Source: Synechococcus sp. UW140
Lineage (GTDB): Bacteria; Cyanobacteriota; Cyanobacteriia; PCC-6307; Cyanobiaceae
Direction of reading: 5' to 3'
NCBI GenBank assembly: GCA_943369595.1
Contig: CALRNU020000009.1
Location: 26,346-90,345, forward strand
Length of the DNA: 64,000 nt
The notes under the pieces are model-generated. The model worked only from the letters and a program-made list of their open reading frames with translations. It searched no databases and was not told the DNA's origin. This document shows, in pieces, positions 1-64,000 of this stretch (the stretch's first letter is position 1; each line of letters opens with the position of its first letter). The position numbers and the translations under genes were made by a program.

Positions 1-639
1 CTCAGACACCTCCTTGAGGAACACCTTGAAGGTGGCGTTCGCCCGGTAATTGTCGTTTGGTAGTTGGTCGCGGCGGGGTAATTCTGCTTCCACCTCAGGC
101 CTACCTAGGCCAGAGCTCACCGCCATGATCACAGACTGGCGCTCAAAGCGGATCACCCGGGCGGTTAAGACAGGATCCTCGAGGTCGGCGAATTCCTCCT
201 GGATCATTCGGCGCTGCTGGTCCCGCAGCTTCTGGGCCAGCACCTGTTTGGTTTGGGCTGCGGCCATGCGGCCAAAATCATCTTTTTCCGGTGTTACATC
301 AAGCACGACCGTGTCACCCAGTTGGGCATCATCGGTTACCTGTTGCACTTCCTCATAGGCAATCTGGTGGTCTTCGCTTTCCACCTCATCCACAATGATT
401 TTGCTGGCCAGCACCCGGAAGCCCTCTTCGTCGAGGTCTAGGGCCACATCAAAATTGCTGAAATATTCTTCGTCGAAAGGGTCTTCACTTATGCCGAGGT
501 AGAGCGTGCGGCGATAGCGCTCGTAGCCCTTGAGCAGCGCTTCCCGGAGAGCGGCCTCCACCACATTCGGGGGGAGCTTTTTCTCCTCGCTGATGTCTTC
601 GATTAGGGCTGATAAGCCCGGAAGCATCACGAGTGCCAT
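1..639 (-). CDS. nusA: Transcription termination/antitermination factor NusA, N-terminal 213 codons (gene continues past the left edge)
   Basis: Absent from the supplied ORF track because there is no stop inside the window. The reverse complement from ATG at 637-639 reads MALVMLPGLSALIEDISEEKKLPPNVVEAALRE... and is still open at base 1 (...PNDNYRANATFKVFLKEVSE). It lies directly downstream of rimP, as in the conserved rimP-nusA operon. Confidence 0.88.
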   Translation of the reverse strand, partial: MALVMLPGLSALIEDISEEKKLPPNVVEAALREALLKGYERYRRTLYLGISEDPFDEEYFSNFDVALDLDEEGFRVLASKIIVDEVESEDHQIAYEEVQQVTDDAQLGDTVVLDVTPEKDDFGRMAAAQTKQVLAQKLRDQQRRMIQEEFADLEDPVLTARVIRFERQSVIMAVSSGLGRPEVEAELPRRDQLPNDNYRANATFKVFLKEVSE

Positions 640-686
640 AAACGAACCTTCTGCTGGAGGACGGGAGGGACAGGGGGGGGCGGGGG

Positions 687-1154
687 TCAGCCCTCTGGGG
701 AGGTGAGGCGGACCTCAAGCACGGCTGAGCGCGGAATCCGCACGACTCGGCCGCGCAGATTTATCTCCACGGCTTCGTCGTCGCGGCGGAGCAGGGATCC
801 TTCCCTCCGCCGCTGATCACCGTTGGCATCCTGCTGGAGCACAGACACCGGAAATCCGCGGAAACTGCGGAAATCCCTGTCGTCCTGGAGCACGTCCCCG
901 ACCCCGGGGCTTGTGATCTCCAGAACATACGCCCCCGGTAGCAGCTCCCCCAAATCCAAAGCATCGGCGAAGGCAGCACTGAAGGTGGCGCAGTCGTCGA
1001 GGTTTACATCTGCACCATCCTGCTTTTGCAAGGCCACGATCAGAGCTTGGGGACTCCGATGGCTGTGCAGAAGTAGATGGTGGATCCGAAAGCCAAGGGG
1101 TTCGGCTACGGATTGGGCTAGGGATTCGAGCTCAGGCAGTTGTGGATGGGCCAA
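687..1154 (-). CDS. rimP: Ribosome maturation factor RimP
   Basis: 155-aa ORF (ESLAQSVAEPLGFRIHHLLL...LEITSPGVGDVL...) with RimP-like N-terminal and Sm-like C-terminal layout. It sits immediately upstream of nusA on the same strand. Confidence 0.88.
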   Translation of the reverse strand: MAHPQLPELESLAQSVAEPLGFRIHHLLLHSHRSPQALIVALQKQDGADVNLDDCATFSAAFADALDLGELLPGAYVLEITSPGVGDVLQDDRDFRSFRGFPVSVLQQDANGDQRRREGSLLRRDDEAVEINLRGRVVRIPRSAVLEVRLTSPEG

Positions 1155-1318
1155 GGGGCTGGGGGACCAGGGGGGCCGGCCCGGCCCTGCAATCGAATCA
1201 TTGGGAACGACTGCCCATCGGCGACTGGATTCAGCCCCTGATGGTGGTGCCCGCCGGGCACATAAAGCAGCTTAGAAGATCACCCTCTCCCCTGGCCCCA
1301 GCCAGCCCTGCCGATGGG

Positions 1319-1639
1319 TCACAGCTCTAATGCTGGTGGTTCTCCGTAGAAATCAGCGGCTTTTGGTTCCCTGCGCAGCTGGGGGTTTGTATTGATGCAG
1401 CCCCCCCGCTCTTGGGCGAATTGACAGACCCGGGCCCAAAGCTTGGCGCGACTGCCCTTGGCACCAGTGCTGAATTGAACCTCCAGCTCAGCACCATTGC
1501 TGGGATTGATTTTTACCTGGCAGAGGGGGCACACCTGCGGGCCTTCAACCATCGCAGCTCCAGCGACTCGGGTGAGGTTAAGGCGAGAGTCTTCGCCTCC
1601 GGTCTCTTTTAACGTTTCTGTGAAGCTTTCCCGTGGCAA
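1319..1639 (-). CDS. Hypothetical protein with a CxxC motif; start uncertain (TTG at 1639 or ATG at 1552)
   Basis: 106-aa ORF with host-like codon usage, containing CPLCQ and a second Cys pair. I recognise no family. It is the only long ORF in this gap that does not look like an Arg/Pro/Gly-rich artefact. Confidence 0.4.
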   Translation of the reverse strand: MPRESFTETLKETGGEDSRLNLTRVAGAAMVEGPQVCPLCQVKINPSNGAELEVQFSTGAKGSRAKLWARVCQFAQERGGCINTNPQLRREPKAADFYGEPPALEL

Positions 1640-1686
1640 CAGGCTGACGGCGCGGTCTGCCTAGGCCAGCCAGCTGAGCTGCTTAG

Positions 1687-2781
<1,095 letters not shown>

Positions 2782-2824
2782 CCTGCCGATGGATTGCTAG
2801 GTTCCCGCCACCTGGTATTTCCCC

Positions 2825-3534
2825 ATGGCAGATCTGCAGGACCGTATGAAACAGGCGGTTGCCTTGGCGGCCGTTGATCAGATCAGCGACGGCATGGTGC
2901 TCGGGCTTGGTTCCGGGTCCACGGCGGCCCTGATGATCAAGGAGGTGGGGGCCCGCCTCAACGACGGCAGGCTTAAAAACATCTTGGGGGTAACCACCTC
3001 GTTTCAGGGGGAGGTGCTTGCTGCAGAGCTGGGCATTCCATTGAAGGCTCTCAATGCGATCGAGCGCATTGACCTGGCCATTGATGGGGCCGATGAGGTG
3101 GACCCTGGTTTTCAGTTGATCAAGGGGGGCGGCGCCTGTCACGTGCAGGAAAAACTGGTGGCTCGCCGCGCCGATCGTTTTGTGGTGGTGGTGGACAGCA
3201 GCAAGTTGGTGGAGCGCCTGAACCTGGAATTCCTGTTGCCCGTGGAGGTGCTGCCCGGCGCCTGGCGCCAGGTGCAGGCTGAATTGCTTGCCCTAGGGGG
3301 CGCCGCTGAATTGAGGATGGCGCTACGCAAGGCCGGTCCGGTGGTCACCGACCAGGGCAACCTGGTGCTTGATGTGCGCTTTGGCGGCGGCATTAGCGAC
3401 CCTGGGGGCCTGGAGGCCAAGCTCAACAACATTCCAGGGGTGCTGGAGAACGGCCTGTTTGTGAACCTTGCTGATCAGGTGCTGGTGGGTGAAATTGTTG
3501 CTGACCAGCCAGTGGTGCGGGACTTGGTGAAGGC

Positions 3535-3538
<4 letters not shown>
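2825..3538 (+). CDS. rpiA: Ribose-5-phosphate isomerase A
   Basis: 237 aa with GLGSGST, DGADEVD and KGGGAC motifs typical of RpiA. Confidence 0.92.
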
Positions 3539-5251
<1,713 letters not shown>

Positions 5252-5276
5252 GTCGGCCAGACTGGTTTTCTCCTTT

Positions 5277-5298
5277 GGGGGCCTCAGGCCCCTTTTTT
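5277..5298 (+). terminator. Rho-independent terminator after rpsT
   Basis: GGGGCC (5278-5283), loop TCA, GGCCCC (5287-5292), followed by TTTTTT (5293-5298), 26 nt after the rpsT stop. Confidence 0.6.
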
Positions 5299-5304
5299 GT
5301 TGGC

Positions 5305-6126
5305 ATGGGCACGGCAGAGCTTGGCTTGATCCCGTCTTTTCCCCTGGTGGATAGCCACTGTCACCTGGTTTTTCGTCAGTTTGACGACGACCTGGAGGTG
5401 GTGGCCAACCGCTGGCGCCAGGCTGGGGTCAAGGCCCTGCTGCATGCCTGTGTGGAACCGGCGGAAATCCCTGGGATCAGAGCCCTGGCCGATCGTTTCC
5501 CTGAGTTGCGCTACGCGGTGGGAGTGCATCCCCTCGATTGCGAGCATTGGGACGCCGCCACTGCGGATGGGTTGCGCCAGGCGGCCCAGGCTGATGATCG
5601 GGTAGTGGCCGTAGGTGAATTAGGTCTCGATCTCTATCGGGCCACCAATTTGGAGGAGCAGCTCAGCATGCTCATTCCCCAGCTCAACCTGGCCGAAGAG
5701 TTGCAGCTGCCCGTGATCATCCATTGCCGCGATGCGGCTGAGCCGATGCTCAAGTTGCTGGAGCAGCGGCGCCAGGGGGGACATTGGATCCAGGGGGTGA
5801 TGCATTGCTGGGGGGGTACCCCTGGGGAGATGGAGGCTTTCCTGGAATTTGGTCTTTTCATTAGCTTCAGCGGCACGGTCACCTTCCCCAAGGCCAGTGA
5901 CACCCATGTCTGTGCCCAGCAGGTGCCGGCCGACCGCTACCTAGTGGAAACCGATTGCCCCTTCCTCTCCCCGGTACCCCGCCGGGGCAAGCGCAACGAA
6001 CCGGCGATGGTGCTGCATGTGGCTGAGCGGGTGGCCGCCTTGCGCCAGGAGTCCCTGGAGCAGGTTTGCCGCCAAACCAGCGCCAATGCGGCGAAACTTT
6101 TTCGACTTCCGCTTCCGCCCGGATAA
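5305..6126 (+). CDS. tatD: TatD-family metal-dependent hydrolase/DNase
   Basis: Motifs VDSHCHL, HCRDA, MHCWGG, ETDCPFL. I chose the ATG at 5305 because the TTG at 5275 lies inside the rpsT terminator hairpin. Confidence 0.85.
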   Translation: MGTAELGLIPSFPLVDSHCHLVFRQFDDDLEVVANRWRQAGVKALLHACVEPAEIPGIRALADRFPELRYAVGVHPLDCEHWDAATADGLRQAAQADDRVVAVGELGLDLYRATNLEEQLSMLIPQLNLAEELQLPVIIHCRDAAEPMLKLLEQRRQGGHWIQGVMHCWGGTPGEMEAFLEFGLFISFSGTVTFPKASDTHVCAQQVPADRYLVETDCPFLSPVPRRGKRNEPAMVLHVAERVAALRQESLEQVCRQTSANAAKLFRLPLPPG

Positions 6127-6131
6127 CTTCC

Positions 6132-6162
6132 TTGACAAAGGGTGGGTGTCTTTGGGTAAGAT
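6132..6162 (+). promoter_or_regulatory. Candidate sigma70-type promoter upstream of rpoB
   Basis: TTGACA (6132-6137) and TAAGAT (6157-6162). The spacer is 19 nt, longer than optimal. It would give a leader of about 255 nt before the rpoB ATG at 6424. Confidence 0.25.
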
Positions 6163-6423
6163 CAGCTATTGGCTTGAGATTCCCTTGGCGTTCGCCGCAC
6201 AAGCTGCGAGCGATCATCAAGCAGGATCAATGGCTGAAGTGCCCCTCGATTCAGCGGGCTTTGTTGCCGACGGTTCATCTGCCCTCCATCCCTTGAGCAA
6301 GCCCTGACGCTGGCCGCCTTCCATTCCGTGGGAGGCGGCCGTTGCCTTGGCGATTTTGGCATGGTTGGTGGCTGTGGCCCCGGCTGACGTTTCATTCCTC
6401 CCTTCCGTTCTGCAGGTCTCCGC

Positions 6424-9714
<3,291 letters not shown>

Positions 9715-9749
9715 GGGGCAGAAGGGCGGCCCAGCCGCCCTTCTGCCCC
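9715..9749 (+). other. Perfect 16-bp stem / 3-nt loop hairpin directly after the rpoB stop, with no U-tract
   Basis: GGGGCAGAAGGGCGGC (9715-9730), CCA, GCCGCCCTTCTGCCCC (9734-9749). It is followed by CCACCCAATGACG rather than a T-run. Confidence 0.7.
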
Positions 9750-9800
9750 CCACCCAATGACGTTTCGTTTGACATTTAGCGCCCCCTTCGCCCCCCGGCC

Positions 9801-11705
9801 ATGACCAACAGCAACACCCGTACCGAGAGCCATTTCGACTACGTCAAGATCACGCTGGCCTCCCCCGAGCGGATCATGCAGTGGGGCCAGCGCACCCTGC
9901 CCAATGGGCAGGTGGTGGGCGAGGTGACCAAGCCGGAAACGATTAACTACCGCACCCTCAAGCCCGAAATGGACGGGCTGTTCTGCGAGAAGATCTTCGG
10001 ACCTTCTAAGGACTGGGAATGCCATTGCGGTAAGTACAAACGGGTGCGCCACAGGGGCATTGTTTGCGAGCGCTGTGGCGTAGAGGTCACCGAAAGCCGG
10101 GTGCGGCGCCACCGCATGGGTTTCATCAAGCTCGCCGCCCCTGTTTCCCATGTGTGGTACCTGAAGGGCATTCCCAGCTATGTGGCTATCCTTCTGGATA
10201 TGCCCCTGCGTGATGTGGAGCAGATTGTTTATTTTAACTGTTATGTAGTGCTAGAGCCCGGTGATCACAAGGGCTTGAAGTATAAGCAGCTACTCACTGA
10301 AGATGAGTGGCTGGAGATTGAAGACGAGATCTTTGCCGAAGATTCAGAAATTGAGAATGAGCCTGAAGTGGGCATCGGTGCCGAGGCCCTAAAGCGTCTG
10401 TTGGAAGATCTAAACCTCACGGAAATTGCCGAGCAATTGCGTGAGGAGATCAGCGGCAGTAAAGGGCAAAAGCGGGCCAAGTTGATCAAGCGCCTGCGGG
10501 TGATTGACAATTTCATTGCCACCGATGCCCGGCCGGAATGGATGGTGCTAGACGCCATTCCCGTGATTCCCCCTGACCTGCGCCCGATGGTGCAGCTGGA
10601 TGGGGGACGATTTGCCACCTCTGATCTTAATGATCTATATCGACGGGTTATCAACCGCAACAACCGCCTGGCGCGTCTGCAGGAGATCCTCGCCCCTGAA
10701 ATTATCGTCCGCAATGAAAAGCGGATGTTGCAGGAGGCCGTTGATGCGCTGATCGACAACGGCCGCCGCGGTCGCACCGTGGTGGGAGCCAATAACCGTC
10801 CGCTCAAGTCGCTCAGCGACATCATTGAGGGTAAGCAGGGGCGCTTCCGTCAGAACCTGCTGGGCAAGCGTGTTGATTACTCCGGCCGTTCTGTGATTGT
10901 GGTCGGTCCGAATCTGAAGATGCACCAGTGCGGTCTTCCTAAAGAGATGGCCATTGAGCTATTCCAGCCCTTTGTGATCCATCGCCTGATTCGCCAGAAT
11001 ATTGTTAACAACATCAAGGCAGCTAAGAAGCTGATTCAACGGGCCGATGATGAGGTGATGCAGGTACTTCAAGAGGTGATTGATGGTCATCCGATCCTCT
11101 TGAACCGGGCCCCCACCTTGCACCGTTTAGGCATTCAGGCCTTTGAGCCCAAGTTGGTGGACGGCCGTGCCATCCAGTTGCATCCGCTGGTGTGTCCTGC
11201 CTTCAACGCCGACTTTGACGGTGACCAGATGGCCGTCCACGTGCCCCTGGCCCTAGAAGCCCAAACCGAAGCCCGAATGTTGATGCTTGCCAGCAACAAC
11301 ATTCTTTCCCCCGCCACCGGTGAGCCCATCATCACCCCTTCCCAGGACATGGTGCTTGGTGCCTACTACCTCACCGCCGTGCGCAAGGAAAATGCCCAGC
11401 CGGAGTTTGGTGATCGCAGCCGCACCTATGCCAGCCTCAGTGATGTTTGCAGTGCCCATGAGGAGAAACGTCTCAAGCTCCACGATTGGATTTGGGTGCG
11501 TTTCAGCGGTGAGGTAGACGACGATGACGATTCCCTTGAGCCGATCAAGAGTGAGACCCTCAGCGATGGCACCCGGATTGAGCAGTGGAAGTTCCGCCGC
11601 GATCGCCTTGATGGGGACGGTGCTTTGATCAGCCGTTATTTGCTTACCACCACTGGCCGGGTCGTGATGAACCGCACGATCATTGATGCCGTGGCGGCAC
11701 GGTGA
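9801..11705 (+). CDS. rpoC1: DNA-directed RNA polymerase subunit gamma (N-terminal half of beta-prime, cyanobacterial split)
   Basis: 634 aa containing the zinc-binding [23 protein letters not shown] and the catalytic NADFDGD motif. The split rpoC1/rpoC2 arrangement is characteristic of cyanobacteria and plastids. Confidence 0.98.
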
Positions 11706-11710
11706 GTTAA

Positions 11711-15889
<4,179 letters not shown>

Positions 15890-15892
15890 TCG

Positions 15893-16063
15893 ATGGCAAC
15901 TGTCACTGATTTGCAGCCCAGGTTGCTGCCCAAAAGGCGCCTACCTCGCTTTGGCTTTCATAGCCACTGTGAAGGCCTGAATGGTCGGCTGGCCATGCTT
16001 GGGTTTATCGCTCTGCTGGCGGTAGAGCAATGGCTGGGCCACGGTCTGTTGGTTTGGCCCTGA
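15893..16063 (+). CDS. hli: High-light-inducible protein (HLIP, one-helix CAB/ELIP/HLIP family)
   Basis: Not in the ORF track (56 codons). ATG at 15893, 3 nt after the rpoC2 stop, preceded by GAGGAGGA. Translates to [56 protein letters not shown], which carries the E-x2-N-G-R-x-A-M-x-G-F chlorophyll-binding helix signature. Confidence 0.85.
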
Positions 16064-17112
16064 GTTCAGCGGCCCCAGCTCTTTTGGGTCAGAGCTTGCC
16101 GCAATTGGAGGCTTGGGCCGTGGGCCAAGGGCTGCCCCCCTTTCGGGGGCGGCAATTGCATGATTGGCTGTATGCCAAGGGTGCCAGCGACTGGCAGGCG
16201 ATCACTGTGTTGCCAGCCCCTTTACGGGCTGCGGCGCCCCTGCCCCTGGGTCGATCTAAGGAGCTGCATCGTTCCTTGGCCCGGGACGGCACCCTCAAGT
16301 TGCTGTTAGAGACCGCTGACGGCCTGACGATTGAAACGGTGGGGATTCCCAGTGATGACCGCCTCACGGTTTGCGTATCCACCCAAGTGGGCTGTCCCAT
16401 GGCCTGTCGTTTCTGTGCCACGGGCAAAGGGGGGCTGCAGCGCTCGTTGGCCACCCATGAAATTGTTGATCAGCTGTTGAGCGTGCGCCAGGCCATGGAC
16501 CGCCGCCCCAGCCATGTGGTTTTCATGGGCATGGGTGAGCCGCTGCTCAACATTGATGCGGTGCTTGCTGCCATCAACTGTTTCTGTCGGGATCTGGGCA
16601 TGGCCCAGCGCCAGATCACCGTCAGTACGGTCGGCGTGCCCCATACCCTGCCCCAATTGGCCGAGGCCGCCCTGGCCCAATTGGGCCGTTGCCAGTTCAC
16701 CTTGGCCGTGAGTCTCCATGCCCCAAACCAGGAGCTGCGCGAGGAGTTAATCCCCACGGCAAAGGCCTATCCCCTGGGGCAATTGCTAAGCGATTGCCGC
16801 CATTACTTAGATATCACAGGCCGCCGGGTGAGCTTTGAATACATCCTGCTGGGGGGCCTAAATGATGGGCACGACCAAGCTGAGGCCTTAGCCGACCTCG
16901 TTAGTGGTTTCCAGAGTCATGTGAACTTGATCCCTTACAACCCCATTGAAGAGGAAGCCTTCCAGCGGCCTAGCCCCGAGCGGGTTCAGGGCTTTAGGCA
17001 AGTGCTCAGCCAAAGGGGGATTGCCGTGAGTGTGCGGGCTAGCAGGGGCCTCGATCAAGATGCCGCCTGTGGTCAGTTGCGGCGAAGGTTGCAAACGAAT
17101 AGCAGCTCCTAG
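16030..17112 (+). CDS. rlmN: 23S rRNA/tRNA adenine-C2 methyltransferase RlmN (radical SAM)
   Basis: [11 protein letters not shown] radical-SAM cluster motif, GMGEPL, and a C-terminal AACGQL. The ATG at 16030 overlaps the hli gene by 34 nt, so the true start may be an in-frame TTG or CTG at about 16054-16060. Confidence 0.9.
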
Positions 17113-17136
17113 ATCCATTTGTTTAGGGGCTGTGGC

Positions 17137-18408
17137 CTAACCAGGCTCGGCTTCTGCCTCAAACGAACCGCGCGGCACGGATTCCTTCCAGGGGGCCAGC
17201 ACCGCCAGCAACAGCAGGCTGGGCACCGCTGCTGCCAGGGTTAAGGCAAAAAAACTGCTCCAGCCCACCGCCTGGGCAAGGAAGCCCGCCGGTGCAGCTA
17301 GTAGCGATCGGCTGAGGGCATAAACCCCAGAGAACAATGCATATTGGGTGGCTGAATAGCGGGGATTGCAGAGGCTCATTAACAACGCCAGGAAGGCCGC
17401 CGTGAGCATGCCGTGGGCGAAATGTTCCACGGTCACCGTAACCATTAAATCCTGGAGACTCCCCCCGGAACGGGCCAGGGCCCAGTAAGTGAGGTTGGTT
17501 AGTGAACCAATGATGCTGAACAGCCAGAGGGAGCGATTTAGGCCCAATCGTCCGTAAAGCAGGCCACCGGTGGCCGTGCCGGCCATGGTGGCGGCAATGC
17601 CCCAGCCGCCATTTACGGCACCAATAAGTTCGGCGCCATAGCCCTTCTGCAGCATGAAGGGCACAGCCATCAGGTTGAGCAGCCCCTCCGGCCAGCGATA
17701 CAGCATCACTAGGGCCAACAGCTGCCAAGCCCGTTGGCCCCCCGTGCGGTGCAGGAATTCCTTGGCGGGCCCCAGCACCGCTTGGCGCAGGCTGGTGACT
17801 GGAAACCTCACCGCTGCCAGCCGCGGGGCTCCGACGGTGAAAGGGATTACTGCGGCCAGCATCAGGGCTGCACCGCAAAAGGCTGCTGGCCAGCCCCAGC
17901 GGCCAGCCACAAGGAACCCCCCTGCCCCGATCGCCAGCATCGCCGCCCGATAGCCCAGGGCCGCCGCCGCCGCCCCAGCCCCCCGTTCCTGCTCGCTGAG
18001 CAGATCGGTGCGATAGGCGTCCACAACAATGTCTTGGGTGGCGCTGACCACCGCTAGGGCCACGGCGGCGCACCCCACCAGGGTCAGGCTGAGCGGATCG
18101 GCGTGGGGGTGCAGCAGGGCCATGGAGCCGATGCCGATCACCAGCAAAAACTGCAGCAGCAGCATCCAGCCCCGGCGTTGGTCAGGCCAGGGAATCGGCC
18201 AGCGATCGAGCAGCGGCGCCCAAAATAATTTGAGGGTGTAGGGCAGCTCTGCCAGCCCCAGTAGACCGATCATGCCAAGCGGTATCTGGCTGGCGGTGAG
18301 CCAACCCTGTAGGAGCTTGCTGCCCACCATCAGGGGAATCCCACTGGCTACCCCCTCCAGCCCCACGCTCAGAATCCGTCGCCAACTACTGGGGGGGGAG
18401 GGCTCCAA
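17137..18408 (-). CDS. MFS transporter, AmpG/PAT (muropeptide or acetyl-CoA transporter-like) family
   Basis: 423 aa with about 12 hydrophobic segments, and LKLFWAPLLDRW, which is typical of the AmpG/PAT subfamily. TTG start. Confidence 0.78.
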   Translation of the reverse strand: MEPSPPSSWRRILSVGLEGVASGIPLMVGSKLLQGWLTASQIPLGMIGLLGLAELPYTLKLFWAPLLDRWPIPWPDQRRGWMLLLQFLLVIGIGSMALLHPHADPLSLTLVGCAAVALAVVSATQDIVVDAYRTDLLSEQERGAGAAAAALGYRAAMLAIGAGGFLVAGRWGWPAAFCGAALMLAAVIPFTVGAPRLAAVRFPVTSLRQAVLGPAKEFLHRTGGQRAWQLLALVMLYRWPEGLLNLMAVPFMLQKGYGAELIGAVNGGWGIAATMAGTATGGLLYGRLGLNRSLWLFSIIGSLTNLTYWALARSGGSLQDLMVTVTVEHFAHGMLTAAFLALLMSLCNPRYSATQYALFSGVYALSRSLLAAPAGFLAQAVGWSSFFALTLAAAVPSLLLLAVLAPWKESVPRGSFEAEAEPG

Positions 18409-18496
18409 GGCAGGGCCTGGCTAGCTGGCGCGAACCCTAGGGGGTAGAGCAACCGCGGGTCGATCAGAATGCTGAGATCTCCGTAGGCCCCCCCCC

Positions 18497-18622
18497 ATGT
18501 CGTTCTTTAGATCCACCCTGTTGCCGGCCCTGATCGTGCTGCTTTTTGCCGCGGCATTGGTGGCGGTGAGCGCGCGCACTTGGTTACCAGGTGATATGGC
18601 TGCTCCGGCCCCCTTGGCCTAG
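18497..18622 (+). CDS. Possible 41-aa single-pass membrane peptide
   Basis: ATG at 18497. MSFFRSTLLPALIVLLFAAALVAVSARTWLPGDMAAPAPLA has one clear hydrophobic helix. It ends 5 nt before the HEAT-repeat gene. Below the ORF-track cutoff, and I recognise no family. Confidence 0.3.
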   Translation: MSFFRSTLLPALIVLLFAAALVAVSARTWLPGDMAAPAPLA

Positions 18623-18627
18623 GTCCA

Positions 18628-19443
18628 ATGCTTGATCCTTCAATGGCCGGGGCGGCGCCCCTTGCCGACGACCTCTTGATCGATCTGGCCTTGCTTGAGG
18701 GGGAACTCCGGGCGGAGGCGGCCGCAGATCCGCTTGATTTGCTGCTGGAAACCGCTGAGGAGCCCCCGGAATCAGCGGAATTACGGGAGGCGCTTTGCCG
18801 GGGGGCCCTGCTGCAGCTCCAGGGGGACCACGACCAGCAGCTGCAGGCCCTCAAGGTGTTTTGTGAACATCGCTATGCCAGGGCCGTACCCCTGCTGCTG
18901 CCCCTATTGCGCAGCAGCTGTCCGATCCTGCGGATGAGTGCCGTTTATGCCCTCGGCCGTAATCCAGAGCCCCAGGCCCTGCCGGAGCTCCAGCGGCTGT
19001 TCCAGGAAGACAGCAATGGCTTTGTGCGTAAGGCCCTGGCCTGGAGCCTCGGCAACTACAACGACGTCAGCGTGCTTCCCCCTTTGGTGCGCGCCCTGGA
19101 AACTGATATCGCTGCCGTGCGGCTCTGGGCGGCCAGTTCCCTGGCCGATGGGGCCCTGGCCCATGGGGAGCAGCGGCCGATGGTGGTGCGTCAATTGTTG
19201 TTGAGCCTGCGCATTGATGGCGAAGCGGCAGTGCGCAGCAACAGTGCTTGGGGGCTAGGACGTTTACATCCGCAGTTGGAGCCCCCCCTGGCTGAGGAGT
19301 TGCAACAGGGGTTACTGCAAGCTCTGCTCCATGATCCAGATCCAGGGGTGCGGGAAGACGCCCGTAATGCCCTGGAGTCCGTGGCCGATCCAGTGATGGT
19401 GGAGCGCTTGCGCACCCTGGTGGAAGAAGGGTTATTGACCTAG
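18628..19443 (+). CDS. HEAT-repeat protein (phycobilisome-lyase-type HEAT-like repeats)
   Basis: Repeated modules of the form ...VR..A..ALG....P.AL..L, e.g. RMSAVYALGRNPEPQALPEL, VRKALAWSLGNY, VRLWAASSLAD, VRSNSAWGLGRL, VREDARNALE. Confidence 0.8.
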   Translation: MLDPSMAGAAPLADDLLIDLALLEGELRAEAAADPLDLLLETAEEPPESAELREALCRGALLQLQGDHDQQLQALKVFCEHRYARAVPLLLPLLRSSCPILRMSAVYALGRNPEPQALPELQRLFQEDSNGFVRKALAWSLGNYNDVSVLPPLVRALETDIAAVRLWAASSLADGALAHGEQRPMVVRQLLLSLRIDGEAAVRSNSAWGLGRLHPQLEPPLAEELQQGLLQALLHDPDPGVREDARNALESVADPVMVERLRTLVEEGLLT

Positions 19444-19487
19444 GGATTGTTAGCTCACGAACTGCTGGCCTGAAATCTGGTTAACAT

Positions 19488-19727
19488 TTGATTTCTTCCC
19501 ATGCCGCCGTGCCGCAGCAGAGCATCCGATTCCGCATTAGGCCCGATGGCCGGGTGGAGGAGCTCGTTGAAGGGGTCCAGGGTGTTGGTTGCCAGGAGCT
19601 CACCCGCTCGATCGAAGCCCGACTGGGCAGCGTTCAAACCACCAGTGCCACCCCAGACCACTACGTTACGGCTGGCGAGCAACTCACCGTTCAGCAGAGC
19701 AGCCATGTCGCACTTCAGCACGGTTAA
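19488..19727 (+). CDS. DUF2997-family small protein (start uncertain)
   Basis: Core IRFRIRPDGRVEELVEGVQGVGCQELTRSIEARLG matches my memory of DUF2997. It overlaps the next gene by 23 nt, as in the conserved cyanobacterial DUF2997-DUF1257 pair. Confidence 0.6.
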   Translation: MISSHAAVPQQSIRFRIRPDGRVEELVEGVQGVGCQELTRSIEARLGSVQTTSATPDHYVTAGEQLTVQQSSHVALQHG

Positions 19728-20109
19728 AACTGAACTTCGCGATCGCGAGGCCCTGGTGGCAGCCCTGCGGGACCTGGGCCAAGACCCCAGGGAGGGTAGT
19801 CAGCCAGTGCGCGGCCACCGGGGTCAAACGGTAACGGCAGAGCTTTGTTGCCCCCAGGTAGATGGGGCAGACATCGGCTTCCGCTGGAACAGCAATGAGC
19901 AACGCTATGAATTGGTAAGTGACCTGGAGCTCTGGAACCAGCCGGTGCCAGTGGAGCGTTTTCTTGCCCAGTTGACCCAGAGATATGCCTTGCAATCAAT
20001 CCTGGCCAGCACAGCGGCAGAGGGTTTCCAAGTGAGTGAGCAGCAAAACAGCGCCGATGGCAGCATTGAACTGGTGGTAACCCGCTGGCACGACCCTGGT
20101 GAGCGTTGA
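19705..20109 (+). CDS. DUF1257 (Ycf35-like) protein
   Basis: ATG at 19705 gives MSHFSTVKTELRDREALVAALRDLG..., the characteristic DUF1257 N-terminus. The track ORF starting at 19501 is an upstream extension. Confidence 0.75.
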   Translation: MSHFSTVKTELRDREALVAALRDLGQDPREGSQPVRGHRGQTVTAELCCPQVDGADIGFRWNSNEQRYELVSDLELWNQPVPVERFLAQLTQRYALQSILASTAAEGFQVSEQQNSADGSIELVVTRWHDPGER

Positions 20110-20479
20110 TCCAGCCATTGCCTTCCAGGCGTTGCCGGCCCCAGGCCCCGGCCACCGGCGCAGCGGCCTAGAACCACTACTGGGCGGAGCCCTGCGGGAA
20201 CAGGCCGTTTGGGTGGATGAAGCGGTGTGCATCGGCTGCCGCTATTGCGCCCACGTGGCCAGCAATACTTTTTTGGTGGAGCCCACCTATGGCCGCTCCC
20301 GGGTGATCCGCCAGGACGGTGACAGCACTGAACGGATTCAGGAGGCCATTGATACTTGCCCAGTGGATTGCATCCATTGGGTGGCTTTTACCCAGCTGCC
20401 AGCCCTAAGGGAGCAGTTGGAGGGCCAGGAATTGCTTCCCCTGGGCCTGCCCAGCGCGACTCGACCAAGGCGCGGTTAA
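20099..20479 (+). CDS. Ferredoxin-like iron-sulfur protein
   Basis: CIGCRYCAHVASNTF...IDTCPVDCIHWV cysteine pattern. The GTG start overlaps the DUF1257 stop. Confidence 0.8.
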   Translation: MSVDPAIAFQALPAPGPGHRRSGLEPLLGGALREQAVWVDEAVCIGCRYCAHVASNTFLVEPTYGRSRVIRQDGDSTERIQEAIDTCPVDCIHWVAFTQLPALREQLEGQELLPLGLPSATRPRRG

Positions 20480-20484
20480 TCCCC

Positions 20485-21699
20485 ATGGCAATTCCCTGCC
20501 GTCGATTTGGGCGCACGGAGTTGCCCATGCCGCTGCTCAGCCTTGGCGGCATGCGTTTTCAGCAGAGCTGGAGTGAGTTAACGGCTGATCAGCTCACGGT
20601 TGCAAGCCAGGCAAATCTGGAGGCCACCTTGGCGGCGGCGGTGGCGGCTGGCATGCACCACGTGGAAACCGCCCGCCACTACGGCAGTTCCGAACTTCAA
20701 TTGGGCAAGGCTTTGCGCCGCTTTGCTGATCCCAAGCGAATTCTTCAAACTAAGTTGCCGCCCCAGGAGGATGCGGCCCTGTTTGAGGCGCAACTGGAAC
20801 GTAGTTTCGAAGCCCTGGGGGTCCAGCGGGTGGACCTCTTGGCGGTCCATGGCCTAAATCTGCCGGAACATTTGGAGCAGACCCTGCGGCCGGGGGGCTG
20901 TATCGAGGTACTTCAGCGTTGGCGAGCTGATGGTTGCATTGGTCATCTGGGCTTTTCCACCCATGCCCCCACAGACCTAATTGTGGCGGCGGTGGAAAGC
21001 GACGCTTTTGATTTTTTGAATCTGCATTGGTATTTCATTCGCCAGGAAAATCAGCCGGCCCTGGAGGCCGCCCGGCGCCGGGATATGGGCGTCTTTCTGA
21101 TCAGCCCCACCGATAAGGGGGGCCACCTGCATAGCCCCTCGAAGCGGCTTGAAACCCTTTGCTCCCCCTTACATCCAATTGTTTTTAACGATCTTTTCTG
21201 CCTGAGCTCGCCCCTGGTTCACACGATCAGCGTTGGGGCGGCCCGCCCTGGGGACCTGGATCTGCATCTGCAGGCGGTGGGGATGCTGGATCAGGCGGAA
21301 CAGCTACTGCCAGCGGTGATTGAACGGCTGGACCGGGGCCTGGAGGAAAGGTTGGGGCGCCCCTGGCTCGATAGTTGGCAGCAGGGACTGCCCCCCTGGC
21401 AGGAGACCCCAGGGCAGATAAATCTCCCCCTATTGCTGTGGCTTTACAACCTGCTGCAGGGTTGGGAACTGGAGAGTTATTGCCGGGCCCGCTATGGCTT
21501 GCTGGGTAATGGGGGCCATTGGTTTCCTGGGCGCAATGCCAATGGCTTCGGCGCTGACCCCACCACTGAGGGGGCAGTTACTGAAGAGCAACTTTTAGCG
21601 GTGTTAGACCAGAGTCCCTGGAGGCAGCGGATCCCAGGGATTTTGCGGGAGTTAAGGCAACAATTCTCTGGCGAAGAACTGCAGCGGCTCAGTAATTAA
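20485..21699 (+). CDS. Aldo/keto reductase family oxidoreductase (~400-aa cyanobacterial type)
   Basis: ATG at 20485 (MAIPCRRFGRTELPMPLLSLGGMRF...). AKR-like HVETARHYGSSE and LGFSTH. Starts 5 nt after the ferredoxin gene stop. Confidence 0.83.
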   Translation: MAIPCRRFGRTELPMPLLSLGGMRFQQSWSELTADQLTVASQANLEATLAAAVAAGMHHVETARHYGSSELQLGKALRRFADPKRILQTKLPPQEDAALFEAQLERSFEALGVQRVDLLAVHGLNLPEHLEQTLRPGGCIEVLQRWRADGCIGHLGFSTHAPTDLIVAAVESDAFDFLNLHWYFIRQENQPALEAARRRDMGVFLISPTDKGGHLHSPSKRLETLCSPLHPIVFNDLFCLSSPLVHTISVGAARPGDLDLHLQAVGMLDQAEQLLPAVIERLDRGLEERLGRPWLDSWQQGLPPWQETPGQINLPLLLWLYNLLQGWELESYCRARYGLLGNGGHWFPGRNANGFGADPTTEGAVTEEQLLAVLDQSPWRQRIPGILRELRQQFSGEELQRLSN

Positions 21700-21743
21700 C
21701 AAGCCTACTAATTATTAGTACTACTAATTGTTATTCCTGCTGA

Positions 21744-22427
21744 TTAGGCACTGGCTTGTTGGCCCAGGGGTTGCTTGGCCGGTATCCCCACGGCGCGGGG
21801 ATAGCTACTGGGGCAGGGGGCCTGGGGGGTGAGCGGGATCCCATGGCGCTGGCCCCGGCCCCGGGGTAGGTCCAGGGCGCGGGCTTCCCCCACCTGGGCC
21901 TTCAGCAGCAGGGCGGCCCGAGCCAACTGCTCGGCATCTTCGCTACTCCATTGGCCCCGATAGAGCAGGGCAGTGCCGGAGCTAGTTAGGAGGGGTACCA
22001 GGTATTCGGCCACCACCGGTGCCGCTGCCACCGCCCGGGCCACCGCCAGCTGAAAGCGGCCGCGGCAGGCCTTTTCCCTCCCACTTTTCTCAGCCCGTTC
22101 ACAGCGCAGCTGCACCCGCTCGCCCAGGCCTAGCTCTTGGGCCATGGCGCCCACGGCCTCTAACTTGCGGCCCACGGAATCCACCAGGGTCAGTTGGGCC
22201 TTGGGCAGGGCAATGGCGATGGCCAGCCCTGGGAAGCCACCGCCGGTGCCCACATCGATCACCGAAAGTTCGGCGTTGGGGTTCGTTAGCCAGGGTTGGA
22301 GGGGCCAGAGGCTGTCAAATACCTGGCCGATCCAGTAGTCATCGCCCTCCACCAGCCGGGTGAGGTTGAGCCGACTGTTCCAGTGGCGCAACAACTCCTG
22401 CAGTTGCCCAAATTGGCTGGCCTGCAA
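21744..22427 (-). CDS. rsmG: 16S rRNA (guanine527-N7)-methyltransferase RsmG
   Basis: NLTRL..., [21 protein letters not shown]-binding motif. The track start is a TTG, and the frame stays open upstream (..[16 protein letters not shown]), so the real start may be further upstream. Confidence 0.85.
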
Positions 22428-22486
22428 GGCGTTGGGCTGCCAGCCCAGCAGATCCCAGGGGAGGTGGTCGGTCAGGGCACTAAGGC

Positions 22487-22939
22487 TTGGTCTCCCTAGG
22501 ATCGCAAGCCAGTGGACCCCTTAGCCCCTTGGCTGCCCCAGCCCCCAGCCTCTATGAGCTCCTAGAGGTGTCGGCGGATGCCAGCCCTGGCCAGCTGCGC
22601 GCCGCCTTCCGTCAGCTAAGCAAACGCTTCCATCCAGATACCACCACCTTGCCCCAGGCCGAAGCCAGTCGCTGCTTCCGCCAGTTGCAGGAGGCGATGG
22701 CGGTGTTGGCTGATCCCGAACAAAGGCGCCTTTACGACGCCAGCCTGGGGGCGCCGCCAGCTCCCGTGCCCCCGGTCGGGCGGCCCGCCAAGGATCCGCC
22801 CCAGCGCCGGGAGCTTTCCGGCGGCGAATGGTTTGCCCTGGTGCTACTGGGTGGGGCCTTGTTGTTCAGCTTGGCCTTGGGGCTGGGCCTGGCATGGTGG
22901 CGGGGCATGGCGTTGTTGCACGATGCTCCCCAGCTCTGA
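22487..22939 (+). CDS. J-domain (DnaJ-like) protein with a C-terminal transmembrane helix
   Basis: [31 protein letters not shown] (HPD motif), followed by a hydrophobic [23 protein letters not shown]. Start is TTG and uncertain. Confidence 0.75.
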
Positions 22940-23183
22940 TACGCCGCTCTATGGCCACCCCCTACCGGCCCTGGAGCAGTGGTTGTTAACCACGGGATTT
23001 GAACGGGATGAGGGGGATCCCAGTAGTTGGCATTTGCATTTGGCCCAGTGGTCAGCGCAGCTCCACCTCCAAGCCGATGGGCTGAAAGTTATCTGGACCA
23101 GGGGGGAGCAGGCCACCAGCCGACATTTTTCCTACGGCCTCAGCCGGGCCGACATGGAGGCGGCGCTGTTGGCGGGACCCTAG
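22923..23183 (+). CDS. DUF3143-family conserved cyanobacterial protein
   Basis: ATG at 22923: [21 protein letters not shown]...FSYGLSRADMEAALLAGP resembles the DUF3143 pattern as I recall it (PLY.HPLP..E.WL ... Y.LSR.D.E.A...GP). Confidence 0.6.
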   Translation: MLPSSDTPLYGHPLPALEQWLLTTGFERDEGDPSSWHLHLAQWSAQLHLQADGLKVIWTRGEQATSRHFSYGLSRADMEAALLAGP

Positions 23184-24487
23184 AGGGCGGCCAATCCCTG
23201 GGCCAGCAGCTCGTAGGAGCGTTGAAGTTCAGCGGCGCTGATGCATAGGGGTGGCATCAGATAAACCACCGAACCAAGGGGTCGCAGAAATAGGCCGCCG
23301 GCAAGGCAGTGCCGTTGTAAATCAAGGCCAATCGTTTGCAGGTACCCGCTGGGGCCCTGCAGTTCGAAGGCCGCCACAGTGCCCAGCAGCCGAGGCCTTT
23401 GGGCCAGAGGCTGGCTAGCCACCAGCCCTTCCAGCAGGGGCCGGTGCCAGTTCTCCAGTTGCTGGTAGCGCTGGGGAAATTCCTCCAGTACATCAAGGCT
23501 GGCATTGGCGGCAGCACAGCCGAGAGGATTGGCCGTGAAGCTGTGGCCATGGAAAAAGGTGCGCTCCGCTTCCGGACCAACAAAGCCCTGATACAACTCC
23601 TCGGTGGCAAGGGTGCCACCCATGGGTAAAAAGCCACCGGTGAGCCCTTTGGATAGGGCCACTAGGTCGGGATAGAGACCCGCCCGCCGGCAAGCAAACA
23701 GCTCCCCGCTGCGGCCAAAGCCAGTCATCACTTCATCGGCTATCAATAGGGCCCCTGCGGCCCGCACCCGTTCTTGCACCGCCCCTAAGAAGGCGGGTCG
23801 CACCAGGGCCATGCCGCCAGCCCCCTGCAGTAAAGGCTCAAGGATCACCGCCGCCGTGGGGGTTTCCAGCAACTGCTCAAGCACTGCTAGGGCCGCCGCC
23901 TCCCGCTGCTCGATGCTGTTATCAGCCCACCAGGTGCTGGGCCAAGGGGCCCGGGCCACCGCAAATAGCAGCGGTTCAAAGGGGGCTGAAAATAGGCCCC
24001 TGGCCCCCACGGCCATCGCCCCGAAGGTGTCGCCGTGATAAGCCCCTTCAAAGGCAATGATTTGGCGCCTCTGGGGATCCAGCCGTTGCCAGTGTTGCCA
24101 AGCAATTTTTAAAGCCACCTCCACCGCGGTGGAGCCGTTGTCGGAAAAGAAGAGACGGTTGAGGCCTGGTTCGCCGTTGGGGCCCGCCGGCCAGAGGGCA
24201 CAGAGCCGCTCGGCCAGCAGCTCCGCCGGCCGATGGCGGAAGTTGGCAAAGATCACCTGTTCCAGCTCCAGGGCCTGGGCGGCGATGGCGGCCGCCACGC
24301 GGGGTTCCCCATGGCCATGGAGGGTCACCCACCAGCTGCTGATGCCATCGATCAGGCGCCGGCCGTCTTCCAGCTCCAGCCAGATGCCCTGGCCGCGGCG
24401 CACCGCCAAGGGGGCTGGCCCCCGCCCCGGTTGGTTGAAAGGGTGCCAGAGGTGCGGATGCCAGCCGGGGGTTTGGGAATCAGCCAT
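23180..24487 (-). CDS. bioA: Adenosylmethionine-8-amino-7-oxononanoate aminotransferase
   Basis: Class-III aminotransferase with BioA-like blocks (SSWWVTLHGH, DEVMTGFGRSG, LSKGLTGG). I chose the ATG at 24487 (MADSQTPGWHPHLWHPF). It overlaps the fumC stop as ATGGCTGA. Confidence 0.92.
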   Translation of the reverse strand: MADSQTPGWHPHLWHPFNQPGRGPAPLAVRRGQGIWLELEDGRRLIDGISSWWVTLHGHGEPRVAAAIAAQALELEQVIFANFRHRPAELLAERLCALWPAGPNGEPGLNRLFFSDNGSTAVEVALKIAWQHWQRLDPQRRQIIAFEGAYHGDTFGAMAVGARGLFSAPFEPLLFAVARAPWPSTWWADNSIEQREAAALAVLEQLLETPTAAVILEPLLQGAGGMALVRPAFLGAVQERVRAAGALLIADEVMTGFGRSGELFACRRAGLYPDLVALSKGLTGGFLPMGGTLATEELYQGFVGPEAERTFFHGHSFTANPLGCAAANASLDVLEEFPQRYQQLENWHRPLLEGLVASQPLAQRPRLLGTVAAFELQGPSGYLQTIGLDLQRHCLAGGLFLRPLGSVVYLMPPLCISAAELQRSYELLAQGLAAL

Positions 24488-25880
24488 GGGGTCGGGCCAT
24501 CTGGCTGGCGTCCACTGATTTGTCAAAGGCTTCGGCGCTGATGGCATCGAGGGCTAGGGCTGCCTCCCGCAGGCTTAGGCCTTCCTTATGGGCGTGGAGG
24601 GCGATTTTGGCGGCGCGGTCGTAGCCGATTACCGGGGCGAGCGCTGTCACCAGCATTAGGGATTGGTCCCTCAATTGTTCGATCTTGCGGTTATTCACCT
24701 GCATCCCCTCCACCAGGTGTTCCCGCAGGGAGTGGCAGCAGTCGGTGAGTAGGGCGCCGCTCTGCAGCAGGTTGAGCCCCAGCAGTGGTTTGTATACGTT
24801 CATTTGCAGGTGACCACCGCTGCCGCCGATGGCCACGGCCTGGTCGTAACCAATGATCTGGGCGGTGGCCATGGCCACGGCTTCGCATTGGGTGGGATTC
24901 ACTTTGCCGGGCATGATCGAGCTGCCTGGTTCATTGGCAGGCAGCAGCAATTCGCCAAGGCCAGCCCTGGGGCCGCAGGCCAGCAGGCGAATGTCATTAA
25001 CGATTTTGTGAAGGGCCCCGGCCAGTAGGCGCAGCCTGGCCATTTGCTGCACCAGGCCGTCGTGGCTGCCCATCAGGGCAAAACGGTTGCCGTCGCAGCG
25101 CCAGGTCACTCCATCCCATTCACTCAATAAACGGCAGGCCTCCTCGGCGAAGCCGGCCGGAGCCCCCAGGCCGGTGCCCACGGCGGTGCCCCCCAGGGGC
25201 AACATTCTTAGTTCTTCAAAACCGGCGGCGATCCGCTCCCCCGCAGTGGTTAGTTGGGCGGCCCAGCCCCCCAACTCCTGGCCAAGGCTGAGGGGCACGG
25301 CGTCCTGCAGGTGGGTGCGGCCGATTTTCACCACATCGCCCCAGAGGCTGGCCTTGGTTTCAAGGCTCAGCACTAGGGCCCGCAGGGCAGGCAGTAACTG
25401 CAGCCGTTGTTGGTGTTCGGCGGCGAGCTGGATGGCACTGGGGAAGACGTCGTTGGTGCTTTGGCTGCGATTTACATGGTCATTGGGGTGCACGGTGGCC
25501 TTTGAGCCCCTTGGCTGGCCTGCCAGTTCGCAGGCCCGGTTGGCGATCACCTCGTTGAGGTTCATGTTTGTTTGGGTGCCGCTGCCGCTCTGCCAGGTAG
25601 ACAAAGGAAATTCAGCATCGAGCTGGCCCTGCTCCACCTCCTCGGCCGCTTGGCTTATCCAGCGGCAGCGGTGGGCATCCAGTTGGCCAAGGCCGTGGTT
25701 GGCCAGGGCGGCGGCCCGTTTGATCCTGGCGATGCTATGGATGAGGGCCAGGGGCATGGGCTCCTGCCCCAGCCGGAACATCTGGCGGGCCCGCTCTGTT
25801 TGGGCTCCCCAGTAGCGATCAGCAGGAACGGACATCTCGCCAAGGCTGTCGGATTCGGTGCGGAAAGCCTGATCAACCAT
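24480..25880 (-). CDS. fumC: Fumarate hydratase, class II
   Basis: 466 aa with the fumarate lyase signature GSSIMPGKVNPTQCEA and overall FumC collinearity. Confidence 0.95.
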   Translation of the reverse strand: MVDQAFRTESDSLGEMSVPADRYWGAQTERARQMFRLGQEPMPLALIHSIARIKRAAALANHGLGQLDAHRCRWISQAAEEVEQGQLDAEFPLSTWQSGSGTQTNMNLNEVIANRACELAGQPRGSKATVHPNDHVNRSQSTNDVFPSAIQLAAEHQQRLQLLPALRALVLSLETKASLWGDVVKIGRTHLQDAVPLSLGQELGGWAAQLTTAGERIAAGFEELRMLPLGGTAVGTGLGAPAGFAEEACRLLSEWDGVTWRCDGNRFALMGSHDGLVQQMARLRLLAGALHKIVNDIRLLACGPRAGLGELLLPANEPGSSIMPGKVNPTQCEAVAMATAQIIGYDQAVAIGGSGGHLQMNVYKPLLGLNLLQSGALLTDCCHSLREHLVEGMQVNNRKIEQLRDQSLMLVTALAPVIGYDRAAKIALHAHKEGLSLREAALALDAISAEAFDKSVDASQMARPHG

Positions 25881-25962
25881 GAAAGAAAAGAGTAAGGTTG
25901 CTACTTCTTAACCAGGGTCTCCTAGCACTGGATGACTCTGTGTTGTTCCTTCGGGTCCAGCG

Positions 25963-26463
25963 ATGCTCGAGCACTTGCTCCCCCCGCTAAACGACCACAA
26001 TTTGCCCTGGATGGATACCATCCATCCGATCGTGGTGCACTTTGTCATTGCGATGGCATTGATCACTGTTGTTTTTGATTTCATTGGGGCCGTCACTGGC
26101 CGCAGAAGCCTGTTTGAGGTGGGTTGGTGGAACCTGCTTTTTGCCACCGCGGCTATTTTTGTTGCAATTATTTTTGGACAGGTGGAGGCTGGCTTGGCAA
26201 ATCCCTATGGGGCTTCCCGAGAAATCCTCAACATTCACAGCACCATTGGTTGGTCTTTGGCCGGCATACTTTCTGTCCTTACCGGCTGGCGCTATGTGTT
26301 GCGCAGTCAAGATCCGTTGAACCTGCCCCTAGCTTTTCTTGGGGCTGATGCATTGTTGGCTGGCCTGGTGTTTCTGCAGGTATACCTTGGCGACAAGCTG
26401 ATCTGGATCTATGGCCTGCATACGGTCAAGGTGGTTTCAGCCATGCGGGAGGGCCTGCTGTGA
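25963..26463 (+). CDS. DUF2231-family integral membrane protein (copy 1)
   Basis: 166 aa with 4 predicted helices and IHPIVVHFVIAMALITVVFDF, typical of DUF2231. Its stop overlaps the start of the next gene (GTGA). Confidence 0.72.
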   Translation: MLEHLLPPLNDHNLPWMDTIHPIVVHFVIAMALITVVFDFIGAVTGRRSLFEVGWWNLLFATAAIFVAIIFGQVEAGLANPYGASREILNIHSTIGWSLAGILSVLTGWRYVLRSQDPLNLPLAFLGADALLAGLVFLQVYLGDKLIWIYGLHTVKVVSAMREGLL

Positions 26464-27098
26464 TTTCGCTGTTTATTTCTACATCTTTATTGAACTCTGA
26501 GAGCCCAATATTTCAGATTTCTAAGAGTTTGGGCGCCAATGAGCTTCCCTACAGCTTGCCAATCCACCCAAACCTGGTGCACTTAACCATAGGTTTGTTT
26601 GTTATAGCTATTGCCTTTGATTTTGCAGGGGCTTTTTACCCCCTTGAAAAACGGATTTTCCGTTTCCTTGCCCTACCGGTAACCCGGGCCGGTTTCCATG
26701 ATGTGGGTTGGTACAACCTGCTGGCCTGTGGGGTTATCAGCTTCTTCACCGTGGCGGCTGGTTTCTTCGAAATGCTTACGGCCGTCCCCCTGCCTGGGGT
26801 GATCAGCACCTTTGGTCTTGAGAGTTTCGCAACCATGCTTTGGCATGGGGTCGGTGGTGTTTTGATTTTATTTATGATCGTTCTGATGACCATTTGGAGG
26901 GGTTATCAACGCTTTGCTTGGCGTAAGGACATGGGTCGCCAGGTGCAATGGATTTATCTATTTGCTGGTGTTGTGATTATGGGCCTGCTTGCCTTGCATG
27001 GCACCTTGGGGGCTCAACTTGCCGCAGAGTTTGGTGTTCACATCACCGCAGACCAGCTCTTGGCTGCTGGTGCCAACCTTAAGGAGTCCCTGCCATGA
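26460..27098 (+). CDS. DUF2231-family integral membrane protein (copy 2)
   Basis: 212 aa. IHPNLVHLTIGLFVIAIAFDF parallels copy 1. GTG start. Its stop overlaps the ctaC start (ATGA). Confidence 0.68.
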   Translation: MISLFISTSLLNSESPIFQISKSLGANELPYSLPIHPNLVHLTIGLFVIAIAFDFAGAFYPLEKRIFRFLALPVTRAGFHDVGWYNLLACGVISFFTVAAGFFEMLTAVPLPGVISTFGLESFATMLWHGVGGVLILFMIVLMTIWRGYQRFAWRKDMGRQVQWIYLFAGVVIMGLLALHGTLGAQLAAEFGVHITADQLLAAGANLKESLP

Positions 27099-28030
27099 CA
27101 AGCTCCCCCAGCCGCATTAACTTCCCAGCCGTGGCAATCGTGAGCGCCTGGACAGGGGTGCTGGTGGTAATTAGTTTCTGGATGAGTCGCCAGGCGTACC
27201 ACTGGTTGCCGGTACAAGCCTCCACAGCTGCCCCATTGGTGGATGGATTATTCAGCTTCGAGACTGCCCTGGCCACCTTTGTGGTTTGTTGGGTGGTTTC
27301 GATTATCACCTGGGTGGTGCTGTTTAACAGGGCTGATAAATACGACATGAGTGATGCCGAGCCCATTGAAGGCAACATCCGTTTGGAAATTATCTGGACT
27401 GTGATTCCGGCACTTATTGTATTTGGCATCGCTTTCTATGCGGTGCGTGTCAACCAGCAATTGGCTGTGCTTGGTCCCATGGAGCACATTCACAGGGGAA
27501 GCCCCGTGGAAGAGGTGGGCGGTTATGTCGGTGATCGCTTACCTTCTGAAACCGTAGAGGTTATTGCTAGGCAGTGGTCTTGGGAGTTTCGATATCCCAA
27601 GGCCAATGTTAGTTCCACTGAGCTACATTTGCCCGTTGATAAGCCTGTCACCTTCAGGCTAGTTAGTGAGGATGTTATCCACGGTTTTTATGTACCTGCT
27701 TTTAGGCTGAAACAAGATATTATTCCTGGTCGGGCAATTGATTTCAATCTCACCCCCACCCGGGAGGGTCGCTATCGTTTGCGAGATTCTATGTATAGCG
27801 GCACCTGGTTTGCCACTAACCAGGCAGATGTAGTTGTCGAAAGTTCTAATGGTTTTCAGCATTGGTTAGAGCAGGCTGCCAGCCAGCCATTACAGCCTGG
27901 TCTTAGTGATGCCGTTCAGGAGTATGACCAGCGTCAGCAGGCCGGTGCCAAAGGTTGGGCCACGGTGCGTCCTGCCCCACGCCCCCAGGTGAATGTTCCC
28001 GGTTCCAATACCCTCCCGCACGAAGCCTGA
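27095..28030 (+). CDS. ctaC: Haem-copper oxidase subunit II lacking the CuA centre (ARTO / quinol-oxidase-like)
   Basis: Two N-terminal TM helices plus a cupredoxin domain (WSWEFRYP, VIHGFYVPAFRLKQDIIPG). At the CuA ligand positions H-x34-C-x-E-x-C-x3-H-x2-M, only the first His (H196) is kept. The others read D231, M233, S235, F239, N242. Confidence 0.85.
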   Translation: MTSSPSRINFPAVAIVSAWTGVLVVISFWMSRQAYHWLPVQASTAAPLVDGLFSFETALATFVVCWVVSIITWVVLFNRADKYDMSDAEPIEGNIRLEIIWTVIPALIVFGIAFYAVRVNQQLAVLGPMEHIHRGSPVEEVGGYVGDRLPSETVEVIARQWSWEFRYPKANVSSTELHLPVDKPVTFRLVSEDVIHGFYVPAFRLKQDIIPGRAIDFNLTPTREGRYRLRDSMYSGTWFATNQADVVVESSNGFQHWLEQAASQPLQPGLSDAVQEYDQRQQAGAKGWATVRPAPRPQVNVPGSNTLPHEA

Positions 28031-28034
28031 TCCC

Positions 28035-29726
28035 ATGACCACCGCCCCTTTTGATCCCCGTGTCCTCAAGTCCAATGCTCCGGTACCCGGGGCCCCAGAC
28101 AATTGGAAGCGCTTTTTTAGTTTCAACACCGACGCCAAGGTGATTGGGATTCAGTACATCTCTGTTGCAATCTTTTTTCTCTTAGTTGGCGGCCTCTTGG
28201 CCATGATTATGCGGGGCGAGTTGATTACCCCGGAGAACGATCTGGTTGATCGCACTGTATACAATGGTCTTTACACCATGCACGGCACAATTATGCTGTT
28301 CATGTTTATTTTCCCAATCTTAAATGGCCTTAATAATCTATTAATTCCCACGATGATTGGGGCCCCAGACATGGCCTTTCCCAGGCTTAATGCGGTGGCC
28401 TTCTGGATGGTGCCAGTCTTTGGATTCATCCTAATGGCCAGCTTTATTCTGCCCGGCGGCCCTGCTAATTCCGGTTGGTGGTCCTACCCACCGGTTAGCA
28501 CCCAGAACCCCTTGGGGCATTTAATTAGTGGTGAAAGCATGTGGCTGTTGGCGGTTGCCCTTTCTGGGGTTTCTTCGATCATAGGTGCCCTTAATTTCGT
28601 TACCACTATCATTCGAATGCGGGCGCCGGGAATGACATTCTTTCGGATGCCAATATTTATTTGGACAGTTTGGGCCGCCCAAACCCTTCAGTTAATCGGC
28701 TTGCCTGCCCTCACCGGTGGGGCAATTATGTTGTTGTTTGATCTAGTTGTTGGTACAAGTTTTTTCCAGCCAGAGGGCGGCGGAGATCCCGTTCTTTACC
28801 AGCATTTTTTCTGGTTTTATTCCCACCCAGCTGTTTATGTGATAATTTTGCCAGTATTTGGAATATTTTCTGAGCTATTTAGCGCCCACTCTCGTAAGCC
28901 TTTGTTTGGTTATTTGTTCGTTGCATTGGCTTCATTCGCGATCGTATTTTTAGGTCTGATTGTTTGGGTTCACCATTTCTTCCCCAGTGGCGTTCCTGAA
29001 TGGATGAGGAATTTATTTATGGTTACCACCATGTTGATTTCTGTACCCACAGGGGTGAAAGTTTTCGCTTGGCTGGCAACCATATGGGGCGGGAAAATCC
29101 AGTTAAATACACCTATGCTTTTTTGCTTAGGCGGCCTGTTTAACTTTGTTTTTGCCGGTGTCACTGGCATAATGTTGGCTACGGTTCCCATAGATATCCA
29201 TGTAAATAACACCTATTTTGTGGTGGGTCATTTTCACTACGTAATTTATGGCGCCGCAGTGATGGGAATATTTGCCGCCATTTATCATTGGTTCTCCAAG
29301 TTTACCGGCAGAATGTACTATGAGGGCCTTGGTAAGCTGCATTTTGCCCTCACTTTTATTGGATCCAATCTTAATTTCTTTCCCATGCACCCCCTCGGTC
29401 TCATGGGGATGCCCCGTCGCGTCTCTTCCTATGACCCAGAATTTACCTTCTGGAATGTGGTTGCAAGCCTGGGCAGCTTTTTGCTTGGGGTATCGATTAT
29501 TCCCTTCCTACTCAATATGATTAGTTCCTGGGTGAGGGGTCCGAAGGCCCCTCAAAACCCTTGGCAGGCCATTGGCCTGGAGTGGCTTTTGCCATCACCG
29601 CCACCAGCTGAGAACTTTGAAGAAAATGTTCCCACCGTCATTAGTGGTCCCTATGGCTATGGCACCGGCAAGCCCCTGGTTGAAAATCAGGCGGCCTATG
29701 AAAATCAGCAATTCCAGGAGGTCTAA
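28035..29726 (+). CDS. ctaD: Haem-copper oxidase subunit I (A2-type)
   Basis: ATG at 28035. Canonical subunit I blocks (GAPDMAFPRLN, WFYSHPAVYVIILP, VGHFHYV). YSHPAV in place of GHPEV marks the A2 subtype. Confidence 0.95.
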   Translation: MTTAPFDPRVLKSNAPVPGAPDNWKRFFSFNTDAKVIGIQYISVAIFFLLVGGLLAMIMRGELITPENDLVDRTVYNGLYTMHGTIMLFMFIFPILNGLNNLLIPTMIGAPDMAFPRLNAVAFWMVPVFGFILMASFILPGGPANSGWWSYPPVSTQNPLGHLISGESMWLLAVALSGVSSIIGALNFVTTIIRMRAPGMTFFRMPIFIWTVWAAQTLQLIGLPALTGGAIMLLFDLVVGTSFFQPEGGGDPVLYQHFFWFYSHPAVYVIILPVFGIFSELFSAHSRKPLFGYLFVALASFAIVFLGLIVWVHHFFPSGVPEWMRNLFMVTTMLISVPTGVKVFAWLATIWGGKIQLNTPMLFCLGGLFNFVFAGVTGIMLATVPIDIHVNNTYFVVGHFHYVIYGAAVMGIFAAIYHWFSKFTGRMYYEGLGKLHFALTFIGSNLNFFPMHPLGLMGMPRRVSSYDPEFTFWNVVASLGSFLLGVSIIPFLLNMISSWVRGPKAPQNPWQAIGLEWLLPSPPPAENFEENVPTVISGPYGYGTGKPLVENQAAYENQQFQEV

Positions 29727-29729
29727 ACC

Positions 29730-30338
29730 ATGACCAGTGCGCTGCCCTCCCCAGACCATGGCCAAGGCTCTGCCGCTGCCCATGGCATGCATGCAAAACA
29801 TAATCTCACCGGCTTCATAATTTTTCTGTGCTCAGAAAGCGTCATCTTTCTGGCATTTTTCTCTGGCTACGCCATGCTCAAGCTTGGCGCCCTTGATTGG
29901 CTCCCTGCCGGAGTGGAGGGATTGGAATGGCAAACGCCACTAATAAACACTATTGTGCTGGTTTCCAGCTCTGGCACTATCTACCTGGCTGAGCGGGAAA
30001 TGGGTCGCCAAAATATTTGGGGATTTAGAGCTTGGTGGTTAGTTACTATGGCCTTGGGAGCTTATTTTCTCTGGGGCCAGGCTGTTGAGTGGAGCGGGCT
30101 CAAGTTTGGCTTCACCTCTGGCACTTTTGGTGGAACCTTTTATCTACTTACTGGTTTCCACGGCTTACATGTGCTCACTGGAGTTGTGTTGATGGCATTG
30201 ATGCTAGGTAAGTCATTTATTACTGATAATTACAAGGGAGGGGAGCAGGGGGTGCAGGCCACCTCTCTGTTTTGGCACTTTGTGGATGTGATTTGGATCA
30301 TCCTCTTTGTGCTTCTTTACGTATGGCAACGTTCCTGA
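29730..30338 (+). CDS. ctaE: Haem-copper oxidase subunit III
   Basis: 202 aa with GFHGLHVLTGV and LFWHFVDVIWI motifs. Starts 3 nt after ctaD. Confidence 0.9.
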   Translation: MTSALPSPDHGQGSAAAHGMHAKHNLTGFIIFLCSESVIFLAFFSGYAMLKLGALDWLPAGVEGLEWQTPLINTIVLVSSSGTIYLAEREMGRQNIWGFRAWWLVTMALGAYFLWGQAVEWSGLKFGFTSGTFGGTFYLLTGFHGLHVLTGVVLMALMLGKSFITDNYKGGEQGVQATSLFWHFVDVIWIILFVLLYVWQRS

Positions 30339-30347
30339 GCTGATCCC

Positions 30348-31862
30348 ATGATCATCGACGACAAGCATTATGACGTGATCATCATTGGCAGCGGTGCTGC
30401 CGGTGGCACCCTGGCAGGCAGCCTGGCGGGTAAGGGCCACAAGGTGCTTTTGCTTGATCGGGGTGGGCAAATGGCCCTGGCTGATCAAAATGTGGCCGAT
30501 GTGGATTTATTCCGCAAGGATCGATATCACCCCCCCGAGCGTTGGTTTGGTCCCGATGGTGATCCCTTCCCCCCCCAGTGCATCTATGGACTGGGGGGAA
30601 ATACCAAGATCTGGGGGGCGGTATTAGAGCGCCTGCGGGAAAAGGATTTTGGCGCTCTTCACCTACGGGAAGGGATCTCCCCCTCCTGGGAGCTTAACTA
30701 TGCCGATTATTCCCCCTATTACGACCGGGCGGAAGCGCTGTACCAGGTCCATGGCAAGGGCGGAGTTGATCCCACAGAGCCAAAGCGCAGCGAAGAATTT
30801 GCCCGGCCACCAAAACCGCTGGAGTCATTTCTTGAACCTTTGCGGGAAGCTCTGCAACGTAATGGCTGTAATCCCTATGACTTACCACTGAGCTGGTCAG
30901 ATTCAAAGGAAGATCCCAGTGGCGATGCCGAGATCTATGGGGTGGCTCCGGCCCTGCGTGATCCAGCTGTGCACCTGCGCACCCATGCAAAAGTTACCCG
31001 TTTGCATGTGAACCCAGCTGGCACCGAGATAAAGGCCGTAGAGGCAGACCTGCAGGGTCAAACCTGGTTATTTAGTGGTGATCTGGTAGTACTCGCTGCG
31101 GGCAGTGTAAATACGGCTGCAATCCTGCTGCGGTCTAGTAATGATAGTCATCCCAGGGGCCTGAGTAATGGCTCTGATCAGGTTGGTCGCAATCTGATGA
31201 AGTTGCAACTTACCTCAATTCTGCAGTTGGCTAGCGTGCCTAATTCTGGTCGCTACGCTCGCTCTTTTGGGGTCAATGACTTTTATTGGGGCGATAAAAA
31301 CGTGAGTTTTCCCCTGGGGCATATACAAAGCTGTGGGGGGGTATTGCAGGATGCTCTTTTCGCAGAATCACCACCAGTACTTTCTTTGGTGTCAAAATTA
31401 ATGCCTAACTTTGGCCTTGAGGAGCTAGCCTCCCGCTCGGTGGCTTGGTGGGCAATGACAGAGGTTTTGCCGGATCCCCATAATAAAATCTTTTTACAGG
31501 GCGATCAGATTAGAATAAATTACATTGCTAATAATCGGGAAGCCCATGATCGATTGGTATATCGCTGGATAGATACCCTTAAGGCCGTGGAGGCAGATCC
31601 CCTCACCCATGTGGTGCGAACAGCCCCCACCCACCCTCGGGGAGAAGCCCCCATAAGTGTTATGGGCTATGCCTGTGGCACCTGCAAAATGGGCAGCAAT
31701 CCGGCAACTTCTGTTGTGGATCTGAACGGAAGGAGCCATGAAATTCAGAATCTTTATGTGGCAGATGCCAGTGTTTTCCCCAGTTGTCCGAGTATCGGTC
31801 CAGGTCTCACTGTAATTGCCAATGCCCTGCGCATAAGCGACCACCTGGAGCAGATTCTCTAA
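30348..31862 (+). CDS. GMC-family FAD-dependent oxidoreductase (copy 1)
   Basis: N-terminal Rossmann motif DVIIIGSGAAGG. C-terminal GMC block CGTCKMG...VVDLNGRSHEIQNLYVADASVFPS. No signal peptide. Starts 9 nt after ctaE. Confidence 0.88.
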   Translation: MIIDDKHYDVIIIGSGAAGGTLAGSLAGKGHKVLLLDRGGQMALADQNVADVDLFRKDRYHPPERWFGPDGDPFPPQCIYGLGGNTKIWGAVLERLREKDFGALHLREGISPSWELNYADYSPYYDRAEALYQVHGKGGVDPTEPKRSEEFARPPKPLESFLEPLREALQRNGCNPYDLPLSWSDSKEDPSGDAEIYGVAPALRDPAVHLRTHAKVTRLHVNPAGTEIKAVEADLQGQTWLFSGDLVVLAAGSVNTAAILLRSSNDSHPRGLSNGSDQVGRNLMKLQLTSILQLASVPNSGRYARSFGVNDFYWGDKNVSFPLGHIQSCGGVLQDALFAESPPVLSLVSKLMPNFGLEELASRSVAWWAMTEVLPDPHNKIFLQGDQIRINYIANNREAHDRLVYRWIDTLKAVEADPLTHVVRTAPTHPRGEAPISVMGYACGTCKMGSNPATSVVDLNGRSHEIQNLYVADASVFPSCPSIGPGLTVIANALRISDHLEQIL

Positions 31863-31863
31863 A

Positions 31864-34542
31864 ATGTCAACACAGGAAGTCGCCACGATCCCTCCCAGCA
31901 CAGAGCATCGGCGGATGGCTGAACGGGACGCCAAGCTGAAGACTTGGGACCTCTGGGGTAGTTATCTCAGTGATCGCCAATGGGGCACTGTTCGGGAGGA
32001 TTACTCTGTCGATGGTGATGCTTGGGCCTCCTTCCCCCATGACCATGCTCGCTCACGAACCTATCGCTGGGGTGAAGATGGTCTGCTTGGTATTTGTGAC
32101 AATAAAGCTCGCCTTTGTTTCTCATTCTCCCTGTGGAATGGGGTTGATCCGATTCTCAAGGAACGCCCATTTGGCTTGGGCAATTCCGAAGGTAACCATG
32201 GGGAGGATATTAAAGATTATTTCTATCATGTAGCCAATACTCCAACCCATAGCTTTATGCGGGGCCTTTATAAGTATCCCCAGCAGGCTTTTCCTTATCA
32301 GCAATTGCTAGAGGAAAATGCCCATCGCAACCGTGACCAACCTGAATATGAGTTGGTTGAAACTGGGATTTTTAATGACGATCGCTATTTTGATGTTTTT
32401 GTTGAATATGCCAAGGCAGACACTGCTGATTTGTTGATCCGTTTCCGGATTGTTAATCGTAGCTCCCAATCTGCACCCCTAAGTCTTTTGCCAACCCTTT
32501 GGTTGCGCAACACTTGGGGCTGGGGTTATGAAGACTCCAAGCGGATTCCCTTTGGTCTTGAAGGTTCCGTTTTGAATACCGGAGATCAACCTGAGCTTGG
32601 AAATTATAGGTTGCAGTGTCGTGAACAAGGTGAATGGCTATTCACAGATAACGAGTCAAATACTGAGAGACTTTTTGGTCAGGCCAATAAGTATCAATTT
32701 CAGAAGGATGCCTTCCATCGATATTTAATTAACGGTGAAGAAGGGGCTGTAAACTCTGCTAAGAGTGGTACCAAGGCGGCCTTGCTTCTTCAGCGCACCT
32801 TGGCGCCAGCTGAGGAGTGGATTGTTGAACTGCGACTTAGTAATAATAATGTTGATGATCCCTTTGGTCCTGCTTTTGACGAGATATTCAATGCACGAGA
32901 GCAGGAATGTGAGGATTTTTACTTGGCAGTAGCCCCAGGGCTTTCCAAGGACGATGCGCTAATTTTTCGTTCCGCTGCCAGCGGTCTACTTTGGTGTAAA
33001 AAAGTATATAGCTGGAGTGTATTGCGTTGGCTAGAAGGAGATCCCACCCAGCCGGTGCCTCCAAAGCAGCGTTGGCTTAGTTCAAATGCTTACTGGAAGC
33101 GCTTGTTCGCTGAAAATGTTATATCAATGCCTGACAGTTGGGAGTATCCTTATTTCTGTCAATGGGATCTGATGTTTCATTCAGTGGCCTTTGCAACCAT
33201 TGATCCTGCCACAGCAAAGCAGCAGTCGATGTTGCTACGTAGCCCGCACTTTACTGCCCCCAATGCCCAGACTCCCGCCTATGAGTGGGCACTATCGGAT
33301 CCAAATCCACCGATTGGAGCCTGGGCGGCCATGCGTGTGTATCAAATAGAGCGCCGCCAAGAACAAAGGGGAGATATGCCTTTTTTGCGCTCAGCCATGC
33401 GCAAGCTTATTCTTGAATACGGTTGGTGGGCAAATCGAAATGATCGTTCTGGAGATAATATTTTTGAAGGAGGTTTCCTTGGCCTGGATAATATCGCAGT
33501 ATTTGACCGTCGTTTTCCCTTGGAAGATGGTAGTCGGATTGAGCAGTGCGATGGTACGGCTTGGATGGCGATGCTCAGCCTTAATCTACTTCAAATTGCT
33601 GTTGAATTAAGTCTCGAAGAGCCTGAATATGCTGACATTTGCGAACGCTTTGTTTATGACTTTGCGCAATTGGCTGTTACCCTAAATACCAATGTGTTGG
33701 GTTTTCGGTCTTTTGTTAATTGGGATGAACAGGATGGTTTTTACTACGATGTGCTCAAGCGACCTGACGGTTCCACTGATTATCTGCGTACCCGTTCCCT
33801 TGGTGGCTTAATACCTCTACTGGCAGTTGCAAGTTTTGATGTGGATACTGTAATGCGCTTGCCAATGCTTGATGCCAGCAAATCTTTATCCTGGTTTGTG
33901 CGTGAACGAACTAGCTCAGTGTGGATGCAGAAAAATCTTGGACGCTGGAATGGTGATCGCACCCTCTTTGCCTTAGTACCTGAAGATCGACTGCGCAGAA
34001 TCTGTACTTATTTATTTGATGAGGATGAGTTCCTCTCCCCCTATGGCATTCGATCTCTGTCTAAGGTTTACGACGAGCATCCATATAGCTTTACGGAGGG
34101 TAATCAATCCCAAACGCTTGCCTATAGCCCCGCTGATAGTCCAGTGGCAATGTTTGGCGGAAATTCCAATTGGCGAGGACCTGTTTGGATGCCAATCAAC
34201 TATCTATTGATTGAGGCCCTGCAAAAGTTTGGTCACTTTTATGGTGATACTGTAAAAGTTGAATTTCCCACCAGATCTGGCAATTGGATAACGCTTTGGG
34301 ATGCATCCTTAGAGCTCGAGAAGCGCTTGGTGTCAATTTTTCGAAGGGGGGAGGATGGTAAGCGCCCGTTTAATGGTGAAGTTGATTTGTTCCAAAATGA
34401 TGCACATTGGCGAGATTTATTGCTTTTTAACGAATATTTTCATGGGGACAATGGTTCGGGCGTTGGCGCCAGCCATCAGACAGGTTGGACGGCAATGGTT
34501 ATGAAAATGCTCCCACAGCTTCAGCGCTACGATCCCACGTAG
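31864..34542 (+). CDS. GH63-like (alpha/alpha)6-barrel glycoside hydrolase, ~890-aa putative glucosidase (copy 1)
   Basis: 892 aa. WGTVREDYS..GDAW..FPHDHARSRTYRWGEDGL, WEYPYFCQWDLMFH, GGFLGLDNI, NWRGPVWMPINYL. These blocks are as I remember them from bacterial MGH1/GH63-like 'glucosidase' proteins. Family assignment is from memory, not a search. Starts 1 nt after GMC copy 1. Confidence 0.7.
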   Translation: MSTQEVATIPPSTEHRRMAERDAKLKTWDLWGSYLSDRQWGTVREDYSVDGDAWASFPHDHARSRTYRWGEDGLLGICDNKARLCFSFSLWNGVDPILKERPFGLGNSEGNHGEDIKDYFYHVANTPTHSFMRGLYKYPQQAFPYQQLLEENAHRNRDQPEYELVETGIFNDDRYFDVFVEYAKADTADLLIRFRIVNRSSQSAPLSLLPTLWLRNTWGWGYEDSKRIPFGLEGSVLNTGDQPELGNYRLQCREQGEWLFTDNESNTERLFGQANKYQFQKDAFHRYLINGEEGAVNSAKSGTKAALLLQRTLAPAEEWIVELRLSNNNVDDPFGPAFDEIFNAREQECEDFYLAVAPGLSKDDALIFRSAASGLLWCKKVYSWSVLRWLEGDPTQPVPPKQRWLSSNAYWKRLFAENVISMPDSWEYPYFCQWDLMFHSVAFATIDPATAKQQSMLLRSPHFTAPNAQTPAYEWALSDPNPPIGAWAAMRVYQIERRQEQRGDMPFLRSAMRKLILEYGWWANRNDRSGDNIFEGGFLGLDNIAVFDRRFPLEDGSRIEQCDGTAWMAMLSLNLLQIAVELSLEEPEYADICERFVYDFAQLAVTLNTNVLGFRSFVNWDEQDGFYYDVLKRPDGSTDYLRTRSLGGLIPLLAVASFDVDTVMRLPMLDASKSLSWFVRERTSSVWMQKNLGRWNGDRTLFALVPEDRLRRICTYLFDEDEFLSPYGIRSLSKVYDEHPYSFTEGNQSQTLAYSPADSPVAMFGGNSNWRGPVWMPINYLLIEALQKFGHFYGDTVKVEFPTRSGNWITLWDASLELEKRLVSIFRRGEDGKRPFNGEVDLFQNDAHWRDLLLFNEYFHGDNGSGVGASHQTGWTAMVMKMLPQLQRYDPT

Positions 34543-34597
34543 CTCCTGATTCAGCGTCCATTCTTTTCATTCTGCATACACAAACTGAGGATCTTCC

Positions 34598-36148
34598 ATG
34601 GACAGCCATTACGAAGTTGTAATTATCGGCAGTGGTGCCGGTGGTGGATCTTTGGCCAGGGCCCTAGTGGAAGCCGGCCGCAAGGTACTTGTGCTGGAAA
34701 GGGGGGACTGGCTACCAAGGGAGCCTCAAAATTGGGATCCTGTGGAGGTATTTCAGAAAAATCGCTATGTTTCAGCTGATACCTGGAAGGATAAAGCTGG
34801 AAAGAGCTTCCAGCCTGGTAGTCATTATTTTGTGGGAGGTGCTTCCAAGCTGTATGGGGCGGCCCACTTTCGGCTTAGGGAACGGGATTTTGAACAGGTA
34901 GTTCATGTGGATGGCATCTCGCCCGAATGGCCCCTGCGGTACAGCGATTTTGAACCCTATTACGGCCGTGCCGAAGCTTGGTACCACGTTCACGGCCTGC
35001 GCGGAGAGGATCCTACGGAACCCCCTTCCAGTGGCCCCTATCCCCATCCTCCCATCGCCCACGAGCCGAGGATGCAACAACTTGTTGATGGATTGCGTGC
35101 CTCTGGGTTGCATCCTTTTCACGCCCCCACGGGTGTAAATCTGAATGAGGCAGATATGGCTTTCAGCGCCTGCGTGCGCTGTAACCGCTGTGACGGATTT
35201 CCCTGTTTAGTCCATGCCAAAGGCGATGCGGAGGTGATGGGGATTCGCCCGGCTTTGCTTCAGCCCACGATGACACTCCTTACCCGAGCCCATGTGCTCC
35301 GTTTGATTACCGATGATAGCGGCAGGGTGGTGAAGGAGGTGCTTGTGGAGCGTGATGGTGAACAGCTGCGTTTCAGTGGCGATGTGGTGGTGGTTAGTTG
35401 TGGGGCAGCCAATTCGGCCCGTTTGTTATTGATGTCTGCCAATGACAAGCATCCCAAGGGTTTGGCAAATAGCTCTGATCAGGTAGGCCGCAACTACATG
35501 TATCACAATTGCAAAGCAGTTGTCGCCCTTTCCCATGAGACAAATCCCACTGTCTTTCAGAAAACGGTGGCACTTAATGATTGGTATTTTGGTGATAATG
35601 ATTTTGATTTCCCAATCGGTAATATTCAAATGACGGGTAAGACCAATGGCGCGATGATGAAAGGATATAAACCCAAGCTCACTGCGCTGGCCCCCGGTTG
35701 GACCATGGATCGCCTGGCTGAGCGCTCCTTGGATTTCTGGTTGCAAACTGAAGATTTACCAAGGCCTGATAATCGTGTTTCTGTTGATTCAAAGGGTCAG
35801 ATTACTCTCAGTTATACATCCACTAACGATCGTGCTTCCAACGAGTTGATGGGGCGCTTGGAGCGAGTACTGGATAAATTGTATCAACAGGATCACATAG
35901 CAGAACGTCAAATCTACTTTGCTTCTGACATGGCAATTGCTGCCGTTGGCCATCAAGCAGGTACCTGTCGTTTTGGTACTGATCCCAAGAGTTCAGTCTT
36001 AGACGTGAACTGTAAAGCCCATGATCTTGATAACCTTTATGTTGTTGATACTAGTTTCTTCCCTAGTATTGGCGCTGTGAATCCCTCGCTAACGGCCGTG
36101 GCTAACTCCATTCGTGTGGCTGATCACCTGGTTGAAAGACTCTCTTAG
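34598..36148 (+). CDS. GMC-family FAD-dependent oxidoreductase (copy 2)
   Basis: EVVIIGSGAGGG and C-terminal AGTCRFG...VLDVNCKAHDLDNLYVVDTSFFPS. Collinear with copy 1 but strongly diverged. Confidence 0.88.
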   Translation: MDSHYEVVIIGSGAGGGSLARALVEAGRKVLVLERGDWLPREPQNWDPVEVFQKNRYVSADTWKDKAGKSFQPGSHYFVGGASKLYGAAHFRLRERDFEQVVHVDGISPEWPLRYSDFEPYYGRAEAWYHVHGLRGEDPTEPPSSGPYPHPPIAHEPRMQQLVDGLRASGLHPFHAPTGVNLNEADMAFSACVRCNRCDGFPCLVHAKGDAEVMGIRPALLQPTMTLLTRAHVLRLITDDSGRVVKEVLVERDGEQLRFSGDVVVVSCGAANSARLLLMSANDKHPKGLANSSDQVGRNYMYHNCKAVVALSHETNPTVFQKTVALNDWYFGDNDFDFPIGNIQMTGKTNGAMMKGYKPKLTALAPGWTMDRLAERSLDFWLQTEDLPRPDNRVSVDSKGQITLSYTSTNDRASNELMGRLERVLDKLYQQDHIAERQIYFASDMAIAAVGHQAGTCRFGTDPKSSVLDVNCKAHDLDNLYVVDTSFFPSIGAVNPSLTAVANSIRVADHLVERLS

Positions 36149-36204
36149 CTTTTGTAATTGTTTTATGAGTAGGTCAGTTTATTCCCTTTCTCTAATTTCC
36201 CCCA

Positions 36205-38892
36205 ATGCCGTTTTCAGCTCTTTCTAAAACAATTGAGAGTATTCGCCTACGTGAGCGGGATCGTGGCGAGGTGGATTGGGGACTTTGGGGTACATATCTG
36301 CCAGATCGACAGTGGGGCACTGTCAGAGAAGATTACTCTTCTAATGGGGATGCCTGGAGATCATTCCCCCATGATCACGCCCGCTCTAGGACCTATCGTT
36401 GGGGTGAAGATGGTTTACTCGGTATAACTGATCGTAATTGCTTGCTCTGTTTTGCTCCCTCATTTTGGAATGGCAAGGATCCGATCCTAAAGGAACGTTT
36501 TTTTGGCCTAGGCAATCACGAAGGGAACCATGGTGAAGATGTTAAGGAGTTGTATTACCATTTAGTTAATACCCCCACCCATAGTTATTCAAAAGCTCTT
36601 TATATATATCCGCAGACTGCATTCCCCTATGGCGATTTGGTTAAAAGTAATGCCGCCCTTAGCCGTGCCGATGCTGATTATGATATTGAAGATACTGGAG
36701 CTTTAGCTGGAGGTCGCTATTTTAAATGTTTTGTTGAATATGCCAAGGATTTTGCCGAAGATATTTTAGTACGGATCACCGTGGTGAATTGCGGGCCTGA
36801 TTCCGCTGATATTAGTGTCATTCCTACCCTATGGCTTCGCAACACCTGGAGTTGGGGGTATCCGGCTATCTCGCGTCAGCCGATTCGAGCCAATGATCAT
36901 CATTCTTTAATTACCCCTGCCCTTGATAAGCTTTCTGCGTACAATTTCTACTGTGACCAGAATCAGCAGTGGATGTTTACTGAGAATGAATCAAATAACC
37001 AGCTTTTGTTTGATCAGCCTAATGCTGCTTTGCATACCAAGGATGCTTTTCACCGTTATATAATTAACGGAGATTCCTCTGCAGTTAATCCTGATCGCGA
37101 AGGTACGAAGGTTGGCATGCTTTGTCAGCGTGAGTTGGATTCTGGTGAATCTTGGACTATCAAGTGCCGTTTAAGTAAAGATTCTAAAGCTAATCCTTTT
37201 AACTCGGGCTTTGATGTTGTCTTCCAGCAGCGTGAAGATGAAGCTCATCTGTTTTACGATTCTTACGTTCTTAAGTATCCCGACAATAATGATCTACGTA
37301 TTTTTAAGGCTTCTTCGGCTGGTTTGCTTTGGACTCGTAAATTTTATGCTTTTAATATTTATCGTTGGCTAAAGGGTGACCCTGGTTACCACGCTCCTAA
37401 TCCGTCTCGTTGGCAAACTGATTATGCAAAATGGAAGTATTTTGATGCCCATGATATTTTTAGCATGCCAGATGGTTGGGAATATCCTTATTTCTGTAAA
37501 TGGGATTTAATGTTCCATGCCGTGGCATTCGCAGATTTGGACCCTGCTTTTGCTAAAAATCAATGTAATATCCTACGTAGCCAACGTTTTGTCGCCCCAA
37601 ATGCCCAGGTGCCAGCCTATGAGTGGGCATTCTCAGATGTTGACCCACCCTTGGGAGCATGGGCGTCTTGGCAAACCTATGTAATTGATAGAAATGCCAC
37701 CGGCACTGCCGATAAACTCTTTCTTCAAGAATCTTTTAGCACCCTGTTGATTGAGTATGGCTGGTGGGCCAATCGTAACGACCGAACTGGTAGTAATTTA
37801 TTTGATGGTGGTTTTCTTGGTCTAGATAATATTTCACCATTTGACCGGCGTTTTCCATTGCCTGATGGGTCTGTTATCGAACAAGCAGATGGTACTGCTT
37901 GGATGGCACGCTCTGCCTTGTATATGCTCAAAATTTCCGTAGAACTAGCTGAATCTAATAATGATAGTTCGGAGTTGGTGCATCGTTTCGCCAGTGACTT
38001 TACCCATCTTGTTGCCTCCATGAATAGTGGATTTGGCAAGGGTTATCTTAATTGGGATCCTGATGATCATTTTTATTATGATATTTTGCGTCGACCTGAT
38101 GGTTCGACGCAGCACATTAAGGTGCGCTCTCTTACCGGTGTTATTCCGCTCCTTGCTGTTCAATCCTTTAGCGAAGAGCTTGTGCAGAGTTTCTCTGCCT
38201 TGGATTTAGATAAAAAATTACGCGATTATCTGTCATTGCATGGTATTGATGATTACTCTATCAGTTTGAATCATCTTGGCAAATGGGGCACTGGTCGCCA
38301 CCTATTTGCAGTAGCTTCTCCATTCAAGCTCCAAAAAATATGCCAATGGTTATTTGATGAATCTGAGTTCCTTTCGGAATTTGGCATTCGAGCTCTCTCA
38401 AAATATTATGAGCATAATCCCTATGAAATTAGTGTTGCAGGCGAAACCTACCGTATTCAATATGCCCCAGGTGAGAGCCCAGTCCCCATGTTTGGAGGAA
38501 ACTCTAACTGGCGCGGTCCAATTTGGATACCAATTAATTATTTGCTTATTGTTGCTTTCCGAGAGTATCATAGGGCCTTGGGCGATGAATATTTGCTTGA
38601 GTTCCCAAGTTATTCCGGCAAATTTATGAACCTTAGTGATATTGCTGATGAGCTTGAGCGCAGGATACTGTCAATATTTAAGCCAAGAGCTGATGGTTCT
38701 CGACCCTTCTCGCCTACGGGTACCTTCCTGGATAGTGATAGATCTCTGTCGGATGTATATCTATTTCACGAGTACTTTCATGGGGATACAGGCGAGGGGG
38801 TCGGAGCTAGCCATCAAACTGGTTGGACTGCCATGGTTCGTCGCATGGTTTTAGATTTAAATAAAAATTCTATTCAATCTAACGGAGTCTAA
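36205..38892 (+). CDS. GH63-like (alpha/alpha)6-barrel glycoside hydrolase, ~890-aa putative glucosidase (copy 2)
   Basis: 895 aa, collinear with copy 1 and sharing long identical blocks (RQWGTVREDYS, FPHDHARSRTYRWGEDGLLGI, GNHGED, WEYPYFC.WDLMFH, EYGWWANRNDR, GGFLGLDNI, FGGNSNWRGP.W.PINYLLI). Confidence 0.7.
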   Translation: MPFSALSKTIESIRLRERDRGEVDWGLWGTYLPDRQWGTVREDYSSNGDAWRSFPHDHARSRTYRWGEDGLLGITDRNCLLCFAPSFWNGKDPILKERFFGLGNHEGNHGEDVKELYYHLVNTPTHSYSKALYIYPQTAFPYGDLVKSNAALSRADADYDIEDTGALAGGRYFKCFVEYAKDFAEDILVRITVVNCGPDSADISVIPTLWLRNTWSWGYPAISRQPIRANDHHSLITPALDKLSAYNFYCDQNQQWMFTENESNNQLLFDQPNAALHTKDAFHRYIINGDSSAVNPDREGTKVGMLCQRELDSGESWTIKCRLSKDSKANPFNSGFDVVFQQREDEAHLFYDSYVLKYPDNNDLRIFKASSAGLLWTRKFYAFNIYRWLKGDPGYHAPNPSRWQTDYAKWKYFDAHDIFSMPDGWEYPYFCKWDLMFHAVAFADLDPAFAKNQCNILRSQRFVAPNAQVPAYEWAFSDVDPPLGAWASWQTYVIDRNATGTADKLFLQESFSTLLIEYGWWANRNDRTGSNLFDGGFLGLDNISPFDRRFPLPDGSVIEQADGTAWMARSALYMLKISVELAESNNDSSELVHRFASDFTHLVASMNSGFGKGYLNWDPDDHFYYDILRRPDGSTQHIKVRSLTGVIPLLAVQSFSEELVQSFSALDLDKKLRDYLSLHGIDDYSISLNHLGKWGTGRHLFAVASPFKLQKICQWLFDESEFLSEFGIRALSKYYEHNPYEISVAGETYRIQYAPGESPVPMFGGNSNWRGPIWIPINYLLIVAFREYHRALGDEYLLEFPSYSGKFMNLSDIADELERRILSIFKPRADGSRPFSPTGTFLDSDRSLSDVYLFHEYFHGDTGEGVGASHQTGWTAMVRRMVLDLNKNSIQSNGV

Positions 38893-38896
38893 TCTC

Positions 38897-39370
38897 ATGT
38901 TAAATCTCTCTAGTGTTAGTGTCGAGAAGGCCAGTGGATCTTTTCAACTGCTAGACGAATTAAGAGGTTCAGTCCTCTTGATTGTGAATGTAGCCAGTGA
39001 ATGCCATTTTACCGGTCAATATCATGCCTTAAGGCAGCTTGATCTTCTTTATGGCCCCAGGGGGCTTCGTATATTGGCATTCCCATGTAATGATTTTGGC
39101 AATCAAGAGCCATTGCCAATTTTAGAGATTCAGAGATATGTTGATAACTCTTTTCGTTTGCCCTTTAAGCTTTATGCAAAAGTTAATATTTTGACTAATA
39201 AATCAGCCCCTTATGATCTTTTGACTGCCCCGCCGGCTCCCCAAATTAAATGGAACTTTGAAAAGTTTCTTGTAGATAGAAAACTCAACGTTGTTGCCCA
39301 TTTTGATACGTCAATCGCGCCCCAGCACCCGGATTTAACAGGAAGAATCGAGCAGCTCTTAATGGAGTAG
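38897..39370 (+). CDS. gpx: Glutathione peroxidase (Cys-type)
   Basis: NVASECHFTG (Cys codon TGC at 39002-39004), FPCNDFGNQEP, WNFEKFLVDR. Starts 4 nt after the second GH63-like gene. Confidence 0.85.
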   Translation: MLNLSSVSVEKASGSFQLLDELRGSVLLIVNVASECHFTGQYHALRQLDLLYGPRGLRILAFPCNDFGNQEPLPILEIQRYVDNSFRLPFKLYAKVNILTNKSAPYDLLTAPPAPQIKWNFEKFLVDRKLNVVAHFDTSIAPQHPDLTGRIEQLLME

Positions 39371-39488
39371 AATTGCTATTGTTTTTCTTTTGGTTATTTT
39401 ATGACCACAACGGTCGCTGTGTTAGTTGTAATTTTATAGTATCATTATAAGTCTTTATTTTTGTTTTTAGCTTCTTTTTTTTGCACCC

Positions 39489-40652
39489 ATGACTTACTCC
39501 TTCAATTTTTCTGCATTCGTTAGGCGGCCTCTGGGCGTGGGCATTTCTCTGGTAGTACCTTTGCTTGCCGCTGCAACTGTTGGTGGACCTCTGCGCTCTG
39601 CTCCGCAGATTCAGGAGGCTACGGTGGTGGCTAAATCAGTGGACTTACCCTGGAATGGCGTCACAGTTTCATCAACTGGAAGACTATTCGCTAGTTTGCC
39701 TCGTGAGAGTAATTCTAAGTTTACGCCTTCAGTTGCCGAGATAATGCCTGATGGCAAGCTCAGGGCATACCCTGGAGGCCACTGGAATAATTATAAATTA
39801 GGCGAAATTGGTAACGATAAATTTGTTGGCATTAATTCAGTTGTATCTGATGCTAATGACATGCTCTGGGTGGTTGATCCAGCAGGGGTCGGTGGTAAGC
39901 CAATTAAAGGAAAGGCCAAGCTTGTTCAAATTGATCTTAAGACTAATACGGTTAAGCGAGTTTATCCATTAGGACTATCAGTCATACCTGAAGGCGGCTT
40001 TATTAATGATGTTAGAGTATCTGAAGGCTTTGCCTTTTTGCCCGATTCAAGCCTTGGCGCCTTAATTGTTCTGAATTTAAACACTGGCAAAGCCAGGCGA
40101 GTTTTGGCTCAGGATTCCCGTCTTCGTTCAGATCAAAATCTAAAGCTCACAGTTAATGGCAAGCTTTATTTGAATTCAAAGGGTAGGTTGCCAAATGGCA
40201 ACATGAGCGTAAATCCTGTAGAGGTTTCCCCCGACGGTCGCTACTTCTATTTCCAGCCCAGTGGCGGGCCCCGTCTGTTGAGGTTGCCTACTAGATTGTT
40301 GAAGGATTTTTCTGTATCTGATCAGCAGCTTTCCGCTGCCGTTGAGGATATGGGGCCTGGGCCTTTTAATGCTGGTATGACAATGACTCGGGATGGTTCT
40401 ATCTATTTTAGTGATATCGAGAAGGGTGGCATAACTAGGCGCAAGCCTGATGGTAGCTTCGAGCTTATAGCCCAAGGGCCTTGGTCAATTCTCGTATGGC
40501 CAGATGCTTCTCGCCTCGGTCCTGATGGCTACCTCTATTTCCCTTCTTCTCAAATAAATCGTTTTGCTGGCAACAGCCCCACTGGTAAGTTAGAGATTAA
40601 ATATCCATTTCATATGTTTAAAGTAAAGTTGCCTGTCGGGGCAGATTCCTAA
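39489..40652 (+). CDS. Secreted beta-propeller protein, MRJP/yellow-like
   Basis: N-terminal hydrophobic signal-like segment. LWVVDPAG...KLVQIDLKTNTVKRVYPL...INDVRV...AFLPDSSLGALIVLNLNTGKARRV...SPDGRYFYFQP fits the major-royal-jelly/yellow family pattern as I recall it. An SGL/NHL-type propeller cannot be excluded. Confidence 0.55.
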   Translation: MTYSFNFSAFVRRPLGVGISLVVPLLAAATVGGPLRSAPQIQEATVVAKSVDLPWNGVTVSSTGRLFASLPRESNSKFTPSVAEIMPDGKLRAYPGGHWNNYKLGEIGNDKFVGINSVVSDANDMLWVVDPAGVGGKPIKGKAKLVQIDLKTNTVKRVYPLGLSVIPEGGFINDVRVSEGFAFLPDSSLGALIVLNLNTGKARRVLAQDSRLRSDQNLKLTVNGKLYLNSKGRLPNGNMSVNPVEVSPDGRYFYFQPSGGPRLLRLPTRLLKDFSVSDQQLSAAVEDMGPGPFNAGMTMTRDGSIYFSDIEKGGITRRKPDGSFELIAQGPWSILVWPDASRLGPDGYLYFPSSQINRFAGNSPTGKLEIKYPFHMFKVKLPVGADS

Positions 40653-40724
40653 TATCTGCATAGCGTCACACGCTGCCAGTTTTTCTGGGCTTGAGGGGAT
40701 AATGAATTACTTGTTTTTCAAAAA

Positions 40725-41621
40725 TTGTTGGCTCAGACCCCTGCAGCCTTGGCTTTATGGCTCAAGGGCTGCCTGCTTATGGTGGGTCTTGTTGCTTGCC
40801 CTAGCTTGGCAAGAGCGGAATTATCCGAATCTCTTGCAGTCCCTCAATCTCAGCCAGATACCTATGAACTAGTTGTTCCCAATGATACTTTTAAGTTTTT
40901 GCTTGCACCCTTTCAGTCTTCAAATAGGTTTGAATATAATCATTACCAACCTTTGCTGATCGGGATTAATGAGCAGCTATTTGTTGACAATACTATTTAT
41001 GCTAAACAGCGGCCAGTTGAAACTAGTAATCTTGATAGCTCTTATGTTCAGGCAATTGGGGAGAGTGTTCGATTGGGGTATCGCAGATTGTTGCGGGGAC
41101 ATGATTCATTTTGGGGCGTGAATGCTGGATATGACAGCGCACTTCAGGCTGGTTATTATTATCAACAGCTTGGGCTCGGTTTTGAAATTACTTCGCCTAA
41201 TTTCCAGCTTGTTAGTACTTTTGCTGCGCCCATAGGAAATCGCAGTTATTCAAGTCCTGGTGAGGCGGTGCTTTCCCCCTTCAATATTCAGGTTACCCTC
41301 CCCACTGGCGTGCCAAACCTCTCAGTTTTGCCACGTTTTTATTATGTTTATGATCATATTGGTGATTCATCTCCTGGTGGTCAGTTGCAGCTTAACTATT
41401 CTTTGAGCCCCCAGTTAACTCTAGAGTTTGCTGTTAGTTATGATTATCTTTCCGGAAGCGGCGGTGCCCTTGAGCTTAAGTGGAGGCCTAATGTTCCGGT
41501 TGCATCCCAGGGTCGGGCACTGATTAACCCTGCTATTCTCGGATCCTATGCAGGTCCAGTGGGTAATAATGGCACTAGAATTATTCGACTAACAGGTTCA
41601 GACCCGGCTTTTGGGGAGTAA
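40725..41621 (+). CDS. Putative outer-membrane beta-barrel (inverse-autotransporter beta-domain-like) lipoprotein
   Basis: TTG start. Signal peptide with lipobox-like GLVAC. Alternating-hydrophobicity strands. LGYRRLL....FWGVNAGYD......QQLGLGFEI....FQL..T resembles the intimin/invasin beta-domain repeat pattern. The functional call is tentative. Confidence 0.4.
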   Translation: MLAQTPAALALWLKGCLLMVGLVACPSLARAELSESLAVPQSQPDTYELVVPNDTFKFLLAPFQSSNRFEYNHYQPLLIGINEQLFVDNTIYAKQRPVETSNLDSSYVQAIGESVRLGYRRLLRGHDSFWGVNAGYDSALQAGYYYQQLGLGFEITSPNFQLVSTFAAPIGNRSYSSPGEAVLSPFNIQVTLPTGVPNLSVLPRFYYVYDHIGDSSPGGQLQLNYSLSPQLTLEFAVSYDYLSGSGGALELKWRPNVPVASQGRALINPAILGSYAGPVGNNGTRIIRLTGSDPAFGE

Positions 41622-41693
41622 GGTAAGCTTGCGTTAGTTTATCTTAGCTAAAACGTAGATTTGTCGTTTTTCTTTCTAAGTTTTTTTAATTTT

Positions 41694-42200
41694 TTAGGTT
41701 CCCAGATTGATAAGTAGTGGCTTCAAAATACTAATATCTATCGAATATGCGCCACCACCGCAGGTGATCAAAACTAATGCCATTACAACATAAAGAAGTG
41801 CTTTCTCCCAACTTGGCGGATCCCCAACTCCCATGGGGCCGGCATAATCACCTTTCGGGATTTGAAAGGGATCTGGCGCTATGAAAGGGAATCCCTTGGA
41901 TATTTCTAGCACTATGGCATAAGCCATTGAAAAGAGGATCCCCAGGGATGCCGCACCGCTGAAAACTCCTGGCACAAGGGCTATGCCCCCTAGCCACATA
42001 GAGTAAGCAGATAGTCCACAAAGAATGGTTGGGGTATTCATAGCCTTAGCCCAGGTGCTTAGGTATCTAACTTTGGGCCAGCCATGGCGGATGAATGCCA
42101 CTGCCATAGTGAGCCTTAGCACTAAAAGGCCGGAGGATGAGATAGCAGTTGCTGATTCTGGGAACAGCAGTTCTGCGAAGGTCGCGGAATCCATTGGCAA
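41694..42200 (-). CDS. DoxX-family membrane protein
   Basis: 168 aa with 4 hydrophobic helices. LLVLRLTMAVAFIRHGWPK is a DoxX-like N-terminal motif. Confidence 0.7.
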   Translation of the reverse strand: MPMDSATFAELLFPESATAISSSGLLVLRLTMAVAFIRHGWPKVRYLSTWAKAMNTPTILCGLSAYSMWLGGIALVPGVFSGAASLGILFSMAYAIVLEISKGFPFIAPDPFQIPKGDYAGPMGVGDPPSWEKALLYVVMALVLITCGGGAYSIDISILKPLLINLGT

Positions 42201-42237
42201 GGTGAGGGTTTACAGAGTGTGGTTAAAATGATCTCTG

Positions 42238-43203
42238 CTAATCTCCAATTAGCAGTAAAGCATGGCCATCTGGATCTCGGACCTGAAATCCTTGATTACC
42301 TCCCCATAGCTGGGGAGGTAATGGAACTAATGGACCTTGGGAAATTGCTGAATTGGTTTGGCTAAGTTTCTGATGAAGCTTAGCTACGTCTTCCACAATC
42401 ATGCTAGTTCGCCATTCACTTAGATCTGTTGCTTGGGGATTGAGTCGCTCTCGCCGCTGGGAATTTGGTTGTTGGTAGTCTAGAAATTCAATTCCCATGC
42501 CCATGTCTTCTGGTCGTAAGCTTGATATAAATACCTTGGTATTGGCAAGCCCATCCATATCGTCTTGTTCTTGACCGTGATTTATTGATTCACCAACAAG
42601 TTTAAATCTAAGCAGCTCTTGATAAAATTCTCGGCTTTGCTTGGTATCGCTAATGCCAATGGCCGTGTGGTCGATGCCCATAAAAAGCGGAGCATCCAAA
42701 GTATGCCAACGCCGGTCCCCTTTGTCAGTTGGGAATTCCAGTATCTCTATGGCATGACCTATTTGGTCTTTGAACTTAACTGCTTTGATATTTGCGGCTC
42801 CCTGATTCCAGCTTGGTAGTGTTTGTGGTGCCGTGGATATCTGCTGTGCTTGATTTGCCCCCATCCCAAATGCTTGTTTTAAATCTTTCACCACTATGCA
42901 GATATGTTGAAACCACAGGTCGTTACTTTGGGAGTCAGGGGGAATTGACTTTCCTGCTGAATGTTTGCCATTTGCATCTATATTATTTTCAAAAGACCAT
43001 AGCTCGAGTCTCTCCTGTCCCAGGCTTAGTGTGGCTATGGAAGCTTTTGCCCCTGGCGATCTTATTAAATCCCCCAAATATGGCTCAGATATGTTTTTAA
43101 TGTTGACCAGTTTAAAGTTTAGGGTTTTGCAATACCAGCTTATTTGGCTTTCAAGCTGCTGGGTTGTTTGCCCAATGCTTTTAATCTTAAGCACTCTGCT
43201 CAT
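42238..43203 (-). CDS. Two-domain VOC (glyoxalase/bleomycin-resistance/extradiol dioxygenase) superfamily protein
   Basis: 321 aa with two repeats of the VOC fold pattern (FQHICIVVKDL...IEILEF and IDHTAIGISDTKQSREFYQELLRFKL...IEFLDY...DPDGHALLL). Confidence 0.72.
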   Translation of the reverse strand: MSRVLKIKSIGQTTQQLESQISWYCKTLNFKLVNIKNISEPYLGDLIRSPGAKASIATLSLGQERLELWSFENNIDANGKHSAGKSIPPDSQSNDLWFQHICIVVKDLKQAFGMGANQAQQISTAPQTLPSWNQGAANIKAVKFKDQIGHAIEILEFPTDKGDRRWHTLDAPLFMGIDHTAIGISDTKQSREFYQELLRFKLVGESINHGQEQDDMDGLANTKVFISSLRPEDMGMGIEFLDYQQPNSQRRERLNPQATDLSEWRTSMIVEDVAKLHQKLSQTNSAISQGPLVPLPPQLWGGNQGFQVRDPDGHALLLIGD

Positions 43204-44078
43204 CGTGCTTCCTCTTCATTCCTGCCGCTTATGCTTAGTACCCCACCCACGCATATCAATAATGTTCCAATAATTGTGCCAGGATCCAGCTGCTCTTTGA
43301 AAATTACCCAGCCAAGAATGGCCGCAAATACTACTGAGCTGTATTGGAAGGCGCCAATTTCGTGGGGTTTTGCATAGGTATAGGCTTTAATTAGTAGAAA
43401 TTGGAAGCAAACCAGGCAGCCACCAGTTGCGAGCATGATCAGGGCTTGCTCATGGTTAATTGGTTGTATTTTCCCGATTACCAGTAGAGATGAAAGTATG
43501 GTGCCAATCAAAAGGAAGTAAAACATTTGTGTTATTGGAGATTCGGTTTCGTCTAGCTGCTTAACTGCTAGAAATTCGACTGCCGTAACAAAACCAGCGC
43601 CAAGGCCAAGAAGGTTTCCAGGATTTGTGAATATCGTTGAATCTGGCTTGACAATAATTACCATTCCCGCGAAGCCAAGGGCAATGGCCACCCATAACCT
43701 TTTGTCTATTTTTGTATGAAGAAATAGGAGGGCAAGTAACGGAATGAATATTGGTGTGGTGTTAAGTAGGACGTTGGCATTTACTAGGCTTGTTAGTTGA
43801 GCAGCCGCAATAAACAGTAGAAATCCCGCTATGCCTGTGCCGCCCCTTACCAGGTGTATTTTAAAGACATTGGTTTTTAAATCTTTAAATTTCCTTGATC
43901 CTGCTATGGGGATAATTATGATTAAAGCGCTTAGAAAAGTGACCCATGTGAACATTTCTACGCTAAGTTGGGCCTCTAATACCTTGCCGAAGACGCTTTG
44001 GATTGTGTTTGCTAAAAAGGCAAGTACTAGGAAGATAGACCCCAGTAGTAAGGATTCTTTTGGGGCTGGGAGCATCAC
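43200..44078 (-). CDS. DMT-superfamily (EamA-type) transporter
   Basis: 292 aa with about 10 TM helices in two EamA-like halves. Its stop overlaps the VOC gene start (ATGA). Confidence 0.78.
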   Translation of the reverse strand: MMLPAPKESLLLGSIFLVLAFLANTIQSVFGKVLEAQLSVEMFTWVTFLSALIIIIPIAGSRKFKDLKTNVFKIHLVRGGTGIAGFLLFIAAAQLTSLVNANVLLNTTPIFIPLLALLFLHTKIDKRLWVAIALGFAGMVIIVKPDSTIFTNPGNLLGLGAGFVTAVEFLAVKQLDETESPITQMFYFLLIGTILSSLLVIGKIQPINHEQALIMLATGGCLVCFQFLLIKAYTYAKPHEIGAFQYSSVVFAAILGWVIFKEQLDPGTIIGTLLICVGGVLSISGRNEEEAR

Positions 44079-44246
44079 TGTTTGAATCTTTCAATCGCTA
44101 GCTTAAGGCCCAAGTGCATTCCTGGCTAGCACCCAGGCTGCGGTGTGCATTTCCTAACATTTGTGCCCTGCGGTGGTGGCAATGGGGCTGCATAAGTAGA
44201 TTCAAAAAGATCTGCATCCGCAGTTACCGGTCTTCACCTCTTCCTA

Positions 44247-45023
44247 ATGTCTGAGCAATTTTTGAAAGGCAAGGTTGCCATTGTCACCGGTGCCAACAGC
44301 GGCATCGGCAAATCCGTCGCCCAGGAACTCGCCCGCCGCGGTGCCCAGGTGGTGATCAATTATCGTTCCCATCCAGAACAGACCGAAGCGATATTATCTG
44401 AGATCTCAGCTTCTGGTGGCATTGCCTCCGGCGCCCAGGCAGACGTAACTGATCTTGCGGCGCTTCAAGGGGTCGTTGATTTTGCTGTGAAAACCTACGG
44501 GCGGCTGGATATTATGGTTAACAATGCTGGTCTTGAGACCCGCACATCGATTCTTGATACAACTCCCGACGACTACGACAAGGTTCTCGACGTAAATTTA
44601 AAGAGTACTTTCTTTGGTACTCAGTTTGCCGCCAAGCAAATGATTCTTCAGGGGGGTGGAGGTCGCGTTATTAATATTTCATCTGTCCATGAAGATTGGC
44701 CAATGCCAAATAATACGGCCTATTGTTTGGCCAAGGGCGGTGTCCGTATGTTGGCCCGCACCGCTGGTGTTGAGCTTGCTCCCCATGGGGTTACGGTCGT
44801 GAATGTGGGTCCTGGCGCAGTTAATACACCCATTAATGCGCCAACTATTAATAATCCAGAGCTTTTGGCAAAGCTCAATTCTGCTATTCCCTTGGGGCGG
44901 ATGGCTGAGCCAGTGGAAATTGCCGCAGTAGTTGCCTTTTTGGCCAGTGATGCTGCCAGCTATATAACCGCCACCTCGGTGTTTGCTGATGGTGGAATTA
45001 TGCAGTCCAGCCCAGGCCTTTGA
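44247..45023 (+). CDS. gdh: Short-chain dehydrogenase, glucose 1-dehydrogenase-like
   Basis: KGKVAIVTGANSGIGK, VVINYRS, NNAG, catalytic SSVHE...YCLAKGG, NVGPGAVNTPIN, and a FADGG tail. It is close along its whole length to Bacillus-type glucose 1-dehydrogenase as I remember it. Confidence 0.8.
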   Translation: MSEQFLKGKVAIVTGANSGIGKSVAQELARRGAQVVINYRSHPEQTEAILSEISASGGIASGAQADVTDLAALQGVVDFAVKTYGRLDIMVNNAGLETRTSILDTTPDDYDKVLDVNLKSTFFGTQFAAKQMILQGGGGRVINISSVHEDWPMPNNTAYCLAKGGVRMLARTAGVELAPHGVTVVNVGPGAVNTPINAPTINNPELLAKLNSAIPLGRMAEPVEIAAVVAFLASDAASYITATSVFADGGIMQSSPGL

Positions 45024-45099
45024 TCTTTTTAGGCAAGCAATCACCCAGCAATTTCTGCCTTGCTTTTGTAATCGATTTTCTTTTTTTAGATTTGTAGCT

Positions 45100-46071
45100 A
45101 TGAAATTTTTTAGTCACCTGCTGCTTGCCCTATTTGTTTTTTCAGGCAGTGCGGTTATTGCTGCTGAACAGTCCTTGCAAAGGGCCCGTTTGAGGATCTT
45201 GGCCTCCTACGGCCAGCCCCTCGCCCATGAGGGGCCTGTGCTTGTGCCTGAACGTGATGAGTTATTTTTTACCTCTAATCGCTTGAGGCGGACAGACGGC
45301 AGTCAATACGTAGTAGTTTCTGCATTCCAGTTAACCCAGGGGACCACCCGTAATCTTGGTCTTACTGAATCTATTCCCATGGCCAATGGCGCATTCCGTT
45401 TGGCCAATGGTAATTTAGTTGTGACAATGCAGGGTGATAAAGCCAAGCCTGCCGGCTTGGCTGAATATAATCCCGTTTCAGGTGCTGTTAAGTTCTTGAC
45501 AACCGGTTTTGCGGGTTATCAATTCAACAGTCCAAATGATGTCGTTCAGGCCAACGATTCATCGATTTGGTTCACCGATCCCCAGTATGGATTCGAGCAG
45601 GGATTTAGGCCCAAGCCAACCATTGGGAATTGGGTTTGGCGGCTCCAGCCTGAAACTGGCATTCAGCGCCTTCTAATTGATGGCTTCTCAAAGCCAAACG
45701 GCATAGCTTTTAGTCGCGATCAGAAGTATGTGTATGTGACCGACTCTGGCTATATAGCCGGAAATGGGGCCACGAATAGCGTTTTGCCCCGTACGATTTA
45801 TCGTTTTAGGCTTACTGAATCTTCCGAGGGGATTTTTGCAGGCGAGCGCATTGTTTTTTGCGTGGTCACCAAGGGTATTCCCGATGGCTTAAAGGTTGAC
45901 GAGTTCGGTAGGGTTTGGACCGGCACCGGAGCCGGTCTTGAGGTGTTTGCCAATGATGGCACTCCCTTGGCGGTGATTCCAGTACCAGGCGGTGTTAGCA
46001 ACTTTGCCCTAGCCCCTGATGGGGGCGCCTATGTGATGGGTGAGACGAAGCTCTACCGCCTCGATCTCTAG
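45100..46071 (+). CDS. SMP-30/gluconolactonase/LRE-family protein with a signal peptide
   Basis: ATG at 45100 (MKFFSHLLLALFVFSGSAVIAAEQ). FNSPNDVV...WFTDPQYG, PNGIAFSRDQKYVYVTDS, PDGLKVDEFGRVW. The track ORF from 44983 is an extension overlapping gdh. Confidence 0.8.
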   Translation: MKFFSHLLLALFVFSGSAVIAAEQSLQRARLRILASYGQPLAHEGPVLVPERDELFFTSNRLRRTDGSQYVVVSAFQLTQGTTRNLGLTESIPMANGAFRLANGNLVVTMQGDKAKPAGLAEYNPVSGAVKFLTTGFAGYQFNSPNDVVQANDSSIWFTDPQYGFEQGFRPKPTIGNWVWRLQPETGIQRLLIDGFSKPNGIAFSRDQKYVYVTDSGYIAGNGATNSVLPRTIYRFRLTESSEGIFAGERIVFCVVTKGIPDGLKVDEFGRVWTGTGAGLEVFANDGTPLAVIPVPGGVSNFALAPDGGAYVMGETKLYRLDL

Positions 46072-46313
46072 GCTCTGGTCGTTCTCCGGCTGGTTCTTAG
46101 CGGCAGAGTTCTGACCTGTCCTCACCTTGGGTGGAAAAAGGGCCGCAGCTTACCCAGCGCACCACATGGATTTCCACGTCTGTGAAGGCCACCAGTGCTC
46201 CAACCACGATGGCCCCAACGCCTAAGAGGATGGTCCAGGTTTTTGTTTGGTTGCCCAAGCTCAGATGTTCTGCTGGGGGAACCTTAGGCAATGCTCTGGC
46301 CCCCTGGCCCCCA

Positions 46314-46946
46314 TTACCAGTATTTTGATAGTCCAGAACCTGACCAGAGCCCTTTAATGGCGCTGGCATCAACCTTTTCCAGGGTTGGTATTCGCCCCAA
46401 TATCTGCACCTTGCCAATGCTTTGCAGGCTGGCTTCATTGGCTGGATGGGGCTGGCCGTTTACTACTACCCCCAGCAGGTGAATCCGACGCCGCTCGAGG
46501 GCTTCCAAGGACAGCAGGCTGTGGTTGAGCGTCCCCAGGCCCGTGCGTGTAACCAGCACCACAGGTAAGCCCCAGCGTTGGAGCATTTCTATCTGTAGTA
46601 AATCGTGGCGCAGGGGCACTAGTAAGCCTCCGGCCAACTCCACCACCAGGCTCCCTTGTACGACCGGTAAGTTCAATTGACTTTCGTTCAGGCTTATGCC
46701 TTCTGCGGCGGCAGCCTGATGGGGGGATGCTGGTTGCTTGAGTTTGTAGGCCTCCGGCAGGATCCGCCCAGTTTTAGCTGCTGTGAGCGCTTGCACTTGG
46801 CCGCTGTCTCCGCCGCTGGCCAGCTCGCCACATTGCACCGGTTTCCAGTAGCTGGCTTGCAACCCCTGCACCAGCACGGCACTTACAAGGGTTTTACCCA
46901 CATCTGTATCGGTGCCGCAAACCACTAATCGCCGGGGCAGGTTCAT
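46314..46946 (-). CDS. bioD: Dethiobiotin synthase
   Basis: VCGTDTDVGKT P-loop and BioD-like length (210 aa). Its start overlaps the bioC stop (ATGA). Confidence 0.9.
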   Translation of the reverse strand: MNLPRRLVVCGTDTDVGKTLVSAVLVQGLQASYWKPVQCGELASGGDSGQVQALTAAKTGRILPEAYKLKQPASPHQAAAAEGISLNESQLNLPVVQGSLVVELAGGLLVPLRHDLLQIEMLQRWGLPVVLVTRTGLGTLNHSLLSLEALERRRIHLLGVVVNGQPHPANEASLQSIGKVQILGRIPTLEKVDASAIKGLWSGSGLSKYW

Positions 46947-47713
46947 GGCTTTTGCCTTGGTTTTTGGGCCAGGATTATTTGCAGGTCCCAGTTAACCCGG
47001 ATACCGCTGCTGCTTGGTTGGGGCCAATGTTTCAGCAGCTGGCGGCATTCGCTAATTCCTAGGGGCTTCCCGCCCCCTCCATGGACCCCTAGCTGCTTTA
47101 GTTCCCTAAGAAACTGCAGGGGTGAGCCATAGGGCCGGGTAAAGCGCAGCAGTTTGCAGCTTTGCAATTGCAGGCTCCCCTTAATTGTTTTTGTTAGATC
47201 CTCGGGTTCGGGTAGCCCTAGGGCGGTGCAAGCCACCCCTGCCCGCTGGGCGGCCTGGTGCCATCCCGTAAAGCTGCCGGCCACGGGTACCAGCAGTGCC
47301 AACCAGCCTGTGGGCGCCAGGGCCCTGCCCCACAGCTCCAGTTGGCTTAGGGGTGCGTCTAGCCAATGCAAGGCAAAGCTGCTCATCAGCAGGGCTGCCC
47401 CCTGGGCTGCATCAGGTAGCCCTTGGTTTAGGTCCCAGAGCAGCCTTTGCCCCCTGGGGGCTGAGGCCTCAGCCAGCAGCTCCGCACAGTCGTCTACTAA
47501 CAGGGGTTGGAGTTCTGGCCGCTGCTGCCGCAGGGCCTTGGCCAGATTGCCGGGGCCGGCGCCGAGGTCTAGCACTGGCCCCGGCGGCAGGGGCAAGGCC
47601 TTGCAAAGTTGGGCTAGGCGCCACGCAACGGCCTGCTGCAGCCGAGCTTGCTTGGCGTAGGTGGGGGCTGCGCTGGCAAAGGCCTGGCGTCGATCAATAC
47701 CCACGGCAGTCAC
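46943..47713 (-). CDS. bioC: Malonyl-[ACP] O-methyltransferase (class I SAM methyltransferase)
   Basis: YAKQARLQQAVAWRL..., VLDLGAGPGNL SAM motif, and position between the esterase gene and bioD. I trimmed to the GTG at 47713, which overlaps the upstream stop (GTGA). The 68-codon extension in the track is Arg/Pro/Gly-rich and not BioC-like. Confidence 0.8.
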   Translation of the reverse strand: MTAVGIDRRQAFASAAPTYAKQARLQQAVAWRLAQLCKALPLPPGPVLDLGAGPGNLAKALRQQRPELQPLLVDDCAELLAEASAPRGQRLLWDLNQGLPDAAQGAALLMSSFALHWLDAPLSQLELWGRALAPTGWLALLVPVAGSFTGWHQAAQRAGVACTALGLPEPEDLTKTIKGSLQLQSCKLLRFTRPYGSPLQFLRELKQLGVHGGGGKPLGISECRQLLKHWPQPSSSGIRVNWDLQIILAQKPRQKP

Positions 47714-48399
47714 TGCTGCCCCAACCAATCCAGTAGCTGCTCCGCCAGGGCGGGCACCAACAAACTGTGGCCGATGCCTGGCAGGCTGCGCAGGCTGGCC
47801 TGGGGCAGGGCCGTTCGCAGGGCCTGGCGGCTGAGCGGATGCACAATCGCGTCGGCCTCGGCCTCCACAATCAAAACCGCTGCCCCCTTTGGGAAGGCCT
47901 CGGGCAGGCCGGTGCACTGGCTTAGCAGGGCCAGATCCTCAATTAGCCGCTGGCGACCCTTCGCTGCAACCGGCCCGTCCTCCACCCCGGCGGGCAGATT
48001 TTCTACCGATTGCGGGGCAGCCACTTGAACCCGGAAGTCCTCAAATAATTCCTGAACCTCCCCCCGTTCCAGCCTTGCCGCCATGGCTTGAAGGGCCATG
48101 GCCAGGCTCCGTCCGGCGGGGCCTGGGGGCAGGAAGCTTCCGAAACTGGCCAGCAGCAGGATCACCTCGGCGCTGGCCAGGGGCCCGGGGGGCACCAGGT
48201 GTAGGCCCAGGGAATGGACCACCAGGGCGCGCCTGCCTCTGGCGGCCCAGCCTGGACTGGCTGCTGGGAAGCGCCCATAGCCTCGCTCGTGGCATTGCAG
48301 GCCCCAGCCCCGTTGCTCACACAGCGGCCGCCAGGGGTCCCAGCAGCGCTGGTCGCTGCCCCAGCCATGCACCGCCAGCAGTTGCCAGGGCTCAGCCAA
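47710..48399 (-). CDS. bioK: Alpha/beta-hydrolase, probable pimeloyl-[ACP] methyl ester esterase (BioK-type by context)
   Basis: LLAVHGWGSD, nucleophile elbow VHSLGLH, and a C-terminal GIGHSL. It sits between bioF and bioC, the position reported for the cyanobacterial BioK esterase. TTG start overlapping the bioF stop. The symbol is assigned by context only. Confidence 0.62.
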   Translation of the reverse strand: MAEPWQLLAVHGWGSDQRCWDPWRPLCEQRGWGLQCHERGYGRFPAASPGWAARGRRALVVHSLGLHLVPPGPLASAEVILLLASFGSFLPPGPAGRSLAMALQAMAARLERGEVQELFEDFRVQVAAPQSVENLPAGVEDGPVAAKGRQRLIEDLALLSQCTGLPEAFPKGAAVLIVEAEADAIVHPLSRQALRTALPQASLRSLPGIGHSLLVPALAEQLLDWLGQQ

Positions 48400-49528
48400 G
48401 CGGTTTATCTAGAGCTGCCAGCATTCTCGCCAACGTTGGTTCCGGCAGACCTGGCCGCAGGCTGATGCGCAGCCGGGCTTCCCCCTCGGGCACGGTGGGT
48501 GGCCTGATGGCCACCACCAGCAGCCCTGTGGCCTCCAGTTGGGCTTGGAGCCCCAGGGCAAGGCCGTCACTGCCCACCTTCAGGGCAAGGATCGGCCCCT
48601 GGCCCGGCGGCCGGGGCCAGCCGGCGGCCTCTAGCTGATCACGCCAGTGCTCCCCAGCAGCGGCTAGCTCAGTGCGGGCCCGATCCCCATAGGACCCGGC
48701 AATCAATTCGAGGCTGGCCCGGGCCGCCGCCGCCAGGGCCGGCGCCAGGGCGGTGCTGTAACGGAAGGCCCCACTGGTTTGCAAAAGGTGCTCCCCCAGC
48801 TGCCCATCGCAGGCCAGGAAGGCCCCGCCACTGCCAAAGGCCTTGCCGAAGGTGCCACTGATCAGGCTCACCCCCGCCAGGCCATGGCCGAGGCCGCGAC
48901 CGCCGGGGCCCAGGATCCCTAAGGCATGGGCCTCATCCAATAAAAGCTTTGCCCCGTGCCGTTGGCAGAGGCCTGCCAGGGCGGGCAGGTTTGGGCTGGT
49001 GCCTTCCATGCTGAATAGGCTCTCGCTCACCACCAAGAGCCGGCGCTGGCCATCGCCCTGGCGGGCTCGCCCCAGCCGCTGTTCCAGATCTGCCAGGTCG
49101 TTGTGGGCAAAGCGCTGGAGCCGCGCCCCACAGGCCTGCACCCCCACCAGTAAGGAGTGGTGGATCAGCCGATCGGCTATCACAAGGGTGTGGCGATCGG
49201 CCAGGGCGGCTAGGGCGGCGATATTTGCCTGGAAACCGCTGGGGAAAAGCAGCACCCGCCCGCGCCCCAGCCAGGAGGCTAGGGCTTGCTCCAGTTGGTC
49301 ATGGTCCGGTCGGCTGCCACTCACCAGCCGTGAGGCGGCTGCCCCCACGCCGCTGGCTTCGATGGCGGCCTGGGCCGCTTGCACCAGGGCTGGGTGACGG
49401 CTTAGGGCGAGGGTGTCGTTGCTGGCGAGGTCAAGTAGCTCGCTGCCGCCGGCGGTTTTGAGCAGCCCAGGGGCGCTGGCGGCAAACACCCTTAGCTGGC
49501 GCCGCCGCTGGGGGTGTGGGTCAGCCAT
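48392..49528 (-). CDS. bioF: 8-amino-7-oxononanoate synthase
   Basis: PLP alpha-oxoamine synthase blocks (SNDTLALS, DEAHALG, GTFGKAFGSGGA). I chose the ATG at 49528 (MADPHPQRRRQLRVF). Confidence 0.9.
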   Translation of the reverse strand: MADPHPQRRRQLRVFAASAPGLLKTAGGSELLDLASNDTLALSRHPALVQAAQAAIEASGVGAAASRLVSGSRPDHDQLEQALASWLGRGRVLLFPSGFQANIAALAALADRHTLVIADRLIHHSLLVGVQACGARLQRFAHNDLADLEQRLGRARQGDGQRRLLVVSESLFSMEGTSPNLPALAGLCQRHGAKLLLDEAHALGILGPGGRGLGHGLAGVSLISGTFGKAFGSGGAFLACDGQLGEHLLQTSGAFRYSTALAPALAAAARASLELIAGSYGDRARTELAAAGEHWRDQLEAAGWPRPPGQGPILALKVGSDGLALGLQAQLEATGLLVVAIRPPTVPEGEARLRISLRPGLPEPTLARMLAALDKPLG

Positions 49529-49539
49529 AGGATTGATCC

Positions 49540-52311
49540 ATGACTGTGACCGCCGCTGCCGCTGCCACCGGCGGGACCTTAGATCCCTCACAGCTGTTTC
49601 CCTTCCCCCTGGATGGGTTCCAGCTGGAGGCCATTGATGCCCTGAACCAGGGCCATTCCGTTGTGGTGAGTGCCCCCACCGGCTCGGGAAAAACCTTAAT
49701 TGGGGAATACGCCATCTATCGCGCCCTGGCCCATGGCCAAAGGGTGTTCTACACCACCCCGCTGAAGGCCCTCTCCAACCAGAAGCTGCGAGATTTCCGG
49801 GCCCAGTTCGGCAATGACCAGGTGGGTCTGATGACCGGCGACCTCACCGCCAACCGGGAGGCTCCCATCGTGGTGATGACCACCGAGATCTTCCGCAACA
49901 TGCTTTATGCGGAACTCGATGGGGACGAGGACCCCCTGGAGGGGGTGGAGGCGGTGGTGCTTGATGAATGCCACTACATGAATGATTCCCAGCGGGGCAC
50001 GGTGTGGGAAGAATCGATCATCCATTGCCCCCCCCCCATTCAGCTGGTGGCCCTATCGGCCACGGTGGCCAATGCCGGTCAACTCACCGATTGGATTGAG
50101 CAAGTGCATGGGCCCACCGACCTGATTGTTAGCAATTTCCGGCCGGTGCCCCTGCAGTTCAGTTTTTGCAGTGCCAAAGGTTTGCATCCGCTGCTGAATG
50201 AGGCGGGCACTGGTTTACATCCCAACTGCAAGGTTTGGCGGGCGCCCAAGGGGCACCAGCGCAAGGGCAAAACCCCTAAACCGCCCCAGCCAGAGGCCCC
50301 CAGCCTCGGTTTTGTGGTGGCCCAGCTGGCCGAACGGCAGATGTTGCCGGCGATTGTTTTCCTATTTAGCCGCCGTGGTTGCGATAAGGCCGTGCGGGAT
50401 CTGGCCAAGGCGTCTTTGGTTAATGAGGCCGAAGCGGCAAGGTTGCTGCAACGGGTTGAGGCCTTTGCTGAAAACTCTCCGGAGGCGGTGCGGGATGGCG
50501 GCCATGCGGATGCCCTATTGCGGGGGGTGGCTGCCCACCATGCCGGGGTGTTGCCGGCCTGGAAGGAACTGATCGAGGAGCTGTTCCAGGAGGGCTTGGT
50601 GAAGGTGGTGTTCGCCACTGAAACCCTGGCGGCTGGCATCAACATGCCGGCCCGTACCACAGTCATTTCAGCCCTTTCCAAGCGCACGGAGAATGGCCAC
50701 CGGCCGCTGATGGCCAGTGAGTTCCTGCAGATGGCCGGCCGGGCCGGTCGCCGCGGCCTTGATGTGCAGGGTTATGTGGTCACAGTGCAGAGCCGTTTTG
50801 AAGGGGTGCGGGAGGCGGGTCAGTTGGCTACCAGCCCCCCCGATCCCCTGGTAAGCCAGTTCACGCCCAGCTACGGCATGGTGCTGAATCTGCTGCAGCG
50901 CTATGAATTACCAAAGGCGAAGGAACTGGTTGAACGCAGCTTTGGCCGTTATCTAGCCACCCTTGATCTGGTGGACGACCAGGCCCGAATCAGTGAATTG
51001 CGCGGGCAATTGGAACAGATCGGTGAAACCGCCACCGATGTGCCCTGGGAAGACTTTGAAGACTATGAAAAACAACGCAGTCGCCTGCGGGAGGAACGGA
51101 GATTGCTGCGCATCCTGCAGCAACAGGCGGAGGAAACCCTTGCCCATGAGCTCACCCTCGCTTTGCAATTTGCCAGCCCAGGCACCCTGGTGAGTCTCAA
51201 GGCCCCCCAGTTGCGCGGTGGTGTGTCGCCAGCGGTGATTGTGGAAAAGCTGGAGGGGCCTGGTCAGTACCCCTTGCTGCTCTGCCTCACCGATGAAAAC
51301 GTTTGGATTGTGGTGCCCTGCCATGCGGTGGTTTGCATCCATGCCGAATTGAGCTGCCTGCAGGTGCAAAACATCCCGGCGCCGATGTTGGAGCATGCCG
51401 GTGAACTACGCCATGGGGACCAGCCCAGCGGTGGGCTTGCCCTGGCGGTGGGGTCGATGGCCCGCCGCCACGACATGCACACCCCCCAGTACGACCTGGC
51501 CGGGGAGGTGCAGGAACAGTCGCGGTTGGTGCATGGTCTTGAGGAGGAGTTGGAAATCCATCCGGCCCACCGGTGGGGGGATCGCCGCCAGCTGAAGAAA
51601 CAACGGCGGCGCATGGAGGAGCTGGAGGAGGAGATTGCCGAACGGCAGCGGCTGCTGCACCACAGGGCCAATCGCCATTGGGAAACCTTCCTGGCTTTGA
51701 TTGAAATCCTGCGCCATTTCGGCTGCCTTGATGAACTCGAACCCACCGAGATCGGTCGCACCGTGGCGGCCCTAAGGGGGGACAACGAGCTCTGGCTGGG
51801 CTTGGCGCTGATGAGTGGTCATTTTGATGAATTGGCCCCCGCCGATTTGGCCGCCGCCCTGGAGGCAATCTCCACGGAGGTGAGCCGGCCGGATCTGTGG
51901 AGTGGTTTTCCGCCACCGCCCCTGGCGGAGGAGGCCCTCCACGACCTGCGCGGCCTGCGGCGCGAATTGCTGCGCCTGCAGGAACACCACGATGTGGTGG
52001 TGCCGGTGTGGTGGGAGCCCGACCTGATGGGGGTGGTGAAGGCCTGGGCCGAGGGCGAAAGCTGGAGTGATCTGATTGCCAACACCTCCCTCGATGAAGG
52101 CGATGTGGTGCGTTTAATGCGCCGCACGGTGGATCTCCTCGCCCAATTGCCCTATTGCCCGGCCATAAGTGAGGAACTCAGGCGCAATGGCCGCCGGGCC
52201 CTACAGATGATCAACCGTTTCCCTGTGAAGGAAAATCTGCCTGGGGTGGAAGCGGATGGCCTCAACCCCGCCACCAAGCGGGTGGTGGTTGAAGGGCAGA
52301 GTGATGGCTAA
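49540..52311 (+). CDS. Ski2-like DExH-box RNA helicase (HelY-type, C-terminal DSHCT-like region)
   Basis: SAPTGSGKT (Walker A), VVLDECHYM (DExH), SATV, FATETLAAGINMPAR, QMAGRAGRRG. About 920 aa with a long helical C-terminal extension. Confidence 0.9.
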   Translation: MTVTAAAAATGGTLDPSQLFPFPLDGFQLEAIDALNQGHSVVVSAPTGSGKTLIGEYAIYRALAHGQRVFYTTPLKALSNQKLRDFRAQFGNDQVGLMTGDLTANREAPIVVMTTEIFRNMLYAELDGDEDPLEGVEAVVLDECHYMNDSQRGTVWEESIIHCPPPIQLVALSATVANAGQLTDWIEQVHGPTDLIVSNFRPVPLQFSFCSAKGLHPLLNEAGTGLHPNCKVWRAPKGHQRKGKTPKPPQPEAPSLGFVVAQLAERQMLPAIVFLFSRRGCDKAVRDLAKASLVNEAEAARLLQRVEAFAENSPEAVRDGGHADALLRGVAAHHAGVLPAWKELIEELFQEGLVKVVFATETLAAGINMPARTTVISALSKRTENGHRPLMASEFLQMAGRAGRRGLDVQGYVVTVQSRFEGVREAGQLATSPPDPLVSQFTPSYGMVLNLLQRYELPKAKELVERSFGRYLATLDLVDDQARISELRGQLEQIGETATDVPWEDFEDYEKQRSRLREERRLLRILQQQAEETLAHELTLALQFASPGTLVSLKAPQLRGGVSPAVIVEKLEGPGQYPLLLCLTDENVWIVVPCHAVVCIHAELSCLQVQNIPAPMLEHAGELRHGDQPSGGLALAVGSMARRHDMHTPQYDLAGEVQEQSRLVHGLEEELEIHPAHRWGDRRQLKKQRRRMEELEEEIAERQRLLHHRANRHWETFLALIEILRHFGCLDELEPTEIGRTVAALRGDNELWLGLALMSGHFDELAPADLAAALEAISTEVSRPDLWSGFPPPPLAEEALHDLRGLRRELLRLQEHHDVVVPVWWEPDLMGVVKAWAEGESWSDLIANTSLDEGDVVRLMRRTVDLLAQLPYCPAISEELRRNGRRALQMINRFPVKENLPGVEADGLNPATKRVVVEGQSDG

Positions 52312-52330
52312 AGCAATGGGCCGGCTGTGC

Positions 52331-53626
52331 TCAGATCCCCAGCCTTGCGTAGATGGTGTCTAGCTGGGCCTGGTGCAATTCAGTGCTGAAACATTCAGCC
52401 AACTGGGCAGCATTCAGGTGGCTGGTGATGGCCGGATCGGCCTCGAGCTTGGCGCGGAAATCACCCCCCTCCACATTCCAGGCGCTGTGGGCATGGCCCT
52501 GCACCAGTCGGTAGGCCTCCTCCCGGGCCAAGCCCCTGTCCACAAGGGCCAGCAGCACCCGCTGGCTAAAAACCACCCCGCCATAAAGATTGAGGTTGCG
52601 GGCCATGTTGGCTGGATATACCTGCAGCCCCGCCACCACCTTGGTCATTTCCCGCAGGATGAAATGCAGGGTCACCGACACATCGGGCAGCATCATCCGT
52701 TCCACTGAACTGTGACTGATGTCGCGCTCATGCCACAGGGCCACGTTTTCGAGGGCCGCCACCGTGTAGCTGCGCAGCACCCGGGCCAGGCCACTGATCC
52801 GTTCGCTCCGGATTGGGTTGCGCTTGTGGGGCATGGCGGAACTGCCCTTTTGCCCCTTGGCAAATTCCTCCTCCACCTCCAGCACATCACTGCGCTGCAG
52901 ATTGCGGATTTCCGTGGAGAAGCGTTCCAGCGAGGTACCCACCAGGGCCAGGGTCTGCACGTATTCGGCGTGGCGATCGCGGCCGATCACCTGGGTGCTG
53001 GCGATGTCTGGGCTGAGGCCAAGCAGTTGGCAGGCGATTGCCTCCACCTCGGGGTCGGTGTTGGCATAGGTGCCCATGGCGCCACTGATCTGGCCCACGG
53101 CCACCACCTGCTCCAGCCGCTCCAGCCGCTCGCGGTTGCGTTCGGTTTCCGCCAGCCAGCCGGCCAGCTTGAATCCAAAGGTGATCGGTTCCCCATGGAT
53201 CGCATGGGAGCGGCCGATCATCACAGTGGCTTTGTGGGCCCTGGCCTGCTGGCGGATGGCGGCGGCCAGCTTGTCGAGTTCCTGGCGCAGCAGGGCCACC
53301 GAGGCCTTCAGCTGCAGGGCTAGGCCGGTGTCAAGCACATCGGAGCTGGTCATCCCCACATGGATGTAGCGGCCCGCATCACCCACCTGTTCGTTCACGT
53401 TGGTGAGGAAGGCGATCACGTCGTGGCGCACCTCCGCCTCGATCTCCAGGATCCTTTGCGGGCTGAAGCTGGCCTTGCTTTTGATCTCTGCCAGGGCAGC
53501 CGCCGGCACCCGACCCAGTTGGGCCTGGGCCTCGCAGGCGGCGATCTCCACATCCAGCCAGCTTTGGAACTTGGCCTGCTCTGTCCAGATCCCGCCCATC
53601 TCCGGCAGGGTGTAGCGCTCGATCAA
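52331..53626 (-). CDS. purB: Adenylosuccinate lyase
   Basis: Fumarate-lyase signature SSAMPHKRNP. TTG at 53626 gives (M)IERYTLPEMGGIW, the canonical PurB N-terminus and the usual 431-aa length. The track extension to 53734 is rejected. Confidence 0.93.
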   Translation of the reverse strand: MIERYTLPEMGGIWTEQAKFQSWLDVEIAACEAQAQLGRVPAAALAEIKSKASFSPQRILEIEAEVRHDVIAFLTNVNEQVGDAGRYIHVGMTSSDVLDTGLALQLKASVALLRQELDKLAAAIRQQARAHKATVMIGRSHAIHGEPITFGFKLAGWLAETERNRERLERLEQVVAVGQISGAMGTYANTDPEVEAIACQLLGLSPDIASTQVIGRDRHAEYVQTLALVGTSLERFSTEIRNLQRSDVLEVEEEFAKGQKGSSAMPHKRNPIRSERISGLARVLRSYTVAALENVALWHERDISHSSVERMMLPDVSVTLHFILREMTKVVAGLQVYPANMARNLNLYGGVVFSQRVLLALVDRGLAREEAYRLVQGHAHSAWNVEGGDFRAKLEADPAITSHLNAAQLAECFSTELHQAQLDTIYARLGI

Positions 53627-53652
53627 GGGCCTAGCGGGGGCAATCGGCCAAT

Positions 53653-53892
53653 CTAGCCAGCGTCGCCCATGAGGCTGCGGCGGGACACTTCCCAGTGGAT
53701 GCCATGGCCCCAGGACTGTTGGCGCACCCAGCAACGGCGGCCCTCGCAGCGGATCAACTCAAAGGCCGGCAGGTCTTGGGGATGTTTATTCAGCTTCACA
53801 AAACTGCCCGGCGGCAACGGCGGCGGAAAGGACAGCAACTGCCCGGGGTTAACAACGCTAGGGAGTGCTTGGTTCATTTGCCCCCAGGTCAC
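53653..53892 (-). CDS. Small hypothetical protein (79 aa or shorter)
   Basis: ORF just upstream of purB on the same strand. Non-artefactual composition (FVKLNKHPQDLPAFELIRCEGRRCWVRQQSWGHGIHWEV). I recognise no family. Start uncertain. Confidence 0.4.
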   Translation of the reverse strand: MTWGQMNQALPSVVNPGQLLSFPPPLPPGSFVKLNKHPQDLPAFELIRCEGRRCWVRQQSWGHGIHWEVSRRSLMGDAG

Positions 53893-53989
53893 TGGTCCAA
53901 TCCTCCAGCGGTTTTTCCCTCAAGGGGGTGTCCTTTTGGATTTTCTTCGATTTGAGGTGCTTGTCTGTTTATGGAAACTGCCCCTGCCC

Positions 53990-54808
53990 ATGGCCCCACG
54001 GCAACGCTTGGATCTACGGCTGGTGGAGTTGGGGCTGGTCACCAGTCGCCAGCAGGCCCAGCAACTCATCCGGGCCGGCCGGGTGCGTCTGGGGGATCAA
54101 ATTCTCGATAAGCCGGGCATGGCCATTGACCTAGGGGCCCTACCGGCGGTGAGCATGCCCCCCCGCTTTGTTTCCCGCGGCGGCGAGAAGCTGGCCACAG
54201 CCCTCGAGAAGTTGCCGATTGTGGTGGCGGGGCGCTGTTGTTTAGATGCCGGCATTTCCACCGGTGGCTTCAGCGATTGCCTGCTGCAACACGGTGCTAG
54301 CCGGATCTATGGGGTGGATGTGGGCTATGGCCAAACGGCCTGGAGCCTGCGCACTGATCCGCGGGTACGGCTCCGGGAACGCACCAACCTTCGCCACCTG
54401 CAGCCCAGCGACCTTTATGGGCCGGAAGACCCCTGGCCCAGCCTGGCGGTGGCGGATCTTTCTTTCATCGGCCTGGCCTTGGTGCTTCCTGCCCTGCAGG
54501 GGTTACTGGCGGGCGGTTCCCAGGCTGAGGCCTTATTGCTGGTTAAACCCCAATTCGAAGTGGGGCGGGAGCGGGTGGGGAAGGGGGGCGTGGTGCGCGA
54601 TCCCCTGGCCCATGAAAGTGCCATAGCTGGCGTGGCCGCCGCCGCTGGGGGCTTGGCTTGGGGGCCCAGGGGTTTGGTGGGTTCGCCGATTACCGGTGCG
54701 GCTGGCAACCACGAATATCTGCTGTGGCTAGGGCCCGAGCCCTGGCTGGAGCCGGGTGAGTGGGGGGCCCTGGTGAAGGAGGTGGTGGCCAGCACCACCT
54801 CCCCCTAG
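53990..54808 (+). CDS. tlyA: TlyA-family rRNA 2'-O-ribose methyltransferase (S4 + FtsJ domains)
   Basis: ATG at 53990: MAPRQRLDLRLVELGLVTSRQQAQQLIRAGRVRL (S4 domain), SRGGEKL, LDAGISTGGFSDCLL (SAM motif). The upstream 107 codons of the track ORF are rejected. Confidence 0.85.
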   Translation: MAPRQRLDLRLVELGLVTSRQQAQQLIRAGRVRLGDQILDKPGMAIDLGALPAVSMPPRFVSRGGEKLATALEKLPIVVAGRCCLDAGISTGGFSDCLLQHGASRIYGVDVGYGQTAWSLRTDPRVRLRERTNLRHLQPSDLYGPEDPWPSLAVADLSFIGLALVLPALQGLLAGGSQAEALLLVKPQFEVGRERVGKGGVVRDPLAHESAIAGVAAAAGGLAWGPRGLVGSPITGAAGNHEYLLWLGPEPWLEPGEWGALVKEVVASTTSP

Positions 54809-54811
54809 GGG

Positions 54812-55683
<872 letters not shown>

Positions 55684-55686
55684 CGC

Positions 55687-57003
55687 TTACTTGTCTAGGG
55701 CAGCCTTCGCCAGCAGGGGCAGTTGATCGGCAAAGGCCGTGAGATTGCGGTTGCAAAGGCCGGCCACATGCAAGCGGTCCCCATCGGCGATGGCCCAGAG
55801 CTGGCGGGTGGCTACCAGGCTGAGGCCACCCCCTAGCAAGGTGATCGCAAAGCCGGCATAAACCAGCGGCACCCCAGGGTCCCGTTTGATCAGCAGGCCA
55901 CTGGCGGGAAGCACCTCGGCCAGGCGGATTGGCAGGCCAAGGATCTCCCTTGCCTCACCCCCCACCGGCAATAGCCCAAGCAAATCGGTGCTGCTGCCAT
56001 AAACCTGGGCGGGGCCCTTTTCGTTTTGGAGGGTGATTAACACTGGTTCGGTGCCATCGGGCCTGGTGGGCAGCACGATGCCCCACACCTGTTCCCCCAG
56101 TTCTGGGAATGTTTTCAGTGGCAACTGCAGCAATGGGCTTTTGCCCAGTTGCAGGGTCACCGCCGCCAGGGACCAATCCGCCTGGTAGATGGTTATTCCC
56201 CGGTGGCGCAGGGGATGGTTAACGCTCACCATCACCGTTTGGGGAGTGGTGTTGGCGCCGTCTTTGAGCAGCAGCTGGGAGCTGAATTGTTCTGGGCGGC
56301 CCTGGGGATCCCGTTCGATGCTGAAGCGTTGCAAGTTCAGTTCGAGTTGGGTGCTGCCCTCGCGGTTCATTAGTTCTAAGGACCGTCCAGGGGCCAGGAA
56401 GCGTTCCAAGCGCTGGCCGCCCAGGGCCCCCACCACTGCCCCCACCATGAACACGATCAGGCCGGCATGAACCAGCAGGGGCCCGATGCGCCCCACCAGC
56501 CCCTGCCGTGCGGCCAGCCGGGGCTGGCCCGGCTCTTCCGGGTTTGGGGTCTTTACTGCCCAGCCTTGGCTCTGCAGCTGGTGGCTGAGCTGGGCTAGGG
56601 CCTGGGCTGGCTCCGGGGTGACCAAGCTCGTGGCCACCGCCAGCTTGCTCAGCTGCCTCGGCTGGCTGTAATCCACCCAGCGCAGGGCCGCTTGGAGGGC
56701 CGGCCACTGGCGCCGCAGGCTGCAAAGCAGCAGGGCCAGCCCCAACCAAGCCAGCAGGAATAAAAACCACTGGCTGGTGTAGAGGTGATCGAGTTGCAGC
56801 CACAACACGGCTTGGCCTTTGAAGATTCCTAGCCAGGGTTGGGGGTCGTAACGCGCTAAGTAAAAGCCGGTTGGTTCCCCCTGGGGGATGGCCGTGCCCA
56901 CGCCGCTACTGGTGGCAATAACCAGCAGCAGCAGGATCGCCACCCGCAGGTCTGAGAGACCAGCGGCCAGCTTTAAAAGCGGATTCGAAGGCAGAGCATT
57001 CAT
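55687..57003 (-). CDS. ccs1: Cytochrome c biogenesis protein Ccs1/CcsB (ResB family)
   Basis: ResB-like topology and blocks ([13 protein letters not shown], a large soluble loop, a C-terminal TM). It follows ccdA, as is usual in cyanobacteria. I chose the ATG at 57003. Confidence 0.87.
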
Positions 57004-57013
57004 CGCTGGTGGC

Positions 57014-57748
57014 TCATGGCAGGCGGGAAACCAAGCTGAGGCCCCCAATGGTGACTAGCACTGCCCCGCTGATCGGTGGTATCCATTGGCTGAATTGACG
57101 CAGGGCTAGCAGCCGTGGCAGGGCTGCCGCCACGCTGCCGGCCAGCAGCAGCGGCAGCACTTGGCCGGCCCCAAAACAGGCCAGTAGACCCATGCCCAGC
57201 AGGGGCTGACCGGTTTCGGCAATCCAGCCCAGCAACACCGCCAGCACTGGGGTGGTGCATGGGGAGGCCGCTAGGCCGAAGGCCAAACCGGCGGCCAGGG
57301 GGGCAATTATGGGGGGCACCCGTTGCCGCCAGCGTTCTGGGTCGGGGCCAGCGGGCAGGCGCAGGGGCAATAGTCCGAGCAGATTCAGGCCCATCAGCAC
57401 CGCCAGCACGGCCACCACCAGCGAAATTGCGTCGGGGGTTTGGCCGTAGAGACGGCCTAGCAGGGCACTGGCGCTACCCAGCAGCACCAAGGCGCCCACT
57501 ACGCCACTGGAGAAGCCGAGGCTCCGTTGCCAGGGGGCCCCTAGGGCTGGCCCCCCTGGGGCTTTGCTAAAACCGGCCAGGTAAGCGAGGCTCACCGGCA
57601 GCAACGACAGGCTGCAAGGCCCCAGGCTGGTGAGCAGGCCGGCTCCAAACACCAGCAGAAGGGTGAACAGGCTCGGTTGATCGAGGCCCCCGCGGAGCAA
57701 CTGCTCGCTCCAGCGGGCCAGATCCCCGATGGCAATAGGAAAAGTCAC
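57014..57748 (-). CDS. ccdA: Cytochrome c biogenesis thiol-disulfide transporter CcdA (DsbD-like)
   Basis: Six-helix protein with two conserved Cys motifs ([10 protein letters not shown] and ASPCTTPVL). GTG start. Confidence 0.87.
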
Positions 57749-57757
57749 CCCCCAAGC

Positions 57758-58678
57758 CTATCGAGCCGCAGGGGCGCTCCAAGGGGCTTCCCGCAGGTGC
57801 TGGCCGAAAGGCACCGGTTGATGCCTTTCGTAGCCCTCGGGTAACCAGAGGTCCCCCACCGGTGAGGCGAAGTGGATTTGCCAGCTGTGGAAGGCTTGAA
57901 ATTGGCTTGGGTTGGTGCGCATCAAGTTGGCGTAGGCCTGCACCGCCCGCACGTAGTGCCAGCTGTTGTTGTAACCCCAGATCGCCCTGGCCAGGTTTGT
58001 GCGGCCCCCCCTTTGCACCAGGTAGCGGGCGGCGGCAGGAATTGCATCCTCGGGATTGTCGATGGAGCCCTTGCCAATGCCCGGTTGCGCCCAGGTGCTG
58101 GGTAGAAATTGCATTGGCCCGCGGGCCCCCACCACCGAGAGCCCCTGCAGCCGGCCCATGCCGGTTTCCACCAGGTTGATGGCGGCCAGGGTGGCCCAGT
58201 CGATGCCTGTTGCTTGCTGGGCCTGTTTATAGATGGCCAATAATTTTTCCGCTGGGGCCGGCGCCCCGATCCGCCAGGCGGGCAACTGGGTTGGGGGCGC
58301 TGCCCCCCGGTGCATGGCCAGGAATTCCCTGCGGGCTTGCAGTTGCAGCTGGGCCCTGGGCCTCAGCGCCTCGGGCAGTAGCCCGAGCACGGTCCTGTCC
58401 CAGTCGAGATGGCGAGCCCAATGGCGAAATAACACCTGTTGGCGATGGGCCAGGGTCCCCAACTGTTCTGGATTGTTGGCCCCTAGGGCTGCCTCCACCT
58501 GGGCCAGTTGTTGGGCCAAGCCCAGGGGGGTATTGGGTACAAGGGGATAGCTGCGACCATTGGGGGCCTCAGGCCCAGCCTCAAAACTGAGCTGGCCCAG
58601 GCTTGGGGCAGCGCCGGTTATCAGGAGCGCACTGGCTGCACTGACGATGAGGCATGGTCTGCGGATTCCAGGGAGCAT
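57758..58678 (-). CDS. Lytic transglycosylase domain protein (SLT-like), secreted
   Basis: ATG at 58678 gives a signal peptide (MLPGIRRPCLIVSAASALLITGAAPS). Catalytic region AINLVETGMGR...GARGPMQFLPSTW. This start overlaps the ftsW 3' end by 58 nt, so the start is uncertain. Confidence 0.72.
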   Translation of the reverse strand: MLPGIRRPCLIVSAASALLITGAAPSLGQLSFEAGPEAPNGRSYPLVPNTPLGLAQQLAQVEAALGANNPEQLGTLAHRQQVLFRHWARHLDWDRTVLGLLPEALRPRAQLQLQARREFLAMHRGAAPPTQLPAWRIGAPAPAEKLLAIYKQAQQATGIDWATLAAINLVETGMGRLQGLSVVGARGPMQFLPSTWAQPGIGKGSIDNPEDAIPAAARYLVQRGGRTNLARAIWGYNNSWHYVRAVQAYANLMRTNPSQFQAFHSWQIHFASPVGDLWLPEGYERHQPVPFGQHLREAPWSAPAAR

Positions 58679-59814
58679 CGGATCAGTAGTCCGGCGGTAA
58701 AGAGGCTGGCCAGCAGGGAGTTGCCGCCGTAGCTCACCATGGGCAATGGCAAGCCGGTGGTGGGCATTGCCCCACTGGCCACGGCAATGTTCATGATCGA
58801 CTGTCCCACCAGCAGAGCGGTGCAACCGATTGCCACTAGGCGCAATTGATTGCCCCGGGCCCGCAGGGCCACCTGGAGGCCCACAAGGGCAAAGATGCCA
58901 AGGAACAGCAGCAGCACCACCGAGCCCACATAGCCGAATTCTTCGGCGTAAACCGCAAAGATGAAGTCGGTGGTTTGGATGGGCAAATACATCAATTTTT
59001 GGGTACTGAGTCCATAGCCACTGCCGGTGGTGCCACCGGAGCCGATCGCCAACAGGCTTTGTACCAGCTGATATCCATTGCCCTGGGGGTCTTTCCAGGG
59101 GTCAAGGAAGGAGGTAACCCGCAGGCGTTGGTACTCATTTACCAGGATGCTCATGGTGCCCGCTGCAGCGCCAAGGCCGGCGCTTCCCACCAACCAGGGC
59201 AGGGGTAATCCTGAGGCAAGGGCCATTAGCCACAGCAGTAGGCCGGTGAGCGCGGCGGTGCTGAGGTTTGGTTGTTTAAGGATGAGCAGGATTAAGCCGG
59301 CAAAAATTCCCAACCAGAGGATGCGCTGTTCTGCCCCCAGCCGGCGCCAATGGGCAAATAACCATGCGCCTTGGAGCACCACGAATGGTTTGATCAATTC
59401 AGTGGGTTGCAGCTGAATCGGCCCTAATACCAACCAGCGGCTGGCCCCGTTCACCGTGGTGCCCATCACCAGGGTGAGGGCAATCATTACGGCGCCAGCG
59501 ATCAGGGCCGGGGCTGCCAGTTGCAGCCAGCGGCGCAGGGGGGTGCGAATTACCAGGATGAAGAGGGCCCAGCTGGCCACCAGCCAGATCAGCTGGCGCT
59601 TGATTGTGTAGAGGGCATCGCCCATTTCCCGCTCAGACACCCACCAGCTGGCGGAGGCCAGGATCAGCAGGCCAAAGGCACTCCAGGCCAGTATCAGGCC
59701 CAGCAAGAGCCTTGTCTCGGCGGGCCAGAGGCTCAAGGGCAGCGGTAGTAAACCGCCGGGGGTGGCTTTGCTGGCCCGGGCCATGGCGCGTTTAGGGGTT
59801 AAGGCTTCATTCAC
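58621..59814 (-). CDS. ftsW: FtsW/RodA/SpoVE (SEDS) family cell-division protein
   Basis: About 10 TM helices with SEDS blocks (QPTELIKP, DPQGNGYQLVQSL.AIGSGG, LPIQTTDFIFA, GLPLPMVSYGGNS). GTG at 59814, or ATG at 59784. Confidence 0.87.
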   Translation of the reverse strand: MNEALTPKRAMARASKATPGGLLPLPLSLWPAETRLLLGLILAWSAFGLLILASASWWVSEREMGDALYTIKRQLIWLVASWALFILVIRTPLRRWLQLAAPALIAGAVMIALTLVMGTTVNGASRWLVLGPIQLQPTELIKPFVVLQGAWLFAHWRRLGAEQRILWLGIFAGLILLILKQPNLSTAALTGLLLWLMALASGLPLPWLVGSAGLGAAAGTMSILVNEYQRLRVTSFLDPWKDPQGNGYQLVQSLLAIGSGGTTGSGYGLSTQKLMYLPIQTTDFIFAVYAEEFGYVGSVVLLLFLGIFALVGLQVALRARGNQLRLVAIGCTALLVGQSIMNIAVASGAMPTTGLPLPMVSYGGNSLLASLFTAGLLIRCSLESADHASSSVQPVRS

Positions 59815-59849
59815 CCGTCTCCCCTTCCATTGCGCCGCTACTTAGGGAC

Positions 59850-59882
59850 AAAAAAAAGCCCGGCTGTGGGGCCGGGCTTTTT
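59850..59882 (-). terminator. Rho-independent terminator downstream of apcC (bidirectional architecture)
   Basis: AAAAAAAA (59850-59857), GCCCGGC (59858-59864), 6-nt loop, GCCGGGC (59871-59877), TTTTT (59878-59882). On the minus strand the hairpin is followed by 8 U. It sits 52 nt after the apcC stop and before the ftsW start. Confidence 0.72.
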
Positions 59883-59933
59883 GCTTGTCAAGGAAATTAT
59901 TCCTATTGATGGGAGTCGCTTGGCTTTATTGGC

Positions 59934-60134
59934 TCAGTTGCCGACGTTTACCTGACGGCGACCAGTTACCAATTCCACCTTGAGAATCTTTCCCCCCTGT
60001 TTCATGATTCGCTGTTGTTCAGCAAACCAGCTTTCGAAGGGCACCCACTTGGTGAAGAAGGTGTTATGCAGTTCCCGCTGGGTCCGAGCTTTTTCAGGGC
60101 AGGGAATGCAGGCAGTGACTTTGAAAAGGCGCAT
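59934..60134 (-). CDS. apcC: Phycobilisome core linker ApcC (LC7.8, CpcD-like domain)
   Basis: MRLFKVTACIPCPEKARTQRELHNTFFTKWVPFESWFAEQQRIMKQGGKILKVELVTG is nearly collinear with known ApcC. Confidence 0.93.
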   Translation of the reverse strand: MRLFKVTACIPCPEKARTQRELHNTFFTKWVPFESWFAEQQRIMKQGGKILKVELVTGRRQVNVGN

Positions 60135-60157
60135 GGGGCTCCAGAAATGGGGGGAGC

Positions 60158-60646
60158 TCAGTTACCGAGGCCAGAGCTGATGTAGTCGAGGTACACACCC
60201 AGTTCGCGGCCAGCTTCAGGACCCACAAGGGCAGCAGCAGCTTCCTTGATGGCTTGAATGGACTGCACGGTGGCACCAATGGGCACGCCGAGGGAGTTGT
60301 AGGTCTCCTTGAGGCCATTTAGGACACGCTCATCAAGGATGGAGCTGTCACCGGCGAGCATCGCGTAGGTGGCGTAGCGCAGGTAGTAGTCCAGGTCGCG
60401 GATGCAAGCTGCATAGCGACGGGTGGTGTACATGTTCCCGCCGGGACGGGTGATGTCTGTGTAGAGCAGGGCCTTGGCCACAGCATCACTAATGATGCTG
60501 GCAGCATTGGCGCTAATGGTGGCAGCGGCACGAACGCGCAGCTCACCGCTGGCGTAGTACTGCTCTAGTCGGCCGATGGCATTGCTGTCCAGGTAAAGAC
60601 CCTGAACGTCCGACTGGTTGATGACGTTGGTGATCGCGTCTTGCAT
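60158..60646 (-). CDS. apcB: Allophycocyanin beta subunit
   Basis: [20 protein letters not shown]...[20 protein letters not shown] (chromophore Cys82 context). Confidence 0.97.
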
Positions 60647-60683
60647 GGATTCCTGAGGTGTTATTGAAAGGGCGTTCGGAGCC

Positions 60684-61169
60684 TCAGGAGAGGGCGCCGA
60701 TCAGATAGTCGAAGTAGAAGCCAGCCTCTTCGGCATCGGCACCGGTGAGCATGCTCTGGGCGGCGCCCTTCATTTCGCGCACGGCCAGGGACATGGCTTC
60801 AAGGGGAGTGCCCAAGGCTTTGTACATTTCCCGCGCCCCGATGACGCCGATCTCTTCGATCGGGGTGACATCACCGGCGACCACGCCGTAGGTCACCAGG
60901 CGAAGGTAGTAGTCCATGTCACGAAGACAGGAGGCGGTCATTTCTTCTCCGTAGGCATTGCCTCCGGGAGAGACCAAGTCGGGTCGACGTTGGAACAACG
61001 CGCCGCCGGCCTGCTTCACGATGCGCTCGCGACCCTCGCTCAAGACCTGGGCCACGCGAAGACGGCGCTGGCCGCCGCTCACAAAGGCTTTGATCTGGTC
61101 GAGTTCGCCAGGGCTTAGATAGCGGGCTTCGGCGTCCGCGTTGATGATCGAGTTGGAGACGATGCTCAT
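60684..61169 (-). CDS. apcA: Allophycocyanin alpha subunit
   Basis: ATG at 61169: [27 protein letters not shown]...[19 protein letters not shown]. The 54-codon upstream extension in the track is rejected. Confidence 0.97.
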
Positions 61170-61490
61170 GCAGTTCTGCCTCGAAGCAAGCGGCCGCCTG
61201 AGAGGAGACCGGGATCCTGTGGGTGGGTGGTGCCCCTGGTCGAAACCAGGCGCTGGATCAGTGTGAGTGATCGCTTGAGCATTCTGCGGTAAAGGCCAGG
61301 GGTTTCCGGCGCGGCGGTAACAGTTCTTCACGGCGATTTACCTGGGCAGATCCCTTTGCTGCCAATGGCTTTCAGGGGAGTTCTTAACATTATCCATCTA
61401 CAAGACTTGTGAAGAATTAGGGGTGAACAATTGACAGCTTGTGGTGTCTAGTCACGCCACTGTTGATTTTCTTGGGCTTTGGAGGGGCGT

Positions 61491-61523
61491 AAAAAAATCC
61501 CCCGCCTTATGGCAGGGGATTTT
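61491..61523 (-). terminator. Probable rho-independent terminator after apcE
   Basis: On the minus strand: AAAATCCCCTGCC-ATAA-GGCGGGGGATTTTTTT. This is an imperfect GC-rich hairpin with one bulge followed by 7 U, about 28 nt after the apcE stop. Confidence 0.55.
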
Positions 61524-61550
61524 GGTGAGTTTGAGGCTTGTAGGTAGGTC

Positions 61551-64000
61551 TTAAATCGAACCCTTGATCGGCGGGTTCAAGGCGGCATTGCCCCCATAGA
61601 GGGCAGCGGTGCGGCTGATGCTGCTAAGGGGTAACCCTGCTTGGGTTTTAAATCCTTGCAGGTAAGGCACTGTGTCTCGGCCAAAAGCTTTGGTATAGCT
61701 AGTGGAATTCAACAAGGCCTCCAGGGCCTTTTGTTGGCCGGCCGTGGCGCGGGTGGCCAGATAGGCACTTACTTCACTGGCCAGCGGAGCGCGGCCCAGG
61801 AGGGCTAAGTGGGCAGCCGTGGCAGCCCGCAGCGGGGCCATCCGATAGAGCCGTTGTTGGAACAGCTCACTATTGGCCACCTGGGCAACGAAATCAGCTA
61901 CGCAGAGTTGGCCATTGCTCAGCATTGATTCAGCATCCCCCAGCCTTTCAGCACCGAAGGGCACTCGATTTAAGAGTTGCCGGTAGGTGGCTTCTATAAC
62001 TTCCTGCAATTGATCTGGGCTGGGCTGCTTGGCCAGCCTCAGGACGTTATTCAAGCTATTGCGAAGGCGGAATCCCTCGGGATTGCCTGGGCGCAGTGCT
62101 TTTGCCATGGCCGTTTCGGCCAATTGGGGTTGACCAAAACCACTGCTGTTGCTGCGGTTGATTGACCAAATTTGGGCTATGCCCGCCGCCTGGGTGCCGG
62201 TGCTTGGGGTCCAGCGGGCAGCGCTGGGGGTCCATGCAAAACCATTGCCACCGCCGGGTTGCCACCGGGGGGCACTCCAGCTGCGGCTGGGCTCAGGTAA
62301 TTGACGAACGGAGCTGCTATCTGTGGCTGGGCGGAGCTCCTTAGCATCGGCGGGGGCTATGCCCGTCACCTTGGCGGTCCAGCCCCCAGGGGCCACAAAG
62401 GAACGGTCTTGCAGATTGCGGACCGTGAGGCTGCCGGGGGTATTGAGGGTGGTGCTGGGTGCCACCTCAGGTCGCTTCAGGCCCCCGGGCTCGGCAATGG
62501 CCGCCAAGTTGAGGGGGGTCCGAAGGGCTGGCACCCGACGGCTGTTGAGATCATTGGGGGTTATATAGCGTTCGTAGGGAACGGTGTCTTCGCCAAAGCT
62601 CTCGTTGTATTCGCGACTGTTCAACATTGCGTCAACGACGCCGTAGAAGCCTTTGCGGGCAGCGATGTCGAAGTAGCTGTTGATTTCCCAGCGGCCAAAG
62701 CTGGGGCGACCAAGTAAGCGGCGGTGCATTACTTCGATGGCCTTGGTGATGTAAAGGCCACTCCAGAAGCGATTGCGGAAGGCCTTAGAGCGGGCCACCT
62801 GACGGACAAATTCCCGCAGGTTGATATCGCCATTTTCGAGTTTTATCTCTTCAACTTTGAGGCGATCGTTGGCATAACCGCCAGTGCCAAGCACCTGAAC
62901 GTAAACCGCTTGAATAACACCTTGGGTGCTTGATTCAGTGTTGCGGATGCTGGGTTCACCGCTGCGGCGGGGCACAGAGCCACCGCCGGTGGCGATCTGT
63001 TGAAGCCGCACCACTTTTGGCCCCACCCGGCGGGGATGGGAAGCCCGGAATTGTGGGCTATCCATCTGGCCAGGGGCCGTCATGCCATTGCCCACCAGGA
63101 TCCGACGACTGCGATAGCCAGCGGGGGCGGGGCGGGTGGCCACGGAGGCCGTGGCGGAGGGGAAGATCGCCCCGTACTGGATGCCCAGGGGATCATTGGC
63201 ACCGCCATAGGCGTGCTGATCGCTGAGTGGTTTGCGGTAGGAGGAGTAAAGGGTGATGTATTGGGGGGCGCCTTCGAAGGGGGCGCTGTATTGGAATAGC
63301 CTCAAGTTGGATCCCCAACCAGCGCATTCTTGGGCCTCTTCGCCAAGGCCCCGCAGGTATGGAACGGTTTCCTCGCCAAAACTCCTGGCATATTCCATGG
63401 TGTTTATCAAGGAATCCACCAGCCCGTTTAACCCCTGCTCGCTAACGATCGAGAAGTAGCGGCTGAATTCCTCCTTAGAACTCAACCCACGGCCAAGGAA
63501 GTGGCGGAAAGCCAGTTCCACCACCCTGCTGTTGGAGAAGCGGCCGTAAAACTGCTGCCGGTATTCCTTGCTATGGCCCAGGGCCCTAATGAATTCACGG
63601 ATTGAAATTTGCCCTTGGCGCACTTGGGTGGCTTCCACCGGACAGGGCACCTGGGAATAGGCCTTGGCGATGTCCCGTTCAAATACCTGGCGGTAGCAGG
63701 CGCGAATGATTTCAGCCTTTTGAGCGCCACTCAGCTGGCGCTTCATTACGAAGCGTTGGGACCCTGCGGCCGCTAAGGCATAGGTAGCTGGCAATTGCAG
63801 CCCCTGTTGTTCCGAGCTGCCAGGCCTCTGGCGGGTGGATGGGGTGGCAACTTCCAGCTCTTTAAGCAGCACGTTGAAGCTGGCTATCACCAGGGCCCGG
63901 GCCTCGGGGGCGTCTTCAAAAAGAGAGGCAGCAGCGGCGCGCATTTCCTGGAGGGCCACATTGGTGGCTACCAGGGAGCAACCCTTCTCAAGGATGTCCC
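61551..64000 (-). CDS. apcE: Phycobilisome core-membrane linker ApcE (LCM), C-terminal ~816 codons (N-terminus beyond the right edge)
   Basis: The frame stays open past the track start (63959 is an internal GTG; upstream reads ..DILEKGCSLVATNVALQEMR). Three linker REP domains are visible (…IIRACYRQVFERDI…, …VIQAVYVQVLGTGG…, …VIEATYRQLLNRVP…), each ending in FGxxTVPY. Confidence 0.95.
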   Translation of the reverse strand, partial: DILEKGCSLVATNVALQEMRAAAASLFEDAPEARALVIASFNVLLKELEVATPSTRQRPGSSEQQGLQLPATYALAAAGSQRFVMKRQLSGAQKAEIIRACYRQVFERDIAKAYSQVPCPVEATQVRQGQISIREFIRALGHSKEYRQQFYGRFSNSRVVELAFRHFLGRGLSSKEEFSRYFSIVSEQGLNGLVDSLINTMEYARSFGEETVPYLRGLGEEAQECAGWGSNLRLFQYSAPFEGAPQYITLYSSYRKPLSDQHAYGGANDPLGIQYGAIFPSATASVATRPAPAGYRSRRILVGNGMTAPGQMDSPQFRASHPRRVGPKVVRLQQIATGGGSVPRRSGEPSIRNTESSTQGVIQAVYVQVLGTGGYANDRLKVEEIKLENGDINLREFVRQVARSKAFRNRFWSGLYITKAIEVMHRRLLGRPSFGRWEINSYFDIAARKGFYGVVDAMLNSREYNESFGEDTVPYERYITPNDLNSRRVPALRTPLNLAAIAEPGGLKRPEVAPSTTLNTPGSLTVRNLQDRSFVAPGGWTAKVTGIAPADAKELRPATDSSSVRQLPEPSRSWSAPRWQPGGGNGFAWTPSAARWTPSTGTQAAGIAQIWSINRSNSSGFGQPQLAETAMAKALRPGNPEGFRLRNSLNNVLRLAKQPSPDQLQEVIEATYRQLLNRVPFGAERLGDAESMLSNGQLCVADFVAQVANSELFQQRLYRMAPLRAATAAHLALLGRAPLASEVSAYLATRATAGQQKALEALLNSTSYTKAFGRDTVPYLQGFKTQAGLPLSSISRTAALYGGNAALNPPIKGSI

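Follow-up and report, generated by a model that had tools for sequence, protein, structure and literature searches.

The ten co-directional genes of this freshwater cluster-5 picocyanobacterium lie in a low-GC island of 20 kb and are made up of three evolutionary modules, set one after the other. Module A is a cyanobacterial ARTO operon with a GMC flavoprotein gene, module B is formed by a GH63-like glycosidase gene (GH63a), an Fe-S flavoprotein gene (GMC2) and a VOC/glyoxalase gene farther downstream, and module C is an insertion that carries a second GH63-like gene and a peroxidase gene. The fusion of an ARTO operon to a separately conserved glucosidase/flavoprotein module hints at a private sugar-to-oxygen electron route. 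We put the probability of this reading, three modules with sugar electrons passing through GMC2 and plastoquinone to the ARTO, at about one half. Coordinates are those of the window, the whole 64,000-nt stretch of DNA that was analysed.

The gene array and its island

The following features define the island and its borders:

24480-25880, minus strand: fumarase C gene, bordering the island on its left flank
25900-46100, no strand: low-GC island of ~20 kb, GC 0.42-0.55
39371-39488, no strand: AT-rich spacer of 118 nt, directly 3' of gpx
46097-46438, minus strand: unannotated ORF on the right flank
46314-46946, minus strand: dethiobiotin-synthase-like gene, beyond the right-flank ORF

The initial annotation had described ten co-directional genes with operon-like spacing, and an ORF check of the window returned the same ten plus-strand ORFs (25963-39370) and the same junctions. 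DUF2231a/DUF2231b and DUF2231b/ctaC2 overlap by 4 nt each. The gaps that follow are 4 nt between ctaC2 and ctaD2 (if ctaD2 starts at 28035; the longest ORF would start at 27993), 3 nt between ctaD2 and ctaE2, 9 nt between ctaE2 and GMC1, 1 nt between GMC1 and GH63a, 55 nt between GH63a and GMC2, 56 nt between GMC2 and GH63b and 4 nt between GH63b and gpx. The intergenic gaps of the cluster hold no terminator-like site, and promoter-like sites are not in excess there. From this spacing, the cluster is presumed to be co-transcribed. The 118-nt spacer is likely to mark the end of the co-directional array of cytoplasmic genes, and the genes downstream of it encode exported proteins. No signal peptide was found in any GMC, GH63 or Gpx protein of the cluster.

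All ten genes gave the expected Pfam labels above the curated cut-offs (DUF2231 twice, COX2_TM/COX2, COX1, COX3, GMC_oxred_N/C twice, MGH1-like_GH plus Glyco_hydro_63 twice, and GSHPx). Every gene of the cluster is under purifying selection (dN/dS 0.005-0.125) and the gene order recurs in independent genomes, so the arrangement is not due to chance. The low-GC block, which went unremarked in the initial annotation, encloses the whole cluster, from ~25.9 to 46.1 kb, with a GC of 0.42-0.52 versus 0.60-0.67 in the flanks, and the GC discontinuity is also present at the loci L001, L004 and L005. No tRNA was found, and the island borders carry no repeats.

The ARTO operon and its flavoprotein

Module A (25963-31862) consists of six genes:

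25963-26463, plus strand: DUF2231a, opening gene of the ARTO unit, membrane protein of 166 aa (Pfam PF09990, E 1e-36)
26460-27098, plus strand: DUF2231b, membrane protein of 212 aa (PF09990), a 30%-identical paralogue of DUF2231a
27095-28030, plus strand: ctaC2, CuA-less subunit II of the haem-copper oxidase (COX2_TM and COX2)
28035-29726, plus strand: ctaD2, subunit I, A2-type (COX1, E 1e-152)
29730-30338, plus strand: ctaE2, subunit III (COX3, E 1e-31)
30348-31862, plus strand: GMC1, FAD flavoprotein, last gene of the module (GMC_oxred_N/C)

The assignment to a CuA-less, ARTO-type oxidase is borne out by subunit II, in which five of the six CuA ligands are substituted. The six positions are occupied by H, D, M, S, F and N: only the first His (H196) is kept, and none of the other five ligands (Cys, Glu, Cys, His, Met) remains. 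Subunit I is intact. All of its motifs were found (TMHGT, PDMAFPR, FYSHPAVY, VHHFF, TGVKVF and GHFHY), no haem or CuB ligand is missing, the channel residues and the cross-linked Tyr are likewise kept, and its dN/dS is 0.005-0.014. The DUF2231 proteins each have four conserved histidines, H21, H26, H92 and H153 in DUF2231a (each kept by 95% or more of the 63 orthologues) and H36, H41, H129 and H194 in DUF2231b. GMC1 (dN/dS 0.04-0.05) has its Fe-S loop deleted, and in picocyanobacteria its catalytic His is changed to Tyr or Phe and its Asn to Gly; here the residues are Tyr and Gly. With the canonical pair gone, picocyanobacterial GMC1 is unlikely to act as a sugar dehydrogenase.

A GMC1-based search yielded 80 loci. 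In every locus that extends at least 0.7 kb upstream of GMC1, ctaE lies there on the same strand, 36/36 in picocyanobacteria and 34/34 in other cyanobacteria (70/70 informative loci), and all five genes, including DUF2231a before ctaC, precede GMC1 in 56 of the 59 loci with at least 4.6 kb. The suggested link between a GMC flavoprotein and the oxidase thus holds throughout cyanobacteria.

The same unit is recognizable in known ARTO clusters (ctaCII-DII-EII; Anabaena cox3/qox; Pro-eCAG_016/Syn-eCAG_015 of Dore et al. 2023), which share the three subunits, the CuA-less subunit II, the intact subunit I, two small membrane-protein genes in front, a “choline dehydrogenase-like flavoprotein” behind and a location in a genomic island. 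The Anabaena ARTO was described with its two upstream ORFs as the operon alr2729-alr2730-coxB3-A3-C3 (PMC6616624). The supplement of Dore et al. groups the two DUF2231 genes, ctaC2D2E2 and the flavoprotein into one gene cluster; according to one table row, the flavoprotein belongs to it in 30 of 32 DUF2231-bearing marine Synechococcus strains. Their account of the cluster places it in a genomic island and discusses an iron-related role (PMC10119275). The ARTO-flavoprotein linkage is therefore already catalogued, without interpretation, in marine datasets, and the published ARTO accounts that were found discuss the function of neither the flavoprotein nor the DUF2231 pair. The remark that no such system was known is thus partly outdated. 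Unlike the known clusters, the window and related Cyanobium-type genomes continue straight into GH63-like and Fe-S GMC genes, and the clade of the window adds a second GH63-like gene and gpx.

The glycosidase and Fe-S flavoprotein module

Module B comprises three genes:

31864-34542, plus strand: GH63a, cytoplasmic GH63-like glycosidase of 892 aa (MGH1-like_GH and Glyco_hydro_63)
34598-36148, plus strand: GMC2, dehydrogenase with FAD and Fe-S, of the same type as glucose/fructose dehydrogenase catalytic subunits (PDB matches and motifs)
42238-43203, minus strand: two-domain VOC/glyoxalase-family protein, third member of the trio

The GH63-like identity stands at the level of the fold: the best structural match of an AF2 model of GH63a (pLDDT 64) is GH63 alpha-glucosidase I. 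GH63 enzymes (alpha-glucosidase I, 4J5T/7T6W; E. coli YgjK, 3W7S) and MGH1-like mannosyl/glucosylglycerate hydrolases share with it the N-terminal beta-sandwich and (alpha/alpha) barrel, the WRGP(V/I)W C-terminal signature and the (E)-x-(Y/F)...G-x-G-A-x-H-x-TGW(T) motif. However, identity is only ~13% in structural alignments and the protein is ~890 aa long and cytoplasmic. Sequence searches of the PDB gave E about 1e-4, which is distant from all characterised enzymes, so that “alpha-glucosidase” is a family-level guess. The GH63-like protein is probably not the product of gmgG (glucosyl(mannosyl)glycerate glucosidase), for the GH63-like gene is frequent among freshwater isolates, from which an annotated gmgG is reportedly absent. 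GghA/Slr1670 was ruled out, being of the GHL5 type.

GMC2 is best matched in the PDB by the FAD-glucose dehydrogenase alpha subunit (8hdd/6a2u, E 5e-37) and the large subunit of fructose dehydrogenase (7w2j, E 1e-29). The Burkholderia cepacia alpha-beta-gamma glucose dehydrogenase (6A2U) and the Gluconobacter fructose dehydrogenase (7W2J) feed ubiquinone and a quinol oxidase. GMC2 aligns with their catalytic subunits over its full length, with C192, C198 and C203 on the three 3Fe-4S ligands and the catalytic His and Asn kept, and it too sits beside a quinol-type oxidase. These features place GMC2 with the Fe-S flavoprotein dehydrogenases that, in other bacteria, pass electrons to quinone. In contrast to these complexes, identity is low at the E-value given above, the loop has a fourth cysteine, C195 (C-x2-C-x2-C-x4-C), and GMC2 comes without a cytochrome c subunit, a small TAT-signal subunit or an export signal and is thus cytoplasmic; GMC1 lacks both the cluster loop and the catalytic pair. 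The cluster likewise provides no membrane anchor for GMC2. These missing parts count against the electron route proposed below.

The trio recurs in Acidobacteriota and Verrucomicrobiota. GMC2, VOC and GH63 lie on one strand in 13/41 non-cyanobacterial loci, none of the 13 having lost the Cys loop, the His or the Asn, and the VOC gene is upstream of GH63 in 20/57. No PDB relative of the VOC protein was found. In the marine Cyanobium NAT70, GH63 followed by GMC2 makes a separate, free-standing two-gene unit, and GH63 is paired with a GMC2-type gene there as it is in soil bacteria. Since GMC1 lacks the Fe-S loop, His and Asn that GMC2 keeps, the two GMC/GH63 pairs of the initial annotation have to be redrawn as ARTO with GMC1 and GH63 with GMC2.

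Joining of the modules

Fusion of modules A and B, often with 4-nt overlaps, is confined to freshwater and brackish picocyanobacteria; GMC1 and GH63 overlap by 4 nt at L002 and L086, against the 1-nt gap in the window. The prediction that the oxidase operon would recur beside GMC and GH63 genes holds for these organisms but fails elsewhere, as GH63 follows GMC1 in 0/31 cyanobacterial loci outside the picocyanobacteria and an oxidase accompanies GH63 in 0/75 non-cyanobacterial ones. Neither module therefore requires the other. In marine strains, they are ~9 kb apart, separated by unrelated mixed-strand genes that include an amidohydrolase, a SulP transporter and a Na/Ca exchanger. Picocyanobacterial A and B remain within ~10 kb of each other despite rearrangements.

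Module C and other island genes

The right part of the island contains the following genes:

36205-38892, plus strand: GH63b, second GH63-like paralogue and first gene of module C, 51% identical to GH63a
38897-39370, plus strand: gpx, Cys-type glutathione-peroxidase-like thiol peroxidase (GSHPx, E 1e-24)
39489-40652, plus strand: MRJP/yellow-like beta-propeller protein with export signal, module C
40725-41621, plus strand: putative lipoprotein of 298 aa with export signal, module C
41694-42200, minus strand: DoxX-family membrane protein
43200-44078, minus strand: EamA-family transporter
44247-45023, plus strand: SDR (NCBIfam “glucose 1-dehydrogenase” subfamily NF005559, 228 bits versus a cut-off of 215)
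44983-46071, plus strand: SMP-30/gluconolactonase-like beta-propeller

Module C is found in this clade and on one further low-GC contig only, its four genes being present at L001, L004, L005 and L088 and nowhere else; no gpx occurs in the remaining ARTO loci. The module has the lowest GC of the island. Its dS to L004 is 0.70-1.46 (0.91 for GH63b) versus 0.18-0.38 for the genes upstream, with an identity breakpoint at ~36.1 kb (36.0-36.2). Gpx carries the motifs NVASEC, FPCNDFGNQEP and WNFEKFLV. Its restriction, along with that of GH63b, means that the peroxidase is not a conserved part of any system.

The DoxX gene adjoins GMC2 in other picocyanobacteria (L002, L003, L028 and L084); here, it is on the strand opposite to GMC2 and 5.5 kb away. 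The protein presumably resembles the DoxX family of the Acidianus thiosulfate:quinone oxidoreductase DoxDA. In both, a DoxX-family membrane protein has a redox enzyme beside it and a terminal oxidase close by, but the likeness here consists of a Pfam match (E 1e-7) and the gene is on the opposite strand. DoxX was absent at the thresholds used from non-cyanobacterial GMC2-VOC-GH63 loci.

The true start of the gluconolactonase-like protein is probably a Met at ~45100, which would give it a Sec signal peptide. An exported protein of this kind clashes with a cytoplasmic glucose-to-gluconolactone step.

A possible electron route and its alternatives

In this lineage, a route from sugar through plastoquinone to ARTO is plausible. 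GH63a and GH63b would release sugar from an intracellular alpha-glucoside, and GMC2 would oxidise that sugar or the glycoside itself. Plastoquinone at the cytoplasmic membrane would receive the electrons through the Fe-S cluster of GMC2, possibly via the adjacent DoxX protein, and ARTO would reoxidise the plastoquinol with O2. Gpx would be a local add-on against peroxides. The coupling of B to A would lie in co-transcription and the shared quinone pool and would need no obligatory complex. Gene content, cofactor motifs, module borders and phyletic distribution are direct results, whereas we infer the substrates, the electron path and whatever GMC1, the DUF2231 pair and DoxX may do. The self-contained glycoside-to-oxidase branch proposed originally is thus partly supported, by the quinone-feeding type of GMC2 and the abutment of A and B, but the oxidase/GH63 link is lineage-restricted.

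In its strong form, that proposal was of a dedicated ten-gene system with two equivalent GMC/GH63 pairs, its own oxidase and a peroxidase that removes leaked H2O2. The tight spacing of all ten genes, the purifying selection on both GH63 paralogues and both GMC genes and the retention of the entire array at L001, L004, L005 and L088 speak for it. However, the distribution data contradict it, GH63b and gpx being limited to one small clade and having a separate history. The GMC proteins are not equivalent, and the pairing is a different one. Fe-S-bearing GMC dehydrogenases of the FAD-GDH and FDH type use electron acceptors other than O2, so no H2O2 leakage is expected from GMC2. The strong form is largely refuted and very improbable. 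An oxidative 3-keto route is somewhat less improbable, though still doubtful. Here, GMC2 would oxidise the intact glucoside as a glycoside 3-dehydrogenase, the GH63-like protein would cleave the 3-keto-glycoside, the VOC protein would process the keto-sugar and ARTO would be an electron sink only. The trio of dehydrogenase, VOC-fold protein and glycosidase across phyla suggests a three-step chemistry over plain hydrolysis, the GH63-like family stands well apart from typical GH63 enzymes, and GMC2 resembles the FAD-GDH/sorbitol dehydrogenase group, to which FAD glycoside 3-dehydrogenases are related. Yet no sequence feature examined distinguishes C1 from C3 regiochemistry, the cluster lacks the sugar-isomerase-type lyase of known 3-keto pathways, and a literature search gave no paper tying GH63 to GMC or 3-keto chemistry.

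The more serious competitor to the plastoquinone route, possible but clearly behind it, is that a flexible genomic island simply carries the ARTO unit, the GH63/GMC2/VOC module and the GH63b-gpx insertion as cargo, with no functional tie among them. In that case, ARTO would be a general plastoquinol oxidase or act in Fe(III) reduction, and the sugar module would catabolise a storage compound or compatible solute with any acceptor. The independence of the modules (B is missing beside A in 31/31 non-picocyanobacterial cyanobacterial loci, and an oxidase beside B in 75/75 from other phyla), their ~9-kb separation in marine strains, the low-GC mosaic with its differing divergence histories and the island location given and iron-related role discussed for the ARTO cluster by Dore et al. 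(PMC10119275) are all in line with this. Against it, the closeness of A and B and their stop/start codon overlap in Cyanobium-type lineages exceed a random neighbourhood, and GMC2 is an enzyme of a type that feeds respiratory quinone, the substrate of a CuA-less oxidase.

The gene array

The best-supported reading of the array is a lineage-specific fusion of two working modules. One is built around an alternative terminal oxidase (ARTO) without CuA, the other around a GH63-like protein and a GMC flavoprotein, and both lie in a low-GC island with the following genes:

25963-31862, + strand: DUF2231a, DUF2231b, ctaC2, ctaD2, ctaE2 and GMC1
31864-34542, + strand: GH63a, GH63-like protein
34598-36148, + strand: GMC2, GMC flavoprotein
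36205-38892, + strand: GH63b, GH63-like protein
38897-39370, + strand: gpx, glutathione peroxidase
39489-41621: exported MRJP-like propeller protein and putative lipoprotein (hyp298)
41694-42200, - strand: DoxX-family gene
42238-43203, - strand: VOC gene
44247-45023, + strand: SDR
44983-46071, + strand: SMP-30/gluconolactonase-like gene

Re-reading confirmed the ten plus-strand ORFs from DUF2231a to gpx where the initial annotation had placed them, with two 4-nt overlaps, gaps of 4, 3, 9, 1, 55, 56 and 4 nt and an AT-rich 118-nt spacer 3' of gpx. The 4-nt gap between ctaC and ctaD presupposes a ctaD start at 28035, whereas the longest ORF begins at 27993. All of the gene labels were backed by Pfam, each above its curated cut-off: two DUF2231 proteins, COX2_TM/COX2, COX1 (E = 1e-152), COX3, two GMC oxidoreductases, two MGH1-like/GH63 proteins of ~890 aa each, and GSHPx. 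Purifying selection is strong on all ten genes, and also on the two genes for exported proteins at 39489-41621, with dN/dS values of 0.005-0.125 against two related loci. Terminator-like sites were found in none of the intergenic gaps of the array, promoter-like and terminator-like sites were no more frequent than in shuffled sequence, and between 24.0 and 47.5 kb every Rfam family stayed below its gathering score. With ten genes on one strand, joined by overlaps or gaps of at most 56 nt, the spacing and the missing terminators would allow a single transcript from DUF2231a to gpx, a permissive observation only.

The oxidase unit

The proposal that subunit II lacks CuA holds. In CtaC2, direct reading leaves H196 as the sole CuA ligand, and the other five of the six positions (Cys/Glu/Cys/His/Met) are substituted by Asp/Met/Ser/Phe/Asn. 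CtaD2 is intact, with all six His ligands of haem a/b and the haem-CuB centre, the cross-linked Tyr of HPAVY, a K-channel Lys and a D-channel Asp (motifs TMHGT, HPAVY, VHHFF and GHFHY), and is A2-type because it has a Tyr-Ser (YS) motif. A ctaD gene 67-84% identical to it, in the same gene order, occurs in Synechococcus WH7803, WH8017 and MIT S9503/S9507, in HNLC Prochlorococcus, and also in Leptolyngbya, Chroococcidiopsis and others. The oxidase is ARTO, and the front six genes are an already-known system whose gene list matches the dataset of Dore et al. 2023 (PMC10119275); to that extent, the view that no such system had been described does not stand.

In that dataset, 85% of the marine Synechococcus reference genomes carry ctaC2-D2-E2, as do low-iron Prochlorococcus, and the genes are sited in a genomic island; an electron-sink or Fe(III)-reduction role is discussed (PMC10119275). 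Published accounts put the role of ARTO only tentatively, with a minimal respiratory chain as a further suggestion. A supplementary table places two DUF2231 genes, ctaC2, ctaD2, ctaE2, a “choline dehydrogenase-like flavoprotein” and a hypothetical protein in one environmental gene cluster, and, as far as one strain row of that table goes, the flavoprotein lies within the same cluster in 30 of the 32 strains that have a DUF2231 gene. The main text treats neither the flavoprotein nor the DUF2231 pair. The ARTO-GMC1 partnership is one that has been catalogued before, but not studied, and the open-access literature yielded nothing relevant on ARTO with GMC or on DUF2231 with cyanobacteria. The Anabaena ARTO operon reads alr2729-alr2730-coxB3-coxA3-coxC3, with two extra ORFs upstream (PMC6616624). 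These stand ahead of coxB3 as the two DUF2231 genes stand ahead of ctaC here, a likeness by position alone.

A scan with GMC1, limited to one genome per species, gave 80 loci, each of which was scored by tblastn with 17 window proteins. The loci were collected via GMC1 and not via the CuA-less ctaC2, so the counts describe ARTO genes given GMC1 and not the reverse. At every locus with at least 0.7 kb of upstream DNA, the GMC1 orthologue is preceded by ctaE in the same orientation (36 of 36 picocyanobacterial and 34 of 34 other cyanobacterial loci), at a distance of less than 400 bp in 60 of these 70. Where 4.6 kb or more is available upstream, DUF2231a, DUF2231b, ctaC, ctaD and ctaE all precede GMC1 in the same order at 56 of 59 loci. 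Among the taxa are marine Synechococcus (WH7803, WH8017, MIT S9503/S9507/S1220) and HNLC Prochlorococcus, as well as Chamaesiphon, Thermosynechococcaceae, Oculatella, Leptolyngbya, Chroococcidiopsis, Phormidium, Mastigocoleus and Pleurocapsales. Since ctaE is upstream of GMC1 in every informative locus, GMC1 belongs to the oxidase unit. The two GMC/GH63 pairs of the initial annotation therefore had to be given up: GMC1 goes with the oxidase, and GH63 pairs with GMC2.

At seven loci (L016, L027, L035, L073, L076, L078 and L082), 1.3-4.3 kb is inserted between ctaE and the GMC1 orthologue. The insert in Mastigocoleus (L078) codes for a KAP-family P-loop NTPase.

Two divergent GMC flavoproteins

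GMC1 and GMC2 are 38% identical. The best matches of both are the catalytic subunits of Burkholderia FAD-glucose dehydrogenase and Gluconobacter fructose dehydrogenase, enzymes that carry a 3Fe-4S cluster and supply the respiratory chain. Both window proteins have an N-terminal FAD fold of the GxGxxG kind and a GMC C-terminal domain above the Pfam cut-offs, and the FAD motif GSGAGGG is kept in all orthologues.

Table. Features of GMC2 and GMC1.
Feature; GMC2; GMC1
Fe-S loop; C-x2-C-x2-C-x4-C, with C192/C198/C203 on the 6A2U ligands C212/C218/C222 and the fourth Cys extra; 20-residue deletion at the site of the GMC2 Cys loop
Catalytic His (H-x-x-G-T motif); kept; Tyr in the window protein, Tyr/Phe in picocyanobacterial orthologues, mostly His and some Asn in other cyanobacteria
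Partner Asn; kept; Gly in picocyanobacteria, Ser in other cyanobacteria
dN/dS; 0.018-0.022; 0.04-0.05

The loop deletion is common to all GMC1 orthologues except that of L077. With the FAD motif kept, the loop, His and Asn changed and the gene conserved, GMC1 is therefore a conserved FAD-binding, non-canonical GMC protein; judged by these residues, it is probably not a sugar dehydrogenase. GMC2 differs from the FAD-glucose and fructose dehydrogenase complexes in that its FAD motif is right at the start of the protein, whereas the complexes are periplasmic and have cytochrome c and small TAT-signal subunits. No Pfam domains of either kind of subunit were found between 23 and 47 kb.

At L077 (10001-11545), from an uncultured cyanobacterium, the GMC protein after ctaE retains the Cys loop (CIRCHTCDGFPC) and scores nearer to GMC2. 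It may be an intermediate, pointing to descent of GMC1 from an Fe-S-bearing ancestor. The GMC1 of HNLC Prochlorococcus has a short leftover of the Cys loop (INFENCS).

The DUF2231 proteins each have four near-invariant His residues. An AF2 model made from a two-sequence alignment was poor (pLDDT 54, pTM 0.47), and a profile search of 1.8 billion representatives returned 217 matches, mostly fragments. Two distant relatives (P0447 and P0501) have a heavy-metal-binding domain, HMBD (PF19335), fused at the C-terminus, and one of them has a marginal match to prokaryotic cytochrome b561 (E = 0.0099). The fusion and the b561 match are suggestive of a metal or redox role for the family, but not decisive.

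GMC1 and the DUF2231 pair might be the electron-input subunits of ARTO, with a bound FAD flavoprotein that acts via His-ligated metal or haem sites in DUF2231 in place of cytochrome c or free plastoquinol, although we consider this unlikely. CuA would then have been lost because ARTO draws electrons from a bound flavoprotein on the cytoplasmic side. Consistent with such an input are the persistence of the six genes together across the phylum in the GMC1-based scan, the four near-invariant His of each DUF2231 protein and the strong purifying selection on all six genes, including GMC1, which has lost its catalytic residues and kept its FAD motif. If true, ARTO would be a novel type of substrate:O2 oxidoreductase supercomplex that was later, in picocyanobacteria, extended by a sugar-supplying module. 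We know of no direct proof of ARTO's electron donor, and a GMC flavoprotein and two His-rich membrane proteins that travel with ARTO phylum-wide are concrete candidates for study.

The GH63-GMC2 module

The GH63-like proteins match PF03200 and PF22422 above the cut-offs. GH63a itself has no exact protein record, and a 99% identical relative (P0001) was used as a stand-in. An AlphaFold model of the GH63-like protein (pTM 0.71, pLDDT 64) has an N-terminal beta-sandwich and an (alpha/alpha) barrel. Its top Foldseek matches are GH63 processing alpha-glucosidase I (E = 5e-12 to 1e-10, TM 0.43-0.51), with E. coli YgjK ranking lower. Sequence and profile searches of the PDB matched only the GH63 C-terminal motifs (E ~1e-4). 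The motifs GFLGLDN and FNEYFHGD are invariant in 24 of 24 family members; in alignment to a solved GH63, only the C-terminal motif is matched. By these comparisons, the family is far from characterised enzymes. The protein has no signal peptide, and its substrate is therefore expected to be intracellular.

Two identities were considered for the GH63-like protein. The glucosylglycerol hydrolase GghA/Slr1670 was rejected, as GghA is a GHL5-type enzyme of another family. Cyanorak gmgG, a glucosyl(mannosyl)glycerate glucosidase, is unlikely on distribution: it is reportedly absent from all freshwater isolates, where the GH63-like gene is common.

In the marine Cyanobium NAT70, a GH63-like gene followed by GMC2 forms a free-standing unit ~9 kb upstream of the DUF2231-ARTO unit; the genes after this pair code for DoxX, a VOC/glyoxalase protein, an SDR, an SGL protein and others. 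The same pairing is found far outside the cyanobacteria. With GH63b as query, a metagenome scan picked up 75 non-cyanobacterial loci that are 42-50% identical. A VOC gene lies upstream of the GH63-like gene in 20 of the 57 with at least 1 kb of upstream sequence. Of the 41 that extend 3 kb or more upstream, 13 have both a GMC2-type gene (50-54% identical) and a VOC gene ahead of the GH63-like gene on its strand. The trio, whose VOC/glyoxalase protein has two domains, was found on contigs L100, L104, L111, L113, L118, L125, L127, L130, L132, L133, L138, L142, L147, L159 and L160; two of the loci are assigned by their source names, to Pyrinomonadaceae (Acidobacteriota) and to Verrucomicrobiae/Binatia. 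The GMC2-type proteins of these non-cyanobacterial trios all keep the Cys loop, His and Asn, and none has a signal peptide. Neighbouring genes include an SMP-30/gluconolactonase-like gene, a glycogen-debranching-type GDE and a type-II NADH dehydrogenase. As the trio recurs without an oxidase in other phyla, GMC2-VOC-GH63 is an old module that is independent of any oxidase, and the window has all three members: GH63a, GMC2 and the VOC gene.

Some smaller features of the module were also seen. The GDE gene sometimes lies between the VOC and GH63 genes (L113). About 60 residues N-terminal to the catalytic His, the soil GMC2-type proteins (L100-L160) have an additional motif rich in Cys and His (e.g. 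QTKCGVHGHECHEGLF), a possible extra metal site that is missing in cyanobacterial GMC2. A PDB search gave no match for the VOC protein. Four marine Synechococcus loci (L007, L011, L018 and L032) have a GH63-like gene, at 59-66% identity to GH63a, that runs in the same direction as DUF2231a and stops ~4 kb upstream of it. The intervening DNA of L007 codes for an amidohydrolase, a SulP transporter and a Na/Ca exchanger, and no GMC2 comes after the GH63-like gene of that locus.

Fusion or juxtaposition

The recurrence of the oxidase next to GH63-like genes, raised as a check by the initial annotation, holds for some picocyanobacteria but does not extend beyond them. A GH63-like gene is directly downstream of GMC1 in only 4 of 29 picocyanobacterial scan loci, and in L001-L003; it is downstream in 0 of 31 other cyanobacterial loci, and no oxidase or DUF2231 gene was present at any of the 75 non-cyanobacterial GH63-like loci. 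Synechococcus CBW1004 and Cyanobium Aljojuca have the order ARTO-GMC1-GH63-GMC2, with a 4-nt overlap between GMC1 and GH63. Nothing relevant linking GH63 with GMC was found in the open-access literature, which also seems to contain no description of ARTO fused to a GH63/Fe-S-GMC module or of the GMC2-VOC-GH63 trio that spans phyla.

If the fused modules work together, GH63a and GH63b would release a sugar from a cytoplasmic alpha-glucoside, and GMC2 would oxidise the sugar or glycoside and pass the electrons via its Fe-S cluster to plastoquinone, perhaps through DoxX. The plastoquinol would then be reoxidised by ARTO. The main rival is a simple juxtaposition of modules in a flexible island. 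Against the route from sugar to ARTO are the separate occurrence of both modules elsewhere, the lack of a partner subunit or membrane anchor for GMC2 in the cluster and the apparent export of the lactonase-like protein. A lineage-specific fusion of two working modules is nevertheless the reading preferred here. The initial annotation, which proposed that a glycoside could feed a dedicated oxidase branch, is supported in part, because this core idea is kept while the gene pairs are reassigned and the peroxidase is dropped as a component.

In one lineage, a glycosidase and a predicted Fe-S sugar dehydrogenase have been joined onto the ARTO gene array. The trio, shared by Acidobacteriota, Verrucomicrobiota and cyanobacteria, represents a widespread, uncharacterised sugar module. 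Picocyanobacteria are major primary producers in freshwater and marine environments, and a sugar-to-O2 route at the cytoplasmic membrane, if true, would bear on their dark survival and on their disposal of excess reductant.

By its NCBIfam score, the SDR lies above the subfamily cut-off for “glucose 1-dehydrogenase”. Only with an upstream TTG start does the SMP-30/gluconolactonase-like ORF overlap it, by 41 nt. From an internal Met at ~45100, the ORF has a typical Sec signal peptide (MKFFSHLLLALFVFSGSAVIAAEQ), and the protein is therefore probably periplasmic, which weakens a route from glucose via gluconolactone to gluconate through this neighbour.

The low-GC island and the probable GH63b-gpx insertion

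Cluster-5 picocyanobacteria (Cyanobium, Synechococcus and Vulcanococcus) are by far the main source of homologues of the genes. Closest among the records is an ENA metagenome scaffold (L001, 99% nucleotide identity), followed by a river MAG (L004, 91%) and a MAG labelled Synechococcus lacustris (L005, 85%). A 20-kb block from ~25.9 to 46.1 kb has a GC content of 0.42-0.55 between flanks of 0.60-0.67. It is bordered at one end by fumarase C and at the other by a short unannotated ORF, after which comes a dethiobiotin-synthase-like gene. The same discontinuity is seen in L001, L004 and L005. There was no tRNA and no border repeat at the island, and no Pfam integrase or transposase domain in the ORFs scanned from 23 to 47 kb. 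Because the equivalent genes are at host-genome GC in other Cyanobium genomes, base composition suggests that the block was acquired as a whole from a lower-GC picocyanobacterium; L088, with a GC of 0.42 throughout, may be an example of such a lineage.

The flanks of L005 are at 0.61-0.66 GC. The S. lacustris group has ~52-53% GC (Cabello-Yeves et al. 2022), a mismatch that points to a loosely applied label or to a contig unlike the rest of its genome.

GH63b, which is 51% identical to GH63a, occurs together with gpx, the MRJP-like propeller and the lipoprotein gene only in L001, L004, L005 and the low-GC contig L088, and this stretch has the lowest GC within the island. At ~36.0-36.2 kb, the junction of GMC2 and GH63b, nucleotide identity to L004 falls from 0.91-0.99 to 0.81-0.85, and dS (synonymous divergence) rises from 0.18-0.38 upstream to 0.70-1.46 for GH63b, gpx, MRJP and hyp298. 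This is read as a mosaic breakpoint, with the stretch from GH63b to the lipoprotein gene a putative separate insertion between GMC2 and DoxX.

Gpx keeps the catalytic Cys/Sec-Gln-Trp-Asn tetrad (motifs NVASEC, GNQEP and WNF) and scores 86 bits for GSHPx against a cut-off of 27. It is found only in this type of insertion and is not a conserved partner of the ARTO unit or of the GH63/GMC2 module, which removes the peroxidase from the proposed system. L001 has ~100 extra bases at 17249-17350 (window ~39058-39112), with a ~55-nt duplication within gpx; the gene is split by this, and no gpx is called in that 99%-identical scaffold. The split could be an assembly artefact or a real disruption. Between 33.0 and 35.0 kb, identity to L004 reaches 98-99%, above that of the surrounding DNA, which may reflect recent recombination.
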